A stretch of DNA of 64,000 bases from Tricharina praecox (taxonomy: Eukaryota): assembly GCF_024521635.1 (NCBI RefSeq), contig NW_026250414.1, positions 620,001 to 684,000 of the forward strand, written 5' to 3'. Positions 1 to 64,000 of this stretch are shown piece after piece. Within the stretch, counting starts at the first letter, position 1; each line of letters opens with the position of its first letter. Below the pieces are notes generated by a model that was not told the DNA's origin, did no database searches, and was given only the letters and a program-made list of their open reading frames with translations. Made by a program: the position numbers and the translations under genes.

Positions 1-1833
1 CTACCTACATAGAAAACAGTATTAACTACGTCGGAACAGAGTCTTTGATCCTGGATGGAGCAAGCATAGGGCCGAAACAGTAACTGATGGTTGTGGGGAG
101 CTTCAAACGGTTCGACTTTTGAACTCCCTACGGTATCATATTGTGACGATCCCAACCCCGTTATGTACTCTACGTACATGCCTAGGCTAACTTCCTTCTC
201 CGGGTCCAGATTCGATTCGACTCCGCGTCGATCGCCAAACCGCCCTTGGCGACAAGCCACACGGCCGTTAACGTCGACTAGGGCTGGGTATTTGACGTGC
301 GGTTAATTCGTCTGGCAGTATCTACTGAGTGGAGTACGGTAACTGCTCAGCAGGAACCAACGGTCTCGGCTAAACTCCAGATACATAAATGATGATAGTA
401 TTCTGGTAGATATTCAAAACCACGTGGCCTAATCGAATATCCGACGCATGTGCTTATCCCCAATCACAATATGGAGAGAAGGAGCCGGAGGATCGTAGAT
501 AAATATCCAAGTACTTCTACCGTTATTGAAACCTTCAGAATCAATATCAAACATGAGGGATGCGGGACGACGCGAGCGATGGATCCCCCTCCGCTTATTT
601 AGCACGATGTCGATTGAAGTGGGGAAGCCGGGGCTAACTAAGGTACGTAGTGGTAGAGAACTACCGTAGCGGAGACTTTGAAACCAAAGAGTCTTACCTT
701 TAGCACTGGATATGCCCGCTTGAGCTTGGCGATCCATGGTCTGCTCGCAATCAAAGGAACTCCGTAGATGGAATTTTGTAGCAGCAACCTGTAAGAAGTT
801 TATGTTGCCCCCCCACCACCTCCCGAATCTCGATGTTGGCCAGTGGGGAGGAGGAGGGGGGCCAACTACTGGAGTTTATGTAGTATGTAGGCCCTGGGTT
901 TCATCGAGGTAAGTCGTAGCCTTGTTGTGGCAGGTGTATGGTACATAGGCTCTCGGCTGTTCTCGTGGGGGATAGTTAATAGTTAGTCCCGGTGTTCCCG
1001 GAGCAGCAGCACGAGGAAACTTGGAAGCGAGCCCCGTCGAGTCGTCAACTGCTGGCCCGACCCCTCAAAGCCGCTCCACGAGCGATCCGGAGGTGGAAGG
1101 TGCGTGCCGAGGCACGGCGATCTGTAAGCCCGGCAAATGGGAGTCGAGCGGCTTGCGTAAGCTGAGTGTGGGATTGTATTACTATGGATACTCGCATCTC
1201 GAGCAGATCTGTAGCCTCCGACGATCGAAAATTCAGCTAGATGATTCGAACTCGCTGATTCGGACCGTGTTTGTGGTATAGGAGGCTGGTATGCATAAGA
1301 GGAAACGCTACTCTGATCCGTAAACTTGAACAGCCGAATGAGCGTGGCGGATTTCGGCCCCACAATATGGCTACATGAGTACTATAGCTAATCGGCCTAT
1401 ACATTTTAACGGTACTTTACTCTACCGAGGGACGCCGAGTGCCTGCTGCAACTATATAAAACATGGTGAGGCCAACCGCTGTGGCTCCTTGTCCAAGCAA
1501 TAATGTCGGCTAGTATCATCCATAGTACATGGATGATGTGGGGTAGGCATCCATACTTGAGTACTATAGTAGCAGCTAGTTTGACACACCCAAAGATGCA
1601 GTTGTTTGCCCGACGGTTTCTGGGCGATAACCTGTAGTACTTATACCAGGTACCTGGGGCCCATGCCCCGTCCCACATGTGTTGCCGACATTTACGGCTT
1701 ACATGCAGCACATACATACATGACGACTTCAACTCTTCGGAAATCAACCTCGCCTACCAATGCTGCTACTTGTATAGTACTACCTCGATTACTCTACCGG
1801 CATCACACTCGATAACGTCGGGTTCGAACACAC

Positions 1834-3355
1834 ATGGGCGTCCTGCCTCGGGCGGGAGACGGAGGTAGTGGGGAGGACTGGAAGCCGGCGAATGCCCTCG
1901 CAGCGGCTATTGCGATAGCGAAAGGTCGGGCCGCCGGACTCAACGCGTATCCGAAGCAGGGCTTCATACCGCCCAATTTTGTCAAGGGCTATGTGGCAGA
2001 ATCTCGAGGGGATCAGATCGTGGTGCTTTGTTTCGTCACCATGAGTTTGTGCTTTGTGGTGGCTTGCACGAGAGTCGTCACACGGAGGATCGTGACTGGA
2101 CGGCTTCACATGGACGACTGGATGATTATTCCTGCTACGGTTCGTGCAGCCCCCGCCTCCGCCTCTGTTTGTTCCGAAAGTTCGAACCCGCTGATGCCGA
2201 GTCTTTTTTTTAGATTTTTGCGGGGATTCTCTCGGCACTGAGTATCTACTCCGTGTGGTATGGCGCTCTAGGACAGCACCGGTGGGATATCAAGTCGATC
2301 GACCAGGCTGCGATGAGTGTCAGGGTGCGCTATGGCAATGCATAAGCCCCCTCCAGTAAAAGATTCGAACTGACGATGGCATATGTACATAGTTAACGGT
2401 CCCACCTCTTCTTTGCTATATGATCTCGGTTTTCTTTACCAAACTCTCGGTGTTGTGCTTCGTCCGGCGACTAGCTGGCATCTCGTGTTCTGTCGGCCTC
2501 AAACGGGTGCTCAACGCCTTCATCGTTTTCCATATAGCTTTCACAATTGCCCTAAGCTTCGTCACAGTCTTCCAGTGTCTTCCCCTCAGGGTTAACTTTG
2601 ACCTCATGTGGCGTTTTCACCCCGATGCTCGTTGTAAAAACTACTTTGTATGTACATATCCATCTCGAGAATAATGACTGCAATTACTGACGGTCCGTGT
2701 CAGAGTTACTACTACATAGCGGGATCGATTCATGCCGCCTCCGATTTAGCCGTCATGGCGTTGCCGATATACATGGTGATGGGACTACGGATGGGCTGGC
2801 AGCAAAAGGCGGCAACGATCTTCATGTTCATTATCGGGGGGCTGGCATGCATCTTCTCAATAATCCGGATGACATATGCACCCATATTTGCGTACTCATA
2901 CGATCTCTCCTGTACCTCTCCCCGCCTCCCCTCGACGGTAGTAAATCCGAACTCACAATGCACGCAACCCAGGGGACTCCTTCTACGCCGTAATCTACGG
3001 CCAGCTTGAAGCCACCTTGGCGATCATTGCGTGCTCACTACCCGCACTACGCACCTTCTTTGGCCGCGTCCTCCCCGACCTCCTCCTGGCACCCCGAGAC
3101 GACTCCGGCAATCACTCGCGACTAACTAAACTGCGGCGTTGGGCGCGACATCAACCTCCGCTGCCGGTGACGACGGCAACTACCAACTCCTACGCCTCGG
3201 ATTGCAATTACAATAGTGCCGCGGAACTGGTTGAGATGGAGGAGCCGGAGAAGGGGCAGGCGACGGTGGAGATCGCGCGCGAGATGAGAGCAAAGGATTC
3301 GGTGCTTTGCGCGGTGCGTCCGGGTCAGTCCGTGCACTTGCGGATTGATCGGTGA
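1834..3355 (+). CDS. Pth11-like (fungal rhodopsin-domain) integral membrane protein, multi-exon
   Basis: Spliced model (e.g. intron 2140-2213 GTTCGT..TAG) joins LHMDDWMIIPAT|IFAGIL..GALGQHRWDI, FTKLSVLCFVRRL, FQCLPL, SDLAVMALP, QLEATLAIIACSLPALR. These are typical Pth11-family motifs. Confidence 0.9.
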
Positions 3356-5102
3356 AGACCTGGGGTGGACAGGTATGATACATGTGACATGTCTGGGTCC
3401 GCTTCTTTTTTGGGGGATTCTTCGGGCGGCGCGGCCGGCCCGGCCCAGTTTTATGTTTTCATGATTTTGGATAGGCGTTGTGGAGTACCGGTACGTATCG
3501 GACGAGACATTTCCGTCGGTTCATGGGTTCTTCAAGTTGTTTGGGCGTCTATTTCGCATGGCTTCGTCGGAGGAGTGCGAATTCGAAATACGATCATGAA
3601 TAATGAAATGAAACCTGGTTCTTCTGCTCAAGGGCAGAGTGAGAGGCGCGCGTGCAGCAGCAACACACATTGCCGTAAGGCTTTCTTCAGAGGAGGTCCG
3701 CGAGGCATTCAGCATTGAGGGCGGAGCGGGGCTGGAAAGAGGGCGGGGCGAAATGGCAGGCGGAGACATATGTAGTTCCCGGAGGCGCACACTTTCCTAC
3801 GTGTGCAAGAGATAGCAAGCACCGGGGAAGATACACAGCAAACGGGAAAGGAAAATAAAAGCTCGAATTAAGTGCAAATTCCGTAGCCGGCCGAGTCGGC
3901 CTACAGTGTCCTAGTCCCCTCGTGCAGGCCCCTTGTGGCCGGCCGGCAACCCCTCATATACATAGCCGATCCATGGTGGACTAGAAGGCGATAAGGCAAG
4001 CGCCCTGTCTGCGATCTCCGACTTGCTCTTGCCATCGCCCTACATACCCCCTTAAGTTTCTACTCGAATGCCAAGCACCGAGTGATAAGTTAGGTAGCAA
4101 ATGGCATCAATGGCGCACGAGATTTCTGGCAGCGAGTGACTGGACATGATGTAAACTGCCCATTTCTCGGTTATAAACCCGTCTGTTACAACTTGCCAGC
4201 TCTCTCCATATAGAAAGATCAACTAACTTCCGCTCTCCTCGCAATAGAGTAGCGGGGGAGAGGGGTTCCCGGCGCCGCGTGCGCCACTCAGGTCGCAGTA
4301 TCAGCCTGTCAGCCTGTCAGACCCATAACTATCGGGTGTGGCCAGTGCAGCCACATCAACGTTCATGCAATCTGCAGGTTGCTGTCCTGGCAATCAGAGC
4401 CGCTAGTTACATAACTCCTCGATAGTCTGCGTGTCAGCGTGGGTCTCCAACAGTGTCACTAAAAGTCTGTTTTGTTTCTTCATGTTGCGTGAGACCTAGT
4501 GAAGGGCGCAAAGGAAGAGGCGCCTTGGCGTCATCGGTGAGCACCGGAGAGAGGAGACCTCATTGAGACCTGGTGGGACCCGATGCAGACCCGATGCGGT
4601 CGTTGAACGTTGAATTGTTTCTGTTGTCACTATTTCTGTTCTTCCTGTCCGTTGTTCAGTCTCGGCTTTACATCGTTATCATCCACCGAGAATTCTAGTT
4701 CAATTGATCACGTTTTGTTCCTCACCCGTTTTTGGGTCTCTCAGAGGTAGGTATCGAAGCATCTTCTGAGGCAACTATCGATTGGAATTTGGAATCTTAT
4801 TCCAAAATTACATTCCGAGTGATATCTACCTACATAAGCCATACCTATGCTAGTAGCCAGCGGACGAGAAACAAGGGTGAATCGCGATGGAACGATCGAG
4901 TGTTGACGTCACCACACCACACCATCGCGATTCGAGATGCCCAGTGCGCAACACGCTACAACACCAAGCCCATCGTAGAGAACGGCACTCCAGACAGCGC
5001 GCGAGTACCCACCCGAGAAAGAGTCCAGATCATTGCGAAGCGGGTTCGAGGGGATTCAATCTTCCAGATATGTAGGTAGGTGGCGATGAATGGGATGAAG
5101 CC

Positions 5103-5201
5103 CTGACTATCAACTTAGGCGAGCCTTTTGGGGACGCGCTGATTATCAGCTTAGGCGAGCTCGGAGGGCTCAGTGAGCCCTGATTATCACCTCAGGCGAG
5201 C
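5103..5201. repeat. three 22-bp imperfect direct repeats CTGAYTATCANCTYAGGCGAGC with unique 14- and 19-bp spacers
   Basis: Copies at 5103-5124, 5139-5160 and 5180-5201, read directly. Confidence 0.8.
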
Positions 5202-6832
5202 TCAGGCGAGTCTTCGGAGGAAGCCGTGGGCTAGGGAGTATCTACGGCACCGGTGTCGGACGAAGCCAGTCGAGTGGTACGTAGAGGAAACGCGCACACA
5301 CCGACGACGTCAAACTCCAGACTGTCAAACTCTAGACTGGCAGAGAATCTCAACACCCGACAGTCCAACAGAACTCCTCACGGCCTTCACAAATACAGTC
5401 TCGCTCCCACCTTTATCAAGAAGCCCATCACCATCCAGTTCTTTGCTAGATTCTCAGCCCACGGCCATACAAAGCTACTTGGTTCCCATACAACAGCGAC
5501 GGGAAAGAAGAAGTTAGAACGAGAGTCCAGGAACAACAAGCTTGCCCTCAATCCAACACGGTACACGAATGAAATCCTCACCTCACGTGTTCTACCTTTC
5601 TGTGAGATGATGGGAGGTGCCTGCAGTGAGGGGAAGTGATTCGGGTTGCGTGGTAGTAGGGCAGCCATGGAGGCGGATATCCGATAGAGTATACAAGTGG
5701 ATCGATGCGATGCCGAACCGAGTACCTAGCGACATTGCATCGTAGGAACGTGGGCGCAATCGCTGGTATTATATCTGAAGCATGTAGTCTCCCACTCTGT
5801 AACATATCTTGTCTCTCCACCTACTCCGTGTCAAGTCTCGACTTATCGGCCAGGGAGTGCTGCGGGGCGGGCGCCAAGACTCGGGCGTTCCGCCATCCAT
5901 GCTAACTAAGCATCTTGTCACGGTTGCCAAGACGGCACCGATGGAATTGGGCCAGGAAGGCAGCTAGCGCCGTCACGTGCACCGAGCCGAAGGGCTTGGC
6001 GCCACGAGCGTCTAGAAGAAGGAACCTCTTAGCGTAAATAGAACATCACCATCGATTTACCCATCAACGTCATAACTGATTTCTCTCAACCGCGTACCGC
6101 GCCCCTCAAAACCTCCTATTCTGTGCAGTAAGCCAGTCCTCTCTCAATATTCTCCCAGTCTACGAGCTAAACCGAAGCCCTGGCCGTCAATGGTTCACCT
6201 CGGCCGGGGATGTCGAACGGTTTCCCATTCCTCACCGGAGCCCCACGCGGCAACCCCTGACAGCGCTGGCCGTAGGGTTCTTCAAACTTCTGCTTCTGCT
6301 CCCCCCGTCGACTGGTACCGGTATGTGTGATAGGAACGGTAGGGTTCCATCTCTGACTGCGGGGGCCGGGGATCCTGGGAGTTCTGTGCGTACATGGACT
6401 ACCTACACCGATCTACCTAACTACTTGAGCTCGGGCTTGCCGACCGTCGAGCGCGGGCCCCAGCTACGAATAGGATCGATGCCGAGTCCCGGAGCGCCTT
6501 GGGCTGCCTACCTGGGTGCAGCTTCCATGGTTCCACCTGTCAGGGGAATAATCTACATATCACAGCTGGACAGCTGCGTGGGGAAAGGATGTGGGACCAG
6601 TGATGGCCGATGATCCGTTGACTTGAAACGGTCCTGTTCCCGCCTTTCCCCCGCCCGTTTCGTGTTCAGGGCGCGATAGGGACTCAGGAGAGACCGAGCC
6701 CAAAGCGTGCGGATTATTATGCAATAAATTATTATCGACCGTAAACGATTTGACGTGTGAAGCGCCAGCACTGATATGATGTATGTACAATTCCCCTCCG
6801 GATTCTACCCCCCCTAGTTCGGAGTTCCCTCG

Positions 6833-8259
6833 TTACCACCGGTTATCGGCACCAGCAGCGTGCGAGCCCGCGACGGCCGCGCCATTGGTGACGATGCGCT
6901 CCTGACTATTGCTGACGGTCTTGTCCTCCATGACTGTGAGGTCCAGATCGCCGTAGGGGCTCTTCGGCATTCGTCCGAGCTTCATGTCGTTGGCGCGAGA
7001 GCCGGCGCCGTTGCGCATGGCGCTGCCGTCGCCGTTGCCGCTGATCCGACCTGAGTATCCCTTGGTCGAGTGGTCGCCGGTCCACGACGCGAAGAGGACG
7101 CGGAAGCCCGGGAGAAGCCGCAGCGACGGCAGCGAGCCGGTTATGAGCCCCACGTGGAACTCGACGTTCATCATCAGCAGTGCCCGCGCTGAAGTGTACG
7201 TGAAGTCGCTGGTGTCTTTGGTGCTGGCTACGGCGGTTGAGAGTCGGATGATTGAGACGATCGTGGCGAGCATTCCTATGTAGGTTCGTCATTAGATTTG
7301 TGCACTCGTGGAGAGGTTGTGGAGAGGGGTGAGATATACCCAAACCGAACATTATCATCAGCTGCAACCGCTTCCTCGTCGGCAGTTTCAATTTCCACAG
7401 GTCCCACATGGGCAAGAGCAATATGACCACATCGCTTAGACTCATGACGATCCCCTGAAACACGACGATGTTGTAGAGCACATCGATGCTCCAGCAATTT
7501 GCGTCGACGATACTTTTGTCCCAGCCGGCCTGCACGGGGTTGCAGGAGAAAGTCGTGGCGAATTCGGTGCCGACGGTGAACACGCACAAGAATATAATGA
7601 TGCACTTGGCGCACTTGTGCAGCATCGCGCCGGGGAACACGCGCATCAGGAACACTAGAAGACTGGTCTTCACGGCGAGCGCCACGTACACGTACGAGCA
7701 GATGGCGGCGTAGTAGATCTGTACATGGGACTGGCGTTGAGCGAATTCTCAAGTATAGCGGGGGAGGGGGGATTTCCACGGGCACTTACCTTGAAATACA
7801 CTACGAGGTCCTCCGGTGGTACGTTCCACAGGTGCACACCGACGCCAACGTGAGAGATGCAGAGTCCAAGCACGGCGAAGCCTACACAGAGAATCTTTTA
7901 CCTATCAGTCAGCTTACGTTCTTTCGCTGGGCAGAGTGATCCGGAGGGCACTTACGAGAGCGACGATCACCATAACATCATCGATTCCGAAGCTTTTGAC
8001 GATAAAGTACCGGACATATAGCTTAAGGGTGTCAGCACCGCCATCCACTCGCTCGCAGCCGAAAAACCGACTGCACAACATGGGAACATACCCGCGCGCC
8101 GCAGACAGTCGTGGACAAGACCAACAGAACAGCGAGCACCGAACGGGTGAGCACAATCATATCATCTTTCGGGAGGCCATCAGTATCCGTGATGTTGCTT
8201 GCCGTCTGCTGCTGCCGTGCCTCCAACCGGTATCCTGAATAGTCTGGCGATATGTACAT
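6833..8259 (-). CDS. Pth11-like (fungal rhodopsin-domain) integral membrane protein, multi-exon
   Basis: Exons give FGIDDVMVIVAL, GVGVHLWNV, VKTSLLVFLMRVF, FSCNPVQAGWD, SDVVILLLP, VEFHVGLITGSLPSLR; GT-AG introns. Confidence 0.9.
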
Positions 8260-10145
8260 TTCGACGGCTTCTCTTCGTTATTGCATGCGCTGTGGCAGGA
8301 ACAGGTCCAGAAAGAACCGGTGGTTGTCGGAAGCTGAAAGACCCCCGTGGGATGTGATGGATGGCCCTAATTCGTTGGCTGTCGGTCGGATGTCTCCGCG
8401 GGTTGAGTGAGTGTGTTTGGGTTATGTATGTACTGGTGGATGGGTGGGTGGATTGGATGTAGGAGAACACTTTGCTTGAATAATGTCTATTACATACGTC
8501 GGGGGGGGGGGGGGGGTGGGGGGCAGGCTTGGGGAATGCGCAGTATTAAGGTAGATGAGGTCAATTAACCGGTAAACGAGCCGTCGACAATATGTACTTC
8601 ATCCTGAAGACTAACCCTCGATAGGTCTGGGGACTCGTAGGAGGACCCCCAGGAAGGTGCAAATGCTGCAGATTCCTCAACTCGGCGCGACAGCTTTCGG
8701 TGAGCTAAAGGGCGGCAGGGAATTATTGCATTTACGAACGTAACCCCACGGCACTAAGCAGGGAGGTACGACTCAGTGAGCGGAATCTTGCAAGCGTAAG
8801 GCGAGCGGCCCAACTTACATATGGCAGCAAATATCCGACACCACCCTAGGATTTTAAGGAGGTGCAGGCCTAGTAGGGAGGATGTGAATTCATCAGGGAT
8901 GAAGGCGGAGAAGAAGAAGAAGATTCATCTATGCGAATGCACTATCAGAACCACGCGATACGCAAAAGAGCCTCGTCGCCGTTTAGTTGCTTTTGGCGTC
9001 GTGAATCTGTGGATTTGGCGGGAGCCCAGTAAACGAGGGACGTCGCGAGCCAGTTGACGAACGCCAGATCGGAGCCTGTCAACTGGCATCCACCGATCTC
9101 CGGACGGTAGTATTATGACCTCGAACAGTATAGGGTTTTGCGTCGGAAGACTTTTGCACTTACCAGCCTACCGGGCTGTCATAGATCGCTGCATTCATGA
9201 GGCGGTGTCGCATGAGATTAAACAATGATGGGGAGATGTCAGCTTGGGAGTTGGGACCGAAGGGAGTTATCTGAATAAGGGTGACCTTACCTGGTCGGGC
9301 CGCCCCGGCGCTGTGGCTCCTCACGCGTGGCCAGCGCTAGTACTAGGCACACAAGCTTTTTCTTCCAGGTGGAGTAGAGTAACTGGATATCTTCCGTATG
9401 TATTTGCCATAGAAGTCGTGTAAGAAGTGACTCTAAACAGGCAAGACATAAGACAGCCGATGTATGCACCTCGCACACTTCAAGTCATGGAAGCGGACAC
9501 GGTGACGCCTCCCCTAGTTACCCCCGCCGTCAATTCTCGGTGTCGCCGGTTGAGGTTGTGTATTCTCCACCTGAAGAATACCGCATGTGATTCAATGTGG
9601 AGGAGAGGCAGCAGGGCACTGTTTAGAGTCCACACAACAGCAGCAGAAGCAGCAGCGTCAACAGCGGCAGCTCGCTCTCGTATCGACTACCTAGCAACCT
9701 GGTAAGAACAGTATCGGTTGCGTGGTTCATCACCTCGTATGGCAACTCCGGTACACCGGCAACTGTTGTCTCTGGCGTGGTTGTGAGGTTCCCATCTGCC
9801 GGAGCTAGGATACTGCTTGGGTGTTTATCTGGGAGTCCCGCTATTCTAGACGACCCATCGGAAAATACTCTAGTGAAGGTATGATACCCTTGGTGACTTG
9901 GTCGGTCGGTCATGGCGTCCGCGCATATAGCCTAGGTCTAGAACAGAAGTCCAACAAGGAGACCGCTGGAGGGCCAGCCGTTACATCGTCCCTTTCTGCA
10001 ACATATGCTAGAGACTGTTCGAGAGTCTCGGAATTGCGAGATTCCGACACGTATCCCCAAGTGTAGTTATCCACCTATATCTGACAGTCGGTAAGGTGAC
10101 TTAAAGCTGCGAGCATCCCGCATTCAAACATCTCCGTATTACCAC

Positions 10146-11878
10146 ATGGCGCCCATGACTTCCGAAAACCAACAACCATTCACGGTGCTAATCGCCGGCG
10201 GCTCGATCACCGGCCTCACCCTCGCCCTCCTTTTATCCCGAGCAGGAATCAACTACGTTGTGCTGGAGCGCGGTAGTTCTCTCGCTCCTCAGCTCGGTGC
10301 CTCACTCGGTCTTCATCCACCAGCCCTAAGCATCCTTGATCAATTGGGCTTGTGGGAGAATGATTTAGAGCCTATTGTCGCAGCGCTACATTCTGGTCAG
10401 CATTTCACCAAAGACGGAAAGTTGTTTGGATCCGCTAGGAATCATGAGGTTGTGCATAAGCAGTGAGTGCCGTTTCACCTTCCGCGTATACTCTTTCCCG
10501 GGCATGGGGGCCAAAAGGGTCCGCTAGCGGCGATACCGAATAGAGCTTTCGCATCAATACGCTGCGACCCCCGCTGCAACGGTCCATGAGAGCTGCCAGT
10601 GACTGCATTTACTGACGCGGCAGTGTTCTCAAGACTGGGATATCCAATCGTTTTCATCGAACGCCAGCTCTACCTCGAGACACTATTGAAATACATCCCC
10701 GAGGAGCACAAGCAGACGTGTATTCACACCAATGCCGGTGTTGCCGACGTCAAACAGGACGACAACTCTGTAACGGTAACGACCACCGATGGCCGCACCT
10801 TCCATGGCGATGTCTTGATCGGTGGCGATGGCGTGCACAGCATGGTGCGCGAACTGATGAATCCCGCACTCAAGGAGGGTGTGTTCTTCCTCCCCAATCG
10901 AACCCCCTCGATTTACGGGCCTAACGGGAAGCAGAATATATTTCCGAGTTCAACTGCATTTTCGGCATTTCGAACGTCACTGAGAAGACGCCGATGCAAG
11001 CGGGAATGGTGTACAACGTGTACGACTCCGGAATCTCCAACGTATGTGCGAGCGGCGTCCCGGGCAAGATCTTCTGGTTCCTGTTCAAGAAGAATTCCCT
11101 GACGCATCCGCCGAACGTACCGCGATTCACGGACGCCGACACCGAGAAGATGGTGGAGGAGCACGGCGACATGCCCATGTGCGCCGACTTCACGATAAAG
11201 GATCTGTGGGAGACGCGGGATAAGGCCGTTCTCGTTGCACTGGAGGAGGGAGTGATTAGCCAGTGGATCGACGGACGAGTTCTGCTCATGGGCGATTCTG
11301 CGCATAAGGTAAGCTGATGCTCATGCTCCTACTCAGAAAGCGTGGAGATACTGATGAATCCCCAGGTAACGATCAATGCCGGCTTCGGCGGCAACACCGC
11401 CATCGAATCCACGGTTCTTTTCAGCAACAGCCTCCACAAGCTCCTGCAATCCAGCCCTCACCCCAGTTCTGCAGAGCTCAAGGCGCTATTCAAGGACTTC
11501 GAGTCGGTCCAGCGCCCTCGCGCAAACCAGATCTTGAAGCTTTCAGCCACGGTCACTCGCCTCGAGGCTCAGAACGGATTGATGTACAAGCTCCTGTCGC
11601 GGTATGTCATGCCACGGCTGAGTGATAAGCTCAAAGCCGGTGTGTTCGTGGATGTCGCCGTTTCGTATCCGGATGTTGAGTTTCTCCCCAAGAAGGCCAG
11701 TCCGATGCAGGATCTGAGGGCTGCGATAAGGGAGAAGAAGGAGAAGGCGGTGAGAGGAAGTAGACTGGCGATGCTTGTTAAGACTGCTGTTGCCGTGGGA
11801 ACCCTGGCGTGGCTGGTCCAGTCTAAGCACGGAATCAAGGGGCTGCAGATGGTTCGGACGCTCCTTGCAGAGAAATAG
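10146..11878 (+). CDS. FAD-dependent monooxygenase (aromatic hydroxylase/PaxM-like), 3 introns, hydrophobic C-terminus
   Basis: Dinucleotide-binding VLIAGGSITGLTLA, DG motif DVLIGGDGVHS and GD motif LMGDSAHK|VTINAGFGGN. Intron 1 is 10463-10633. Confidence 0.92.
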
Positions 11879-13279
11879 AGTGGCGCATGTACGTATTCGG
11901 AGCCAGAATAGATTGTATTGAGAATGCAGGGCAATATGTAATAAATTGGGAGGTGTACTACTATATCGGAGGTTCCAGGAAACTGGATGGCGGGCGAGGG
12001 CGCCGAGTGATTACACATGAAAGAGTCTAGAACATATCCGCGATTGCTGTCTCGTACCACATTACATTCTCCTGGTGACTAGAGCTGAAACTCATAGGGT
12101 AATCTTTGTAACCACCCGACACCTGATACGCAGCCCGAAATGGCAGTGTGATGAGAAATACAGCGCATAGAGGAACGAATCCGACCGGTACGTATGAACC
12201 TTAACCGTCCGAGGATGGCTACGCGGGAGTCTCGGCGGTGCGAGTAGCGGGAGCACAAAGCTTTTCTCAGACTCGTACCGGTATGCAATTCGAATTCATC
12301 TTTCCTTACTTACAGAGCTAGCTTTCGATGGCTGAGAATCGCTATATTTCGCCCACACCGAACGAGAGACCCGCTAAGCCATCCACATGAGTAGGATATA
12401 TAGAGAGGATTTTTTTTGCATCTAGGTACAATACAGTAGGCTATTTCATCCTCGATTACAGCTGCACGTGTAGGATCGCACCTGAGCACCGCCGGGGGTG
12501 TCCGCTCGGTTGCAATTCCTCGTCGGGTACGGTGTATCCAAATGGTCGGCAGGAATCGCCGTGCCGAAAACCGGCAGTCTATATAAGAACAATGCAGCCT
12601 TCGGAAACGGATTCCTACTAGGTACATACACCATCAACGCGATACACACTTCGTGTGAATCTGTCCCACCGAGTCACGTTCAAGGCTGATCGATTCTTTT
12701 TCAGTAGAGGGGGTTTGCAGCCGGTTGGGGATCGAGTTGGGGATGCGTTTTGGGGTGTAACAGTGACAACCGGTTAAATTCAGTAACCTTAATAGGTCCC
12801 CAACTCCAAAGGTTGGGGATATATACAGCACCAGTATTGGGGGATCGCTAGCGAGTTAAGGATGTCTTTGTTTGGAATTATGTATATAGGTAGTAAACAT
12901 GCTCTTCTAGGGTATGTACATGAGGAATATATATCTGAGTAATAGCACGGACATGGTGAGGTCTGAGATTTCGTGCTGGTGAATTTTTGGATTCTGTTCA
13001 CCAACTCCAGAAGTTAGAACTGACGATAAGCAACACCAACGGCGGTACGGGTCCTTTGCAGAGGAGCAACCTGATGGCCCTTCTACTTACCGATAATGAA
13101 GACCCCCACAGCACCAACTCGATAGCAGCCTCATCCAGGGCGGGAATCGTCCGTCCAGTCCGTCTTTGAGGTTGCCCGAGACGGGACGGAATTAGTCGGG
13201 CTGAGGAGAACAAGGACTACATACAGTCTTCCGGGCTGGCGAATTGAGGACGGATACCGTGCAGGGCCCGGAATTGACT

Positions 13280-13694
13280 AGGACACTAGCGAGTACAGCG
13301 GCGATCATCATCCAGTATCTCCACCTAGTGAGTCCCCATTATCCAGTTCCGCTCTTCGCTTCACAGAAAATGTGGAAACCAGATTCAGTCTACGGTTTCA
13401 GAAGCCTTTTTCTCCTGCGCTACCTACCTAGGTCCATTTTGCGCATACTCAACTCTCAGCCGTTCCAGATCCAAATGTTCGATCCATGGATCGAACATCT
13501 CGACCTAGAGCAGCGGAAGATCGGAGATGCGCACAAGGGACCCAAGCAGGTAGTATGGGAGAAAAAGGCCGCTGAAACCATGAGGCTGCACTTGGTTTTA
13601 ACATTGTCTATGAAGCGAAGAACGGAACTGGATAATGGGGACTCACTAGGTGGAGATACTGGATGATGATCGCCGCTGTACTCGCTAGTGTCCT
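13280..13694. repeat. ~415-bp spacerless imperfect palindrome (foldback)
   Basis: 13280-13351 is the exact reverse complement of 13623-13694 (72 bp). Imperfect complementarity continues to the centre ATGTTCGATCCA|TGGATCGAACAT at 13486/13487. Confidence 0.95.
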
Positions 13695-15599
13695 GTCGCC
13701 GCCGCTGTAATCTGCCACTCTCCGCGCCGCCATCATACTCTACAATTGGAAATTTCCCCTCCGCCGCCACCTCGAATAGAAGCGTTCTGTCCGGCGTGAC
13801 CGCTGCAATTTGCTGGAAAATGTTGCCGCTCATGAGTCGTGACTCGTTGCATGGAATACTGTTGGAATATTTCGTTGGGAAGGCAGAGATAGTTGATACG
13901 ATAACACAACAATATCACCGGCGATAAGTTCGTCCCTTTATACAGACTGAGGTGCCGCAAAAGATTCCTCTCGACCGCCCGCCGCGCACTCATATCTACG
14001 TCAACACTCGGTCTCAACCACCCACAGCAACGCTCTCACCCGAACAACCCGGCCGAGGAATGGAGGGGAAAGTTCAACTGACAGTGGTTGGGCCGGGAGA
14101 GAATTCGCAATGCAATCCGCGGCCCATGACTCGTCCCACCCGGGTACTGCTCGCGATACTTGTCCCACCACAACATGGACTATATTTGTGATACATACCC
14201 GACGCATTCGACCGCGTCTGCTCCTATGCCCTGCCGAATCGCCATATATCACTCGGAGGAATGTTCTCAAAAAATCTCTTCAGATTATTAGCAGCTAACG
14301 CCCGTCGGAGGTCGTTCTCGCACCTGGCAATGTTCGGACCCACACTAGGACAATCGGTAAATTTCAAAGGAGTATGGATGATGGCTACCGAACACTTTAT
14401 GCCCGGCCGTGGGCTCTCCGGAGGATTCTCCAGCCGCAGAGGTTGAAGTTAAACATGATGGCGACGATGATAGGAAGCAGGGTGTTTCTACTGTCACCTT
14501 AATATACCCACGTGCAAGGTGAGACGAGACTATGAAAAGGCGGTACTTCGTGGCTCGCTAGGCTTCGCGTAGAAATAAGTGACAGTGATTCGGTTGGGGT
14601 CCGAGACTCATGAATCGTCACTGAGGATAAGATTTGATGCATACCGGATTCTTCTCTGAAACTTCTGACGATTGGATGGAGAGAAAGAATGTGAAATTTT
14701 CTTTTGTTGGGTATGGTGAACAGTTCATCTACTGTAATCAGTGATACCAGAGCAAGTGTGAGTCCAGGTTAAGAAACTATATATATTGAGCGTCCGACTC
14801 GCCAACCGATGTCTTCTCCAGTAATGGAGTCCACTATCCTGATGAGGGCGGGAAGGCTGTACAGGCTACAGATTCCCCAACACCTTTGTTCCAATGATGA
14901 GGCCAGCTCGGCACCGGCAGGATTATGCTTGCCCACAGAGAGGGCTTTCGCACTGCGGGCGACTCGCAGATTGGTGGACGTGTGGCGGAGCCTGATGCCA
15001 CGTCGAGGCTGCACAGCCTATGCTAGTAGCTTCAGGTTGGCTCGAGCTTCTCACCTGCAATTAACCGGGATGTGAAGTCTACAATAACCCACCTGGCCCC
15101 GTCACCCCAACTTCCAGGTGCCGAGTATGCGTCGCCGCTCAGCCTTCGTCCTCACCGAAAACCCTTATCCTTTCTTTACGCTGACATGAATTGATGCCTT
15201 CGATTTCACCCGCCTGCCGAATACAGTTGGTTGACTGCCGTCTCTCGGCTCCGGGAAACCAGACGGGAACCCACAGTTCACAGCCTCGGTTGGGCTGGGG
15301 CATCTAGGAATACCCCGCTGATTGGACGAGTCGTTTACCGCACGATGTAATCCGATGGCCGACCACCGGTGGTCGTTGCGATATTTGTTTTAAAGATTCC
15401 ACGATGGGGGTTCCCACCTCCCGATTGGGACGCTTGATTTGCTGTACAGAAGTACATAATTATGTTGTGTACCGGCCACCGGGTCCAGCGCAGCAAATCT
15501 ACCACACGTTGATTATTACCTTGGGATAGGAGCCCAAGTCGCAGCAGATACCAATATTCTTTCTGCCACTCGAATCTGGGCACTTGCTGGAAATCGAAG

Positions 15600-16699
15600 G
15601 CGCAGGGCAATGCCTTTCCGTGTCCTTTTCCGAATGGCTGATCGTTCCAAGACTTTCGATACCAGCGCATTGAACAGATCTTTGCGGGGCAAAGCAGGCT
15701 GGCACTCGACAGTTCTAAGCGATTCCGGCGATGCTTCGGTTCAGCTTGATATTTACATTCGGCAAAACGATCAATCGCCCTCATGATGTCCGCCTTGCTC
15801 TCGCTTGCCGAGCCCATTAACTCATCTTTGCAATCATACATAGTGGCTTAACAGTGATTGGGGATAACTCTAATCGCTGGCCGCGCTCCATCATCCCAAG
15901 CCGGTGTCGACCTGAGAGTCTTATGTACAGATAGACAGTTGCATTCCAGAGGAATCTGCGGACTGGGTTTCCAGAGTACTCATAGGCACACGTACATCAC
16001 TATTGCTTTGAAGGAATATGCGGAACAGCTTCATCGACCGTCGGTGACACCCATTCGCAGGATTCCCTCCCTTGACGGTTAAGAACATGAGTTTGCAATA
16101 TGGCGATCGGAGCCCCCTACGTCAACTTACAGTAAATACGACTACTGATACACTGCACTTGATTGTCGACCAAGCATGCTGTCGCGAAGGATGTACTCGA
16201 TTGGTTTTCTTCGGCAGAGCTAGAAGCACAAATCTAACTGATATGTATATCGCCGTACTATGGACAGCAGCAAACGGTGGTGCTGTTTGTCTACCTACTA
16301 CAATGCCGTAAGCGCGTCTGTCGTGCATCTACGGCAAATCTATCCTGCCCTGGTCCTTAGAGTATTGGGGCTAGCTGACCCCACACTTGGTCTTTTTCGA
16401 GGCTCTACATACAGAGAAGCTGTCCAGTGGCTCCAACCTACTCCGCATATGTGTTATCGTACACCACCTCGAAGTTGCGTGGGATTGTGCATTTTGATTC
16501 TCTCTACCAGTGGTGTCTTCTGTTTCCTTCCGATATCGACCATCCTGCTAACTAGATACTTAGTCAAGAGAGTCTCGTTGGAGACATATTCGTTCGATAG
16601 GTGCGGTGTACCGTATTCCGCCGCACCCGGCGATGTTTCGTGTGGATAATCCAGAACGCTCTCGAATCTTGACGTAGAAGCCAAAGCCAGCGTCGGCAT
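15600..16699 (-). pseudogene. possible degenerate fourth CorA-like family gene
   Basis: Collinear remnants across frameshifts and stops: FESVLDYPH (cf. FADSEHYPL in C3), DLCF*L (cf. ELCYNF), KTNRVHPSRQHAWST..AVYQ (cf. WTTRKIGVY), LFRIFLQS, YDCKDEL. No TM end was found. Confidence 0.35.
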
Positions 16700-17585
16700 C
16701 CTGACATGCGATCATGACCTAATAATCCCCCCAGCGGTGAGGAATTGGGTCCACATCTCTTTCATTTTGCCGTCAGTATCCAAGCCAATTGATTACTGGT
16801 TCAACATGGATTACCAGATTCATTCGTCGCGCTGTGGTTTTGGGTGGAACGATGCGAAGGGACGTGGCCATCTGCTGACTGGCTTTTAATATCTCGGAAT
16901 GTGTGGGGTGAAAAGTTGCTTGCGGAAATGCTGCAGCCGGAATCCCCCCATCCGCTGCGGTGCAATGACACCGGGATCCTTCGTTGACGCCCCACCGAAA
17001 GTACCTATCCCTCCGATTTTGGTCTGCCAAACCGGCAACGGCAACCATGGTCATGGCCAGGCAGAAACTCGACTTCTTGCCGTTTTCCGGTGAAATTTCA
17101 AAGGCGGAGCGTCGTTCACCATCGGCAAAATATACTCTATACTAGCCCTCAGATCCCATCCGTACACATTCCTGTGAAGTTTTTAAAACTTCGCAATATG
17201 TGCTAGCTCAATAGAGTGGGGCAGAGCAGCGACGTGTCCTGCAGGCAAGGATTTATAGCACCAATGCGGGTACGTGAGGAAGTATGGTCTAACTATGAAA
17301 CTATGTATCCGCAGCTTCGCGGCTCCACAGCTCTGCAGCCAGTCGGACAAAGACCAAAAAACCATCACAAGGACGCTAGCTCGCAAATCCAAAGCAAAAC
17401 CCACCGCGGTGGCGATCTTCGGTCGGCTGATTAGGTTGCTCTAACCGACTCGTGTCCAAGTGAACTATCCTCAAAAATCCCTATGGAGGGTTCAAACTAT
17501 TTTAAATACAGAGCCTTGCGCCGATGATTTTTTTTTTCGGAAATTAGATTCTATTCAACAACAAAAACCACTACCATACTTCACA

Positions 17586-18123
17586 ATGTTTCCATTCCAA
17601 CGCCTTGTCCGCCGTTTCACTTTTATGGGACCTCCCGAACCCGTGGAGGCACCAATTGTACACGTCCGCCAACAACTACTAGGAAGATACATCAAGTCGG
17701 AAATACTGGAGAATTTCTTGAAGGAAATATTCGAAGAACTAAGTGATGACTTCGAAATGGAGGTGTGTAACTATTCCAAGACTCTCCCCCCGTTGGCAAA
17801 CATGTTCTTACAAAGCTTTCGCAAACAGGAGGTGGACTCTGAGTACTGGGCTGTCAGGGTGCCGAGACTTCTCACCGAGGTAAATAACCCAATTAGAGGA
17901 TCCCCATGGGGTATTCCGGTGTGCTGGATTAAAATCGGACACTAACAATCTTCTGCCTCAGGACGAGATTAAGGAAATCCAACGGCGAAGCACGACACGC
18001 CGACGGAGAAGTAAGAGCCCAACCTATCACGGCCTACTATCTCAAGGAACATTCTCTTCTTGCAGCGAGAGCGTCAAAACCTCCTCGAGGCCGTCATCGA
18101 TAATCAGCAACTGTTCGACGTGA
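17586..18123 (+). CDS. small uncharacterised protein S1 (~129 aa; RYI...VPRLLT-EI family)
   Basis: Exons 17586-17762, 17829-17879, 17962-18123 give ..RQQLLGRYIKSEILENFLKEIF..FEME|EVDSEYWAVRVPRLLTE|DEIKEIQ.. Canonical splice sites; homologous to S2 and S3. Confidence 0.85.
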
Positions 18124-21100
18124 TGCAAAGATATACTCGACATCGGGAAATACTGCGACAGAACGACTGGCGATTCGATTACACGGAGGACGGGTGGGAA
18201 AGTATGTGGCTACATACATGCTCCGTCGCTGGCGGGAGGTTATCGGTATAATACTGCGTCTACCACGACGACGGGAGAATGGACGTCTAAGATCATGGGA
18301 TTGTGGCTGGTGGGATTCAGGGTTGGGGATTTGGTGTCTGAAAGTCGGGATCGGAAACTGGAACCTGGGGCAGTGGCCAACCAGCGTTGGCGCCTGATCG
18401 GGGAGGACTGGGGCTATGAGTTGGGATATGGGAGACCAAGGGGCCGGGGATTTGGGAGGACAAGAAGAGAGGCTGGGGATAGGACTCAGCAAGCACTGTT
18501 GTGTGGAAGATGAACGTGGAACGTGGGGATCTGGGATGTTTGGTTTGCCTTTTACTTGGTGTGTGTAAATTATGTAAATATGGTGCATAGAAGCGCTCGA
18601 GCACCGATCTTTTCATATAGTTCTACCTTTGTAAAAATACAATACCTAATAGTCTATTACTGGAGTCTCTCGGAATCATTAGTTCATGGCCATTTACTAC
18701 CACTACTGTATTTCTCGGAGAGGGGAGGGAAAGTTCGCGCGAAATGAACAATGTCTACTCTAAGGAAAAGTCTCGACCGGGTGCCCCTCCTCCTTGTCCT
18801 ACCCTTCATCCACCTCCACCACCAAATGCTAAGATCTATTTGCATAGATACAGAACATCAAGGGAAACAGAAAAGAGGATTCCACAGTAGAAGTACCTAG
18901 GAAAAACTAAATCCCAGCGTCCCCGGCGGTGGCCAGTATGTACTTTGTAGCGATGTTCGATCCAATCCCAACGCATCGACAACAGCCCGTGGCACCCGAG
19001 ACGGCACGGCCAACATACGCCCTAGGGCTCAGGAGTCGAACGACTTTTCTGGAGTTTCCTGCTTCGGAGGTAAACAGCTTCCGGCATCCCTGCCCTCGTC
19101 TTCTCCGGGACCTTTGGCCCATAGCGTATGAATTTCGGACATGGGTTCGGAAAATCCGCTCGCCGGAGCAGTCACTTGCGCAGGGCAGGGTGCAGACATG
19201 TCCGATCCGAGACGCAGGGACGGAGTCGAGCATCCTCGGGGACTGGACTGGGAGCAGCCGGCGACGTATGTACATGTGGATCTGAGTCGCGGTACTACTT
19301 ACCTATACTACCGTACCGGTAGTAGACGTACCGCGCAACGTTGGCACAAGCGGTCTTTGTGGAGAAGTGCGCCTCGTCTCGCCTCGCTGCTGCCGCTGCT
19401 TGCTCTAGAGCCTTATCCCACGGGCCCATGCCGTCGACTTCGCTTCGCCGGACGACGCCTTACGGAGCCTTACGGGCCTGCCGCTGGCAGCCTGAGGCGG
19501 CTGGTGAGGAGGGGCACATACTGTACTACCGGTATGTACCATGAAGATGCCACAGTAGATGACGGAGAGAGCCGTGATCAATGATTATCCCCTTGAGCCT
19601 CGACATCGTACTTACAACTCTCTACATTTTCCGTTGATTCGAATTTTGGTCGGTATCTCCGACAGAATCATCCGAAGCTCAAACTTCTTCCGCTAGGACT
19701 TCTTCGGTGTGTGCATCCTAATTTTAGCTCGTCCGATATTGACGTCGCCAGCTGGGCGCCACAGCCATAGCCACATCGGCCACTCACTAATCTAGTCATT
19801 CTCTTTGGTTCGTTTGTGCAAAATTCGTATCCAGCTGAGGTGTAGTTTTGTGGCTGGCGATTTTGGTGTCGGCCACGGCACTGTATCACACGAAAGAGCT
19901 GCCCCTCAAACACACGTTTCCCCATGGGCCATAACTCACGCCACGAGCTTGCCCGGGCAGTCGCTCCAATACCGTTGGTGTTCCGTAGAATTGTCCATAA
20001 ACAATTAGATCACAGTTATTCGCTTCTTCAATGATTACATGTATGTATGGAGACCGATCTACGAGTATTTACCATATGTAGGCTATGACAACATTAGTTT
20101 TCAGGTGTGCACCCGGCGGTAGGTAGGGCCCACGGCCAGCGAACTCTGCCTCTGACTACGACCATCTGGGCCGAATCGAGTGAGCTCTCAGGGGGGGGGG
20201 ATGAGAACTCACGCGTGTGTGTGTGTGAGAGAGAGGGACGTGGTACCAATGCAATGGCCAGCCACTAAACCGTCACCCGATGGATCCGATGGATATGCAA
20301 ACCGGGCGCACACATTTCATTGCGCGAAATACCGGCCATTCCACGAGTTGCCACGAACCCTCCCCCTTTTTCTCACCGTTTCGGACCACGCCGACAGTCC
20401 ATCTTTTTTCCCCCGACTATGTGGAATGGAGTCGCGAAGAATCGATTTCGCACCACGTACGTATGTAGCATCCCCTTCCAAAAAAAAGGAGAGAAAAAAA
20501 GAACAGCGGTGGACCGTGCCTACGCGTTTGCCTGTCCCACGCGCGTTTATCTTCAAATGCCGTGTCCCGATCAGAAGTAACTACGTTACCGTACGCGTCG
20601 ACGTACTGGTTTCAGGATCGATGGCGCGATGGATTGCTGGTCCCATGGTGTATGTAGGGGTGGGTATCGGCTCCGTGGGCGGGCGGGCTTGGAGCAAACG
20701 CGCGGGGGCAGTGCTGGTCTGACATCGACGTCGGTGGGGGCGGGGGGCGGGGGGAAGTTGGAACCTACCTAGTAGATGACAGAAGTTCGTCGTGGTCGTT
20801 AGCACCTTTGGATGGTACTCACTCCCAAGGCACACCGCGACGTCGACCTGAATCTACAGGACGTTGATAGGGAGGAAATTCGGATGCCCCGGTGAGCACC
20901 AGCTGAGCCGCCCAATGTCAACCGGTAATGGGAGTAAACCCGTTGGTCTGGTCCAGCACGCTTCACGGCAGGCTAACTGGCTAGCCAAGTGCAACTGTTA
21001 GTTACCCAAGAACCCTGATCATCAAAACCACCAAGATGCGCAGCCCCAAGCAAGAATTCGCTTAACTAGAAGGCCGTGCGCAGGTAGTCTGCCCGTCGGT

Positions 21101-21449
21101 AACTTTATATCAACCTCGGTGCCATGTAACGCAGCAGACGCGGACGCTCTCCGTCAATCCACCCACATCGCGTTGTGGAAATGGGAACCTCACGTAGAAT
21201 TCAGGCTGCATGACTTGAATACGGGTGGCTAGTAGGGTAAAGGTCCATTTACGTCAATTAAGGGGATTTCATAGGCTCCAAGTTGGCCATTTGAATCAGT
21301 ATGTAGTTGGTACCGTTAGTGGCCGGGTCCGGTAAGATGAAGTCGGCCTGCTTGACACTCCGGAGCGCGAACCAGCCACTGCAACCTAGTCAGCCACTTT
21401 TCACTTTCGCTCACGAAAAAACCCGAGTAGTTAGGCTTTCATAAATACT

Positions 21450-21760
21450 ATGGAGGTTCTTGCATTGATGGAGCAAAAGAATCTCAACCTTTTATTGCCG
21501 AAGGCTGAGTATGCACACAATCACGATCCAACGAGTAGGGAAGTGAGGAACTATCCTGGTGATCTTAGGGAAGAATATACGATGAGGCGAGGGGGGTCTT
21601 TAGGGCGCTGTTGCCTCCACAAAATGGGAGATCGACCAGGCTGAAATCATGGGAGATCACTCAGGATCGGCGCCGGCACGGGGTCCGGCACTACTTGCGC
21701 GGGTTCAACTGCCTGGCCGAATACAAACGAACATGGCTAAGCACAGCATACGAAGTAAAG
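21450..21760 (+). mobile_element. degenerate Ty3/gypsy retrotransposon fragment (integrase C-terminal and chromodomain-like remnants)
   Basis: EQKNLNLLLPKAEYAHN resembles the integrase W-x-x-LLP-x-AEFAYN motif. Downstream EITQDRRRHGVRHYL..TW resembles a chromodomain. Short and frameshifted. Confidence 0.4.
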
Positions 21761-22958
21761 CACACCGGGTCTGATATCCCCTCTGAAAATGCCCCATAAA
21801 AATACCCCAAGGTCAGTTACCTACATGACCAAGAGCACAGCTTTGGAAAGAGGATGTCCAAATGGACTTCCCTTTAATTGTGATATCCAAGCCATGCCGG
21901 ATTGTTCAGTGTAAGTAGAGGTCCAGATAAGCGTCTCGAGACCCCGGGTTGCAGAGGGTGAAGCTGGAGCTTTGAGAGCGCCTGTTGATCGTCTGTTTCG
22001 ACTAACCCCGCATGTCGGCCATCGTTTCGGCTGATGATAAGCGAGAGAAGTCTCAGCTTGTGTAATTACTATCAACAACGGAAACAAAAGCGGAAGGTAG
22101 CAGTTGGAGTAGGATCTCAGGGTGTGAGGCGTAATCGAGGCTGATGGCTGGAACCTATCGGCAGACTCTATCCGCACATAGCTGGAATTTTCAAGGCGGA
22201 GCTCTAGGCACGCATCGAGGATATTAGACTGAGCTAGTAAAAACTGATAATAACAGCCCCGCCCACACACTTCTGTGAACAATCCTCGACAACTGTGCAC
22301 ATCCGACGGCCTCAGGACACCCGCGACACGCCGTCCTCTCACTAGCCCTCTGCCTCCTCCAGATTTACGCTACTGATATCGCACCTGATGAGTCATCCCT
22401 ATGCACCCAGTGTTCTACCCCGGAGTCTCTTCCAATAGGGAGCTTCGTACTGGCTCACCGCGGTGCGCGCCAGCCCTGAATACGCGTGTACCCTGCAGCC
22501 CGTCGCTACCGCTACCCGACAATAAGAACGCGCCTTGGGCATATTTTAAGTATAACTGTCTAGCCAGCCGTACGTCGATCCCGATGACGGCACGGCGAAA
22601 TCTGTGTGGCTATGTACTTGCTTGGCCACTAAACCGAGCTCCTGAGCTCGTAATTCTGCCAGACCATACCAACCTCAACACTGAGACCAGCCAGGAGCTA
22701 CGATCCGCAATACACCCATACAGCTCTTCATCGACGCGAAACAAATTGAACCACTGACGAAACACCCCTCGAGCCTTCGAGACACCGACCGAGTCCTTTC
22801 AAAGCGAACGCCCTCGAGCCTCGTACCAGACTCTCGAACGGCCATCATCGACACATAAAACGGTCCTCCGCCCGCCTCCTTACGCATTCCGGCGCTCTCA
22901 CATTCGCAACATCAAAACGAGACACCCAGCGGCACTGCAGCGAGACGCTTTCCAAGCC

Positions 22959-25083
22959 ATGTGCCAAAGCACGAGGGAGGCACTGCGGCGCTGTATGACG
23001 CCTCTGAGTAGATGCGATACGCAGAGGCCGGACGAGTCGTTTCCGCGCCAAAGGGTGCAAGATCTCTTCGAAGCCGACGACGGCCAGCGGCTTCGAGAGT
23101 TGGCCGGCTGCAAGTGCGGTGTCTTCCGAGGATGCGCTTCGCGTCAGAGTCCGGCCTTTGACGAAAACATCATACGTGGTGTGCGCGGAATCGGATATGA
23201 GGAAGGGGAAACGTATCTTGTCGTTCTTGCGTTCCTTTGCTTCGTCGAGCGCATGGACCTCATCCACAGGTTCGTCGAGAAGAGCTACTCAGATCAGTGG
23301 CTTCACGAACATCCGCTCGAACGCCAGCAACTCGATGAACTGTTCTCGTCTCCGGAATCGGATGGTCAGACGTACTCAGCTCACATTGAGTTCGACTTCT
23401 TTCGGTTTTTCCTGCCGACCATCCACGGCCCGGAAAGGCAGCAGAAGTTTCTTTCCATGCAGACGTTGCCGCTCAAGATTATGGAAAGGAAAGGAGGAGG
23501 AGGGTATGGCGTCGTTTACCAGGCCAAGATGCTGGATGGCGGCTATTGCAAGTTCGTTGATGTGAAGGTTAGTCACCCATATTCCCTTCGACTGTCGAAT
23601 GCAAGCGACTAACAGTGGCAGGATGGACTTTTTGCGTTAAAGCGGTACACGAATCCGGTCGTGAGCGATGCCGAAGCCGATTGGGAGAAAGAATGGCGCA
23701 ATAACGTAGTGTACAACAAGCACCCGCACATCAACCCGATCCTTGCGTCGATTGCCCACGGAGACGTGTACATGAACTTCTACTCCCTCTGCGAAGGCGA
23801 TCTCCAGAGGTTGTTCGCAAAGGATCCCAGCCCGGAAGACCACGGAGCAAAGTCGATTTGGCGTCAATATATGGGGTTATTGTCGGCGCTCAACTACATC
23901 CACTGCAGCCAGCCCACCCAGTTTGGCTATCACTTCGATATCAAGACATTGAATATCTTGGTCCTGTTGGGGAGGTGGATGATCGCAGACTTGGGTCTGT
24001 TACACCGCAAGAATAACGAGAGCGGAATGCTATCTGCAACGCCGAGGAGGCCCGGATGCCAGGAATTCGGGGGCCCAGAGACGAAGGTGACGCGGAAGTT
24101 CGATGTCTGGGGGATCGGCTGCGTGGGTTGTATCGCGCTTGTATGGCTGAGAAAGGGGGCCCGCGGCGTCGAGAATTTCAGAGAAGACCGGAGGCAGGAG
24201 GTTGTGCAGATGGGGATGACCAGTATCCTCTACAACTTTTACTGCGAGACACCTAGCGGCCCCCAGCTCCACAAAGAGGTCGACAAGCTTCTGTTGGAAG
24301 CATCCGACGAGGATGATCTTTCAAAGGGCGTTGCTGGGATCTTGAGGGACATGCTGTCCATCGAGGTGGATGCTCGCCCTACCGCAAAGGAGGCCGAGGA
24401 GCGGCTCGCGAAGGTGCTGGGCGTTGAGCCGTTGGATGTTCCAAAACTGCCGCTAGGGTTCCAAAGTGTAAGTACAAGTCTCGCCGGAGCGGCTTTACCT
24501 CGGACCAACGTTTGGATACTGACATTATTTGAAACAGCAGCCGGCGTCGGCGCAGTTAGCCGTACCGGGCGGTGTTCTGGGACCCGTCAAGCCGCTTCAC
24601 TGTAAGTTCATAGCAACTTCTCCGCCGCGGCCACTACTGACGTTACCAGCACAAGCACAAAGCATCGGCGACGAAGTCATCGTCTCGGTTAAGCTTCCCA
24701 GCATGGAACATCCAGGAGCAAGTGTTGAGTTCACCTTTTCGCCAGGAACCGGCGACGAACCGTTATCCTCAGTCACCGTCAGCACCACGCCAACGTTTTC
24801 CATGGCCGAATCCGTACCCGTGCCTGGCTGCCTCACGCAGCGTTCCCAAGATCCACCCCACGAGCACGCCATGCGTATGCCCGGCGAGTGGCCCTACGAA
24901 GCCGATCACGACTACGATGCAGCTTCTGTGGAACCGTCAGGATGCTCACTTGGAACCCCGCAGTGGCCGTTTTCGAGCGTCACGATGGCTTGCAATCTCC
25001 TGTTGAGGAAGGTTCGGTTGAGACGTCAGTCGACACAACACAGCCCGAAATCTATCGCCGCGGCCAGCGGCGTGGACCCTTGA
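22959..25083 (+). CDS. Ser/Thr protein kinase K1 (non-RD) with ~180-aa Cys-containing N-terminal domain
   Basis: GGGGYGVVY, intron 23568-23621, FALK, YHFDIKTLN, IADLGL, FGGPE, KFDVWGIGC, RPTA. Intron 24468-24537 leads into a Pro/Ser-rich tail. Confidence 0.9.
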
Positions 25084-25434
25084 GGATGAGGGACAGTGAT
25101 TCCGAGGAGAGTTGAGCGTCCTGGACGTGGAGCCGACACGATGCGTGTGTTGATGGATTGGTTTTCAAACGATCGATTGATTGGTTGGTGTGTGTCTCGG
25201 TATACAAAGAAGGACCACAAGAGAGTCTGCTTCTCCGCTGCCCGTCTCCTCCCACTACGCCAAGAAAACTCTAAAAGTTCGACGCCCATCCAACCCTCCA
25301 CGACGTCTACATAAAATCCTAGGACAAAGGATTAATATTGGACGGGGCCCATTTTCAACCACCGGGTCCGATACAGCAACCCGAAAGTATCGAGAGAAAA
25401 AAAACTAAAGATCATGGAAAGACCTTCATAACTA

Positions 25435-25588
25435 CTGTATAGTGAAGGGGGAGGGGGGGGGGGGGGGTAAAAAATACGCTTTTTTCCGTATCGGTACGGT
25501 CAAAAGGCGTATTAGTACGGTCAAAGTACGTATTTAACCGTATCGATGCGGAAAAAGCGTATTTTTTACCCCCCCCTTCACTATATAG
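25435..25588. mobile_element. 154-bp MITE with TA target-site duplication (Tc1/mariner-type)
   Basis: Terminal inverted repeats CTRTATAGTGAAGGGG(G)nTAAAAAATACGCTTTTT..CCGYATCGRTACGGT at both ends, flanked by TA at 25433-34 and 25589-90. Confidence 0.85.
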
Positions 25589-26224
25589 TACCTACGCCGA
25601 TAGCGATACGAGAACGCCCGTTTCCTATCCCAACAAGTTGTGTAGATTTCATTTCGCCGCTTCAACATGCATGGGATGGGGCAGTGGGCGTTAGGCGCTC
25701 CTCGATGTCAGCGACGTCGACACAGCGCTTCGCCTCCCTCGAGAGGTGGAGGCGCCACGACGTCACTGCTCTAGGCATCCCACATAGGTGTGCGCTGTGC
25801 ATCATAGGCACGCATTGTGCTACATACTAGCGTGTGTATTGTAGAGTAACTACATCGCAGTGTGCCAATATCTTTGCAGGTGGCGTAGTGCAGGCAGTTG
25901 TTTGGCACTAGTTAGATAACTAGGGTCCATCCCTGCGCGTGCAGGAGCACTGCGCACTGCGCTCGGGATCAAAGCGACTGGGGTATCCGGAGTATCCGGG
26001 GGTCAGGGTGGGGGGGGGGGGCAAGGGATATGTATCTACGTGATATATTTCCACCTTCCGCCTTGAGCGCATCAACGACTATATCGTGGGCAAAAAATAT
26101 TTGTATAATACATACCGCTCGACGGTCTACCTTCGGGCTGTAGGCCCGCGGTAGTTAGAAGCCAGAAATACCCAGTGACTTCAAGTATTTTCCCATTATG
26201 TACTATGTATGTACTACTTCTACG

Positions 26225-28146
26225 TTAATCAGTGACGTTCATTTCCTCATCCCGTAGCGAAGAAAAGTTCCTTCGCGTGTACTCCCATAACGCCCAAACG
26301 GTAAACGTCAGGGCGAACAGTCCGGTTGTTGCCGCGGCAAACATCCCGATCACCGGACCGAGACTGGAACTGCGGGTATGGAAAATGTCCGTCATACCGA
26401 AGATTGCCTGGAACAGAGCACGCGTGAGAAAGAGGGGAGAGGATGGGAGGGGAGGGGGAGGGGAGTCGCTTACGGCTACGAGAGATGGCGGAAGGTATAG
26501 CATGCACATGATGGTGATCATATTCATGGACTTGGCGTACTCGGTTGCTTTCTCCGACAGCTTGAGCATCAGGCTGTTTTCCTTGCGAGCGAACACGTAC
26601 GGGATCTATGGGGCCAGCGGTTTCAACGGACGGATCCCACCATGCGCACGGCTGCCATGATGGAGTCACTTACGAGCGTGCAGACGAGCGAGAGAAGGCC
26701 TTGTGCGCATTCGATGAGATGCATGACCCGCACTTTGTGTTGCATGGTTTGGAAGAGGAGTTCCTGCAGCTCCCGATCGTACTTTTGGTGTTCGTCACGG
26801 CTGGTGTAGTTGCCTTGGCGCTGGAACTCCTCCATCCCTCGCCGGAGAGACTCGATGTTGGCGTAGTTGATGTCCAGCGCGTGCAGGAGCTGGTGGAGCT
26901 TCACCTTGTAGTGCTGTATCCTCTGGCTGTCGGGCATGACCAGTCCGGACTGGAGGTATTCGTCCACGAGGGCATTTGTCACGCCCGGCCGCCACATGAA
27001 TACCTTGGTGTCGAGCATTCGGAACTCTACGTCCAGGGCGTCGATATGCTCTGTCCAGTTCTGGCTCGCCGACTTCATCAGGAGCAGGTGTATTTCTTGA
27101 TCGTGGGCGTGCGCCTTTCCCGCCTTTCCCAGCCGCTTGGTCACCCGGTCCAGGTAGCTCTTGCGCCCGGGCTGGATCAGCACCCACGTGGTCCGGGATT
27201 CCTTTGGCTCGCGCTTCGCATACACGCCGATCTTGCGAGTGGTCCATATCGGGTGGTGGCCATCCGCGTGTGACGGCCGCTGCTCGACGTACTTGAAGTT
27301 GTAGCACAGTTCTGAAACCCCTCCGTCATCAGCTATCGTACGTACAGCACGAGCGAGCGACCGACCAGCCCGCAACATACCGAAAGTCTCCTCACGGGCT
27401 CCATCGGAACCACCATCGCTTGCTGGCGTAAAGTGCTGTCGATACACGGCATAATCCTCGTTCACCTCGTCCGTCTTTCCGCCAAAGAGGTGCAGCACAT
27501 CGAGGAACCCGGGGAAGATGGAGAGCCGAGAAACCAAGTGCCAGAGCATCTCCCAGCATATCGGAAGTTTTGCGAACGAGATGGTCGGCTGGATGGTCCT
27601 AATCACCGATCGATTCTTCTCAGATCACGACGTTCCCCTACCCCGGAAGAGCATAGATGCAGACTCCCGCGACGATGACTCACAGGAATATGTTCTGGTT
27701 GGTGGGCTTGTACGTACAATACATACTCGTCAGTACGGTACGGCGGCGAGCAGCATTTCACTCGCGGAGAACGAGTCGGAGACTACTGACTTTGACGGCG
27801 TCCAGGAGCTGTTTGACGGCCGTGGAAACGTCGCCGCTGCCCATTCCCGTCGATATGTTATTCGTGTAGTATCCCCCGCTAGCTGGGCCTTTTGTTCGGT
27901 AGATAGTATATAAGCGTCGGCTGGCCCGGAGTTTCGCGAGTACCGGGGGAGGGGGTGCCCCGATCCACTACCAAATAGAGTACTCGGGTACTAACCTCCT
28001 TCTATGCGACTACACGATGTTGCCGTCATTGACGTCACGTCGCCGAGCAGCCGCGCTGCTTTCTTCACCAGTCGCGCATGGTACCATTCGGCATCGACGT
28101 CGTAAGCGTGATTCTCGAAGTACGTGAGCCATCTGTCGGACGTCAT
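26225..28146 (-). CDS. CorA-like two-TM protein C1 (alternative start 28263)
   Basis: Spliced: IFPGFLDVLHLFG, ELCYNFKYVE, WTTRKIGVY, long helical region, MNMITIMCMLYLPPSLVA|AIFGMTDIF, second TM ending WALW. This is a CorA-type C-terminal architecture. Confidence 0.88.
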
Positions 28147-28683
28147 GGTCGTCGTCGGAGGTTTGGTGTGCGGGGGCTCGACGAAGACGGCGCACTCGCA
28201 CGCGACGATGTTGCTGTCGCTATCGCAGCAATCGCAGACAGATTCGGATGTAAAAGGGCACATGGGATGTGGGGAAGAATTATTGCAGTTGGTAGTGGGG
28301 CCCGAATGCAATGAATCGAGACCGGACGGAAGAGTCTCGGAAAGATTGGTTCGATCGGTGGGAGTAGGATGTAGGTATCTAGCAGGCAGGTAGGCAGTGG
28401 AATTATATTCCCGCTGTGCGCGCACACTCAGGACAGAGTTCTGGTGGGGGCTACAGTATAGTAGAGCCTACTAATTCGCGTGACGAGATGCACGAGGATC
28501 AGGCTGAGCAGCAACTGCCGTAGGCGTCCAACAAGAACTTACTTTTCTTTTCCAACCCAGTCATCAACTCCCTCCCCCACATATGAGCGAACACAACCAG
28601 CTTCGATCTGCCTCCCTATCCGCCCTCCCCCAGCGGTACTATTCTAGCCACCACCCAGCAGTTATTTCTCGCAGAGTCGCTAA

Positions 28684-29232
28684 TTACTCCGGGTTTGACT
28701 GGTCTTGAAGAGTGATAATCTCCTGCTGTAGACCCGATCGCGCCGTTAGCTACTCTGGGGTACATCGGCAGGCCGCAGGCAGGCAGGTATTCCGACCTCT
28801 GTAAGGCGACACGGCACCTTGATCCTCCAAAATATGCTAGTGCCGTACCCGGTAACCTCCTACATACCGTACGCCAGACCATCAGTATGATAACTATCCC
28901 GCCGTTCGTTCAGCCGGTTCGGTTTGGAAAAGCAGAGCACAGAGTGCGGACCTCGATGGACATCATTTCGCCTCCGAAAGACTGCCCCTTCCATTTCTCC
29001 TGTATGAAGTCTTGCAAAATGTTCTTCTTGATGTACCTGTAGCACACTACTTGTTAGTATAGGTAGTACATGGGGCGGAGTAGATATTGTGATAACTAAG
29101 TGCACGCTGGGACTCTGGGAGATGCTTTTGGCCGCTGACTCCTGCTCTCACGCGAGGGTGATGGGGGGATGAATGACCATACCTGCCAGAAAGGTCCTGA
29201 ACGATCATCACTTCGGCGGAGCTGCTACTCAT
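28684..29232 (-). CDS. small uncharacterised protein S3 (~79 aa)
   Basis: Exons 29232-29183, 29036-28952, 28859-28797, 28725-28684 give MSSSSAEVMIVQDLSGRYIKKNILQDFIQEKWKGQSFGGEMMSIE|EVTGYGTSIFWRIKVPCRLTE|QEIITLQDQSNPE*. Intron positions match S2. Confidence 0.85.
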
Positions 29233-31631
29233 TCGGTATTGCGTGTAAACTAGGTTTGGATCTGTTTCCTGGCGTCGATTTGCCGAAGTAGTGAAGTTGC
29301 TGCTCAAGGAAGGAAGGATTGCGATGATTGTTTCCGGCTTCTTGGATTCATTCGCAATCGGATTTGGCGATGATTCCTCCGTAGGCTCTATTTAAATGGG
29401 AAAAGAAACCTCAGCGGTCCGCGTTTGTAAATGGCAATGGCAATGGCGTTTAGTCGCCAGGCTGGCGAGGCGAGGCGGTGTGCCGTGTACGCAACCGACT
29501 ACACGGCAGGCTGAGTTTGAGTCGGCATGCTCGGTACATACTGTATGCAGGAGCGTACTAGAGTTGATTATTGGTTGGTTGGTGGGTTGGTGTCCCACCA
29601 TGTTATCTTCATACTTGGTGGGATGTTTCGACGGTTTGCGCAGTATTTCTGCGCATTCAAGTTGCGGTTACATACCCCTACCAGGGCTAATGTGCTTCGA
29701 GAGTAGATTAGTCGATAGTGCAAGACGATTGCATCGCGTTCCTCCGTTCAATGTTATCCCGGGGAGCCTACATTAATCACGAAAACGCCCACCCCGCAGC
29801 CCCCTATCAGTGCTCGGTGCTCACCATCGTCCGATATCTAGAGTACAGACTAGATACATGCATTATCTACCGAACTCTGCGAAGCCCACCTGGAGCCTCA
29901 TGCACATGTGCTCTACATGCGTTCACATACAGCCACGATTTGTTTCACCTCTTGGTTAGCTGGGTATGAGGTATGTGTGTAAGTTCTTGGATAACAAGTA
30001 GGCCTTCGGAAATTCCTGCGAATTTACACGGGATTGTGCGCTCTTCGCACGCGGTGGTGATGACAGCATTGCATGGAGTATGTAGAGGCCTCACCATGAT
30101 CTCCAGGATGTGACTAGTCAACTCGCTCATCACCGATGCCAACTTGCTCCATCTAGAGTAGTTATCCAATCAGAAACGAACAACACTGTGCGCAATGATT
30201 CTGATGGAGAGACTCAACGCCCATCGTGTCACAAGACTGGGGCTCCACGTCCAACGACTGGTGATCGCCTTTGTTACCTAGAGTAGTTAGCGGTGATCGG
30301 ACCCGGTCGGCGGTGAATTCGAGTCACTAGTAGTTGACTACCCCGCGACCAATTGCCAGCCCCAGCAACCCGCGACGATCATGTCAGCTATGTCAGCTAG
30401 CATACATGGGCACAGCTGCACATTTTGCACACAAACACAGCCGTGCTGCAAACCCGAGATGCGGATAAAACTAAAGGCTTTTAAAAGCGGTTGGCTGCAA
30501 GCCTGCAACGCGAACACAGCAACGGAGACAGCAAGCTGAGGGAGAGAAGCGCCCTATGGGATTAGCTACTTGTGTGGTTCTATGGGACAGGATGGTGATG
30601 ACGATAGCTGGGCTGGATGGCGAATTTGTTCGCGCTCGAGCGGAAGGACAGACACGATCATCGAGTTGCGGCACCGGCTCCGAAGGCTCAGCCCATCTAC
30701 ACCGAACCTAGATCAACCAGCAGACATCTCTCTATCTCGAGAGAGAGGAACACGGCACACACGGCACACACACGCACAACTGCTGAGCCCGACGACCCAT
30801 AACTCCCCCATCCATAAAGCCCGCTCAGGTGTTGCAACTCAGAGCCGAATGACCACCACGTCGAGAAGTAGCCTGCTCGCCCGAACTACGAACCGCGAAC
30901 ATTGCCTCCGTGCATGCTGCCGGCTTGGAGCCAGCGGGAAATCGAAGGACATCAATATCCGACGCTGCTCTTTCGATGCGGAGAAGCGGCGGGTCGCGAC
31001 AGGTTACCTACTTGCAGTACATACAGTCGGCCGACCCCTTGCTCAGCCTGCCTACCTAGTACATGCCACATGGGGGCAATCACTGGCCGGTGAAACATTG
31101 TTCAGCAAGCACACAACGGGCTCCGTTAGGGGCGCAGTTTTCGAGCCCACGCCCTTCAGCTCAGTTCGCGACGATGTCACTCTTTTAAGGTTCAAACGGA
31201 ACGATCGAGACTTGGCCACCCTGCCTGCCACGCTAAAGGTTGATTTGTGTTGTGGCCAATGATTCACAACGTTGGGACTTCGCCTGTTTTCCACTTCCAC
31301 TACAGCTCACCCAGCTCACAAATCATACTTCGGAAAGTGGCCTACTTACTCATACCGCGGGGAAAAAACCAAAAAGACTGCCAGCGCCCGATGCACTTGA
31401 TTCCTCTGGAGATGCACTCCATTGCTAGAGCTGCTAGCGGCTTCCTACTGGGTCCCGTTCCCCACACCGCCAGGCCGACACCACGGCAGTCAAACGGCAA
31501 GAGTCGGCTTTAGCCATGTAGGAGAAGGAAACCTGCAGGCGGTGTGATTATTATTGTGCATACCTAGCAGCAGACACACTTCGCAGCTTAAATACTCGCT
31601 GCCTACATTCACCGATCGCAAAAATGCGAAA
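29233..31631. promoter_or_regulatory. divergent intergenic/promoter region between S3 and S2
   Basis: Head-to-head starts. TATA-like TTAAATA lies upstream of S3 (~29390, minus strand) and of S2 (~31588). Confidence 0.45.
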
Positions 31632-32146
31632 ATGGGCAAACAACCCCCGGCACCCAAGCCCAAGCCTTCGACGATGTACCAGCAAGACCTCCCCACCAGG
31701 TTCGTTCCGTTGCGATGCGTTGCGATGCGTTTCCCACTAACTTCGCATCCCATCACATCACGGCCGCTCGCTGATGATGACGATGAGTGCGACTCGGATA
31801 GATACATCAGTCGCCACGCACTGCTCAAGTTCCTACGACAGCGATTCCCCAACGCCGCGCCGCAGGAGATGAGTATAGAGGTACGTTCGTTCGTTGGCCG
31901 CAACAGACACAGCCACAGCCTTGTGCCGCGCTGAGCTGAATGCTAAGCACGCGGCGGTTTGAAGGAGGTCGATGCGGCGTACTGGCGTATCGTCATTCCT
32001 GAGAGGCTCTCGCAGGTATGTAGCCTCCCCTTCAGCCGGCTGGCAGGTGTGCTTGGATGCTTGGTTTTCGGTCAGGACGTGCACTGAACATCGATGCCCC
32101 CGCTCCCCCGTCACAGGACGAAATAGATGAGATACAAAATATGTAA
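31632..32146 (+). CDS. small uncharacterised protein S2 (~75 aa)
   Basis: Exons 31632-31699, 31802-31880, 31965-32015, 32117-32146 give MGKQPPAPKPKPSTMYQQDLPTRYISRHALLKFLRQRFPNAAPQEMSIE|EVDAAYWRIVIPERLSQ|DEIDEIQNM*. Confidence 0.87.
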
Positions 32147-32565
32147 TGTGCTGGTGTACTTGAATGGAGGACCGTGGGCCTGGGTGGAGGTGTTATTCGA
32201 TCTGTGCTGGGTGTTTCAGAAGTTTATATTAGGTGTATCATGGGAGGGGTGAATTTAACGGTCTCAACCGCTGGCCTATAACAGCGGAGTCGCTATCGCT
32301 CCAGTGAAAAGTCGCTTTGAGCCTCGTGTAGACGGGCATAATTGCCAGTCGAACCAATCTCTCAGGATGTGTAGTGTAACTAACAGTGCTCCACCTGTGA
32401 TCCTCCGGCTGAGGTAGTGCAGATACGGGGGGCGGTTGTATATAAAGTCGAAAGATGTGCCGCACAACGCGCATCGCACATCGCGCATCGGACATTATCA
32501 GAGCCAGTTCTTCCTCAAGTCCCAAGTCCCAAAAGATTCACTATCCATCTTGCAGCGAAGCAGGG

Positions 32566-34823
32566 ATGGAGATCTACAGGCCCAGAAGCAAATCATCCGC
32601 GCCGGTGCCGTATTTCCTCGCAGGCGCCGAAAAGTATCCGCAACAGCACACACATACAAATACACGCCACGATCCAGCGCGCATCGACATCCGGCGGTTC
32701 GACGACCGCTGGAAAAGCGATTGCGACCGCGTCCTAGGCGAGAAAACTAGCATCGACGTTGTTTCGGTGGTTTATTCACACCCGCGTGGTGGTGCGGGGA
32801 TGAAGGGTATGTAACGTTCGTTCTGGGTTGGTTGCAGGCTGGCAGGCGGCTAATCAAATCTGCGCGTGCATGCATGACGGCATGCTGGATGTTTCAGGGC
32901 TGATAGTTGATGTTGGGGTAGAAACACTCACATTGAAAAGGCGGCTGGTGACCGACGAGGCGAGCCTGGCGGAAGTTCATTCGTCGTCGCAGAGTGGCAC
33001 GAGGGGACTGGCCTTGGCCGCTGCGAGATGTGGCTCCACAGGCTCCACCGGCTCCACGGAATATGCATCGTCGTCCGGAGACGAAGACTCTGAAATTGCC
33101 CTCTGTGCACACGCAGAATCTCCGCCGGCTGGCGCGCATACCTTCTTGTATTTATCCCCCCCCCCCCCCCCCCCCCCGGTCCGATCCGTGCGGATCGAGG
33201 GACTAAAAGAAAGCGCAGTTTTGTCAAACCGAGGATTTCGTACGGCCTGCTGCTGATGTCGAAGGACATACAGCAGAAGCTGCTGACGACGCTGGACGTG
33301 TTTCCCGCGTTCCTGGATATCCTCCATCTGTTTGGCAGGAAGCACGAGGAGATTAACGAGGATTATGCGGTCTACCGACAAGAGATAGTCTGGAGAGAGG
33401 AGGAGCAGGAGGCCTGGATCGCACCCAGTGTTCCTGAAGCATTCGGTATATTACCCTCGATCGTTTTGTGTTGTGTGTGCTTGTGAACCCGCGTTGACGG
33501 TGCTGTGAAATCGCAGAGATATGCTACAACTTCCGCTATGTAGTCCAGCGGAAGGGGAATGTTGAAGGCGAAGAGCTCATCTGGACGACGCGGAAGATGG
33601 GTGTCTATTCCAAGTTTGTGCCCGCGACCAACACGACCACGTGGATACCCGTGTATCCGCCCGATGAGGCAATTCCGCGCTTGGAGGAAGTGTTTACGAG
33701 CGATTCGAAGCGGAGGCGAGGAATGCGACATCATATCGATATTCACCTACTGTTAATGAAGACTGCAAGCCAGGACTGGCTGCCGTTCATCAACCATCTA
33801 GATAAGAAGCTGATAGAGTTGGTACGATGTCCTGTTCTCCGCCGTAGTTGACCCGAGACTTGTAGCTGACTGGCCCCAAGGACAAAAAGACGTACATGTG
33901 GCGGCCCAAACCGGGGAGCACTATCACCAATGAGCACAGAGACTCGGACTCCGAGTTGGAGCTGGAGGACACGCAGCGGGTGCAGAGATTCAAGATCGAG
34001 CTGCTGACGATAATCCACGCGCTCGACGTCAACCTAGCCAACATCGCCTCTCTCCGACGGGGAATAGAATCCTTCCGCAGAAAGACCAAAGTCTACATCA
34101 CTGACGACCTTTACAAGCAGTACGACGAAGATCTCGAGGACCTGCACATCCTGATGAGCCAGCACCGGGTGCGAGTCAAGAACCTCCTGCAGCGCGCCGA
34201 GAGCCTCTTCTCGCTCATCATCACCATCATACCATATATCTTTGCGCGCCGTGAAAACACCCTGATGTTCCGCCTCTCCGAAAAGGCCACCCAGTACGCG
34301 AAATCAATGAAGGTCATCACCATCGTGTGCATGCTATATCTGCCGCCATCCGTCATTGCCGTATGTTATTACTATTCTCCTTCCTGCCACCTGTCCACTC
34401 AGCATGCTCATATATATATACCAGGGCGTTTTCGGAATGGACTTCTTCCATCCGAGCTGGGACATCGCAATCATGTGGGCGATCTTCATATGCGCCACGG
34501 TGATTCTGGCGGCGTCGACCATCGGCCTCTGGCTGTGGTGGGAGCACAGATGTTTACGAGATGAGGAAGGAGGAGGTGGCAAAGTAGATAGCGAAAACAC
34601 AGGAGGAGGACGAGGAGGAGACGAAAATACGGGGGTGACGGTGGCGGAGACTCCGGTAGGCGCGGGGTTGAACTGGTGGCGAAGAACCTCGCGGCTCAAG
34701 TGGTGGCCAAGAACCCCGCCGCATATCTGGTGCAGGACAAACTCTGGGCTGGTGGACGTCGAGCGGGGCTCACCCTATCGAGAGAAGTATGTGGAGTCTT
34801 CGAGGAATCCGACGATGGGTTGA
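32566..34823 (+). CDS. CorA-like two-TM protein C2 (alternative start 32455)
   Basis: TATATAAA at ~32439. Spliced motifs AEKYPQQ, FVKPRISYG, VFPAFLDILHLFG, EICYNFRYV, WTTRKMGVY, MKVITIVCMLYLPPSVIA|GVFGMDFF, second TM ending WLWW. Confidence 0.88.
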
Positions 34824-35680
34824 GCGGAAGAGTAGGTAATACCGATATAATCAAAGCCTTATAGATAGGGCAGGCTGAAAGAGGAAGGTACATCGCTGGT
34901 GGGGACTTTATGGCGCCGAGGGGCTTGTATTTCGCTGAAGGGCAGGTCAGCGGAGGAACTGTTGTTTGGGCGGTGCGGAAGTTTGGATCATATCGACAGA
35001 ATGTGCGGTAGAGAGAGACGGAGAACAAGGGATTGAATTGACTTTCTTGCGTGGTAGAGATATGAAAAGAGCGGGCAACATTGGCGGTTTAAATACAACA
35101 CATCTGTCTTCCATCCTCGAGCTTTCTCTTTCCACATTGCGTATGCACACTGCGTATGCCCATTGCGTGTCATATCTTATCCCACATTACGCGTCCTGCC
35201 TTTCGGGCTTGCCAGGCTGTGGTGACGCACTTTTCTTCAGGAATGAATTTGGCTAGAGAGGATGTACGTAGCTTGTATTTGCAATACATGCTTTTGTTTG
35301 GTTCGGTTGAGGGATTCGCGTTCACCTTATTTCGTGCAAGCCGTATTTGGTAGTCACATCATAGTCAGATGCCCAGCACGAGATCCAAAATCGCCAATCC
35401 AATGAAGCGCGCCGGGAAGACTGATGGCTAATGCGCTAATCACGCGGCCTACCCACTATATCCGCCGGGTTCGTTCCTGCACGTGGCGGTGGAGGCACCC
35501 GTTACGCCCCGCGGCAAGGATACCTACCCACCACGGGCACCGAGCATCCGATTCTGGAGGCACCTTCGAGCATCACGGGAGGAACTCACCTGCCTAGAAT
35601 ATCGATCTGCTTCGCATAAGGGGCGATTTCACGCAATCAGTGGTTAGGACTGCGAGTGACCGGCCCATGTTTCCGAGTGA

Positions 35681-36001
35681 TGTGCCTATGATGACAAGAA
35701 CGATCACTACAGAGGACCCGAGCAACCCCCGGAGGATACCCTAAAGCAACTGGAGGTATTCGAATCAAGTCTGCGAGCGCAGCATAAGATACCTAGTGAT
35801 GTTGCACTGTTTGTGAAGAAAGGCAATCGCTACGAGTATAATGGGAAAGGCTTCTCTGGCAGGGGTACGGGCACGCAAATTCTCGGAAAACGCTCTAGGA
35901 ATCAAGCAGAAAAGGACATTGTCTGCTACGGCTGTGTAAAGAAGAGACACAAGAAGAACGAATGCCGCGGGCACTACACATGGGATCAACAACTATTCTA
36001 A
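35681..36001 (+). mobile_element. retrotransposon gag relic with CCHC zinc knuckle (copia-like)
   Basis: LKQLEVFESSL..ALFVKK..CYGCVKKRHKKNEC = CX2CX4HX4C at 35924-35965. No ATG start and no protease/pol follows. Confidence 0.55.
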
Positions 36002-38918
36002 TATAGGTAGACGGTTGATTCGCGGGGAGGGTTGAGCAGGGAGGGTCGGCCGGGCGGAGAGAGAACCGATATCGAGCTTGTGGCGAGCTGTCGGTGCCAA
36101 CATTAGGGTGGAAATAGATACGTTGTAATCTGCCATGATGCACTAATTTCAAATGCAATGTTGATTTTTTTTTAAAAAAAACAAAGGCCAGCAGCGCGAG
36201 GCGTGTCAGGTGATACCGCCGCGTGAGATCTAGTGCTCCAACGGTGATGCCAAAAACAAAAACCGTCACCACCTCCGGTGGGTGACTTGGAAACCGCAAG
36301 AGCTGGTGTCATTCACACGGCTGCGATTAAATGGGGTGAAGGCACGGACATCGAGTAAATGTAGCGGGGGGGATGGGGGGGCGTGGGAAGGATTGGAGGA
36401 TTGGGAAGGATTGGAGGATTGGGATGAACCTACCTACTCGAAACGCTTCAGAGTATACCGGCTCATTCAGACGTCTTAGCGCGTATGTCTCATGAACGAG
36501 TAGACACGGTACATAGGGCTCGCGTGGAAAGGGAAGGACTCCAGTGGGGGTGGGGAAGATGGCAAAAATCAGTATTCGACCGTGATATGGCCGCTGGACG
36601 GGCACCAGCCGCATCACCAGCCACCACAACCAACAGCCCGCTCGGCCAGAATTGCTCCGTCTCGACTTGTGTTTTTACGTTACATTGTGCTTTTCCGTCA
36701 CATTTTACGACAATACTACGTGGCTGTCATGTTACTTCTGTGGAGTGTGGCTTAGTGGAGTGATGATTCTTCACATTCACGTTCATAGATAAGTACTGTC
36801 CATCATGGCGCCCTCTATCCACGAAAATGCTTGTCACCACTTTGTCCATACCGTCGCCACTCATCACTATACTATTACCATCACCATTATACCGGTACAT
36901 GTTCACTTTCGATCTGGTAACAAAAAAACCCGCGCTATCTGGATATTTTACGCCTGTGTGGCGCCGTGGCTTTGGCACGTAACCAGGCTGGTTGTGCGGT
37001 TTGGTGATATGCACGATGGCTGGCGATATGGCACCATGGCATTGGCCTGTGCTTAGATAAACTTTAAAGAGACACATCGTCGCGTGCAGTGTCCCCTGCA
37101 AAATGTACTCTACTGCTGGTGTCTCACCGCTCCTACACTGCTGACGCATCAGCACGGATCGGTTGACCAAAATGACGCATTATCATGCAAGTCCTTGGTT
37201 GCTTCTCCAAAGGTATTCGCTGCACCCGAATTCTAAGTCACGATTTCTACATTTACCCCGCTCTTGAGTGAAGTCTATATACTACATTTACCTTACTCCA
37301 CCAAAAACCTATAAATCCGGGAACTCTCAAGTCCCGAAGTAACTTCCATTGAAGTGTCGTTCCAACCGCTGCCGTCCTCCTTAACCCACCCCATTCCGCT
37401 CCACAATTCTCCCGCCTCCGAATGTTCATCGCAAGACGAAACGGAAAGACGAAGAAGAGGAAGTCTACTATCAATGGCAATGGCAGATCTAGCGTCGCTT
37501 TGTGCGGTACTGGATACCCAAGTTGGCTGATCACCCAGTGCGGCGGGGCGGTGGATAGGGTGTCATACGGTCCGTTTTTGCGGCCGCTCCAGACGAGATG
37601 ACGGGTTAGTCAGGCTGGAGATAGAGATGACTATAGGCAGATGTCTCGGGTTACCGATATGAGCACGGATATCCTACATACAGGGCCCGGAATGAAAAAA
37701 GGCCACCGACTGAGGACTATTCTACACATCAACACCCGAGTCCCCCCCCTTACACTTCGCGGCTGTATTTCCGCCTTTCTAAATGTGCGCCCGCCGCGAC
37801 TCCTCCTGAAAACCTGCCCGTGACGGCCCGTCCACGACCTCCGATCGCCCTGCCCCGGTGGCGCGACCTTGCGCGTACGTATGGCTCTCGATTATCTCAC
37901 GATCCGTGCCACGAGTGCAGAGCTGGTTGAAGCCTTGGAGTTCCTCAAGAGCTGGCCGCAGAGAGATGAATTGATTGATCGCGGGAACGCGGGAAGAAAT
38001 TAATGCGTTGAGGAAATGTTGCATGCTCTTTGCGAGGGGATCTACACCAGCAGTGGCTAGATCTGTAGTACATAAGAGCCACGTACACTCCAAACTATAT
38101 TGCCGATGCCGGCCGATTTTTCTTGCGGGTTTGCTCCAGTCCTGGGACCTTGTAATCGTATATGTACTGGTTTTATGTCGCCTTTTAATAATCGACTTCA
38201 CACAGAAAAGATGTGCGAAACGGATTTACGACATCTTCGAATCCGTTTCTTATTGAAGTTGTTGTTGGAGAGAATCCGGGCCGGCACAGTGCCTATGGCA
38301 GAGGCTCTGCGTATTTAGTCCAATAATCGCCACCGTGTTCGAACCTACGTAGACAATCCGTATGTTGAAGAGGCTTATACTTAATCGGGCGGTGCAAGCC
38401 AGCAAGGTCAATGGCCACCTAGAGACCCTGAGTGAAACTTTGCAGCACCAGAATCGTTAAAAAAAAATGTTATCTCGACAACGCCCCGCAGGATGAACCC
38501 GCAGCAGCATGCCGTAGTTTCTCCAGGCACTGCCGCAAAATTGGAGCACATATGTATTTCCACTACCTTCCGACGACGACATCAATACTCTAATTCAAAT
38601 CCCACCCGGGCTATGGCGGAATACACTTTTTTTTTCTTCACCTTTCTTTTAGGTCCCGCATTTTGATGATCCGGTCACCCACGCTATCGTATGAATTGTA
38701 TGACCAGACTAGGCGCAGTGTGTTGTCGACGTGCGCTGCTGCAATGGGTTATGGTGTCGGTGCTCCTAAGGCGGGCCTGATAATACACTCCCGGTGTGAA
38801 AGTCCTAATACGGTAGCCTGCAGGACTATAAGGTGTGCCCCTCTCACTAGGAAAATCACCAATTCTTGCAATCTTAACATCGAGCGTGATATATACCAGT
38901 GCAGTGCCCGCACACGAC

Positions 38919-40878
38919 ATGGCCCCGTCGGCGGTTCGTTCTCAGAACTTCGTCAGCACAACTCCTAAGCGCGATCCGTTTGCCGACTCAGAGCACTACC
39001 CTCTCAACAGCCCGACATGGCGCGATCCCATCAGCGTCGACCTGAAGCGCTGCAAAAAGGATCTGAATGAAGCCGGCACGAAGATCTTCGGCAGCGTCAC
39101 CCAATTCGACGTCGTAGCAGTCAATTACTTCAAGGAAAGAGACGGTAGGTACAGTGCTAGCGAACGAATGAACGATGGCAAAGATAGATTCCGTGCTGAC
39201 TGTGTGCGCAAGCGATAACCTCCCAATTTTCAACCGCTAGGGTTTGCGATGAGGGGGGATTGAGGTCGGTTCTCTCATCGTGTAACAGTGGGATACCCTT
39301 GTACCTCGAGCCCGGCCCGGACAGAGCCTACGCGGATCATAGTCCGCCGGACGACGACTCAAGCTCGAACAGCAGCTTTGTGCAGGTTTTGCCTGCCGAT
39401 GTCGAGAAACGCATCGATCGCACTGCCGTCGGTCAGCATGTGGAGCCTCTCACTCTTGTCGGTCAGCATATGTTCTTGTGCGTACTTTCATCTCCGTCCT
39501 CGAATGGCTCGCGCAGACAGATTGACTAAAACCTTATCTTCCGCGTGTTTTTAGCTTTCTGAAACCCAAATATTCGTTTGGGGCGCTCTTGATCTCGCTG
39601 GAGATCCAACGGAAACTTCTGACGGCTCTGAACGTGTTCCCCGCCTTCTTGGATATTCTGCATCTGTTTGGGGATAAGTGCGATGAGATGAATGAGGACT
39701 ATGCTGTCTATCAGCAAGAGATCACCTGGGAAAGGGACAAATATATGAACGCAACCAAAACTCCCGAAGCATTCGGTAAGTGCACTTCATCTGTTGTGCT
39801 TCCATGCTTGCCTTGCGAGACCTCATTGGCTGAGCTACAGAACAACAGAGATCTGTTACAACTTCCGCTATATTGATCAGGCCGTGAAGGGCCAGGGCGA
39901 AAGTTTCACGTGGAGGCGGAAGAAAATGGGCTTCTATTCCAAATATGTGCCGGCAACCAAGACGAGCACGTGGATATCCGTACTTGCGCCCAGAGAATGC
40001 GTACCCCGCTTGAAGGATGTGTTCACGAGCGATCCAATGCATCCGCGAGAAAGACGCCATGATCTAGATATTCATATCTTATTCATGCAGATTGCAACCC
40101 GGAGTTGGCTGCCGTACATCAATGCATTAGACGATGATCTGAGGAAGATGGTCTGCCCACTTAACTCCATTTTCGACTCCCGGAACACTCTGGCTGACTG
40201 CTCCGAAGGACAAACGGGCGTTCCTGTGGCGGCCAAAGCCGGGGAACCTAATCCTGAAAGCGCACAAAGATTCAGAGCTAGAGCTCGTTGACACGCAACG
40301 CGTACAGAAATTCAAGATCGAGCTGCTAACGATGATCCACGCACTCGAAGTCAACCAGGCCAATATCGCCTCTCTCCGACGAGGCATAGAATCCTTCCGC
40401 AGAAAGACCAATGTCTACATCACCGACGACCAGTACAAGCAGTACGACGAAGACCTCGAGGACCTTCACATCCTGCTGAGCCAGCACAAGGTACGTGTCA
40501 GTAATCTACTGCAGCGCGCCGAGAGCCTCTTCGCCCTCATCATCACCATCATTCCCTACAACTATGCGCGCCACGAAAACACCCTGATGTTGCAGCTATC
40601 CGAGAAGGCAGCCGTGTATGCCAAGTCGATGAAGGTCATCACGGTCGTCTGTATGCTTTATCTGCCGCCATCCGTCGTAGCCGTATGTCATCACCCTTTC
40701 CCCCCTACCGTTTACCCAAGATGTTGATATGTGCCAGAGCATATTTGGGATGGGCTTTAGCGATCCGACGTGGTCGACTTCGGTCACGTGGATCGTTTTC
40801 ACTGCCATTACCATAGGCCTGGCGATGTTGAGTATTTTAGTCTGGCTGTGGTGGGAAAAAAAATGCGCAAAAGAATAG
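38919..40878 (+). CDS. CorA-like two-TM protein C3
   Basis: SEHYPLN, FLKPKYSFG, VFPAFLDILHLFG, EICYNFRYI, MKVITVVCMLYLPPSVVA|SIFGMGFS, second TM ending WLWWEKKCAKE*. Intron pattern is similar to C2. Confidence 0.88.
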
Positions 40879-43800
40879 GCGGGGAAGGAGGGAAAACGAC
40901 GGGCGACAGATAAGGGGCTTCGATACGACTGGTGGCTCCGTGGATCACCGGATGGAAAATGATGCGGGGGACGACGAGAAGGGTTGTTTACGGGGGCGGC
41001 CGGTTGCCAGGCATATGGAAAACGGTTGTGTGGGATGGCAGTTCCAACTGCCGGGCGCGAATCCTCAGGTCATCCAAGTTGCGACTTGGGTGATTATCTG
41101 AATGTTAACTACAGTTAAGGGTAGTTTTGTGGTATGGATTTGCAGGGCATATCACCGGCGTGTGGTATCCGGCGCCGGGCTAGGCGAGAGAAGATGGTTG
41201 GGGGGGGGAGGGGGGGGTACAGAAGATGGAGGAGACTCTGGGACTGCGGGAATGGGACATGACGCTGTGGCGATTGTCGGGGGAGGAGGAGAGAGCGCTA
41301 TTTTCTTGACAGACATACTTGTCAAGCAGGTGGGTAATTGATGTTTTACCCCGGCCCATGGGTGCCTATCCTGCAGTCGATTCTGGCGAGCGGAATCTGG
41401 GGTTCTTTTCGGTTTCGTGAATAGGTGATCGTCGAAAATCAATCCGTCCGCCGCACTTCCAGGAATTCACGATTGAGCGGCCCGTCGACCATGACAACGA
41501 GAAGCTAACCTTACGAAGCCACGACACTGCGAGGAGCAGCACATTGCCACCGTGCACCTGCAGCTACCCACGGTCGGTAGGGATTCGCGAAACATCCAGG
41601 TGGCTGTGGGGGGTGTCGGAGGCAAACTCTCTCCACGGACGTCTTGAGGAATGACATCTTGTCGGAGAAAGATTATGTCAACGAGAATCAGATTCGGGAG
41701 AGGGCGATTCGAGAAGCGAACGTGTTTGGCTGGAGGGTATCGAAACTCCCTTACTTCTGACGGTCGCATCCGATTCCTTGGAACGCACTATGTCGGGTTC
41801 CGCAGTCTCACAGCCTCACTCAGTCATTCGTCGACCAGAACGCGAATCGAATTGGCGGCGAACAGCGAGCTTCAATCGTGCATAGTATGGAGGCGGATTC
41901 CTACGCGCTGAGCCCACTTTTTGTTGGCGGGTTCCCTCGTGTGCGTCCTCAGGTCCAGAGCCGAGAGTGGCGTTGCATCTGACGATGGCTGGGCCGTGGC
42001 CGGCCGCAGACGGCAGGCCAGGTGTTTCATGGCCAGCTCACAGAGGGACTCATGGTTGGTATGCGATCACTCCATTACTACGGTATTGGTGGGAATGCAG
42101 CTTTGCCAGAAGCCGAGCCTCCGGGTAATTGCGGGTGGGCTGAGGTTTCGACGAGCCGATGCAAAGAATGCCTAGATCGAGCAAGTTTAGGAGGCCTGTG
42201 CGCTGGACGATGCTCTCATGCAGTCATGGCACGTCAATCCCGCGGTGGGCGCGAGTTTTCACGTCACCGACGTGAGAAATGCGCCGACCACAGAGCTGAA
42301 CGAACATCGTCGGAGATCCACGTGCTCCCTATTGGTAGTCTGGGCGAGGTATTCTTTTCGGCCGCCCGAGTACCCTCCTCCTGCTTCTCCAAACAGATCT
42401 ATGGGCTCAGCGACTCAGCCGCTGTCTCGAGTCTCGACTATAAAATGCCAGTTATCTCAACTTTCAATGACAGATCTAATCTCGGATTACGGTACAGGGG
42501 GAAAGTCATCGTATAGTAGACCATTCGGCCGTCCCGAGTACCCACTCTAAATACCTACCAGATGGGATGGCGACATGGACCAATTATACCTCCAGTACCG
42601 TTTGTAGCGGTGGCCACAGTCTGAGAAGCGAGAATAACTAATGGCCGAGTTAACTATCGCCAAATCCACGGCGAACATGTAGAAAAGCCTCCCGCAACAC
42701 GCTGCATACTAGTCCGTGAACCCCGCCGTAATCTACGAGCCGCATACCATACAATAGAATACTGACAATTAGGCAGAAACGTTGGCAATCCGACCATACC
42801 AGTCCGCAGCCAAATAAGCACGCATAGATAGTTACCCGACGACGGAACAAACGCTGCATTCACGCTCACCGGTCACTGGCAGACCGACTGTTGCGCATGT
42901 TTCAACATCTGCCCAATCATCGCCAGAATAGGTAGGTAGGGTGGGGTGAGAAGCTCGAGGAATTCCTTCGGCCAGTCTGTTGTTTGTGGTGACTTGATGA
43001 GTGTAGGCAACTTAAGGGATCGACGAAGGACTCGGCAACAAGTGGCTGGCTGGCTGCCACGGAGTAGCACCCGGCTTGACGGATTGGCTGGAGGGACGAG
43101 ATGAAGCGGCGGGATCGACGCGCGGCATTGGGGGGAACAGGATTCGTAACTGCGGATTCATTGGTGTGGAATCTGGATTATTCGCCAATGAGGCGGCACG
43201 AAGCTTGATGGTCAGAATAGTAAGCCTTGTCGTTTAGATGCCGGGTATATTATTGTACCAGTGTAGCGTGTGGCGGGCATTGGATCGACCGCACAACCAA
43301 CTTGATATACCACCACCGCCGTCCACGACCTCACTTCTCACTTCTCACAATTCCTAGCTCCTCAAGTGGCGACCCATGCAATGCTACATAAGTAGGTATA
43401 GATAGTAGGAATTGTCCGCCCTATCAATCTCTACCTAGGTACTGCAGTACTTCATAACTCTCACAGAGTTGCTGGCACAAGCCTCAATCGCGAATTGTGA
43501 ATCTGTGAAGCCTCGCAAATTCAAATCTACCCAGCACCTTCGGACATCAGTTCTTGCTCGATTCTTCAGCTTTGATCCTATCAAGTCCTATGGAGACTGC
43601 GGCGACCCAACTTGCACCTGCCGCCAGCGGATTAGTCCATACTCCGATTTTGAAAGTATAATACTACTGTGCTGTGGGTCTGAATACCTACTGTAGCAAA
43701 AAAGAAGGGGGGGTTATCGGTATGGCGGCAGTTATTAAATACAGATACTCAAAAAACGGTGAAATATTTACAGCAGGAAAAGGAGTAGAATATCCAAAGC

Positions 43801-44757
43801 AATGCCCGATGACATTTCGGTGCGTAATCATGTGATTAATCCTGTTGTTTGATATTGGTCGCACTATCGCCACGAGTCGGCATTCAAATGAATGCGACTT
43901 CGCGCAACTCTCATAACCTTACTAGTTCGATTTTAGTAACGGAATGGAATTTTATAAACGTCGCACACATATAAAATTTTCCTCCGCCTTGCCCTCCTCA
44001 CCACCTCCCATGCAGTTCTTGTGTTCCTCGATGTCGGTCCCCATCTCCATACCCATCTCAATGACCATCTCAATGTCAATGTCCATCTGCTCGTCGGAGG
44101 CGGGGGCGATAGTCTTCATTGTGGGGTTGATAGTAGTGCTCATTGAGTCAGTCGCTGACTGTATTGTAGAGGTTGTGGGTTCGAACGGTTTGTAGTAGAG
44201 AATTGTTGATCGGTGGGGGTTTTTGATTATCGATCGTCCGATGGATGGTGTGGGAGGAAGAAGAGAGAGAGATAGAGAGAGAGGAAGGTAGTTGGGGAGG
44301 AGATATCCAGTGGCGGCAAAGTGAAAACCCACCTGGTGCTGGAGGTGAATCGCCGCTGCGAGGCGTTATTGAGGCTTGTCGCTGCCACCGTCGAGGCATA
44401 TACAACCACTCGCGAACAGAGTGATGCATCGTGAAGCGCTGCCGGAGAAGCGCGGAGCAGCGTGTACAGCTGCGATCACTCGTGGACAGCTATCAATCCA
44501 GGCACCGTGTCTACATATCTAGTCAGAGTTTTACGCCGTGTGCAGCACCTGGAGAGCTGCAGTCAGACATGGACAGCTATAGTCACATGGCATCGTGCCT
44601 ATTCAATGAGTATGTCGCACCATGTGCAGTTCAGGCCCGCCGGATTTTTTTTTCCTGATGTACCAAAGTATGCTGCACATCACATTTGATGTCTTTCCAA
44701 CTCTCGTCACATTCCCAGCAGATCCTGATTCGTCCGTGGAAGCGACCGGCCGCCGTA

Positions 44758-44796
44758 GGGAGTCGGGAGTCGGGAGTCGGGAGTCGGGAGTCGGGA
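44758..44796. repeat. (GGGAGTC)5 tandem repeat
   Basis: Read directly. Confidence 0.95.
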
Positions 44797-45660
44797 CTGC
44801 TTTTCGATAATATCGTTCGCTCGAACTCATACGAGTGACTTGAATTATTCATTGTTCATATGACAGCTTGGAGTCCTGGTTAAGTCTATAGCCGGTATAG
44901 AAAGGAAAAACAACAACCAAATTTCAAAAGCAAAAACAGAAACAGGTGCGTAAACTAGAAAGTAAAACCTGACAAAGGAGATCCTCCCAGGATCCTCCAC
45001 CGGGCCGCCGGCCATCGCGCCCTCCTTCCCCATATCCGTGCTCAGTTGTGTTAGAAAACTCGTTCGTCAGGAGACAACTGTCTCGGGTTGTCGTCGTTGT
45101 TGTTTTTTCTGTTGGTTCATGGTCGTCGTGATCCTGGCGGTGTGCCTGGCCTGGGCTCTCCCCCCTGGAGTTCACCTGTCTCCGAGCAACTTTAAAGTTG
45201 GGGCAGATACACCAAAACGTCGCCAATGATAGTAGACCTCGAACTTGAAGACTTATCATTCAATCCGAAAAACATATTCAAAATAGTACGAGTACATTCA
45301 ATCCCACAAGCTACCTCCGATCTCATGAAATCCCGCAAAAATGAAACAGACTGCAAATCACGCTCTCTGGCAGTAACGATGCCACCCGATAACCCGACCT
45401 CCGAATAGACAAAATACCACCAATAAAAGGCCCCTACAGGCGACATAAAGAAATCCTTACATAAGAACTCAAAGAACCCATAGACCCAAAACCCGCAAAA
45501 CATTAGTACACCCTTCTAGTCCTCCCATTCGGCGCGGAGACAAAAAAAAAGACCACACATCACACCCGCCCCGAAACACCCCCCACCCCCGCATCATCCC
45601 GAGGCCCCGAACCATAAACGCGGTCTTTCTTCAAAGCGCGTCTATGCTGGACCGGCAGGC

Positions 45661-47748
45661 CTATCGCCCCCAGCCTCGCTCGAAGTCTCGTAAGCCTCGT
45701 CCCTTTGACGGAGGTCGGGCTCTGCCGATGGTGACCGAACCTGGATCACTATTGGAACCGCTGCTTCGGCACCGCCAATCTGTGCTGGTGTCGGGATAAC
45801 GATATCCTCCATTTGGTATGGGGACCGCCCCTGTGATATCGCTGGTAACTGTTAGCATCCGACACTCTCTTTCCCTCATCGAACGGCATGACCTACAATA
45901 TCGCGCACGTTTCTCTGCACGGCCAGCCTCGCCGGGCACTTCCAAGCTGTTCTTGACGCCACCGGCCCGTTGGAGAGGAGTCACAGAGTACTATGTTCTA
46001 TGTCAGAGATAGTCGGTACGGGTGGGACAGTTCTGTAGCTGCTTACCGTGGGAGTGAGTGTAGCAAATTTCGGCGGGATTGGTGGAACAACCGGTGTCGT
46101 GGCTTCCAACGCTTCCTGCAAGCCCACTCGAGCATCGTTCGCCGTCACACGGCCGTCGGCTTCGTAGTTGAGCATTTTTCGCAATATCGCGGCCGCCATC
46201 CCTGTAAGACCTCCGACCGCCTCGGATTCCGACAGTAGTGTCTCGACCGCCGGGATGAGGACCTTATTCCCGTAGAAGCTGGACCCGATGACACTCACCC
46301 CGTGGTGGGTTGTATCGTAATTTTTCCGGTCTTTGGCAAACTGCTCGACACCCGCCGCGCCTTTGGCAAGCCAGACGAGAATCACACATCCAATGCAACC
46401 CAAAGCCCACCTGCAAATCAATATTAGCAACCCGGCCAGTCTAGAGAGGCGGTCGACATGACTCCACTCACACATCATATCCCCGCCCCACTTTCTCCCA
46501 CTGTGGTGGGCCCCACTCGTCGCTTCCTGCTCTTCTTCCGGTCTTGGATAGATCGGCGTTCATCTCCTTCTTTTCCTTGTAGTGAGCCAATCCCAAGTCG
46601 ATGATAGTCCAGAAAGAGTCCCCGAAAATCATGATGTTGTGTGGTTTCTATCAGGACAATATTAGTAAGCTTTCATAGAAGGGCTTCAAGAATACTCACC
46701 AGATCAAAGTGATACCCCAGCCGATCGGCTCTGCCGGTATGAATATGGTTGAGACCTTCGAGAAGCCCCATGAACTGGCTCCAAGTGAAATGATGGTCAA
46801 GGTAAGGCCCCGATGGGTTTCTGCGAAACAGTTCCTGCAGACTGCCACCTTCGGCGAACGGATAGATGTGGATGAAGATGCCCTTATGGTCGAGGGATGC
46901 TAGAAGAGATATCACTCGAGGATGGAGAAATTTCGAATTATTGAGCATTTCCTTAGCACAGTCCTGGCCAGCCACCACGAGACTAGGGTCGCTGTAAGTC
47001 TTGACGGCCACAAAACCTTCTCCCTGTATCTAGTCAGCACTTAGCTCGGCTAATATGCACATGATGGTCATACCTGGACTTTTTCAAAATCGTGGAAGCC
47101 CTTTAGCAATCGCGCTTTGTACACCACAGAGTAGCCTCCCTTCCCGACCTCCTTGATGATGTTGAGGGGGAGAATCTGATTCTCGTTGATATGCCGGTGG
47201 TTATAACGATCTTCGTACCAAAGGTTGACGATGAAGTAGTTGAAGAAGTTGGAGTATTCGGTCGTGTCTGCGGTCGTCTCCTCAGTGTCATCGGGTTCCC
47301 CAGAGACCAGAATGTTGAATGTCCACTGGGAGATTGGGGGTTTATCACCGGATTCCGAAGGAGGGTTAAAATCCAGCTCCCTGGATCCAGCCAGCTTTTG
47401 ATCCGAGTACCCTTTTTCCATGAATTTGAAGACGGGCCGTATATCCATCATCTGTATGAGCAGGAAAGCCAATACTCCAACGTAGGTGGCGGTGGTCCTT
47501 GGTCCGCCGTTCCTGCTACTGCTAGGGTCGCCTCGGATCTCCTGAACTGTCTCATCGGTTGGGATCCCGGGTGGACAATGGGCACAATCACAACTTAACA
47601 ACTCCTTGATTCGAGCTGCAGTGAAGAACTCCATCAGCTTGTTGTGGCAGTGTACCTGGACACTGCCTTGCTTGCGTGGCCGCTCCAACTTCTCGCCGAG
47701 TTTTGCCCCCTTGATCGACCTCCGTATCCCGTCGCAAGAAGATGGCAT
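45661..47748 (-). CDS. Ser/Thr protein kinase K2 (non-RD), paralog of K1
   Basis: Exons 47748-47074, 47023-46700, 46647-46472, 46410 onward give GKGGYSVVY, FVAVK, YHFDL|KPHN, IIDLGL, WGPPQ, GYDV|WALGC, RVTA. The 3' exon boundaries are less certain. Confidence 0.9.
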
Positions 47749-50595
47749 CACGCCGAGTGTTTGTTGACCCCTGGATTTCAAGTTTGACGACGGATAGATT
47801 TCGTACTTTTCGAGGGCCTGAAGAGTGGATATTGATTATGCTAGGGGTAGTCGACGGGTTATAGGACAACTTGCGAGGATAGTGGATATTGGGGTTAGAG
47901 AAACTGGGAGGTTTTCCTGAAGGCAGTGGAGTTAGAACCGGAATAGAGATGCTCCTGGGGGAAAGAATCTATGAATCTTATATACCTCCAATGCGATGTG
48001 CCAGAAGGCTGTCACGTCTATTGAGCACACGCGCAGGATATACTGCCACCAATCAAGCTTCTTACAGCACGCGCATGGTGGGCGGTGCGCACGGTGTGCG
48101 CGATGTGCGCCAGACTTCAACTGCCATTACTCATGTTGTGGCAGTGGTGCCGCGGGTGTTATATGTGTGCTCACTCGTTTTTCAGCGTGGCAGCCTCGTC
48201 TCTAGGTTTGCACAGCTCGTATCGGATCCCTTCATTAAAAGTCCTCCCACTACTATGGTTCGTCAGCGGCTCGCCTGTGGGTTGCTGGGGGGATGCCTGC
48301 AGGACATCGCACATCGCACATCGTTCGTCGCGTATGCCCCGTCGCGCTTGACCAGCCGGGACCAGTCACAGTCATCTCGTGCCTGTAGGCACGCTCGAAG
48401 GAGCATTAAACTTTGTGTTAGTGGTAGGATCAGTCATAGGTGGAGATGGAGAGATGGAGTGGAAGGAAGACGGTGAGTCATGTGTTCGAGGGGCTCTGAC
48501 CAATTTAGCTCACATGGCAACTCGGCCATCTTCGCCCGTTTGCAGTTTGATTCCGGATCAGGACGACGAGGCTGTAGGATTCAGCTGTGTGTAACAGCCA
48601 AAGATTTCGTAGAGTCGCTTTCGTCATGTGAAGGAAACCCATATGGTCAGATAGGCGGCGAACGTCAGGCATCACTGGCTGTTGTTCATGCCGCCGACTA
48701 TGGATGGCCCACAGTGGCAGTGTCGAACACGAGGTGAAACATCTTTCTGTGTGAGAGTTCGGACCCGGCCGGCTGAGGATATGCATGGAATTGGTTCGGC
48801 ATACTGCCCATCTATGGGATGCATGTAGGTGGGTATGCGCAGCCATAGGCCAAAGTTAAGCGCTGGACTGAACGGTATATACGTTTGTTTCTATGGCAGA
48901 TCAACTGTCAGGATATGATACCAACTCAAGGCTCCAAGCACGTAGCGACGTGTTCACGGACGACTGACCACGGAAACCACCACCCTCAGGTCCTAGAGGC
49001 GGGGTGCGTGCGTGGTTGCGCACTTCGTTCGTAACATGGCCTCCTGGGGAATCTCTTCAGGTTTGCCTCGCTGACTGCCGTCTGAGGCTTGATCAAACTA
49101 TGAGTCGACAGAGGAGGAAGGCTCGCTCGCCACCGCGAATGATCGCATCATGAGAAATCACTGGGGAGGTCGTAGCCTCGCGATAAACTGCAGGGATTAG
49201 GTGTTAGCCCGTACTTATGAAACACATTTCAGTTGTATGTCGTTCGAATAGTACGGAGAAGGATGAGAGAGCTGATAACAGTGAAGAAGGCTTCGCAAAC
49301 GCCAAGAGACATTACACGTAAGTACTAAACAGGCAAGTATCCGGGTGATAAAACCAACACTTCCCCTCATTAGCAATTGCCATAACTTTAACATTCTCGG
49401 GAAGCTGACCTTCAAGCAGACCTTCGCTGATGGCGATGGGCTGGACTGGTGAATTTTTGCACAGCCATGAATGTCGGGTTTCGTAGCCTCGTTGCTTGAC
49501 GCTCCGGGAAGGCTGGTTATTTGGTTGGCATATAGGGACAACTAGCCCTATGGCCAGGCTGGTAGGGCGACGTCACCTGTTGGCTATCGGTATATCGGTA
49601 GCAGGCTGGATCCGCCGGCTGGTATGGGTGCCTGAACTAGGCAGGCTGCCCGTATGCAGAACACACAAGATCGCCGGTGCAGCCGCGGTCCATAACTGCG
49701 GTTTGTACGCTCGAGACCGCCGTAGACGCGTGAGGGCGGTTTTGCAGACGGCCCTTTTGCAAAGAGCCCTCCAGGCAGGCGGCGGGGGTGAGATCAGAGC
49801 ACACACAGAGGAAAGAGGGGGTAGGGGTTGATCGTCTATTGCGTAGACGAGGATGAGAGGGAGAGAGAGAAAGAGAGGGCAGGTCTCTCACGTTCGCTCC
49901 CTCCCCGCCGGCTGCCCTTGCCATCCACACTAACTACATTCGTTTCCTCTCGCCGGCAGTTCATCCATCACTCCGCTACAGCGGGTTGACTTACTTTAGT
50001 GGTGGACGAGGGGTGGGATCGTCCGCTGGTGCGATGTTGAGCCCCCCCCCCCACATAACAGATAAAGCAGCAAGGCTCTCACTTCAGATCCTCAGTCCGC
50101 ATTCAATATTCATTCCAAGAACCTAAACCGCGCTACTCATTACCAGGATCTTTGTTTCGGCCATGAACTACGGCTTCCTTTTGCTTGTCAGGCTGGCGGC
50201 TGGAAAAGCACTGGTTATTAATATTCCGGGTACATAGCCGGCCCGGCTGGCATGTTTCTTTGTTCATTGGTTCAGCCTTGGATCACCAACTAAGCCCATT
50301 GAGCCTTGAGGGGCGCGGAAGCAGATGTGGCTTGGCGTTGTCCGAGAGAGAGAGAGAGAGAGAGAGAGATATTCTTGTTTTATTTCGCATGCAGTCTATC
50401 TAGACTATGGCGAACTAACGAACTCCTTTTCCTGCCCGCCCTGGCCGGTCTAGGTGAAAGCCCCGGTGCCGGCCAGTCCGATGCGGCGCCCCACTTCCCC
50501 TACCCATCCGCCTCGGGCCGACACAAGCAAAAAAGATGGCGTTCTCCGATGTGCATCGAACCAGCGGGACTTAGCCAGACCTGAGTGAGACCAGA

Positions 50596-50790
50596 CCGAG
50601 AACCGCACACCATGCCGTGAACTGAACACCGCACCCAGAACCTTACGCCGAACCGAGACCCACATGCTATACCGAGAACCGCACACCGTACCGAGAACCT
50701 TACGCCGAACCGAGACCCATACTGCCGTTGCTCCGCCATCCACCGTACCCAGAACCTTACGCCCATCCACCAAACTGAGAACCGCCCATC
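50596..50790 (+). repeat. degenerate repeat array (CCGAGAACC/CCCAGAACC units), related to an inverted copy at ~58990-59112
   Basis: Internal repeats such as AGAACCTTACGCCGAACCGAGACCCA occur twice. Confidence 0.7.
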
Positions 50791-50822
50791 CGTGCACGCC
50801 ATGGCTACTATGCATGGCCATA

Positions 50823-50840
50823 ACCACAACCACAACCACA

Positions 50841-50871
<31 letters not shown>

Positions 50872-51102
50872 GTATGATACTCTAAAAATTTCAGATCTCT
50901 GCCGTGCTAGATATTTGTAATGTGAACCCGCAGAAATAAATGCGTGACCTTCCGAGTCCCGACTGCACCGGCATACCGCCCGCACGAGCATTACCGGGAT
51001 CAACAACCGCTTTACTTCGGCTCCATTGCCTCTCCATCCCTCCATCCCTCCATCTCTCCATCTCTCCATCTCTCCATCTCTCCATCTCTCCATCCATCCA
51101 TC
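50823..51102. repeat. microsatellites (ACCACA)3(ACCACG)5 at 50823-50870 and (CCATCYCT)n at ~51030-51102
   Basis: Read directly. Confidence 0.9.
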
Positions 51103-52048
51103 CCTTCCGGCACGCTTCGGAAGCTGCTTCTTCGCACATACTCAGCATTACTCAGCACTGGCACCGCTCCCATCCCTATAGAGAACCATATTATCCAGTA
51201 CACGGCATAAAAGGCTTCATGGTGTAGTTGGTTATCACATGTGTCTAACACACACAAGGTCCCCAGATCGAGCCTGGGTGAAGTCACTGTTACTTTTTGA
51301 TTTTTTCTCTCCACACGAGTCTCGATAATAGCCCCTGTGCTGATGCCTGTCAACAACACAACACGCCATGTCATGGCATGGGTGATGGATGGATGGGTGA
51401 TTTCAACTTTCGAACTTCGAAGGGCGGACGCTTCGGTATGCCTGTTCCGGGTGGCTAGGTAGGTAGAGTACTCGTACTGGGACTCGCGGTAATTGACCAG
51501 TACCTCGCATAGCAGCTACATACTCGTAACTGGAGCCTGCCCCAACTGCCCTGCATCATCGCGGCAATAATCGCGGCAATAGATACTCCAGAAGCAAGCA
51601 AGCAAGCAAGCATGGTGTCCACTGTCCTCAAGTCTTCAAGTTCCTTGTCTTTCCTCGTCTTTGTGTGGTCTCAATCAATATCATACAATACATACATCCT
51701 AACCTTCGCCACAAGCATGCCGCAAGCATACAGCAAGCATACCGCAACCGCAAGCATACCAGAAAATAGAAAATAGAAATAGAAACCCGTCGCCAGCCAG
51801 CACCAAGAAAACATAAATAAAAAAGCCCGCCTAATGTTTGAGAAACGAAAGAAAACAAAAGGAGAAAAGAAGAGTGACGCCTAGGAATGAAAACAAATGA
51901 AAAGATTGCCCAGGGCGGTAAATCGTCGACACGGATGCATAACCTCTCCTCAATGTTGTGCTCTCTCTCTCCCCCCACTGCCCCCTCTTACAAACCCTCC
52001 AGTTCGTGGTCGCGTGCTCCTACGTCATTGTCGTAATCGTGGGTGATC

Positions 52049-53318
52049 CTATCTAGCGCGCCCATTCGGGGCATACCCATTGACGTATGCGTGGCCATTC
52101 GTTTGCCCATTCGGTTGCCCATTCGCGTGTCCGTTCGCATGTCCGTTCGCGTGTCCATTGGCATACCCATTCGCATAGCCATTCAACTTTGCGCTCCCAT
52201 TTGCCGATCCATTCCCATTCGCGCTCCCATTCGGGACCCCATTCCCATTCGCGATTCCATTCGCATTCCCGTTCGTCTGTCCGCGGCTGACCGTCTTCGT
52301 CCGTTGCGGTACCTGGTTGGAGGAGGATGAAGACGAGTGGCCGTGATTGACGGTCTTTGTTCGCTGCGGTGTCGACGAAGACGCGGAATGGCTGTGATGG
52401 TGGTTGACCGATTTCTGTCTCTGCGGCTGCGACTGTGGTTGTTGCTGTGGTGGAGGTGGTGGTAGTTGCGACGGTGGCTGGGGACTCGGCGTTGCCGGTA
52501 ACCCCCGTTTCGCCATCGCACCCAAGGCGCCGACCACTTCAATCAGGCCTTTCAGCTTCAGAGTCTTCCTTACGGTATACGGACCGGAGAGAGAGAGGTG
52601 GGGGGAACTCACTTTCCATCGCGTCCTCAAAACTCTCGTCGTCCATAGGATCCATGCTCGAAAACGCTTCTTCGACCGCTTTCTTGGCGATCATCCGACT
52701 GGTCTCGTAGTCGCGCGTGCAATCGTACGTGAACGCCGAGAACTCGAGCTTGACGCTAAGCCGCAGCGGGTGCGAGCTGGGTAGTAGCCGGTTCGCGGTG
52801 ATGTCGGCGCGATTGAAGGCGTCGATCGTGGGCGCCATGTACGCGTATGCCGAGAGCGCGGCGGTGGTGGTGGGGACGATGTAGCCGCTCATGCTCCTCG
52901 GATTGACGGGCGCCTTTGGCGAGAGCTCGGGGGTCATCGCCGTTTGCGTCTGGTAGGTGTGATCGAACAGCACAAAGATGTGCAAGAACGAGGCGTTCAT
53001 CTTGAGCGCGAGAACCTGAAGCTCGTTCAGGAATGAGTAGCGCGCGCCCCTGTAGTGTGCCAGCTCCGGCAGCACGTCGTTCTGCAGCATCGTGAGGCCC
53101 TCCCGCGCCATCCATATTATGTGTCGGTAGAGATCGAACGACCTGGTGGCGCGCGTGGGATCGAGCTTGCGTTGTTTGCGGGCGCGCAGCAGTTTCCGCG
53201 ACAGCAGCGTCGACAGGCCGAGGAGCCTGTAGAGGCCGGCCGAGAGCGCTGGATTGAGAGGATACGTCGACTTCGCGAACTTGCCAAGGTACTTGTGATC
53301 CACGTCGGATCCTACCAT
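52049..53318 (-). CDS. divergent 14-3-3-like protein with low-complexity Asn-Gly C-terminal tail
   Basis: ANRLLPSSHPLRLSVKLEFSAFTYD..IAKKAVEEA..MDDESFEDA matches the 14-3-3 C-terminal helices (LxPTHPIRLGLALNFSVFYYE). Intron 52612-52537. Confidence 0.85.
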
Positions 53319-55219
53319 GTTTTCTTCACGATCTGTGGTGTTGCGAATGCAGGCGAAGTGTTTGTCGGCGAGGATTGAGTTTTGACGTCGGTAGGTGGAG
53401 GGAAGGTTTCCGTTCGTTGTTCGTTGCTCAGTTGGGCTGAAGAAGGGATGGACGGATGGATGAATTGGCGGATGCGGCGCAAGGATCGAGAAAAGTAGCA
53501 ATGCAAGCACCTAGCTCACTGCCTGCCCTGCTGTCAGACAAGCTCAGGCATATGCCGCGCAGTATTCAATTGGGGGGAGGAAAAAGCAAGGAACCAAGAA
53601 CGAGACCCTTTTTTCTTTAAAAAGTCCTAGCTGGGGGTGCAGACAACCATACGCGAAGGTACGAGCGGAGTACAGGGGAGCAAGTCACTCGTGTCGGATC
53701 AACAGAAAGATGGAGAAACTTACCACAGACGGAGAGTGAGATGCGAGAGCGAAGAAAAAAAAGTGAAACGTTTGCGTAGTCTCTTGTGCCACGTTGCGCA
53801 AGCTTTCGGGGGTGGGGAGGGGGGACCAGTGACGTTGCAATCGGCAGTCGAGAGCCTGGAGCTATTGAGGGAGGGATGTTTGGAGAGTGACGGCGTGTCT
53901 CGTCGCTACTGCTAGTAGAGTAACTATCGACGGGGTCGCTGGCACAGGCGCAGACACAGTCACCGAGTCATCCAGGGTGAATTGAGCGCGGGCGAGCACA
54001 GCGGCGGTAGCTGCGAGGGGGGAATGTGGGGGGGGAGGGGGAGGGGGGTGAAGAGTACGCGAGATGAGTCTGACGGGGGGATGCGGCGACTGCGGTGATC
54101 TTGGATGGCGGTGACCTTAGTAACGGCGCGGCGGTCAGCTATGGCAGTAAACGGTGGTGGTTGGCTGGATGGTTGACAGGTTTGGCGTCGCTCGTGGAGA
54201 TGGCAGGCAAATCAGACTTTAAAGAACCGAATAAGCGGGCGTCGACACAGCTGAGCGAGGTGGCACGAAAGAAGAGGAAGAGAAGAAGAAGCCGATAGAG
54301 GACGAGAGAATTAAGAGCAAGAGCAGGAGCAGGAGCAAGAAGGAATCGACAGTTGCGCACTGCAAGGCCTTTGTTTTTGCGCTCGGCAGCAGCGTCCGGG
54401 GGCTGCAGTGCATGATTTCCGACGCATGGGTTGCGTGTGCGGGTTGGGGCGAAGAAGTGCGCGAGCAGGCAGTTCAGCAATTCAGCAGCTGGACTCTACT
54501 CGCAGCTCCACCGTATCGAAGGAAGGTGGAAGGTGGAGGAAGGCCGGCTGGGAGGGCGCCATCATGGCCAGGGCTGGCTGAACATTGGCACGCACGAAAG
54601 ATGTCTTGCACACACATTCGCACACACACTCTCTCTCACACATTCGTCTCTCTCTGTCTCTGGAAAGTATTAATGTCATGCTTTGGATGCTTTGCAGCGA
54701 GCTGCTTGACAACTCAGAGCCACACCAACCACCTTGACCTCCCCCCACCACCACCATTCTTCACCACCACATTCTTCACCACCATACCTATTCTTCAGCA
54801 CCACCGCCACCACCACCACTCCCACCATGCCAGCCACATCCGCCATGTGCCCTAGGTATTCCACCGTCTCATCCTCCTTTGCATTGAAACCCATCCACTG
54901 TCTACAGTACCTACAGCTGCTGGGAAAAGAAAAACGAGACATCTCACGACCATCATTCTGCAAGGCGAAAACGAGATGGACCTCCGATGACAGCTGCAGT
55001 AGGTACCTATCTGTTGCGGATTCCCCGGTTCCTGGAAGAAACCGCGCGCGCGCCCCTCTCGAGCTAGGGTATGTACTCTAGGTACACTGCACTGATCTAC
55101 CGAACAAAGAAAGAAAGCGCGAGAACGATGGTGATGATGGAGGATGAGTTGTCCGACACCCTTCGCTTCTAGTCTGGCTTCTGGCTTCATGGCTTGGTTA
55201 GTTTTGTTGGTGTGGCCCG

Positions 55220-55511
55220 GCAGCACAGCCATTCGATATTTCGCGGGCCAGCAGCACAGCCATTCGATACTCCGTCTCTGAGGACCACATCGTTGACAGC
55301 GAGCACTGGCCATCGTCGATAGTACTAGTCATAGCCGCAACCGAGTTGGGGACAAACCCTCAGCAGCAGCAGCAGCACGGCCGTGCGATACCGGTACTCC
55401 GTCTCTGAGCAGTGAGCATCACCTCGTTGACAGTTGACAACGAGCACTGACCATCGTCGATAGTCCTAGTTACTAGTCATAGCCGCAACCGAGTTGGGAC
55501 GAACCTTCAGC
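55220..55511. repeat. ~120-bp imperfect tandem duplication
   Basis: TACTCCGTCTCTGAG..CGAGCACTGRCCATCGTCGATAGT..TACTAGTCATAGCCGCAACCGAGTTGGG occurs twice (~55268-55364 and ~55395-55511). Confidence 0.85.
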
Positions 55512-56926
55512 CGCCGACACCCCCGTCGCGATCGACGCCACAGGAAGCGCCACGTTTATGTGGTCGGCCAGTCGGCCATTCTTCGCCATTGTTGTCCGGC
55601 ACCTACCCAAGGCCACACGTCCGACGTTGCAACTTGCAACGTCACCAGGAATTTTTACGATCGCCCTGCATGCGCCAGCATGTCTCTCTCTCTCTCTCGC
55701 TCGTGCTTTTTTTTAATGATGTTCGAGCTTCGAACTTCGATTCCATGTTCTATTTTCTATTTTGAGACCTTGCCCAAGAAGCCAGGGCCCAGCTGCCAAC
55801 CTCCTCGATTCTCGTGGCGCTAACTTTGCACGGCTCCTCAATCCCGTTCGCGATCTCGTCTAAGTCGGCTTGCACAGGCGAAAAGCTTGCTGCGAAACCG
55901 GGAGAAGCAGAAGGCAGGACAGTGACGAAGGCAAGAGGAAAAGGAAAAAGAAGGCGAAAGGAAGCATTCCCCCTATGCCTGGAGCATTCCGTGCACGCAC
56001 GATCACTGGTCGGCATATACAACGCCCTGTGCGGTGCATATGCATGAGAGGCGATTCACGAGACTTGACTTGCTTGCTTGCTCCTACATAGGGGTGCTTC
56101 TACATAGGGGTGCTCGTATGTAGGAAGCATAATTACGATTAGGCTTTCGGATTACCGGTAGTTAACGTCCTGTCCCGTCCTGTCCTGTCATGTCGTTGCA
56201 TGCATTTTATCGTTTATGACATGGCGCGCGATTGCTGGTCGTCGACGTTGTCTAGGCCGGCGGTAGTCTAGACAGGCCGGGCGGTAGTTATGCGACAATA
56301 AACTGCACTAGATTTCGTAACTGCCATGATCTACGTAAGGGCGAATGCATCGAGCAGATATCGATGACTAAACGGAAAGCTAAAAAGTGAGTGCTGGACG
56401 GAACCGATTGGTAGTCTATCGCGGGAGTAGGGCAGTGTCGTGGTCCGTGCTTGGCTTCAGATGTCGGTCGGTCGAAGTTCGAGCGTGGGGGTATAAGGCG
56501 GGTTGAAGGAGCATAGGCAGTATGTACACGAGAGGGCATCAATTCATTATCGCACACAGCGTGCCTGGACCATGGCGACGTGCTGGACCAGTCCAGTCCA
56601 GTACACACGCGCGCATTAGATCTGCCGGAGCTTGCCGTCATCGTCGACGGCGGCGTGGAGCGAATCATAGTTTGTGATTGGACGAACTAGAGTAGCTATG
56701 GTGGTGGTTGGAAAGCCTTATGTACAACGAACCAGCGGACGGTCCACGTTCGCCGAGATGAACAAACAAACAGGGGAGAAATTGCGAGCGAGCGAACACC
56801 AGAACCCACAACCTCTAGAGTAGTACCAGTGGTGCCGTCACTCTCCACCCCATTCCACCCCGCCAACTCCCCGCGCCCCTCCCTCCCTTCCCCCCACCCC
56901 GCCCCTCCGACGGTGCCCTCTCTCGC

Positions 56927-57109
56927 TCAGTCCGCCAGCTCATCCTCCGTCCCCCCGCATGGCCGACAATCCCCACTGACCTCGATAGTCTGCCAGACGG
57001 TGCGCTGTTTACACGGCCGTTGAACCCGTGCGCCGGCCTTGCAGTGCTCTGCAAAGACGAGTCGTGTATGTCCGCAAGAGGCGTAGACGTGACGGTAGTA
57101 GTTGCACAT
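56927..57109 (-). CDS. small Cys-rich protein (60 aa, MCxYY..CGH..C..C..CxxC)
   Basis: AAAATG start context. The MC..CGH..CxxC pattern is typical of small fungal Zn-binding proteins. Confidence 0.7.
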   Translation of the reverse strand: MCNYYRHVYASCGHTRLVFAEHCKAGARVQRPCKQRTVWQTIEVSGDCRPCGGTEDELAD

Positions 57110-58989
57110 TTTCTTCTCTTCTTCTCTTCTTCTCTTCTAAGGCTCGGTAGCGGGTTGTAGCGGATGCGGTTGTTTGATCGACGGGAGGGGTGAGGAGCCG
57201 CGTTAATGTTGTTGTTATGGTGGTGGGGGTGGGGGGGTGGTGGGGGTTTGTGCGATGACGATATGTAAGCAGATGGTGATTGCTGGGCGAATGTGTACGG
57301 ACGGACGGAATTGATGTGTTCTGGGATTCGAGGATTCGACAGGAATCGCACTCACACCCGGTTGACGGAGGAAATAGCAGTGCAAGTGCAAGTGCAAGTA
57401 CACGGCCCTTTTATCTGCAAATTTCTGGGAGCCTGGTCTAACGAGCAGACGCTGGAGACGAAGCCTGGCCAGGTACTATGATAGCCACGTGGATTGGAAC
57501 GACCGGTCTCGATGCTTCGGTGCTTCGACCTTACGATCGCGTGGGGGCGGGTGGGGGGGGGGGGTGTCACTGTCGTCTAGTTAGCTGTGTTCGGCGTCTA
57601 TGAATGGACAAGCCGAGCAGTCGCAGATGTCAACGCATGGCGCACCTTCCGGGGAATAAGTACCTGGCTGGCACTCGAGCACCCCTCGATGCACCCATCC
57701 ACCGGCCCGGAGAGCCTACAGCTTCGCACCCACCCGCACTTCCTCTCCCCTCCCCTTCACTTTGTTAACTGCCCCAAGCTCCACGACAGGGGCACACACA
57801 CACACACGGGATCGGTCGATGGCGGCGGGACGGAACACTGCATAACCTGCATAACCACTGTAGAGTCGGCAGCACAGTGCACACGAAGTAACGTGGGCAT
57901 CTCGTGTCGCGCGTAGTACGTAAAGGGTGCACGGTAGCTGTGAGGACGGCGAAGGGATCGCGGCGGCGGTGGAACATGGACGGTGAGTTGAGTGGGTGCG
58001 GCGATACGGGCGACGGAGGGAGGAATAGCGTGCTGGCCGCCGTCCGTCGCGCACTGCGAGTATCGGTGCAAACGGATGGATTATGGATGTTCGTGGTCGT
58101 TATCCAGCGCGGAGTCGACGTATGTACATACACACTCCGACCGAAAGAAACAGCTCTGGTCACCTCGTCCGGTCAAAGTTCTGTACCTCTGCCAATCGTC
58201 GGTGTTAGTTCTGTGCATACGTCCACCGCGGTCGTGCGTGCCTACCGCGCTGCCAGGCTGCACATTATGTATCTTCTGTGTTGGGCCGGAGACTCGGTTT
58301 TCTGAAGTTGGTGGGGGTGGAGCTTGTTGTCCGCCGGATTGGCGTACCCTGTGAATGTGGTTCGACTGATGCCTGAGGACGTCGGCCGAGCGTAAAGCTA
58401 AAATAACCGAACTGCATGAGTGACGTAACTCAGGGGTGAGATTCGCTCCGTCGTATATATGTATGTACGCGTGCATGGTATGTATAAAAGGCGACGCCGA
58501 GCCTCTCTATCGACGTTAGAACGTTTCCGGGCACAGGCACAAAGCGATGGAATGGAGGTTTCCGAAGCAAACCAGAAACTACGGTACCAGGGATTCCCGC
58601 ATGATCACACACTGCAGTACTAACCTGGCGATACCTTGCTTAACTAGGGCTGAGCGGACGGGAAGCCGTGTGTTCTCTCTATGACCTCGCTGCGTGATGT
58701 GTTCAGCGGAGGTCTATGAGGTGTTGAAAAAAAATATGGCCTGCCATGAGTTCGTATCGTCCACTCCAGCTGATGGAAAGGGTCCGCCTTTGGGGTTTGT
58801 GCTAAAGTAGTAGGATGGTGAGAGACCCAAAAACGGGTGAGGAACAAAGCCGTCATCAATTGGAGTCAAGGTTTTTCTTGATGATGATCAAAACAAAACA
58901 AGACGAGCAAGGATTACAGAAACAGCAACATCAAAACAAACGATAAAGTCCCACTCAGACCCGATAGGGTCCCACTCACTCGGCAACTG

Positions 58990-59112
58990 GTGCGGTTCTC
59001 GGTCCGGCGTATGGTTCTCGGTACGGTGGGTGGCGGACTGATGACAGCAAGGTTTTCGGTTTTCGTTGCGGTTCTGGGTGCGGTGGATGGTTCTGGGCGG
59101 GTGTCGGTGGAT
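58990..59112 (-). repeat. inverted copy of the 50.6-kb repeat
   Basis: Reverse complement TCCGCCACCCACCGTACCGAGAACCATACGCC versus TCCGCCATCCACCGTACCCAGAACCTTACGCC at ~50732. Confidence 0.7.
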
Positions 59113-60088
59113 GGGAGTGACGAAAGTAAGGTTCTTGGGCCTGTGGAAGCTGGACTGAGAGGAGAGAGGAGACATGATGAGGGGGGTTGCGGTTGGGTTC
59201 TGGTGTTGACGTGCTCCAGGTACCGTATTGGTATATACGTGCATACCCCAAGGTCCACATCAGAACTGCCTTTTTCTCTTTCCCGTGTCTGAGTCTTGTA
59301 CTCTACATAGCGACACAATCCTCACCGACCAGCACCCACCCGGTTCCTGATGCATCAGAACTGCAGAAATCGTCATTGATCGTTGTGGGTAGCAAAGAGT
59401 GATATCCTGTGCATGGCACTATCCTCATCCTTGTCGGTGCCCCACAGGGCCACTGTGGAGGGAATTGAATGAAGTAGCTAGGACGTATAGTTGATAGAAG
59501 GAATGGACATGGTAGTCCTTGAATAATATGGTGTTACAGGTCGTCTATGCTCCACTCATCCAACCTTTCTATGGTGGTATTCTCACGATGATTCAAAGCA
59601 ACAGAGTACAGGTCATCATGAGTTCAATTCTATAATACAGTCGGCACTACGTACCGCTCTTCTCCTCGTCTCCGTAAGCACCCTCCAGTAATCCTAAAAC
59701 GCCGTCCAAGTAACTGCCATAAACGCCGTCTCATCCATCCATCCCATCCAAGATCCATCCGTGAACGCCCCCATTTACAAACACCATTTCAGAAACAGAG
59801 ATAGTATCGCTGTCATCAAGAGCAGAGAAGAAAAAAAGCAAAAGAAACACATTGAACAAAAGTACAATGATGAAAGTAAAAGAAGGAAAAAAATTCGGCC
59901 CCCGAGAAAATCTAAGGCATGGCGGGCGTATCTATTGAGCAGCAGAAGGAAAAAGAATCCCGAAAAGAAATCCCCTCCCTCTCCCCCGCACACAAAATCC
60001 CCCCATTGTTGCCGTTGATGGTGTCGGTCGCCTATATGATGATGCGGTTAGTAGGAGGTTGGGAAAAGAGGAGGGGGGGGGTCCCCAC

Positions 60089-62020
60089 TTAGTCGCGAAC
60101 CGACTCTCCATCGTGGCTCTCCGCCAGGAGCATTCTCATCTCCTCCTCTTCAAGGGGCATCCAACCGGCCGAGACCGCAGAGTGGACCTTGGAGGCCACC
60201 ACCACCACCACCCTGTCCCTCTCCGCGTTGATGCAGTAGACGACATCCTCTTCGTTAGAGGACTCCTCGTACTTACGGGACTGGCTGCCGTAAGAAGCGT
60301 CAGGGGTGGAGCCGGAGGCGACAGTCGAGGTGTACTTGGGGTACTCCTCCTCGTTAGAGTCCTGCTCGTACTTGGCGCAGTACGCCTTGTACTCGGAGTC
60401 TTCCTCCTCGTTGGAGTCCTCCTCGTTGGGGTCCTGCTCGTTGGGGTCCTGCTCGTACTTGGCGCAGTACTCCCTGAACTCGGGGTCTTCTTCCTCGCCG
60501 TACAGGTCAAGGTGGCGCTCGTACTCGTCGGCCGAGTTGTCGTCATCGTTGTGTTCCTCCTCTTGACCAGAATAGTACGTGCCACGAGGGGTACGAAGGT
60601 CCCCGTCTGCCAACCTGGGGTAGTTGACCTTGGGGAGACGACCGCGGCTGTCTCTCTGGAAGTTGTAAACCTCACGTTCCTTGTAGCCGTATTTTCCTCC
60701 TTCCTTGCCACCGTCACTCTCGGCGTCGGACTCGTATCCGTTCTCGGTGGTAGGGCTCGAAACTTCGGTGTTAACGCCGTTACGTTTGTCATGATAGGTG
60801 CCCAAGAGCCTCTTCATGTCGGCCAAGGTCGAGATCATTATAGCGAGCTCAGCTAAGACCACCGGAACCTTTCCACACCATCCCCAAGACTTCACCATAG
60901 TCTCGACGTCAACCAAGAGCGGCTGGTCATACCAATTCTTCATCGAGGCATCAAGCGTGTATCGATGAGGTCTCAGTGGGATACGACCACGCTCACCGCC
61001 GTCACGGTACTGCTGGATAAGACGGTATTCTCCGATGGTTGTGGGAAAGGCACCGATGTAGGCACCGATGCGAAGGAGCTCGATCATCTTCTCGGCAAGG
61101 CCGAGCGGAAGGGGGAGAGCATCCTTGGGTGGAGAGCGGGGTATGTATCTGTTGCGACCACTTCTCTTGCGGGACTCGAACTCAGGCTCGGACTCGGGCT
61201 CGGGCTCGGGAGAATGGATTCGAACCGGAGTAATCGGGCGAGCAGGCAGAGAGTACTGGGGAAAGACGTACGTGTCGATATTGGGGGGGAATTTGGCAGG
61301 CCTGGGGATAGTAGGTGTCCAGTCACGGGCAGCAAAACATCTCCTATTGGCGACTTTCAAGTCGACGTATTCAAATCTGTCCCACTTGTCGTCCTCTATC
61401 TCCATCAAGGCGGCACACTCGGTGGCGATACGCTTCATGGCATTGTTGATGTTCTGCACGTCCAGACTGATGTGGTTAACCGCGTGATACTTGCTGGCGG
61501 GGTTGTTAGGGTCGATAGCAGCCATGGCGTTGTCGATATTCTCGGAGTTTTTGTAAGACCTCTGAGTGTGAGCCGTAGCTTCGGAGCTGTCGTTGCTGTC
61601 GTTGTCGCTGTGATCCTTTGGATCGGGACTGCTGCAGGGACGGTTGTAGTTGCCGTGCTTGACGTCGGGGGTGCTGCAGGGACGGTTGTAGTTGCCGTGT
61701 TGGTAGTGCGGGGGATCGGACAAGCTGCTGCCGCTGGAACTAGTACTGCTGTTGCAGACCTTACCAACAGAGCTGAGCGAGCTCTCCACCTCCTCGACAC
61801 TGTTGTATTTTGCCGAATGGTCGACGCCGATCCTGGGTGGAAGTTCATCGGGAAGCGGAGCTGATTTAGGGTCGCCGGGCAGGATAATGAAGTTATTGTT
61901 ATCGTCATAGTATCCGAAATGCTTGCTCCAGTAGTGTTTTGTAGGATCGGGACTGTCCCAATCGCAGTCCGATTCAGGCGAGGACGAGCTACTGGAACTT
62001 GACATCGAAGTGACGCTCAT
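60089..62020 (-). CDS. hypothetical protein (~640 aa), Ser-rich N-terminus and acidic C-terminus
   Basis: Long uninterrupted ORF; probable ATG at 62020 after a pyrimidine-rich leader. Internal duplications HGNYNRPCSxPD x2 and YCAKYEQDxNE x2. Confidence 0.75.
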   Translation of the reverse strand: MSVTSMSSSSSSSSPESDCDWDSPDPTKHYWSKHFGYYDDNNNFIILPGDPKSAPLPDELPPRIGVDHSAKYNSVEEVESSLSSVGKVCNSSTSSSGSSLSDPPHYQHGNYNRPCSTPDVKHGNYNRPCSSPDPKDHSDNDSNDSSEATAHTQRSYKNSENIDNAMAAIDPNNPASKYHAVNHISLDVQNINNAMKRIATECAALMEIEDDKWDRFEYVDLKVANRRCFAARDWTPTIPRPAKFPPNIDTYVFPQYSLPARPITPVRIHSPEPEPESEPEFESRKRSGRNRYIPRSPPKDALPLPLGLAEKMIELLRIGAYIGAFPTTIGEYRLIQQYRDGGERGRIPLRPHRYTLDASMKNWYDQPLLVDVETMVKSWGWCGKVPVVLAELAIMISTLADMKRLLGTYHDKRNGVNTEVSSPTTENGYESDAESDGGKEGGKYGYKEREVYNFQRDSRGRLPKVNYPRLADGDLRTPRGTYYSGQEEEHNDDDNSADEYERHLDLYGEEEDPEFREYCAKYEQDPNEQDPNEEDSNEEEDSEYKAYCAKYEQDSNEEEYPKYTSTVASGSTPDASYGSQSRKYEESSNEEDVVYCINAERDRVVVVVASKVHSAVSAGWMPLEEEEMRMLLAESHDGESVRD

Positions 62021-63294
62021 GGTGTTGTCTTTCGGTGTAATGGGGAGTAGAGAAGAAATGGATTGGGGAATAGATGTGGAGGTAGGAAGGGAGACTGAGG
62101 TCGGAAGACAACAGACGCAGGAGAAAAAAGAAGCCGAAGCAGGAGATGAAATTGGTGAGGTTGGCGAACTTGGGGTTGCTGAGATTCTTGTCGAGTAGCT
62201 GAGGAAGTAGATGGGGATGTAAGGTGAGTAGAGGATGAAGTAGAGAAGAAGAGAAGAGTAGGAGGAGAGAAGAGTAGGGTGTGTTTTGAAGGGCTGGTGG
62301 CCTTGGAAACATTTGAGCCAGCCTTGCCAAGCCACCACCAGCTAACCCGAAATACTCATCTGCCTCGTGTTAGGGTTCACTTCGACCCCACAAACAACCA
62401 GTAGAGCCTCTCATGACTTGTCAAACTATCCTCGATCTCCGTCTTGCTTGACGCTTCTATCCCCGGGCGAGCCATATTTCATGATCAGCCACCTTCCGTA
62501 CAATTCTCACCCGTTGCTTCCGAGAGCCTGAGATTCAGCCAACATCACCACTTCCTAAAGTAAAGACCTCTGTACAAGACAGCCACAGTATCATTGTGGT
62601 GCATGTGAACTTTGTTTGAACCCGTACAACGAAGATTACTTAGGACATACGATCAGATATCACCCACCACCCACATACCTCTCAACATTCGTGCACCTAC
62701 CCCCCGCAAATGCTCTCAACATCCTCTCAAAGCCCATCATCTGTGCTCTATATCTCTTGCATAATGCTCCCCGCCTCCAGCATGGCGGTTGCAGCCACCT
62801 CGAATCCTGCCAGGCTGTCAGGAAAACATCCACCGGGCTCGTCGGCGTATGGGCGGCTATCAGCCGGATCAAGACGCATCCCCAAACACTGGCGAACGGC
62901 TTCGGTAGTGGTGGTGGGGTGGCGGCATCTACGACGGGGACGGGTACAGCCACCGCGGCTATTAAGCTGGCGGAAAGTAAGAGGGCCGCCGCAAATAATA
63001 AGGCGGCAGAGCTACGGTAATAGTGTTATGGCAAGGGAAGCTAGAGAGAGATGTGCTGCGGTGGGGGGTCGTAGGTCGTTGCGCCTCAGAATGGTCACTC
63101 GAATCACATTGCATTGCTTCTGAGCGGCTATCTGCCTTCACATGAGATGGTTTAAATGGCAATTCATGTAAAACAACGTGGTGCCCGGGTCATATCATTG
63201 TGTTCTAGCTCAGTTCTGATTCTTAGAGTTTGGCTGCTTGATGCAAACCCAGCTCTCTTTCCGCCGAAAAGCCAAACCTCGCGATTCTACACTC

Positions 63295-64000
63295 CTAACA
63301 GCTTCCACAAGCCCACCTAATAGACTGGGAAGTGCCACTTGACTCTGGACCCCAGTGTTCCACCGCCGGCCCCTTGATCCTCTCCTCCTTGAGTCGCTTG
63401 TTGGATTCGAGTGCTTCCTGGAGGGCGTTGGGGTCGACGGTCCGGTCATAGAGAGGATTCACCGCTGCCGGGTTGTACAGTAGCTTCTGAAGTTCTTTGA
63501 TGACCTTCGGGTGCATTCCGGAGAATTTCTGTGGTGAGCAGCTCTTCTTGTACCCGGTGTTGGTGAAGGTGTCCGTCGCTGTTGCAGGACCGTTCATGCT
63601 TTTGGTAATTTTGGATCCGGTAAAGGTATTCTCTGCCGTGCGTCGATCTCCGATCGACGTTCTGAAGGCATTTTTAGAACCGGGAAAGCTCTGATCTACC
63701 CTGCTATCCAAAGACTTCTTCCACTTAAATGGGGGCAGGATATTCGGCGAGGTTGTCATGGGAACGGGAGTCATAGGGATGATGAATATATCTTCCAGGG
63801 GTGTCCTGAAAGACACTTTGCGCCCGAGAGTCTTGGGATTGGCGAGCATAGCCGGGACCTTAAGGATTCCTCTGAGCTTGGGCTGGGCAATCTCAAAAAT
63901 CGTGGATATTGTAGAAGTCTCAGTGACGTTTCCGTTGGCCTGTCCACCACCCGTGAATCGTCCATCAGCGTCGTATACTTCCCTAGCATTTGACTCATCT
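63295..64000 (-). CDS. partial hypothetical protein (5' end outside window)
   Basis: Frame is open from 63999 to the stop at 63295; contains LRGILKVP and RKVSF. Confidence 0.55.
   Translation of the reverse strand, partial: DESNAREVYDADGRFTGGGQANGNVTETSTISTIFEIAQPKLRGILKVPAMLANPKTLGRKVSFRTPLEDIFIIPMTPVPMTTSPNILPPFKWKKSLDSRVDQSFPGSKNAFRTSIGDRRTAENTFTGSKITKSMNGPATATDTFTNTGYKKSCSPQKFSGMHPKVIKELQKLLYNPAAVNPLYDRTVDPNALQEALESNKRLKEERIKGPAVEHWGPESSGTSQSIRWACGSC

Follow-up and report, generated by a model that had tools for sequence, protein, structure and literature searches.

Gene content and transcription of the locus

The stretch of DNA analyzed here (the window) comprises 64,000 nucleotides of Tricharina praecox (GCF_024521635.1 NW_026250414.1:620001-684000). 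It carries genes of three families, which we call S (small genes), C (CorA-like membrane proteins), and K (kinases), in the order K1> <C1 <S3 / S2> C2> C3> <K2, and an orphan small gene, S1, at 17586. Order and orientation of the seven clustered genes are those given in a preliminary description of the locus. Paralogy within the window was defined by all-against-all blastp of open reading frames (ORFs) of at least 50 amino acids (aa), which, together with a scan for S motifs, bore out the view that a single cup-fungus locus holds two diverged copies of an S/C/K unit. The features are as follows.

17586..18103, plus strand: S1, orphan small gene of about 104 aa with no C gene after it; all three S motifs in order
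22959..25006, plus strand: K1, 603-aa non-RD kinase; spliced contigs in both RNA runs, ORF, and Pkinase match
26225..28263, minus strand: C1, CorA-like (PF26616), converging on K1; RNA joints and match to protein P0001
28684..29232, minus strand: S3, 79 aa (71 aa from a conserved second Met), directly upstream of and co-oriented with C1; RNA joints
29233..31631, no strand: divergent S3-S2 spacer, the mirror axis; contains a transcribed segment (30541-31699) running into S2 exon 1
31632..32146, plus strand: S2, 75 aa (61 aa from a conserved second Met at 31674), directly upstream of C2; RNA joints
32455..34823, plus strand: C2, CorA-like (PF26616-type); RNA joints
38919..40878, plus strand: C3, extra CorA-like gene with no S upstream, closest to C2; tblastn with P0004, N-terminal exon read from the sequence
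45981..47748, minus strand: K2, second non-RD kinase with at least three introns, converging on C3; blastp to K1, junctions read from the sequence

The introns of S2, S3, C1, C2, and K1 were confirmed by spliced RNA contigs in two runs. The spacer between S3 and S2 is itself partly transcribed (30583-31699 in run X1 and 30541-31699 in run X2), and a 240-aa ORF within it (30540-31259) had no Pfam match. Eleven ORFs in the gaps and flanks from 18 to 45.5 kb gave zero Pfam matches, in line with the earlier statement that the 25 kb contain no unrelated intact gene, but that statement stands only in part, given that the RNA evidence stops short of 37.4-48 kb and unannotated genes are possible there. 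The label "transposon-rich" likewise fits only in part: we saw no transposon domain in the gaps of the window, and retroelement domains lie instead beside the homologous units at two of the loci compared below, L001 and L003. The third small gene that had been placed at 17586 is S1, but the possible CorA-like relic said to adjoin it was not recovered. Once C1 to C3, K1, and K2 had been masked, tblastn of the whole window with five C and three K proteins gave a best E value of 0.056.

S, a family of multi-exon microprotein genes

S comprises multi-exon genes whose products are soluble proteins of 61-104 aa, a family that had not been annotated before. The family has three signatures (R-Y-I..L..F, then [YF]-W.[IV].[IV]-P..L, then E-I..[IL]-Q), and the 64 kb contain exactly three sites with all of them in this order, namely, 17685-17982 (+), 31800-32137 (+), and 29038-28705 (-). 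The S2 introns (31700-31801, 31881-31964, and 32016-32116) have GT..AG joints in both runs, and the S3 introns (28726-28796, 28860-28951, and 29037-29182) have joints in both runs on a contig shared with C1 exons. For S1, RNA contigs of both runs cover 17400-18733, and the predicted exons (17586-17762, 17829-17879, 17962-18010, and 18066-18103) rest on introns inferred from homology and GT..AG ends. Three S intron positions and their phases are common to the window and the metagenome loci, and these conserved positions and phases, with the RNA-confirmed splicing, establish S as a real gene family.

Relatives of S were scarce in the databases. P0017, P0018, and four individual S exons had no Pfam match below an E value of 0.05, and a word-based search of 5.8 billion proteins returned no relative at 32-104 aa. 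A phmmer search of 1.84 billion representatives, of limited sensitivity because the S1 query retained an in-frame intron, returned only the window's own ORF, one low-complexity match, and P0018, a read-through ORF of a relative that is 40% identical to S1.

C, CorA-like proteins with an altered pore signature

C belongs to the uncharacterized PF26616 "CorA-like" family, which is common in Ascomycota. PF26616 is the precomputed Pfam assignment on all five C homologs, including C1's own protein, P0001, the membership being taken from database annotation and not from a rescored model. In the Atlas clusters nearest P0004 (feature similarity 0.97, structure TM 0.63-0.79), which are from Ascomycota, 60-84% of members carry the same assignment. 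For C1, the start is either the ATG at 28263 or position 28146, from which homology extends, and five introns have RNA joints (26606-26673, 27312-27380, 27599-27683, 27707-27790, and 27889-27995); a sixth, near 26400-26470, is implied by P0001, an annotated T. praecox protein that matches the C1 exons. C2 has four introns with RNA joints (32807-32921, 33446-33516, 33822-33880, and 34361-34424). Its frame changes at a stretch of 23 C (about 33155-33177), and a GT..AG solution read from the sequence would place this stretch within a predicted intron, 33149-33218, that keeps the frame open; the contigs are cut there. C1 is 41% identical to C2 and C3 over 115-117 aa (E values of 1e-26 to 1e-28). 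The closest paralog of the extra copy, C3, is C2, with 78% identity over 172 aa by blastp (E value of 4e-98) and 65% on shared columns.

C has the CorA-type membrane hairpin, but the position of the GMN signature reads G-M-[G/T/D]: F-G-M-G in P0004, L001, and C3, F-G-M-T in C1, and F-G-M-D in C2. Against the CorA model PF01544, P0004 scored 27.8 bits (cutoff of 27) over the membrane region only, P0001 scored 14.9, and P0005 scored 15.8; the equivalog TIGR00383 gave 27.5 bits versus a cutoff of 200.75. Two AlphaFold models, one of C and one of K, were poor (pLDDT of 50 and 48). A Foldseek search with a C model of mean pLDDT 50 gave 55 matches at an E value of 0.001 or less with TM of only 0.21-0.39, and all PDB matches listed (48 ranks) were CorA chains, the best with an E value of 5e-6 over about 320 columns. 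For the Atlas's own C model (pTM of 0.71), the neighbors include an archaeal CorA cluster at a TM of 0.47-0.49.

K, non-RD kinases with conserved catalytic residues

The K1 transcript contig spans 22300-25978 in both runs, in pieces of 22300-23565, 23620-24467, and 24650-25978. Pkinase (PF00069) scores range from 49.7 bits, for K1, to 69.1 bits (cutoff of 31.7). The N-terminal domain of K1, about 200 aa, matches no known family and was modeled at a pLDDT of about 30. K1 carries the motifs H-F-D, D-L-G, and A-L-K, and those of K2, read from the sequence, are H-F-D-L / K-P-H-N and I-D-L-G. Thirteen of 14 aligned rows read H-F-D and one reads H-L-D, in place of the H-R-D of RD kinases; K is therefore non-RD, as had been claimed. 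K1 and K2 both have the β3 Lys, the H-x-D Asp, the Asn, and the D-x-G Asp, which vary little or not at all across 11 homologs, suggesting that K is an active kinase. In the K of L002, the anchored row has E for the catalytic-loop Lys, which may be an intron artifact. The best solved relatives of K are AMPK and Nek7, at 27.6-29.1 bits.

K2 lies about 5.1 kb from C3. K1 and K2 share 27% identity over 242 aa (E value of 9e-12), 37% over 111 aa (E value of 1e-20), and 40% over 105 aa (E value of 3e-17), and K1 has two introns versus at least three in K2. This divergence, and the lack in S1 of the first intron of S2 and S3, agree with the earlier remark that the paralogs are strongly diverged and differ in introns.

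Coupling of S and C

The distance from the S stop codon to the C start codon is 170-540 bp, and S3, C1, and the spacer between them lie on one spliced contig in each of the two runs, although a contig over two genes is no proof of a single transcript. The S-C spacers hold TATA-like elements and two to eight ATGs; thus, C probably has its own mRNA, separate from that of S. We considered that S could act in cis, as a conserved leader gene that sets C output by transcriptional interference or, on an mRNA common to both, by reinitiation, and not as a protein partner. The short same-strand spacing and the single contig over S3 and C1 are consistent with such a role, as are the Tricharina spacers, in which ATGs are fewer than in shuffled sequence (2-4 versus 6-7), and natural bicistronic genes have been reported from filamentous fungi (PMC10352335). 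However, the L001 and L002 spacers are ATG-rich (8 and 6), with a TATA-like element 61-68 nt ahead of the start of C, S is conserved as a protein across three exons with conserved intron phases, and neither S1 nor its relative P0018 is followed by a C gene. We regard a cis-acting S as unlikely and favor a protein that works with C.

Recurrence and matching subfamilies

The arrangement recurs in metagenome contigs, as S>C> in L001 and as S>C><K in L002, which comes from another organism. With near-identical loci counted once (L005 with L002, and L004 with L003), four (C1, C2, L001, and L002) of the six distinct C loci with sequence available upstream have an S immediately before C on the same strand, and three C genes (C1, C3, and that of L002) have a convergent K downstream. 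A LINE-like element occupies the 5.3 kb from C to the contig end in L001, which is therefore uninformative about K. The exceptions are C3, which has no S upstream, S1, which has no C, and L003, where C stands alone: in L003/L004, the 2.4 kb before C lack an S and the 10 kb after it lack a K. In the read-through ORFs P0007 and P0008, the end of a K1-type kinase runs on into the start of a K2-type one, indicating that the two kinases are tandem neighbors in that organism with no C between them.

Subfamilies match across all three families, as judged for C and K from trees built on query-anchored tblastn rows and not on curated gene models, and for S from pairwise identities. The C tree splits into clade A (C2, C3, P0004, L001, and L002/L005) and clade B (C1, L006, L003, and L007), each with an SH-aLRT of 100. 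K1 groups with the metagenome kinases P0006-P0015 in a clade (SH-aLRT of 98) that leaves out K2 and the K of L002, the two partners of clade A C genes; the pairing of these two is weak (SH-aLRT of 73, long branches). S2 is 53-57% identical to the S of L001 and L002 versus only 39% to S3. Given these matching subfamilies, the unit seems to have duplicated as one block, with all three genes retained in both copies.

The instances are confined to Tricharina, Wilcoxina-like sequences, and contigs from a single metagenome series, and with sampling this narrow shared ancestry can explain part of the recurrence. The linkage could even be a matter of descent alone, with lineage-expanded C, K, and S families, a local and partly inverted segmental duplication, and slow rearrangement producing the pattern with no functional coupling. 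Besides the close relationship of all loci, local duplication within the cluster (the adjacent C2 and C3), the incomplete units at C3, S1, and L003, other arrangements such as the tandem kinases of P0007 and P0008, and the large size of PF26616 across Ascomycota all speak for this possibility. We nonetheless find it rather doubtful, given that the split between clades A and B predates the species sampled and yet order and orientation are the same in both, that four loci whose proteins have diverged to 39-57% identity all keep S and C no more than 540 bp apart, and that S and C are still together in L001 although retroelements have inserted beside the L001 and L003 units. The unit in L002 and L001, the S-C spacing, and the matching subfamilies support the genetic linkage of S, C, and K as one unit within one fungal family, as the preliminary description had proposed.

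A proposed S-C-K module

The presence of the same unit in related fungi suggests that the S, C, and K genes probably work together. We propose that in cup fungi of the Pyronemataceae type they constitute a three-gene module that is conserved and inherited together, a proposal that we hold with about as much confidence as doubt. C would most likely form an oligomeric channel or pore with a role distinct from classical Mg2+ uptake, given that the CorA pore hairpin is kept but the Mg2+-selective asparagine is missing. S would be the dedicated cytosolic partner of C, a regulatory subunit or inhibitor expressed from C's tightly packed transcription unit. K, a catalytically equipped Ser/Thr-type non-RD kinase encoded convergently, would switch the S-C complex by phosphorylation. 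The data bear directly on the gene families, their transcription and splicing, the recurring gene order, and the agreement among subfamilies; all physical interactions, the direction of control, and the transported species are inferred. The literature searched held no description of such a module.

The preliminary description, which overall is partly supported, had, by analogy, the kinase and microprotein controlling the channel and read the locus as a possible signaling or cell-death system. In such a regulated cell-death or non-self module, C would be the membrane-permeabilizing executioner, K the trigger, and S the antidote or adaptor, much as in RIPK3-MLKL or in toxin-antidote pairs. The loss of the Mg2+-selective Asn would leave C free to be a different pore, K is non-RD, and non-RD kinases are linked to innate immunity; the duplicated genes are diverging, L001 and L003 have retroelements close by, and a tightly linked small partner gene may be typical of antidotes. 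Yet HeLo, HET, NLR, gasdermin, and patatin domains were absent from all ORFs scanned, nothing ties K to RIPK-type kinases, and the CRISPR-type CorA model matched negligibly (13.9 bits on one of two proteins), and we consider this reading improbable. The broadest form of the idea, to which we give only slightly greater credence, is an undescribed effector system in which a CorA-fold pore is restrained by a co-expressed microprotein and released by a non-RD kinase, serving regulated cell death, antagonism, or toxin-antidote-like drive, and which may be widespread among Ascomycota PF26616 genes. If so, tiny multi-exon S genes near PF26616 genes have simply been overlooked by annotation. The regulated S-C-K module remains our preferred explanation.

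Comparison with known systems

C1 to C3 and their homologs are members of PF26616, a family that is not named in the literature searched and is without described function; an upstream microprotein gene and a convergent kinase are not described for it there. Like CorA, Mrs2, and Alr1 (PF01544, TIGR00383), C has a C-terminal two-helix hairpin with a conserved M-K-x-x-T...L-P-P...G-M, a basic stretch after the second membrane helix, and, in its low-confidence model, a putative long stalk helix and α/β N-domain. Unlike them, it has the altered GMN position, lacks the M-P-E-L loop, and carries an extra N-terminal region of about 120 aa without counterpart.

Type III CRISPR CorA effectors may offer an analogy, as membrane proteins of CorA fold (probable for C) with dedicated accessory genes and a role apart from housekeeping Mg2+ uptake, but the locus described here is eukaryotic, has no CRISPR or cyclic-nucleotide genes, and pairs C with a kinase and a microprotein. 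We rejected C as an effector of this type, PADLOC model PDLC01174 having matched only the membrane helices of P0001, and P0004 not at all. RIPK3-MLKL, the analogy first drawn, would likewise pair a kinase with a membrane-acting protein, but C appears to have a CorA fold and not that of a four-helix-bundle executioner. An executioner of the RIPK3-MLKL or HeLo type was also rejected: neither K nor C has such a Pfam domain, the best solved K relatives lie elsewhere, and we found no link of C to MLKL or HeLo.

MgtS and MgtR are bacterial membrane peptides of about 30 aa that regulate Mg2+ transporters. S differs in being soluble, eukaryotic, 61-104 aa long, and encoded by multi-exon genes, and a sequence relationship is not expected, but the way in which a microprotein can bind a cation transporter and adjust its activity may serve as the working model for the action of S on C.

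Gene order in the window

All-against-all blastp of the window's ORFs and a scan for S motifs bore out the order claimed in the preliminary description, K1> <C1 <S3 / S2> C2> C3> <K2, where S stands for small-protein (microprotein) genes, C for CorA-like (PF26616) membrane-protein genes and K for non-RD kinase genes. The kinase and CorA-like paralogs below were recognized by blastp and the small genes by their motifs.

S1, from 17586, plus strand, small gene with three ordered S motifs
K1, 22959-25006, plus strand, kinase paralog
C1, 28263-26225, minus strand, CorA-like paralog
S3, from 29232, minus strand, small gene with three ordered S motifs
S2, from 31632, plus strand, small gene with three ordered S motifs
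C2, 32455-34823, plus strand, CorA-like paralog
C3, 38919-40878, plus strand, CorA-like paralog
K2, 47748-45981, minus strand, kinase paralog

The S motif series (R-Y-I..L..F, then [YF]-W.[IV].[IV]-P..L, then E-I..[IL]-Q) is found as an ordered set three times in the 64 kb, in S1, S2, and S3, and nowhere else. By blastp, K1 and K2 are 27-40% identical, C2 and C3 are 78% identical over 172 aa, and C1 shares about 41% identity over the core with C2 or C3. The possible CorA-like relic that had been proposed beside S1 is not present, given that tblastn with five C and three K proteins against the window, with its five known C and K genes masked, gave a best E value of 0.056; the same search found no CorA or kinase relic elsewhere in the window. 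Three ordinary genes were noted in the flanks.

6909-7748, minus strand, fungal-rhodopsin-domain ORF
10590-11099, plus strand, FAD-binding monooxygenase-like ORF
52542-53510, minus strand, 14-3-3 fragment

Related loci in metagenome contigs

A scan of metagenome contigs with the C alignment yielded seven loci.

L001: S> C>, with 233 bp from the S stop to the C start
L002: S> C> <K, with S at 9463-9821, C at 9992-11821 and K at 14981-13402
L005: near-identical to L002; the contig ends inside C
L003 and L004: near-identical pair; C without S in 2.4 kb upstream and without K in 10 kb downstream
L006 and L007: fragments of about 1.1 kb

No S was detected before C3 or in L003/L004 by tblastn and motif scans. 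A LINE-like retroelement (Exo_endo_phos_2, RVT_1, RNase_H, and zf-RVT domains; 5826-10882) lies directly downstream of C in L001 and runs to the contig end, and the missing K at that locus is therefore uninformative. An RNase H relic is found downstream of C in L003 (5926-6492). The K homolog P0010 and P0005, the C protein of L003, probably share one contig at a distance of more than 10 kb, judging from the same listed longest contig of 28,566 bp. P0007 and P0008, two metagenome proteins whose contigs measure about 2.6 kb, represent read-through ORFs in which a K1-type C terminus is joined to a K2-type N terminus, so K1-type and K2-type kinases stand in tandem on one strand in another organism.

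Transcription and splicing

Two public sequencing runs, X1 and X2, contained roughly 65% of the words sampled from 26000-34800. RNA contigs were compared over 17400-37399, a stretch beyond which C3 and K2 lie, and within it 18734-20067, 21402-22068, and 35409-36742 were covered by neither run. The contigs leave out short stretches bounded by GT..AG (or CT..AC) that coincide exactly with the introns predicted from sequence, and the runs were therefore taken as cDNA-like. Contigs back three introns each for S2 and S3, two for K1, five for C1, and four for C2; thus, these five genes are transcribed and spliced. The exons of C1 reproduce the annotated T. praecox protein P0001 ("hypothetical protein BZA05DRAFT_47845," NCBI). 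The S2 product is 75 aa, or 61 aa from the second Met, which is the conserved start in relatives, and that of S3 is 79 aa, or 71 aa from the second Met.

The frame of C2 shifts at a run of 23 C (33155-33177). This run probably lies inside a predicted GT..AG intron (33149-33218) whose removal would restore the frame and match the homolog alignment; the intron is a prediction because the contigs break at the C repeat. Alternatively, the run could be a length-variable homopolymer that switches C2 on and off.

One contig per run extends from spliced S3 through a spacer of some 420-540 nt into spliced C1, which is continuous RNA cover and not necessarily one mRNA. The S-C spacers contain two to four ATGs in Tricharina and six to eight in L001 and L002, where a TATA-like element also stands 61-68 nt ahead of the C start. 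These ATGs and the TATA-like element suggest that C is probably also transcribed from a promoter of its own. We considered the possibility that S is purely a cis-acting leader of C, for which the contiguous S3-C1 cover and the S-C adjacency can be cited; with S1 and its relative P0018 both occurring without C, we regard this as quite improbable.

Two further features were noted near the S genes. About 1.1 kb upstream of S2 (30541-31699) is covered by contigs of both runs that end at the first S2 splice donor, which suggests a long 5' leader or a noncoding transcript in the divergent S3/S2 spacer; a 240-aa ORF within it had no Pfam match. Each run also has a contig that begins to match at 29429 and whose opposite side holds 255 letters without a match, which points to a junction with sequence outside 17400-37399, near the S3 promoter.

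The S, C, and K proteins

S proteins are hydrophilic (GRAVY -0.3 to -0.8), with at most one Cys and no hydrophobic segment. The window and the metagenome loci share conserved intron positions and phases: intron 1, absent from S1, falls within the Arg codon of R-Y-I, and introns 2 and 3 are both of phase 0. No Pfam family matched, and no match of 32-104 aa was found among annotated proteins in 5.8 billion sequences. Exhaustive phmmer against 1.84 billion representatives returned only the window's own unspliced ORF, P0018 (an unspliced S1-like ORF from a relative, 40% identical), and one low-complexity match, for a query that was a single S1 sequence read through an in-frame intron and could miss the wider family. 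The S family appears undescribed. The S genes of L002 and L005 differ at 2 of 195 exon and 8 of 415 nonexon positions, too few to show selection. The idea that S is a decoy resembling C or K was rejected, as the best E value of 0.046, in a tiny database, was not significant.

PF26616 was found on all five database homologs of C, and in the ESM Atlas one of them, the 511-aa P0004 of Wilcoxina mikolae, falls among Ascomycota clusters that bear the name "CorA-like transporter domain-containing protein." The Pfam CorA model passed its cutoff nowhere but on the P0004 membrane hairpin (27.8 bits versus 27), and the score for the bacterial corA equivalog model was far below its cutoff (27.5 versus 200.75). 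In the AlphaFold model of C, built from a shallow alignment, a beta-sheet domain can be made out together with long stalk helices and terminal helices; at a pLDDT of 50, the model is too poor for use beyond the ranking of CorA. In a Foldseek search of the PDB with this model, the matches listed (48 ranks) were all CorA chains (best E value, 5e-6; TM only 0.21-0.39), and 55 matches had an E value of 0.001 or less. The position of the GMN signature reads G-M-G, G-M-T, or G-M-D. Given the PF26616 matches, the CorA scores, and the CorA structure matches, C is probably a CorA-superfamily protein of an uncharacterized fungal branch.

The protein kinase domain of K scores 49.7-69 bits and keeps the catalytic Asp and Asn as well as the Lys of beta-3 and the Asp of D-L-G, with the RD Arg replaced by Phe in 13 of the 14 aligned rows; the nearest solved kinases reach only 27.6-29.1 bits. 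No Pfam family matches the roughly 200-aa N-terminal domain, which resembles only unnamed Ascomycota clusters, and the K model is poor (pLDDT 48, about 30 for this domain). Conserved in the N-terminal domains of both the K1 type and the K2 type (K1 residues ~40-60, with counterparts in K2 and P0008) are a C-x-C-x(4-6)-C cluster and a Y-x-V-V-L-A-F-L motif, which may represent a small metal-binding domain.

Matching subfamilies

Trees were built from query-anchored rows with none dropped (12 C and 14 K rows; IQ-TREE quick search, LG+G4). C2, C3, P0004, L001, and L002/L005 form one C clade (A), and C1, L006/P0002, and L003/L007/P0003 form the other (B), each with an SH-aLRT of 100. K1 and the metagenome kinases P0006-P0015 fall in one clade (SH-aLRT 98), outside which lie K2 and the K of L002, the partners of clade A C genes. 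S2 is 53-57% identical to S of L001 and L002 and only 39% identical to S3. The preliminary description had proposed a comparison of S, C, and K phylogenies, and the subfamilies of the three agree; the K2-L002 pairing itself is weak (SH-aLRT 73, long branches). The simplest history, as read from these sequences, would be that the whole S-C-K unit was duplicated long ago, ahead of the divergence of these taxa, and that each copy retained its three genes and their order.

Discussion

We hypothesize, at roughly even chances, that S, C, and K constitute a functional module in which C would be a channel or pore of CorA fold whose selectivity is altered, S its soluble, coexpressed partner, and K the regulatory kinase. 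This reading builds on the observed genetics and expression, and its binding, phosphorylation, and transported species are inferred. Several findings count against a strict module: C3 has no S, S1 and P0018 have no C, L003 has C alone, and K genes are in tandem in the organism of P0007 and P0008, and the module evidence as a whole is drawn from a single fungal family and a single metagenome series. Linkage of the three genes by descent alone, which the local duplication and these exceptions favor, is unlikely in our judgment. The cell-death or nonself system suggested in the preliminary description appears very doubtful, as no supporting domain or homology was found in the ORFs scanned.

C and K belong to families already known, and the three-gene association appears undescribed. 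Among the papers searched, none names PF26616, none connects CorA-like proteins to kinases, to microproteins, or to cell death in fungi, and none treats non-RD kinases in fungal genomes. PF26616 "CorA-like" proteins are numerous in ascomycete genomes, and to our knowledge none has a known function. Their conserved genetic association with a kinase and with a microprotein family not annotated before is the first testable handle on these proteins, and it illustrates how short multiexon genes, though expressed and conserved, are missed by annotation beside well-populated families.

Whereas classical CorA Mg2+ channels carry the signature GMN, C has G-M-[G/T/D] and is unlikely to be such a channel. 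CorA-fold proteins have recently been found to act as regulated membrane effectors, and these effectors would gain a eukaryotic example if the S-C-K module proves to gate a pore for something other than Mg2+.

What the first reader, a model, noticed from the sequence alone, without database searches (positions are those of the whole stretch)
28684..32146. Hidden family of multi-exon microproteins (three paralogs) not recoverable from the ORF track
Hand splicing yields S3 (79 aa, minus), S2 (75 aa, plus) and S1 (129 aa, 17586-18123). They share Q-x-L-x-x-RYI-x4-L-x-x-F[LI]..[IM]E|EV..[YF]W-x-[IV]-x-[VI]P-x-x-L[TS]-x|[DQ]EI-x-x-[IL]Q. All three have phase-0 introns at E|EV and before xEI, and S1 and S2 share an identically sized 51-nt exon. 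S2 and S3 also share a phase-2 intron in the R of RYI. S2 and S3 each end ~400-550 bp upstream of a co-oriented CorA-like gene. I cannot assign a named domain. Inference: adaptor, inhibitor (antitoxin-like) or kinase substrate.
Basis: partly seen in the sequence, partly recalled or inferred. Interest (0 to 1): 0.8.

Follow-up and report, generated by a model that had tools for sequence, protein, structure and literature searches.

The report
Three hidden spliced small-protein genes
Three diverged copies of a small, intron-split gene with no known domain are really present in this cup-fungus DNA, two of them beside CorA-like membrane-protein genes, but what they do is still unknown.

Summary
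Splicing at the stated junctions (8 of 8 introns GT..AG) gives S2 (75 aa, +), S3 (79 aa, -) and S1 (129 aa, +). They are 36-39% identical over 66-69 aa. They share two phase-0 intron sites, and S2 and S3 share a phase-2 site.

In-silico evidence says they code:
- in-frame codon usage;
- conservation highest at codon position 2 and near-random at position 3;
- a TTAAATA element upstream of each start;
- one outside relative with matching intron sites among 1.84 billion proteins.

No Pfam, PDB or Atlas match was found.

The window is Tricharina praecox: NCBI protein P0008 is the neighbouring gene C2. C2, C3 and C4 are CorA-like but lack the GMN motif.

S2-C2 and S3-C3 form one old inverted duplication, so the S-C adjacency counts as one event. 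S1 has no C next to it, and C4 has no S. The adaptor, antitoxin and kinase-substrate ideas have no support.

Not tested: transcripts, synteny in other fungi, and folding of the spliced proteins. Moderate interest.

The parts
31632..31699 (+). S2 exon 1 (68 nt, ends in phase 2). The start codon is uncertain: an out-of-frame ATG lies at 31624 and an in-frame ATG at 31674.
31802..31880 (+). S2 exon 2 (79 nt; RYI..L..FL helix block, ends ..SIE)
31965..32015 (+). S2 exon 3 (51 nt; EV..YW.I.IP..LS. block)
32117..32146 (+). S2 exon 4 (DEI..IQ tail and TAA stop)
29183..29232 (-). S3 exon 1 (50 nt, ends in phase 2)
28952..29036 (-). S3 exon 2 (85 nt; RYI..L..FI block)
28797..28859 (-). S3 exon 3 (63 nt; EV...FW.I.VP..LT. 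block, 4 codons longer than in S1 and S2)
28684..28725 (-). S3 exon 4 (QEI..LQ tail and TAA stop)
17586..17762 (+). S1 exon 1 (177 nt; no intron at RYI)
17829..17879 (+). S1 exon 2 (51 nt). The preceding 66-nt intron is in frame and stop-free, so exons 1-2 read through as one ORF.
17962..18123 (+). S1 exon 3 (DEI..IQ, then a 47-aa Arg/Ser/Thr-rich tail, TGA stop)
17502..17508 (+). TTAAATA (TATA-like), 78 nt upstream of the S1 ATG
31588..31594 (+). TTAAATA (TATA-like), 38 nt upstream of the S2 ATG
29389..29395 (-). TTAAATA (TATA-like), 157 nt upstream of the S3 ATG
32566..34823 (+). C2, the CorA-like gene downstream of S2. It equals NCBI protein P0008 of Tricharina praecox from 32870 on. The first exon, 32566-32806, is missing from that model.
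26225..28263 (-). C3, the CorA-like paralog downstream of S3 (about 40-44% identical to C2 and its relatives)
38919..40878 (+). C4, a younger direct duplicate of C2 (54-80% identical; end approximate). It has no S gene or remnant upstream.

Best explanation
S1, S2 and S3 are three genuine, separately transcribed, intron-split genes of a lineage-restricted small-protein family in Tricharina praecox (Pezizomycetes). They have no signal peptide, no transmembrane stretch and no detectable known domain.

The conserved core of about 55 residues reads as an amphipathic helix (RYI-x4-L-x2-F[LI]), then a variable loop, then an aromatic strand ([YF]W-x-[IV]-x-[VI]P), then a short acidic helix ([DQ]EI-x2-[IL]Q).

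Shown in silico: reading frames, splice signals, protein-level constraint, own TATA-like elements, and one relative elsewhere.

Inferred: such a small soluble core with no catalytic-looking residues most likely works by binding another protein. The prime candidate partner is the cytosolic N-terminal part of the CorA-like membrane protein encoded 420 nt downstream. I put that sub-claim at only about 0.25, because the S-C pairing goes back to a single duplicated two-gene segment.
For: 1. Gene structure. 8 of 8 introns are GT..AG, and most have a CTRAY-like branch site 15-35 nt before the acceptor (intron ends printed).

2. Codon usage. In-frame scores are +0.310 (S2), +0.283 (S3) and +0.111 (S1) bits per codon, and both shifted frames are negative. 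Known exons of the window score 0.229. Random 76-codon windows have median -0.292, 95th percentile 0.059 and 99th percentile 0.283. GC3 is 0.69/0.70/0.56 against 0.69 for known exons.

3. Constraint is on the protein, not the DNA. Pairwise nucleotide identity is 0.57-0.60 at codon position 2, 0.39-0.50 at position 1 and 0.32-0.36 at position 3. Of the identical residues, 12 of 28, 14 of 28 and 13 of 25 use different codons. Promoter and spacer DNA do not align.

4. Shared intron positions and phases. In S2 and S3 the intron at E|EV must be removed: one has a stop in frame and the other is 92 nt long.

5. Promoter element. TTAAATA occurs 6 times in the window on both strands (3.49 expected). 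Three of the 6 lie in sense 38-157 nt upstream of the three S start codons. C2 has its own TATATAAAG near 32438.

6. Outside relative. An exhaustive HMMER search of 1.84e9 proteins found P0006 (123 aa, 40% identical, E 2.5e-5). It is an unspliced reading frame with about 22 extra residues exactly where S1 intron 1 lies, beginning V-C and ending Q as GT..AG signals dictate. Its frame leaves the family after ..LTE, where intron 2 lies.

7. For the link to C. Both old copies of the S-C pair keep both genes intact, co-oriented and 419/420 nt apart.
Against: - No transcript, ribosome or peptide evidence was available.
- Only one relative was found outside the window, and it may be a paralog from the same species.
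- The donor sites of two S3 introns (GTCCGC, GTCGGA) are far from the usual GTRNGT.
- The S1 codon score is modest.
- The start codons are uncertain. An out-of-frame ATG lies 8 nt before the S2 start.
- Against the link to C: S1 stands alone. C4 has no S. The adjacency is one duplication event. A 420-nt spacer is a small target for rearrangement, so retention is the null expectation. None of 7 C relatives contains S-like sequence.
- The secondary-structure reading is by eye plus a poor model (mean pLDDT 46.2).
Confidence: 0.7

Rival explanations
1. S2 and S3 are not separate genes but belong to the C transcripts. They could be 5' exons spliced onto C as an alternative N-terminal domain, or an upstream reading frame of a bicistronic or long-leader mRNA that tunes C translation.
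For: - They are co-oriented and only 419/420 nt upstream of C.
- All three S stop codons are preceded by G, giving GTAA or GTGA, a possible phase-2 donor.
- In C2 a good acceptor (..CTACAG|G at 32579) would continue in frame. In C3 two AG|C sites within the first 17 codons would also do so (read).
- The public C2 model (P0008) is wrong at its 5' end, so this region gave the gene caller trouble.
Against: - TATA-like elements lie between S and C (TATATAAAG near 32438).
- In-frame acceptors are expected by chance, at 1 in 3 per AG.
- The implied introns of about 430-470 nt are far longer than the 53-146 nt seen here.
- 0 of 7 C relatives carries S-like sequence at its N-terminus.
- S1 has the same structure with no C behind it, and C4 starts at an equivalent ATG with no S.
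Confidence: 0.12
2. S is the neutralising or inhibiting half of a two-gene toxin-antidote-like pair with C, or a dedicated substrate or adaptor of the kinases K.
For: - S-C adjacency holds in 2 of 3 S and 2 of 3 C.
- C lacks the GMN selectivity motif of true CorA Mg channels, so its activity is open.
- The S1 tail is Arg/Ser-rich. From general knowledge, such stretches resemble basophilic-kinase sites.
Against: - No similarity to any antitoxin, immunity or kinase-docking family was found.
- C4 exists without an S, and S1 without a C.
- The kinases are not adjacent to any S.
- C-type genes occur in at least four named Pyronemataceae species as ordinary annotated genes.
- There is no sign of a selfish or mobile unit, and no flanking repeats beyond the gene duplicates.
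Confidence: 0.05
3. The S loci are decayed or non-coding relics. The similarity is left over from duplication, with no present protein product.
For: - There is no expression evidence.
- No spliced S1 protein is in the protein collection that holds the NCBI proteome of this species.
- Two S3 donor sites are non-consensus.
Against: - All three frames are open across all exons at 36-39% identity.
- The codon-position pattern and codon usage are typical of selected coding sequence.
- DNA outside the exons has lost all similarity, so neutral decay would have destroyed the frames as well.
Confidence: 0.06

Closest known systems
Lineage-specific small spliced genes missed by eukaryotic gene callers (smORF or microprotein genes; general class, PMC8435553, seen as search listing and start of abstract only)
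   Same: Products under 100-130 aa, split into very short exons of 30-85 nt. They are absent (S1) or unverified (S2, S3) in the public proteome, and are recognisable only through paralog comparison.
   Different: Here there are three old paralogs under protein-level constraint with conserved intron positions. This is stronger than what a typical single smORF candidate offers.
CorA/Mrs2/Alr1 Mg2+ channel family (Pfam PF01544). This concerns the neighbour gene C, not S.
   Same: Full-length C relatives match the C-terminal part of the CorA profile, including the two membrane helices. P0008 scores 32.7 bits against a cut-off of 27.
   Different: The GMN signature is replaced by GMD (C2/P0008), GMT (C3) or GMG (other relatives). 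The roughly 400-aa N-terminal part has no match in the Pfam copy searched. The database's precomputed label PF26616 could not be resolved: 0 papers.
Bacterial small proteins that act on Mg2+ transporters (MgtS with MgtA). Function recalled; papers seen only as a listing, e.g. 10.1101/2024.02.28.582502.
   Same: A very small protein possibly acting on a cation-transporter-like membrane protein. This is only an analogy for the partner sub-claim.
   Different: MgtS is a membrane peptide of a bacterium acting on a P-type ATPase. S is soluble, eukaryotic and spliced, has no sequence similarity to MgtS, and no binding has been shown.

Membership tests
Any Pfam-A family (for S) | Profile match at or above the family's gathering score | tested here: not met
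   S1 exons 1-2 read through: best DUF6323 at 14.4 bits (cut-off 30.6) and DUF3783 at 13 bits (cut-off 27). S2 exon 2: Sid-5 at 12.6 bits (cut-off 27). S3 exon 2: none.
Any protein of known structure (for S) | Significant sequence or profile match to a PDB chain | tested here: not met
   best E 0.43 with the two-sequence profile A2. No fold comparison was made, because the only model had mean pLDDT 46.2.
CorA-like Mg2+ transporter, PF01544 (for neighbour C) | Profile match above the gathering score of 27 bits | tested here: met
   3 of 7 full-length relatives are above the cut-off (P0008 = C2 at 32.7, P0009 at 27.8, P0013 at 27.7 bits). Two are below it (22.6 and 24 bits), and two truncated models have no match. 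Window ORF pieces alone reach only 14.9 and 9.6 bits, because an intron splits the region.
CorA-like Mg2+ transporter, PF01544 (for neighbour C) | G-M-N signature at the end of the first membrane helix (recalled as the defining selectivity motif) | tested here: not met
   FGMD in C2/P0008, FGMT in C3, FGMG in P0009, P0010, P0012 and P0013.
Toxin-antidote or toxin-antitoxin-like gene pair (S with C) | One product is harmful alone and the adjacent product neutralises it by binding | not testable with these tools
   No assay was possible. The complex predictor takes only unaltered contiguous sequences, so spliced S2 and S3 could not be given.
Upstream ORF or 5' exon of the downstream gene | S and C lie on one transcript | not testable with these tools
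   No transcript data. Indirect signs against it: own TATA-like elements and 0 of 7 C relatives with S-like sequence.

The most novel reading that the evidence does not exclude
S and C form a conserved two-gene unit. In it a soluble microprotein of a fold not yet described binds the cytosolic funnel of a pentameric CorA-like pore that has lost the GMN filter, and gates or silences it. That would make it the first dedicated microprotein regulator of a CorA-superfamily protein in eukaryotes. S1 would be a freed copy that has acquired a phosphorylatable tail.
Probability: 0.1. Interest if true: 0.7.

Novelty: new member of a known kind. Interest (0 to 1): 0.35.

Why it matters
The case shows that short multi-exon genes can escape a public fungal annotation. 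S1 has no spliced counterpart in the protein collections searched. The neighbouring C2 model is also wrong at its 5' end.

It gives exact exon coordinates for a protein family with no known domain, which RNA-seq can check directly. If the S-C pairing proves functional, it would open a way into the large, uncharacterised group of fungal CorA-like proteins that lack the Mg2+ selectivity motif. As it stands, it is one more lineage-restricted orphan family of unknown function.

Tried and rejected
Searches that found nothing more:
- Word-index searches with S1 exons 1-2 read through found only the query's own reading frame P0001. The same search with a profile of P0001 + P0006 returned only those two profile members.
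- The exhaustive search gave a third hit, P0007, a 1713-aa repeat protein. I rejected it because it matches only query residues 55-73, which are mostly intron-coded, and the score is summed over 7 repeats.
- ESM Atlas: P0006 scored 0.76, which is noise. P0001 gave no usable hit. P0005 was not accepted.

Structure:
- AlphaFold2 on S1 exons 1-2 with its retained intron, using a 2-row alignment, gave mean pLDDT 46.2. I judged it unusable and made no fold search.
No complex job was sent.

Other copies and remnants:
- A C remnant beside S1 was suggested by weak tblastn hits at 17480-17427 (E 2-7). The C profile did not confirm it.
- No S remnant was found upstream of C4.
- An apparent resemblance between the S3 tail and the N-terminus of Wilcoxina P0009 was seen by eye. 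The S profile did not support it.

Other checks:
- Rfam found no RNA family in the region.
- Bacterial-type promoter and terminator scans are not informative for a fungus.
- Literature searches for PF26616 (0 papers), for CorA-like fungal clusters and for Tricharina praecox gave nothing bearing on S.

Unchecked:
- Whether S2 and S3 are annotated in the public proteome.
Full report
WHAT IS THERE

I read the three loci and joined the exons by coordinate in scripts.

| Gene | Strand | Exons | Product |
|---|---|---|---|
| S2 | + | 31632-31699, 31802-31880, 31965-32015, 32117-32146 | 75 aa |
| S3 | - | 29232-29183, 29036-28952, 28859-28797, 28725-28684 | 79 aa |
| S1 | + | 17586-17762, 17829-17879, 17962-18123 | 129 aa |

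All 8 of 8 introns are GT..AG and are 66-146 nt long.
- Two phase-0 introns sit at homologous places in all three genes, after ..E|EV and before [DQ]EI.
- S1 and S2 share a 51-nt exon; the S3 counterpart is 63 nt.
- S2 and S3 share a phase-2 intron in the Arg of RYI, which S1 lacks.

IS IT MORE THAN CHANCE?

- **Motif specificity.** Five regular expressions derived from the stated motif gave 15 matches in six frames of the whole window. All 15 fall in the three loci.
- **Pairwise similarity.** The spliced products are 36-39% identical over 66-69 residues, with BLASTP E 1.6e-15 to 1.6e-11.
- **A test with less freedom.** Junctions can be chosen to flatter an alignment, so I searched each spliced product against 3085 stop-to-stop segments of the window. 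S2 and S3 found the unspliced S1 frame at E 1e-4 and 3.1e-4. Single short exons were individually weak (E 0.17 to 5) but were still the first non-self hits.
- **No fourth copy.** A profile of the three found nothing further; the best other hit had E 0.35.

IS IT CODING?

- **Codon usage.** I trained on 3326 codons of supported exons of the window. In-frame scores are +0.310 (S2), +0.283 (S3) and +0.111 (S1) bits per codon, and both shifted frames are negative. The training exons score 0.229. Random 76-codon windows have a median of -0.292, a 95th percentile of 0.059 and a 99th percentile of 0.283. GC3 is 0.69/0.70/0.56 against 0.69.
- **Codon positions.** Between paralogs, nucleotide identity is highest at position 2 (0.57-0.60) and lowest at position 3 (0.32-0.36). 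About half of the identical residues use different codons: 12 of 28, 14 of 28 and 13 of 25.
- **Non-coding DNA.** Upstream regions and the S-C spacers no longer align.

So what has been kept is the protein, not the DNA.

OWN PROMOTERS

TTAAATA occurs 6 times in the window on both strands, against 3.49 expected. Three of those 6 lie in sense 38, 78 and 157 nt upstream of the S2, S1 and S3 start codons. I chose the motif after seeing it, so the enrichment is suggestive rather than a formal test. C2 has its own TATATAAAG near 32438.

RELATIVES ELSEWHERE

Only contiguous window translations can be handed to the search tools. I therefore used S1 exons 1-2, which read through the in-frame, stop-free 66-nt intron 1 (98 aa).

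- The word-index search found only the window's own ORF, P0001.
- The exhaustive HMMER search of 1.84e9 representatives found 3 proteins at E <= 0.001:
  - P0001, the self hit.
  - P0006 (123 aa, 40% identical, E 2.5e-5).
  - P0007, which I reject. It is a 1713-aa repeat protein that matches only residues 55-73, mostly intron-coded, and its score is summed over 7 repeats.
- P0006 is again an unspliced frame. It has about 22 extra residues at the place of S1 intron 1, beginning V-C and ending Q as splice signals dictate, and it leaves the family right after ..LTE, where intron 2 sits. The profile of the spliced S proteins matches it in two pieces on either side of that insertion.
- A profile of P0001 + P0006 found nothing more.
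- Pfam, PDB sequences and the ESM Atlas gave nothing.

Caveat: properly spliced relatives below about 50% identity would score too low against a query that carries an intron. The family may therefore be wider than it looks.

No spliced S1 protein of any length turned up, although the collection holds this species' NCBI proteins. S1 therefore appears unannotated there. S2 and S3 could not be checked.

THE ORGANISM AND THE NEIGHBOURS

A profile of the conserved part of the three C paralogs found 7 proteins at E 1.3e-90 to 2.8e-53. They come from Tricharina praecox, Wilcoxina mikolae, Trichophaea hybrida and Pyronema omphalodes, plus two records whose source name gives no species (P0012, P0013).

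P0008, a T. praecox hypothetical protein, is C2 itself: 561 of its 562 residues are covered by exact 12-mers of the window.

The P0008 model starts at 32870 and lacks the exon 32566-32806. Residues 41-86 of Wilcoxina P0009 support that exon (E 1.4e-4).

Full-length C relatives match Pfam CorA:
- 3 of 7 are above the 27-bit cut-off.
- 2 of 7 are below it.
- 2 of 7, both truncated models, have no match.

The window pieces alone reach only 14.9 and 9.6 bits. The GMN signature, which I recall as the defining motif, is replaced by GMD, GMT or GMG. 'CorA-like' is therefore fair, but a Mg2+ channel function is doubtful.

ARCHITECTURE

There are three C paralogs and two kinase paralogs:
- C3, 28263 to 26225, minus strand.
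- C2, 32566-34823, plus strand.
- C4, 38919 to about 40878, plus strand.
- K1, about 22758-24602, plus strand.
- K2, about 47835-45984, minus strand.

S3-C3 and S2-C2 face away from each other across 2.4 kb with no coding-like ORF. Together they form one old inverted duplication of a two-gene segment. S2 and S3 are 36% identical, and C3 is about 40-44% identical to the C2 type. The S-stop to C-ATG distance is 419 and 420 nt.

C4 is a younger direct copy of C2 (spacing about 6.3 kb, 54-80% identical) with no S or S remnant upstream. S1 has no C or C remnant nearby. No kinase adjoins an S.

WHAT IT MOST LIKELY IS

These are real, separately transcribed small-protein genes (about 0.7-0.85).

The core looks like helix - loop - aromatic strand - short acidic helix. 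This is read by eye, because the only model had pLDDT 46.2. There is no signal peptide, no membrane segment and no catalytic-looking motif. A role by binding another protein is therefore the most economical inference.

The downstream C protein is the first candidate partner. I rate that at about 0.25 for these reasons:
- The adjacency is one event.
- A 420-nt spacer is a small target for rearrangement.
- S1 and C4 are unpaired.

RIVALS

- **S exons as part of the C transcripts (0.12).** All three stops are preceded by G, so a GTAA/GTGA donor in phase 2 is thinkable, and in-frame acceptors exist in C2 and C3. Against it: in-frame acceptors are expected by chance, the implied introns would be 430-470 nt, TATA-like elements lie in between, and 0 of 7 C relatives carries S-like sequence.
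- **Antidote, adaptor or kinase substrate (0.05).** No evidence.
- **Decayed relic (0.06).** Contradicted.

VERDICT

This is a newly delineated, lineage-restricted orphan family. Such families are common in fungi, and no function can be assigned, so interest is moderate (0.35). The decisive data were out of reach here: transcripts, synteny in other Pezizomycetes, and folds of the spliced proteins.

Noticed in passing
window 32566-32897: The public Tricharina praecox model of C2 (P0008) starts at an ATG at 32870, inside what looks like the first intron. It lacks the exon 32566-32806, which residues 41-86 of a Wilcoxina homolog support (E 1.4e-4). C4 has the equivalent exon at 38919-39146.
   Followed up: partly
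window 22758-24602 (+) and 47835-45984 (-): Two protein-kinase paralogs (Pfam Pkinase E 4.3e-13 on K1). They share an N-terminal region of about 250 aa, 27% identical, with no Pfam match.
   Followed up: no
window 58576-58691 (-): A complete 5S rRNA gene (Rfam RF00001, 61.6 bits).
   Followed up: no
window 31624: An out-of-frame ATG lies 8 nt upstream of the proposed S2 start. An in-frame ATG at 31674 would give a 61-aa product starting just before the conserved core, and S3 has a similarly placed second Met. The true S start codons are therefore uncertain.
   Followed up: no
window 32143-32146, 28684-28687, 18120-18123: All three S stop codons are preceded by G, giving GTAA, GTAA and GTGA. 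These are potential phase-2 splice donors exactly at the stop.
   Followed up: partly
window 25447-25477, 26001-26030, 33151-33182: Long poly-G/poly-C tracts of 14-22 nt lie in or near the C3 and K1 3' regions and in a C2 intron.
   Followed up: no
window 2638-3006 (+), 6836-7748 (-), 10095-11099 (+), 52542-53510 (-): Other gene fragments: two fungal-rhodopsin-domain membrane proteins (PF20684, E 8e-15 and 5e-26), an FAD-binding monooxygenase (PF01494, E 1e-10), and an ORF with a partial 14-3-3 match (E 1e-9).
   Followed up: no
window 60092-62341 (-): An uninterrupted 750-aa reading frame with no Pfam match at E <= 0.001.
   Followed up: no
window 18124-22757 and 29233-31631: Stretches of 4.6 kb and 2.4 kb have no stop-free frame of 60 aa or more with coding-like codon usage. 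That is unusually gene-poor for a compact fungal genome, or further short-exon genes are hidden there.
   Followed up: no
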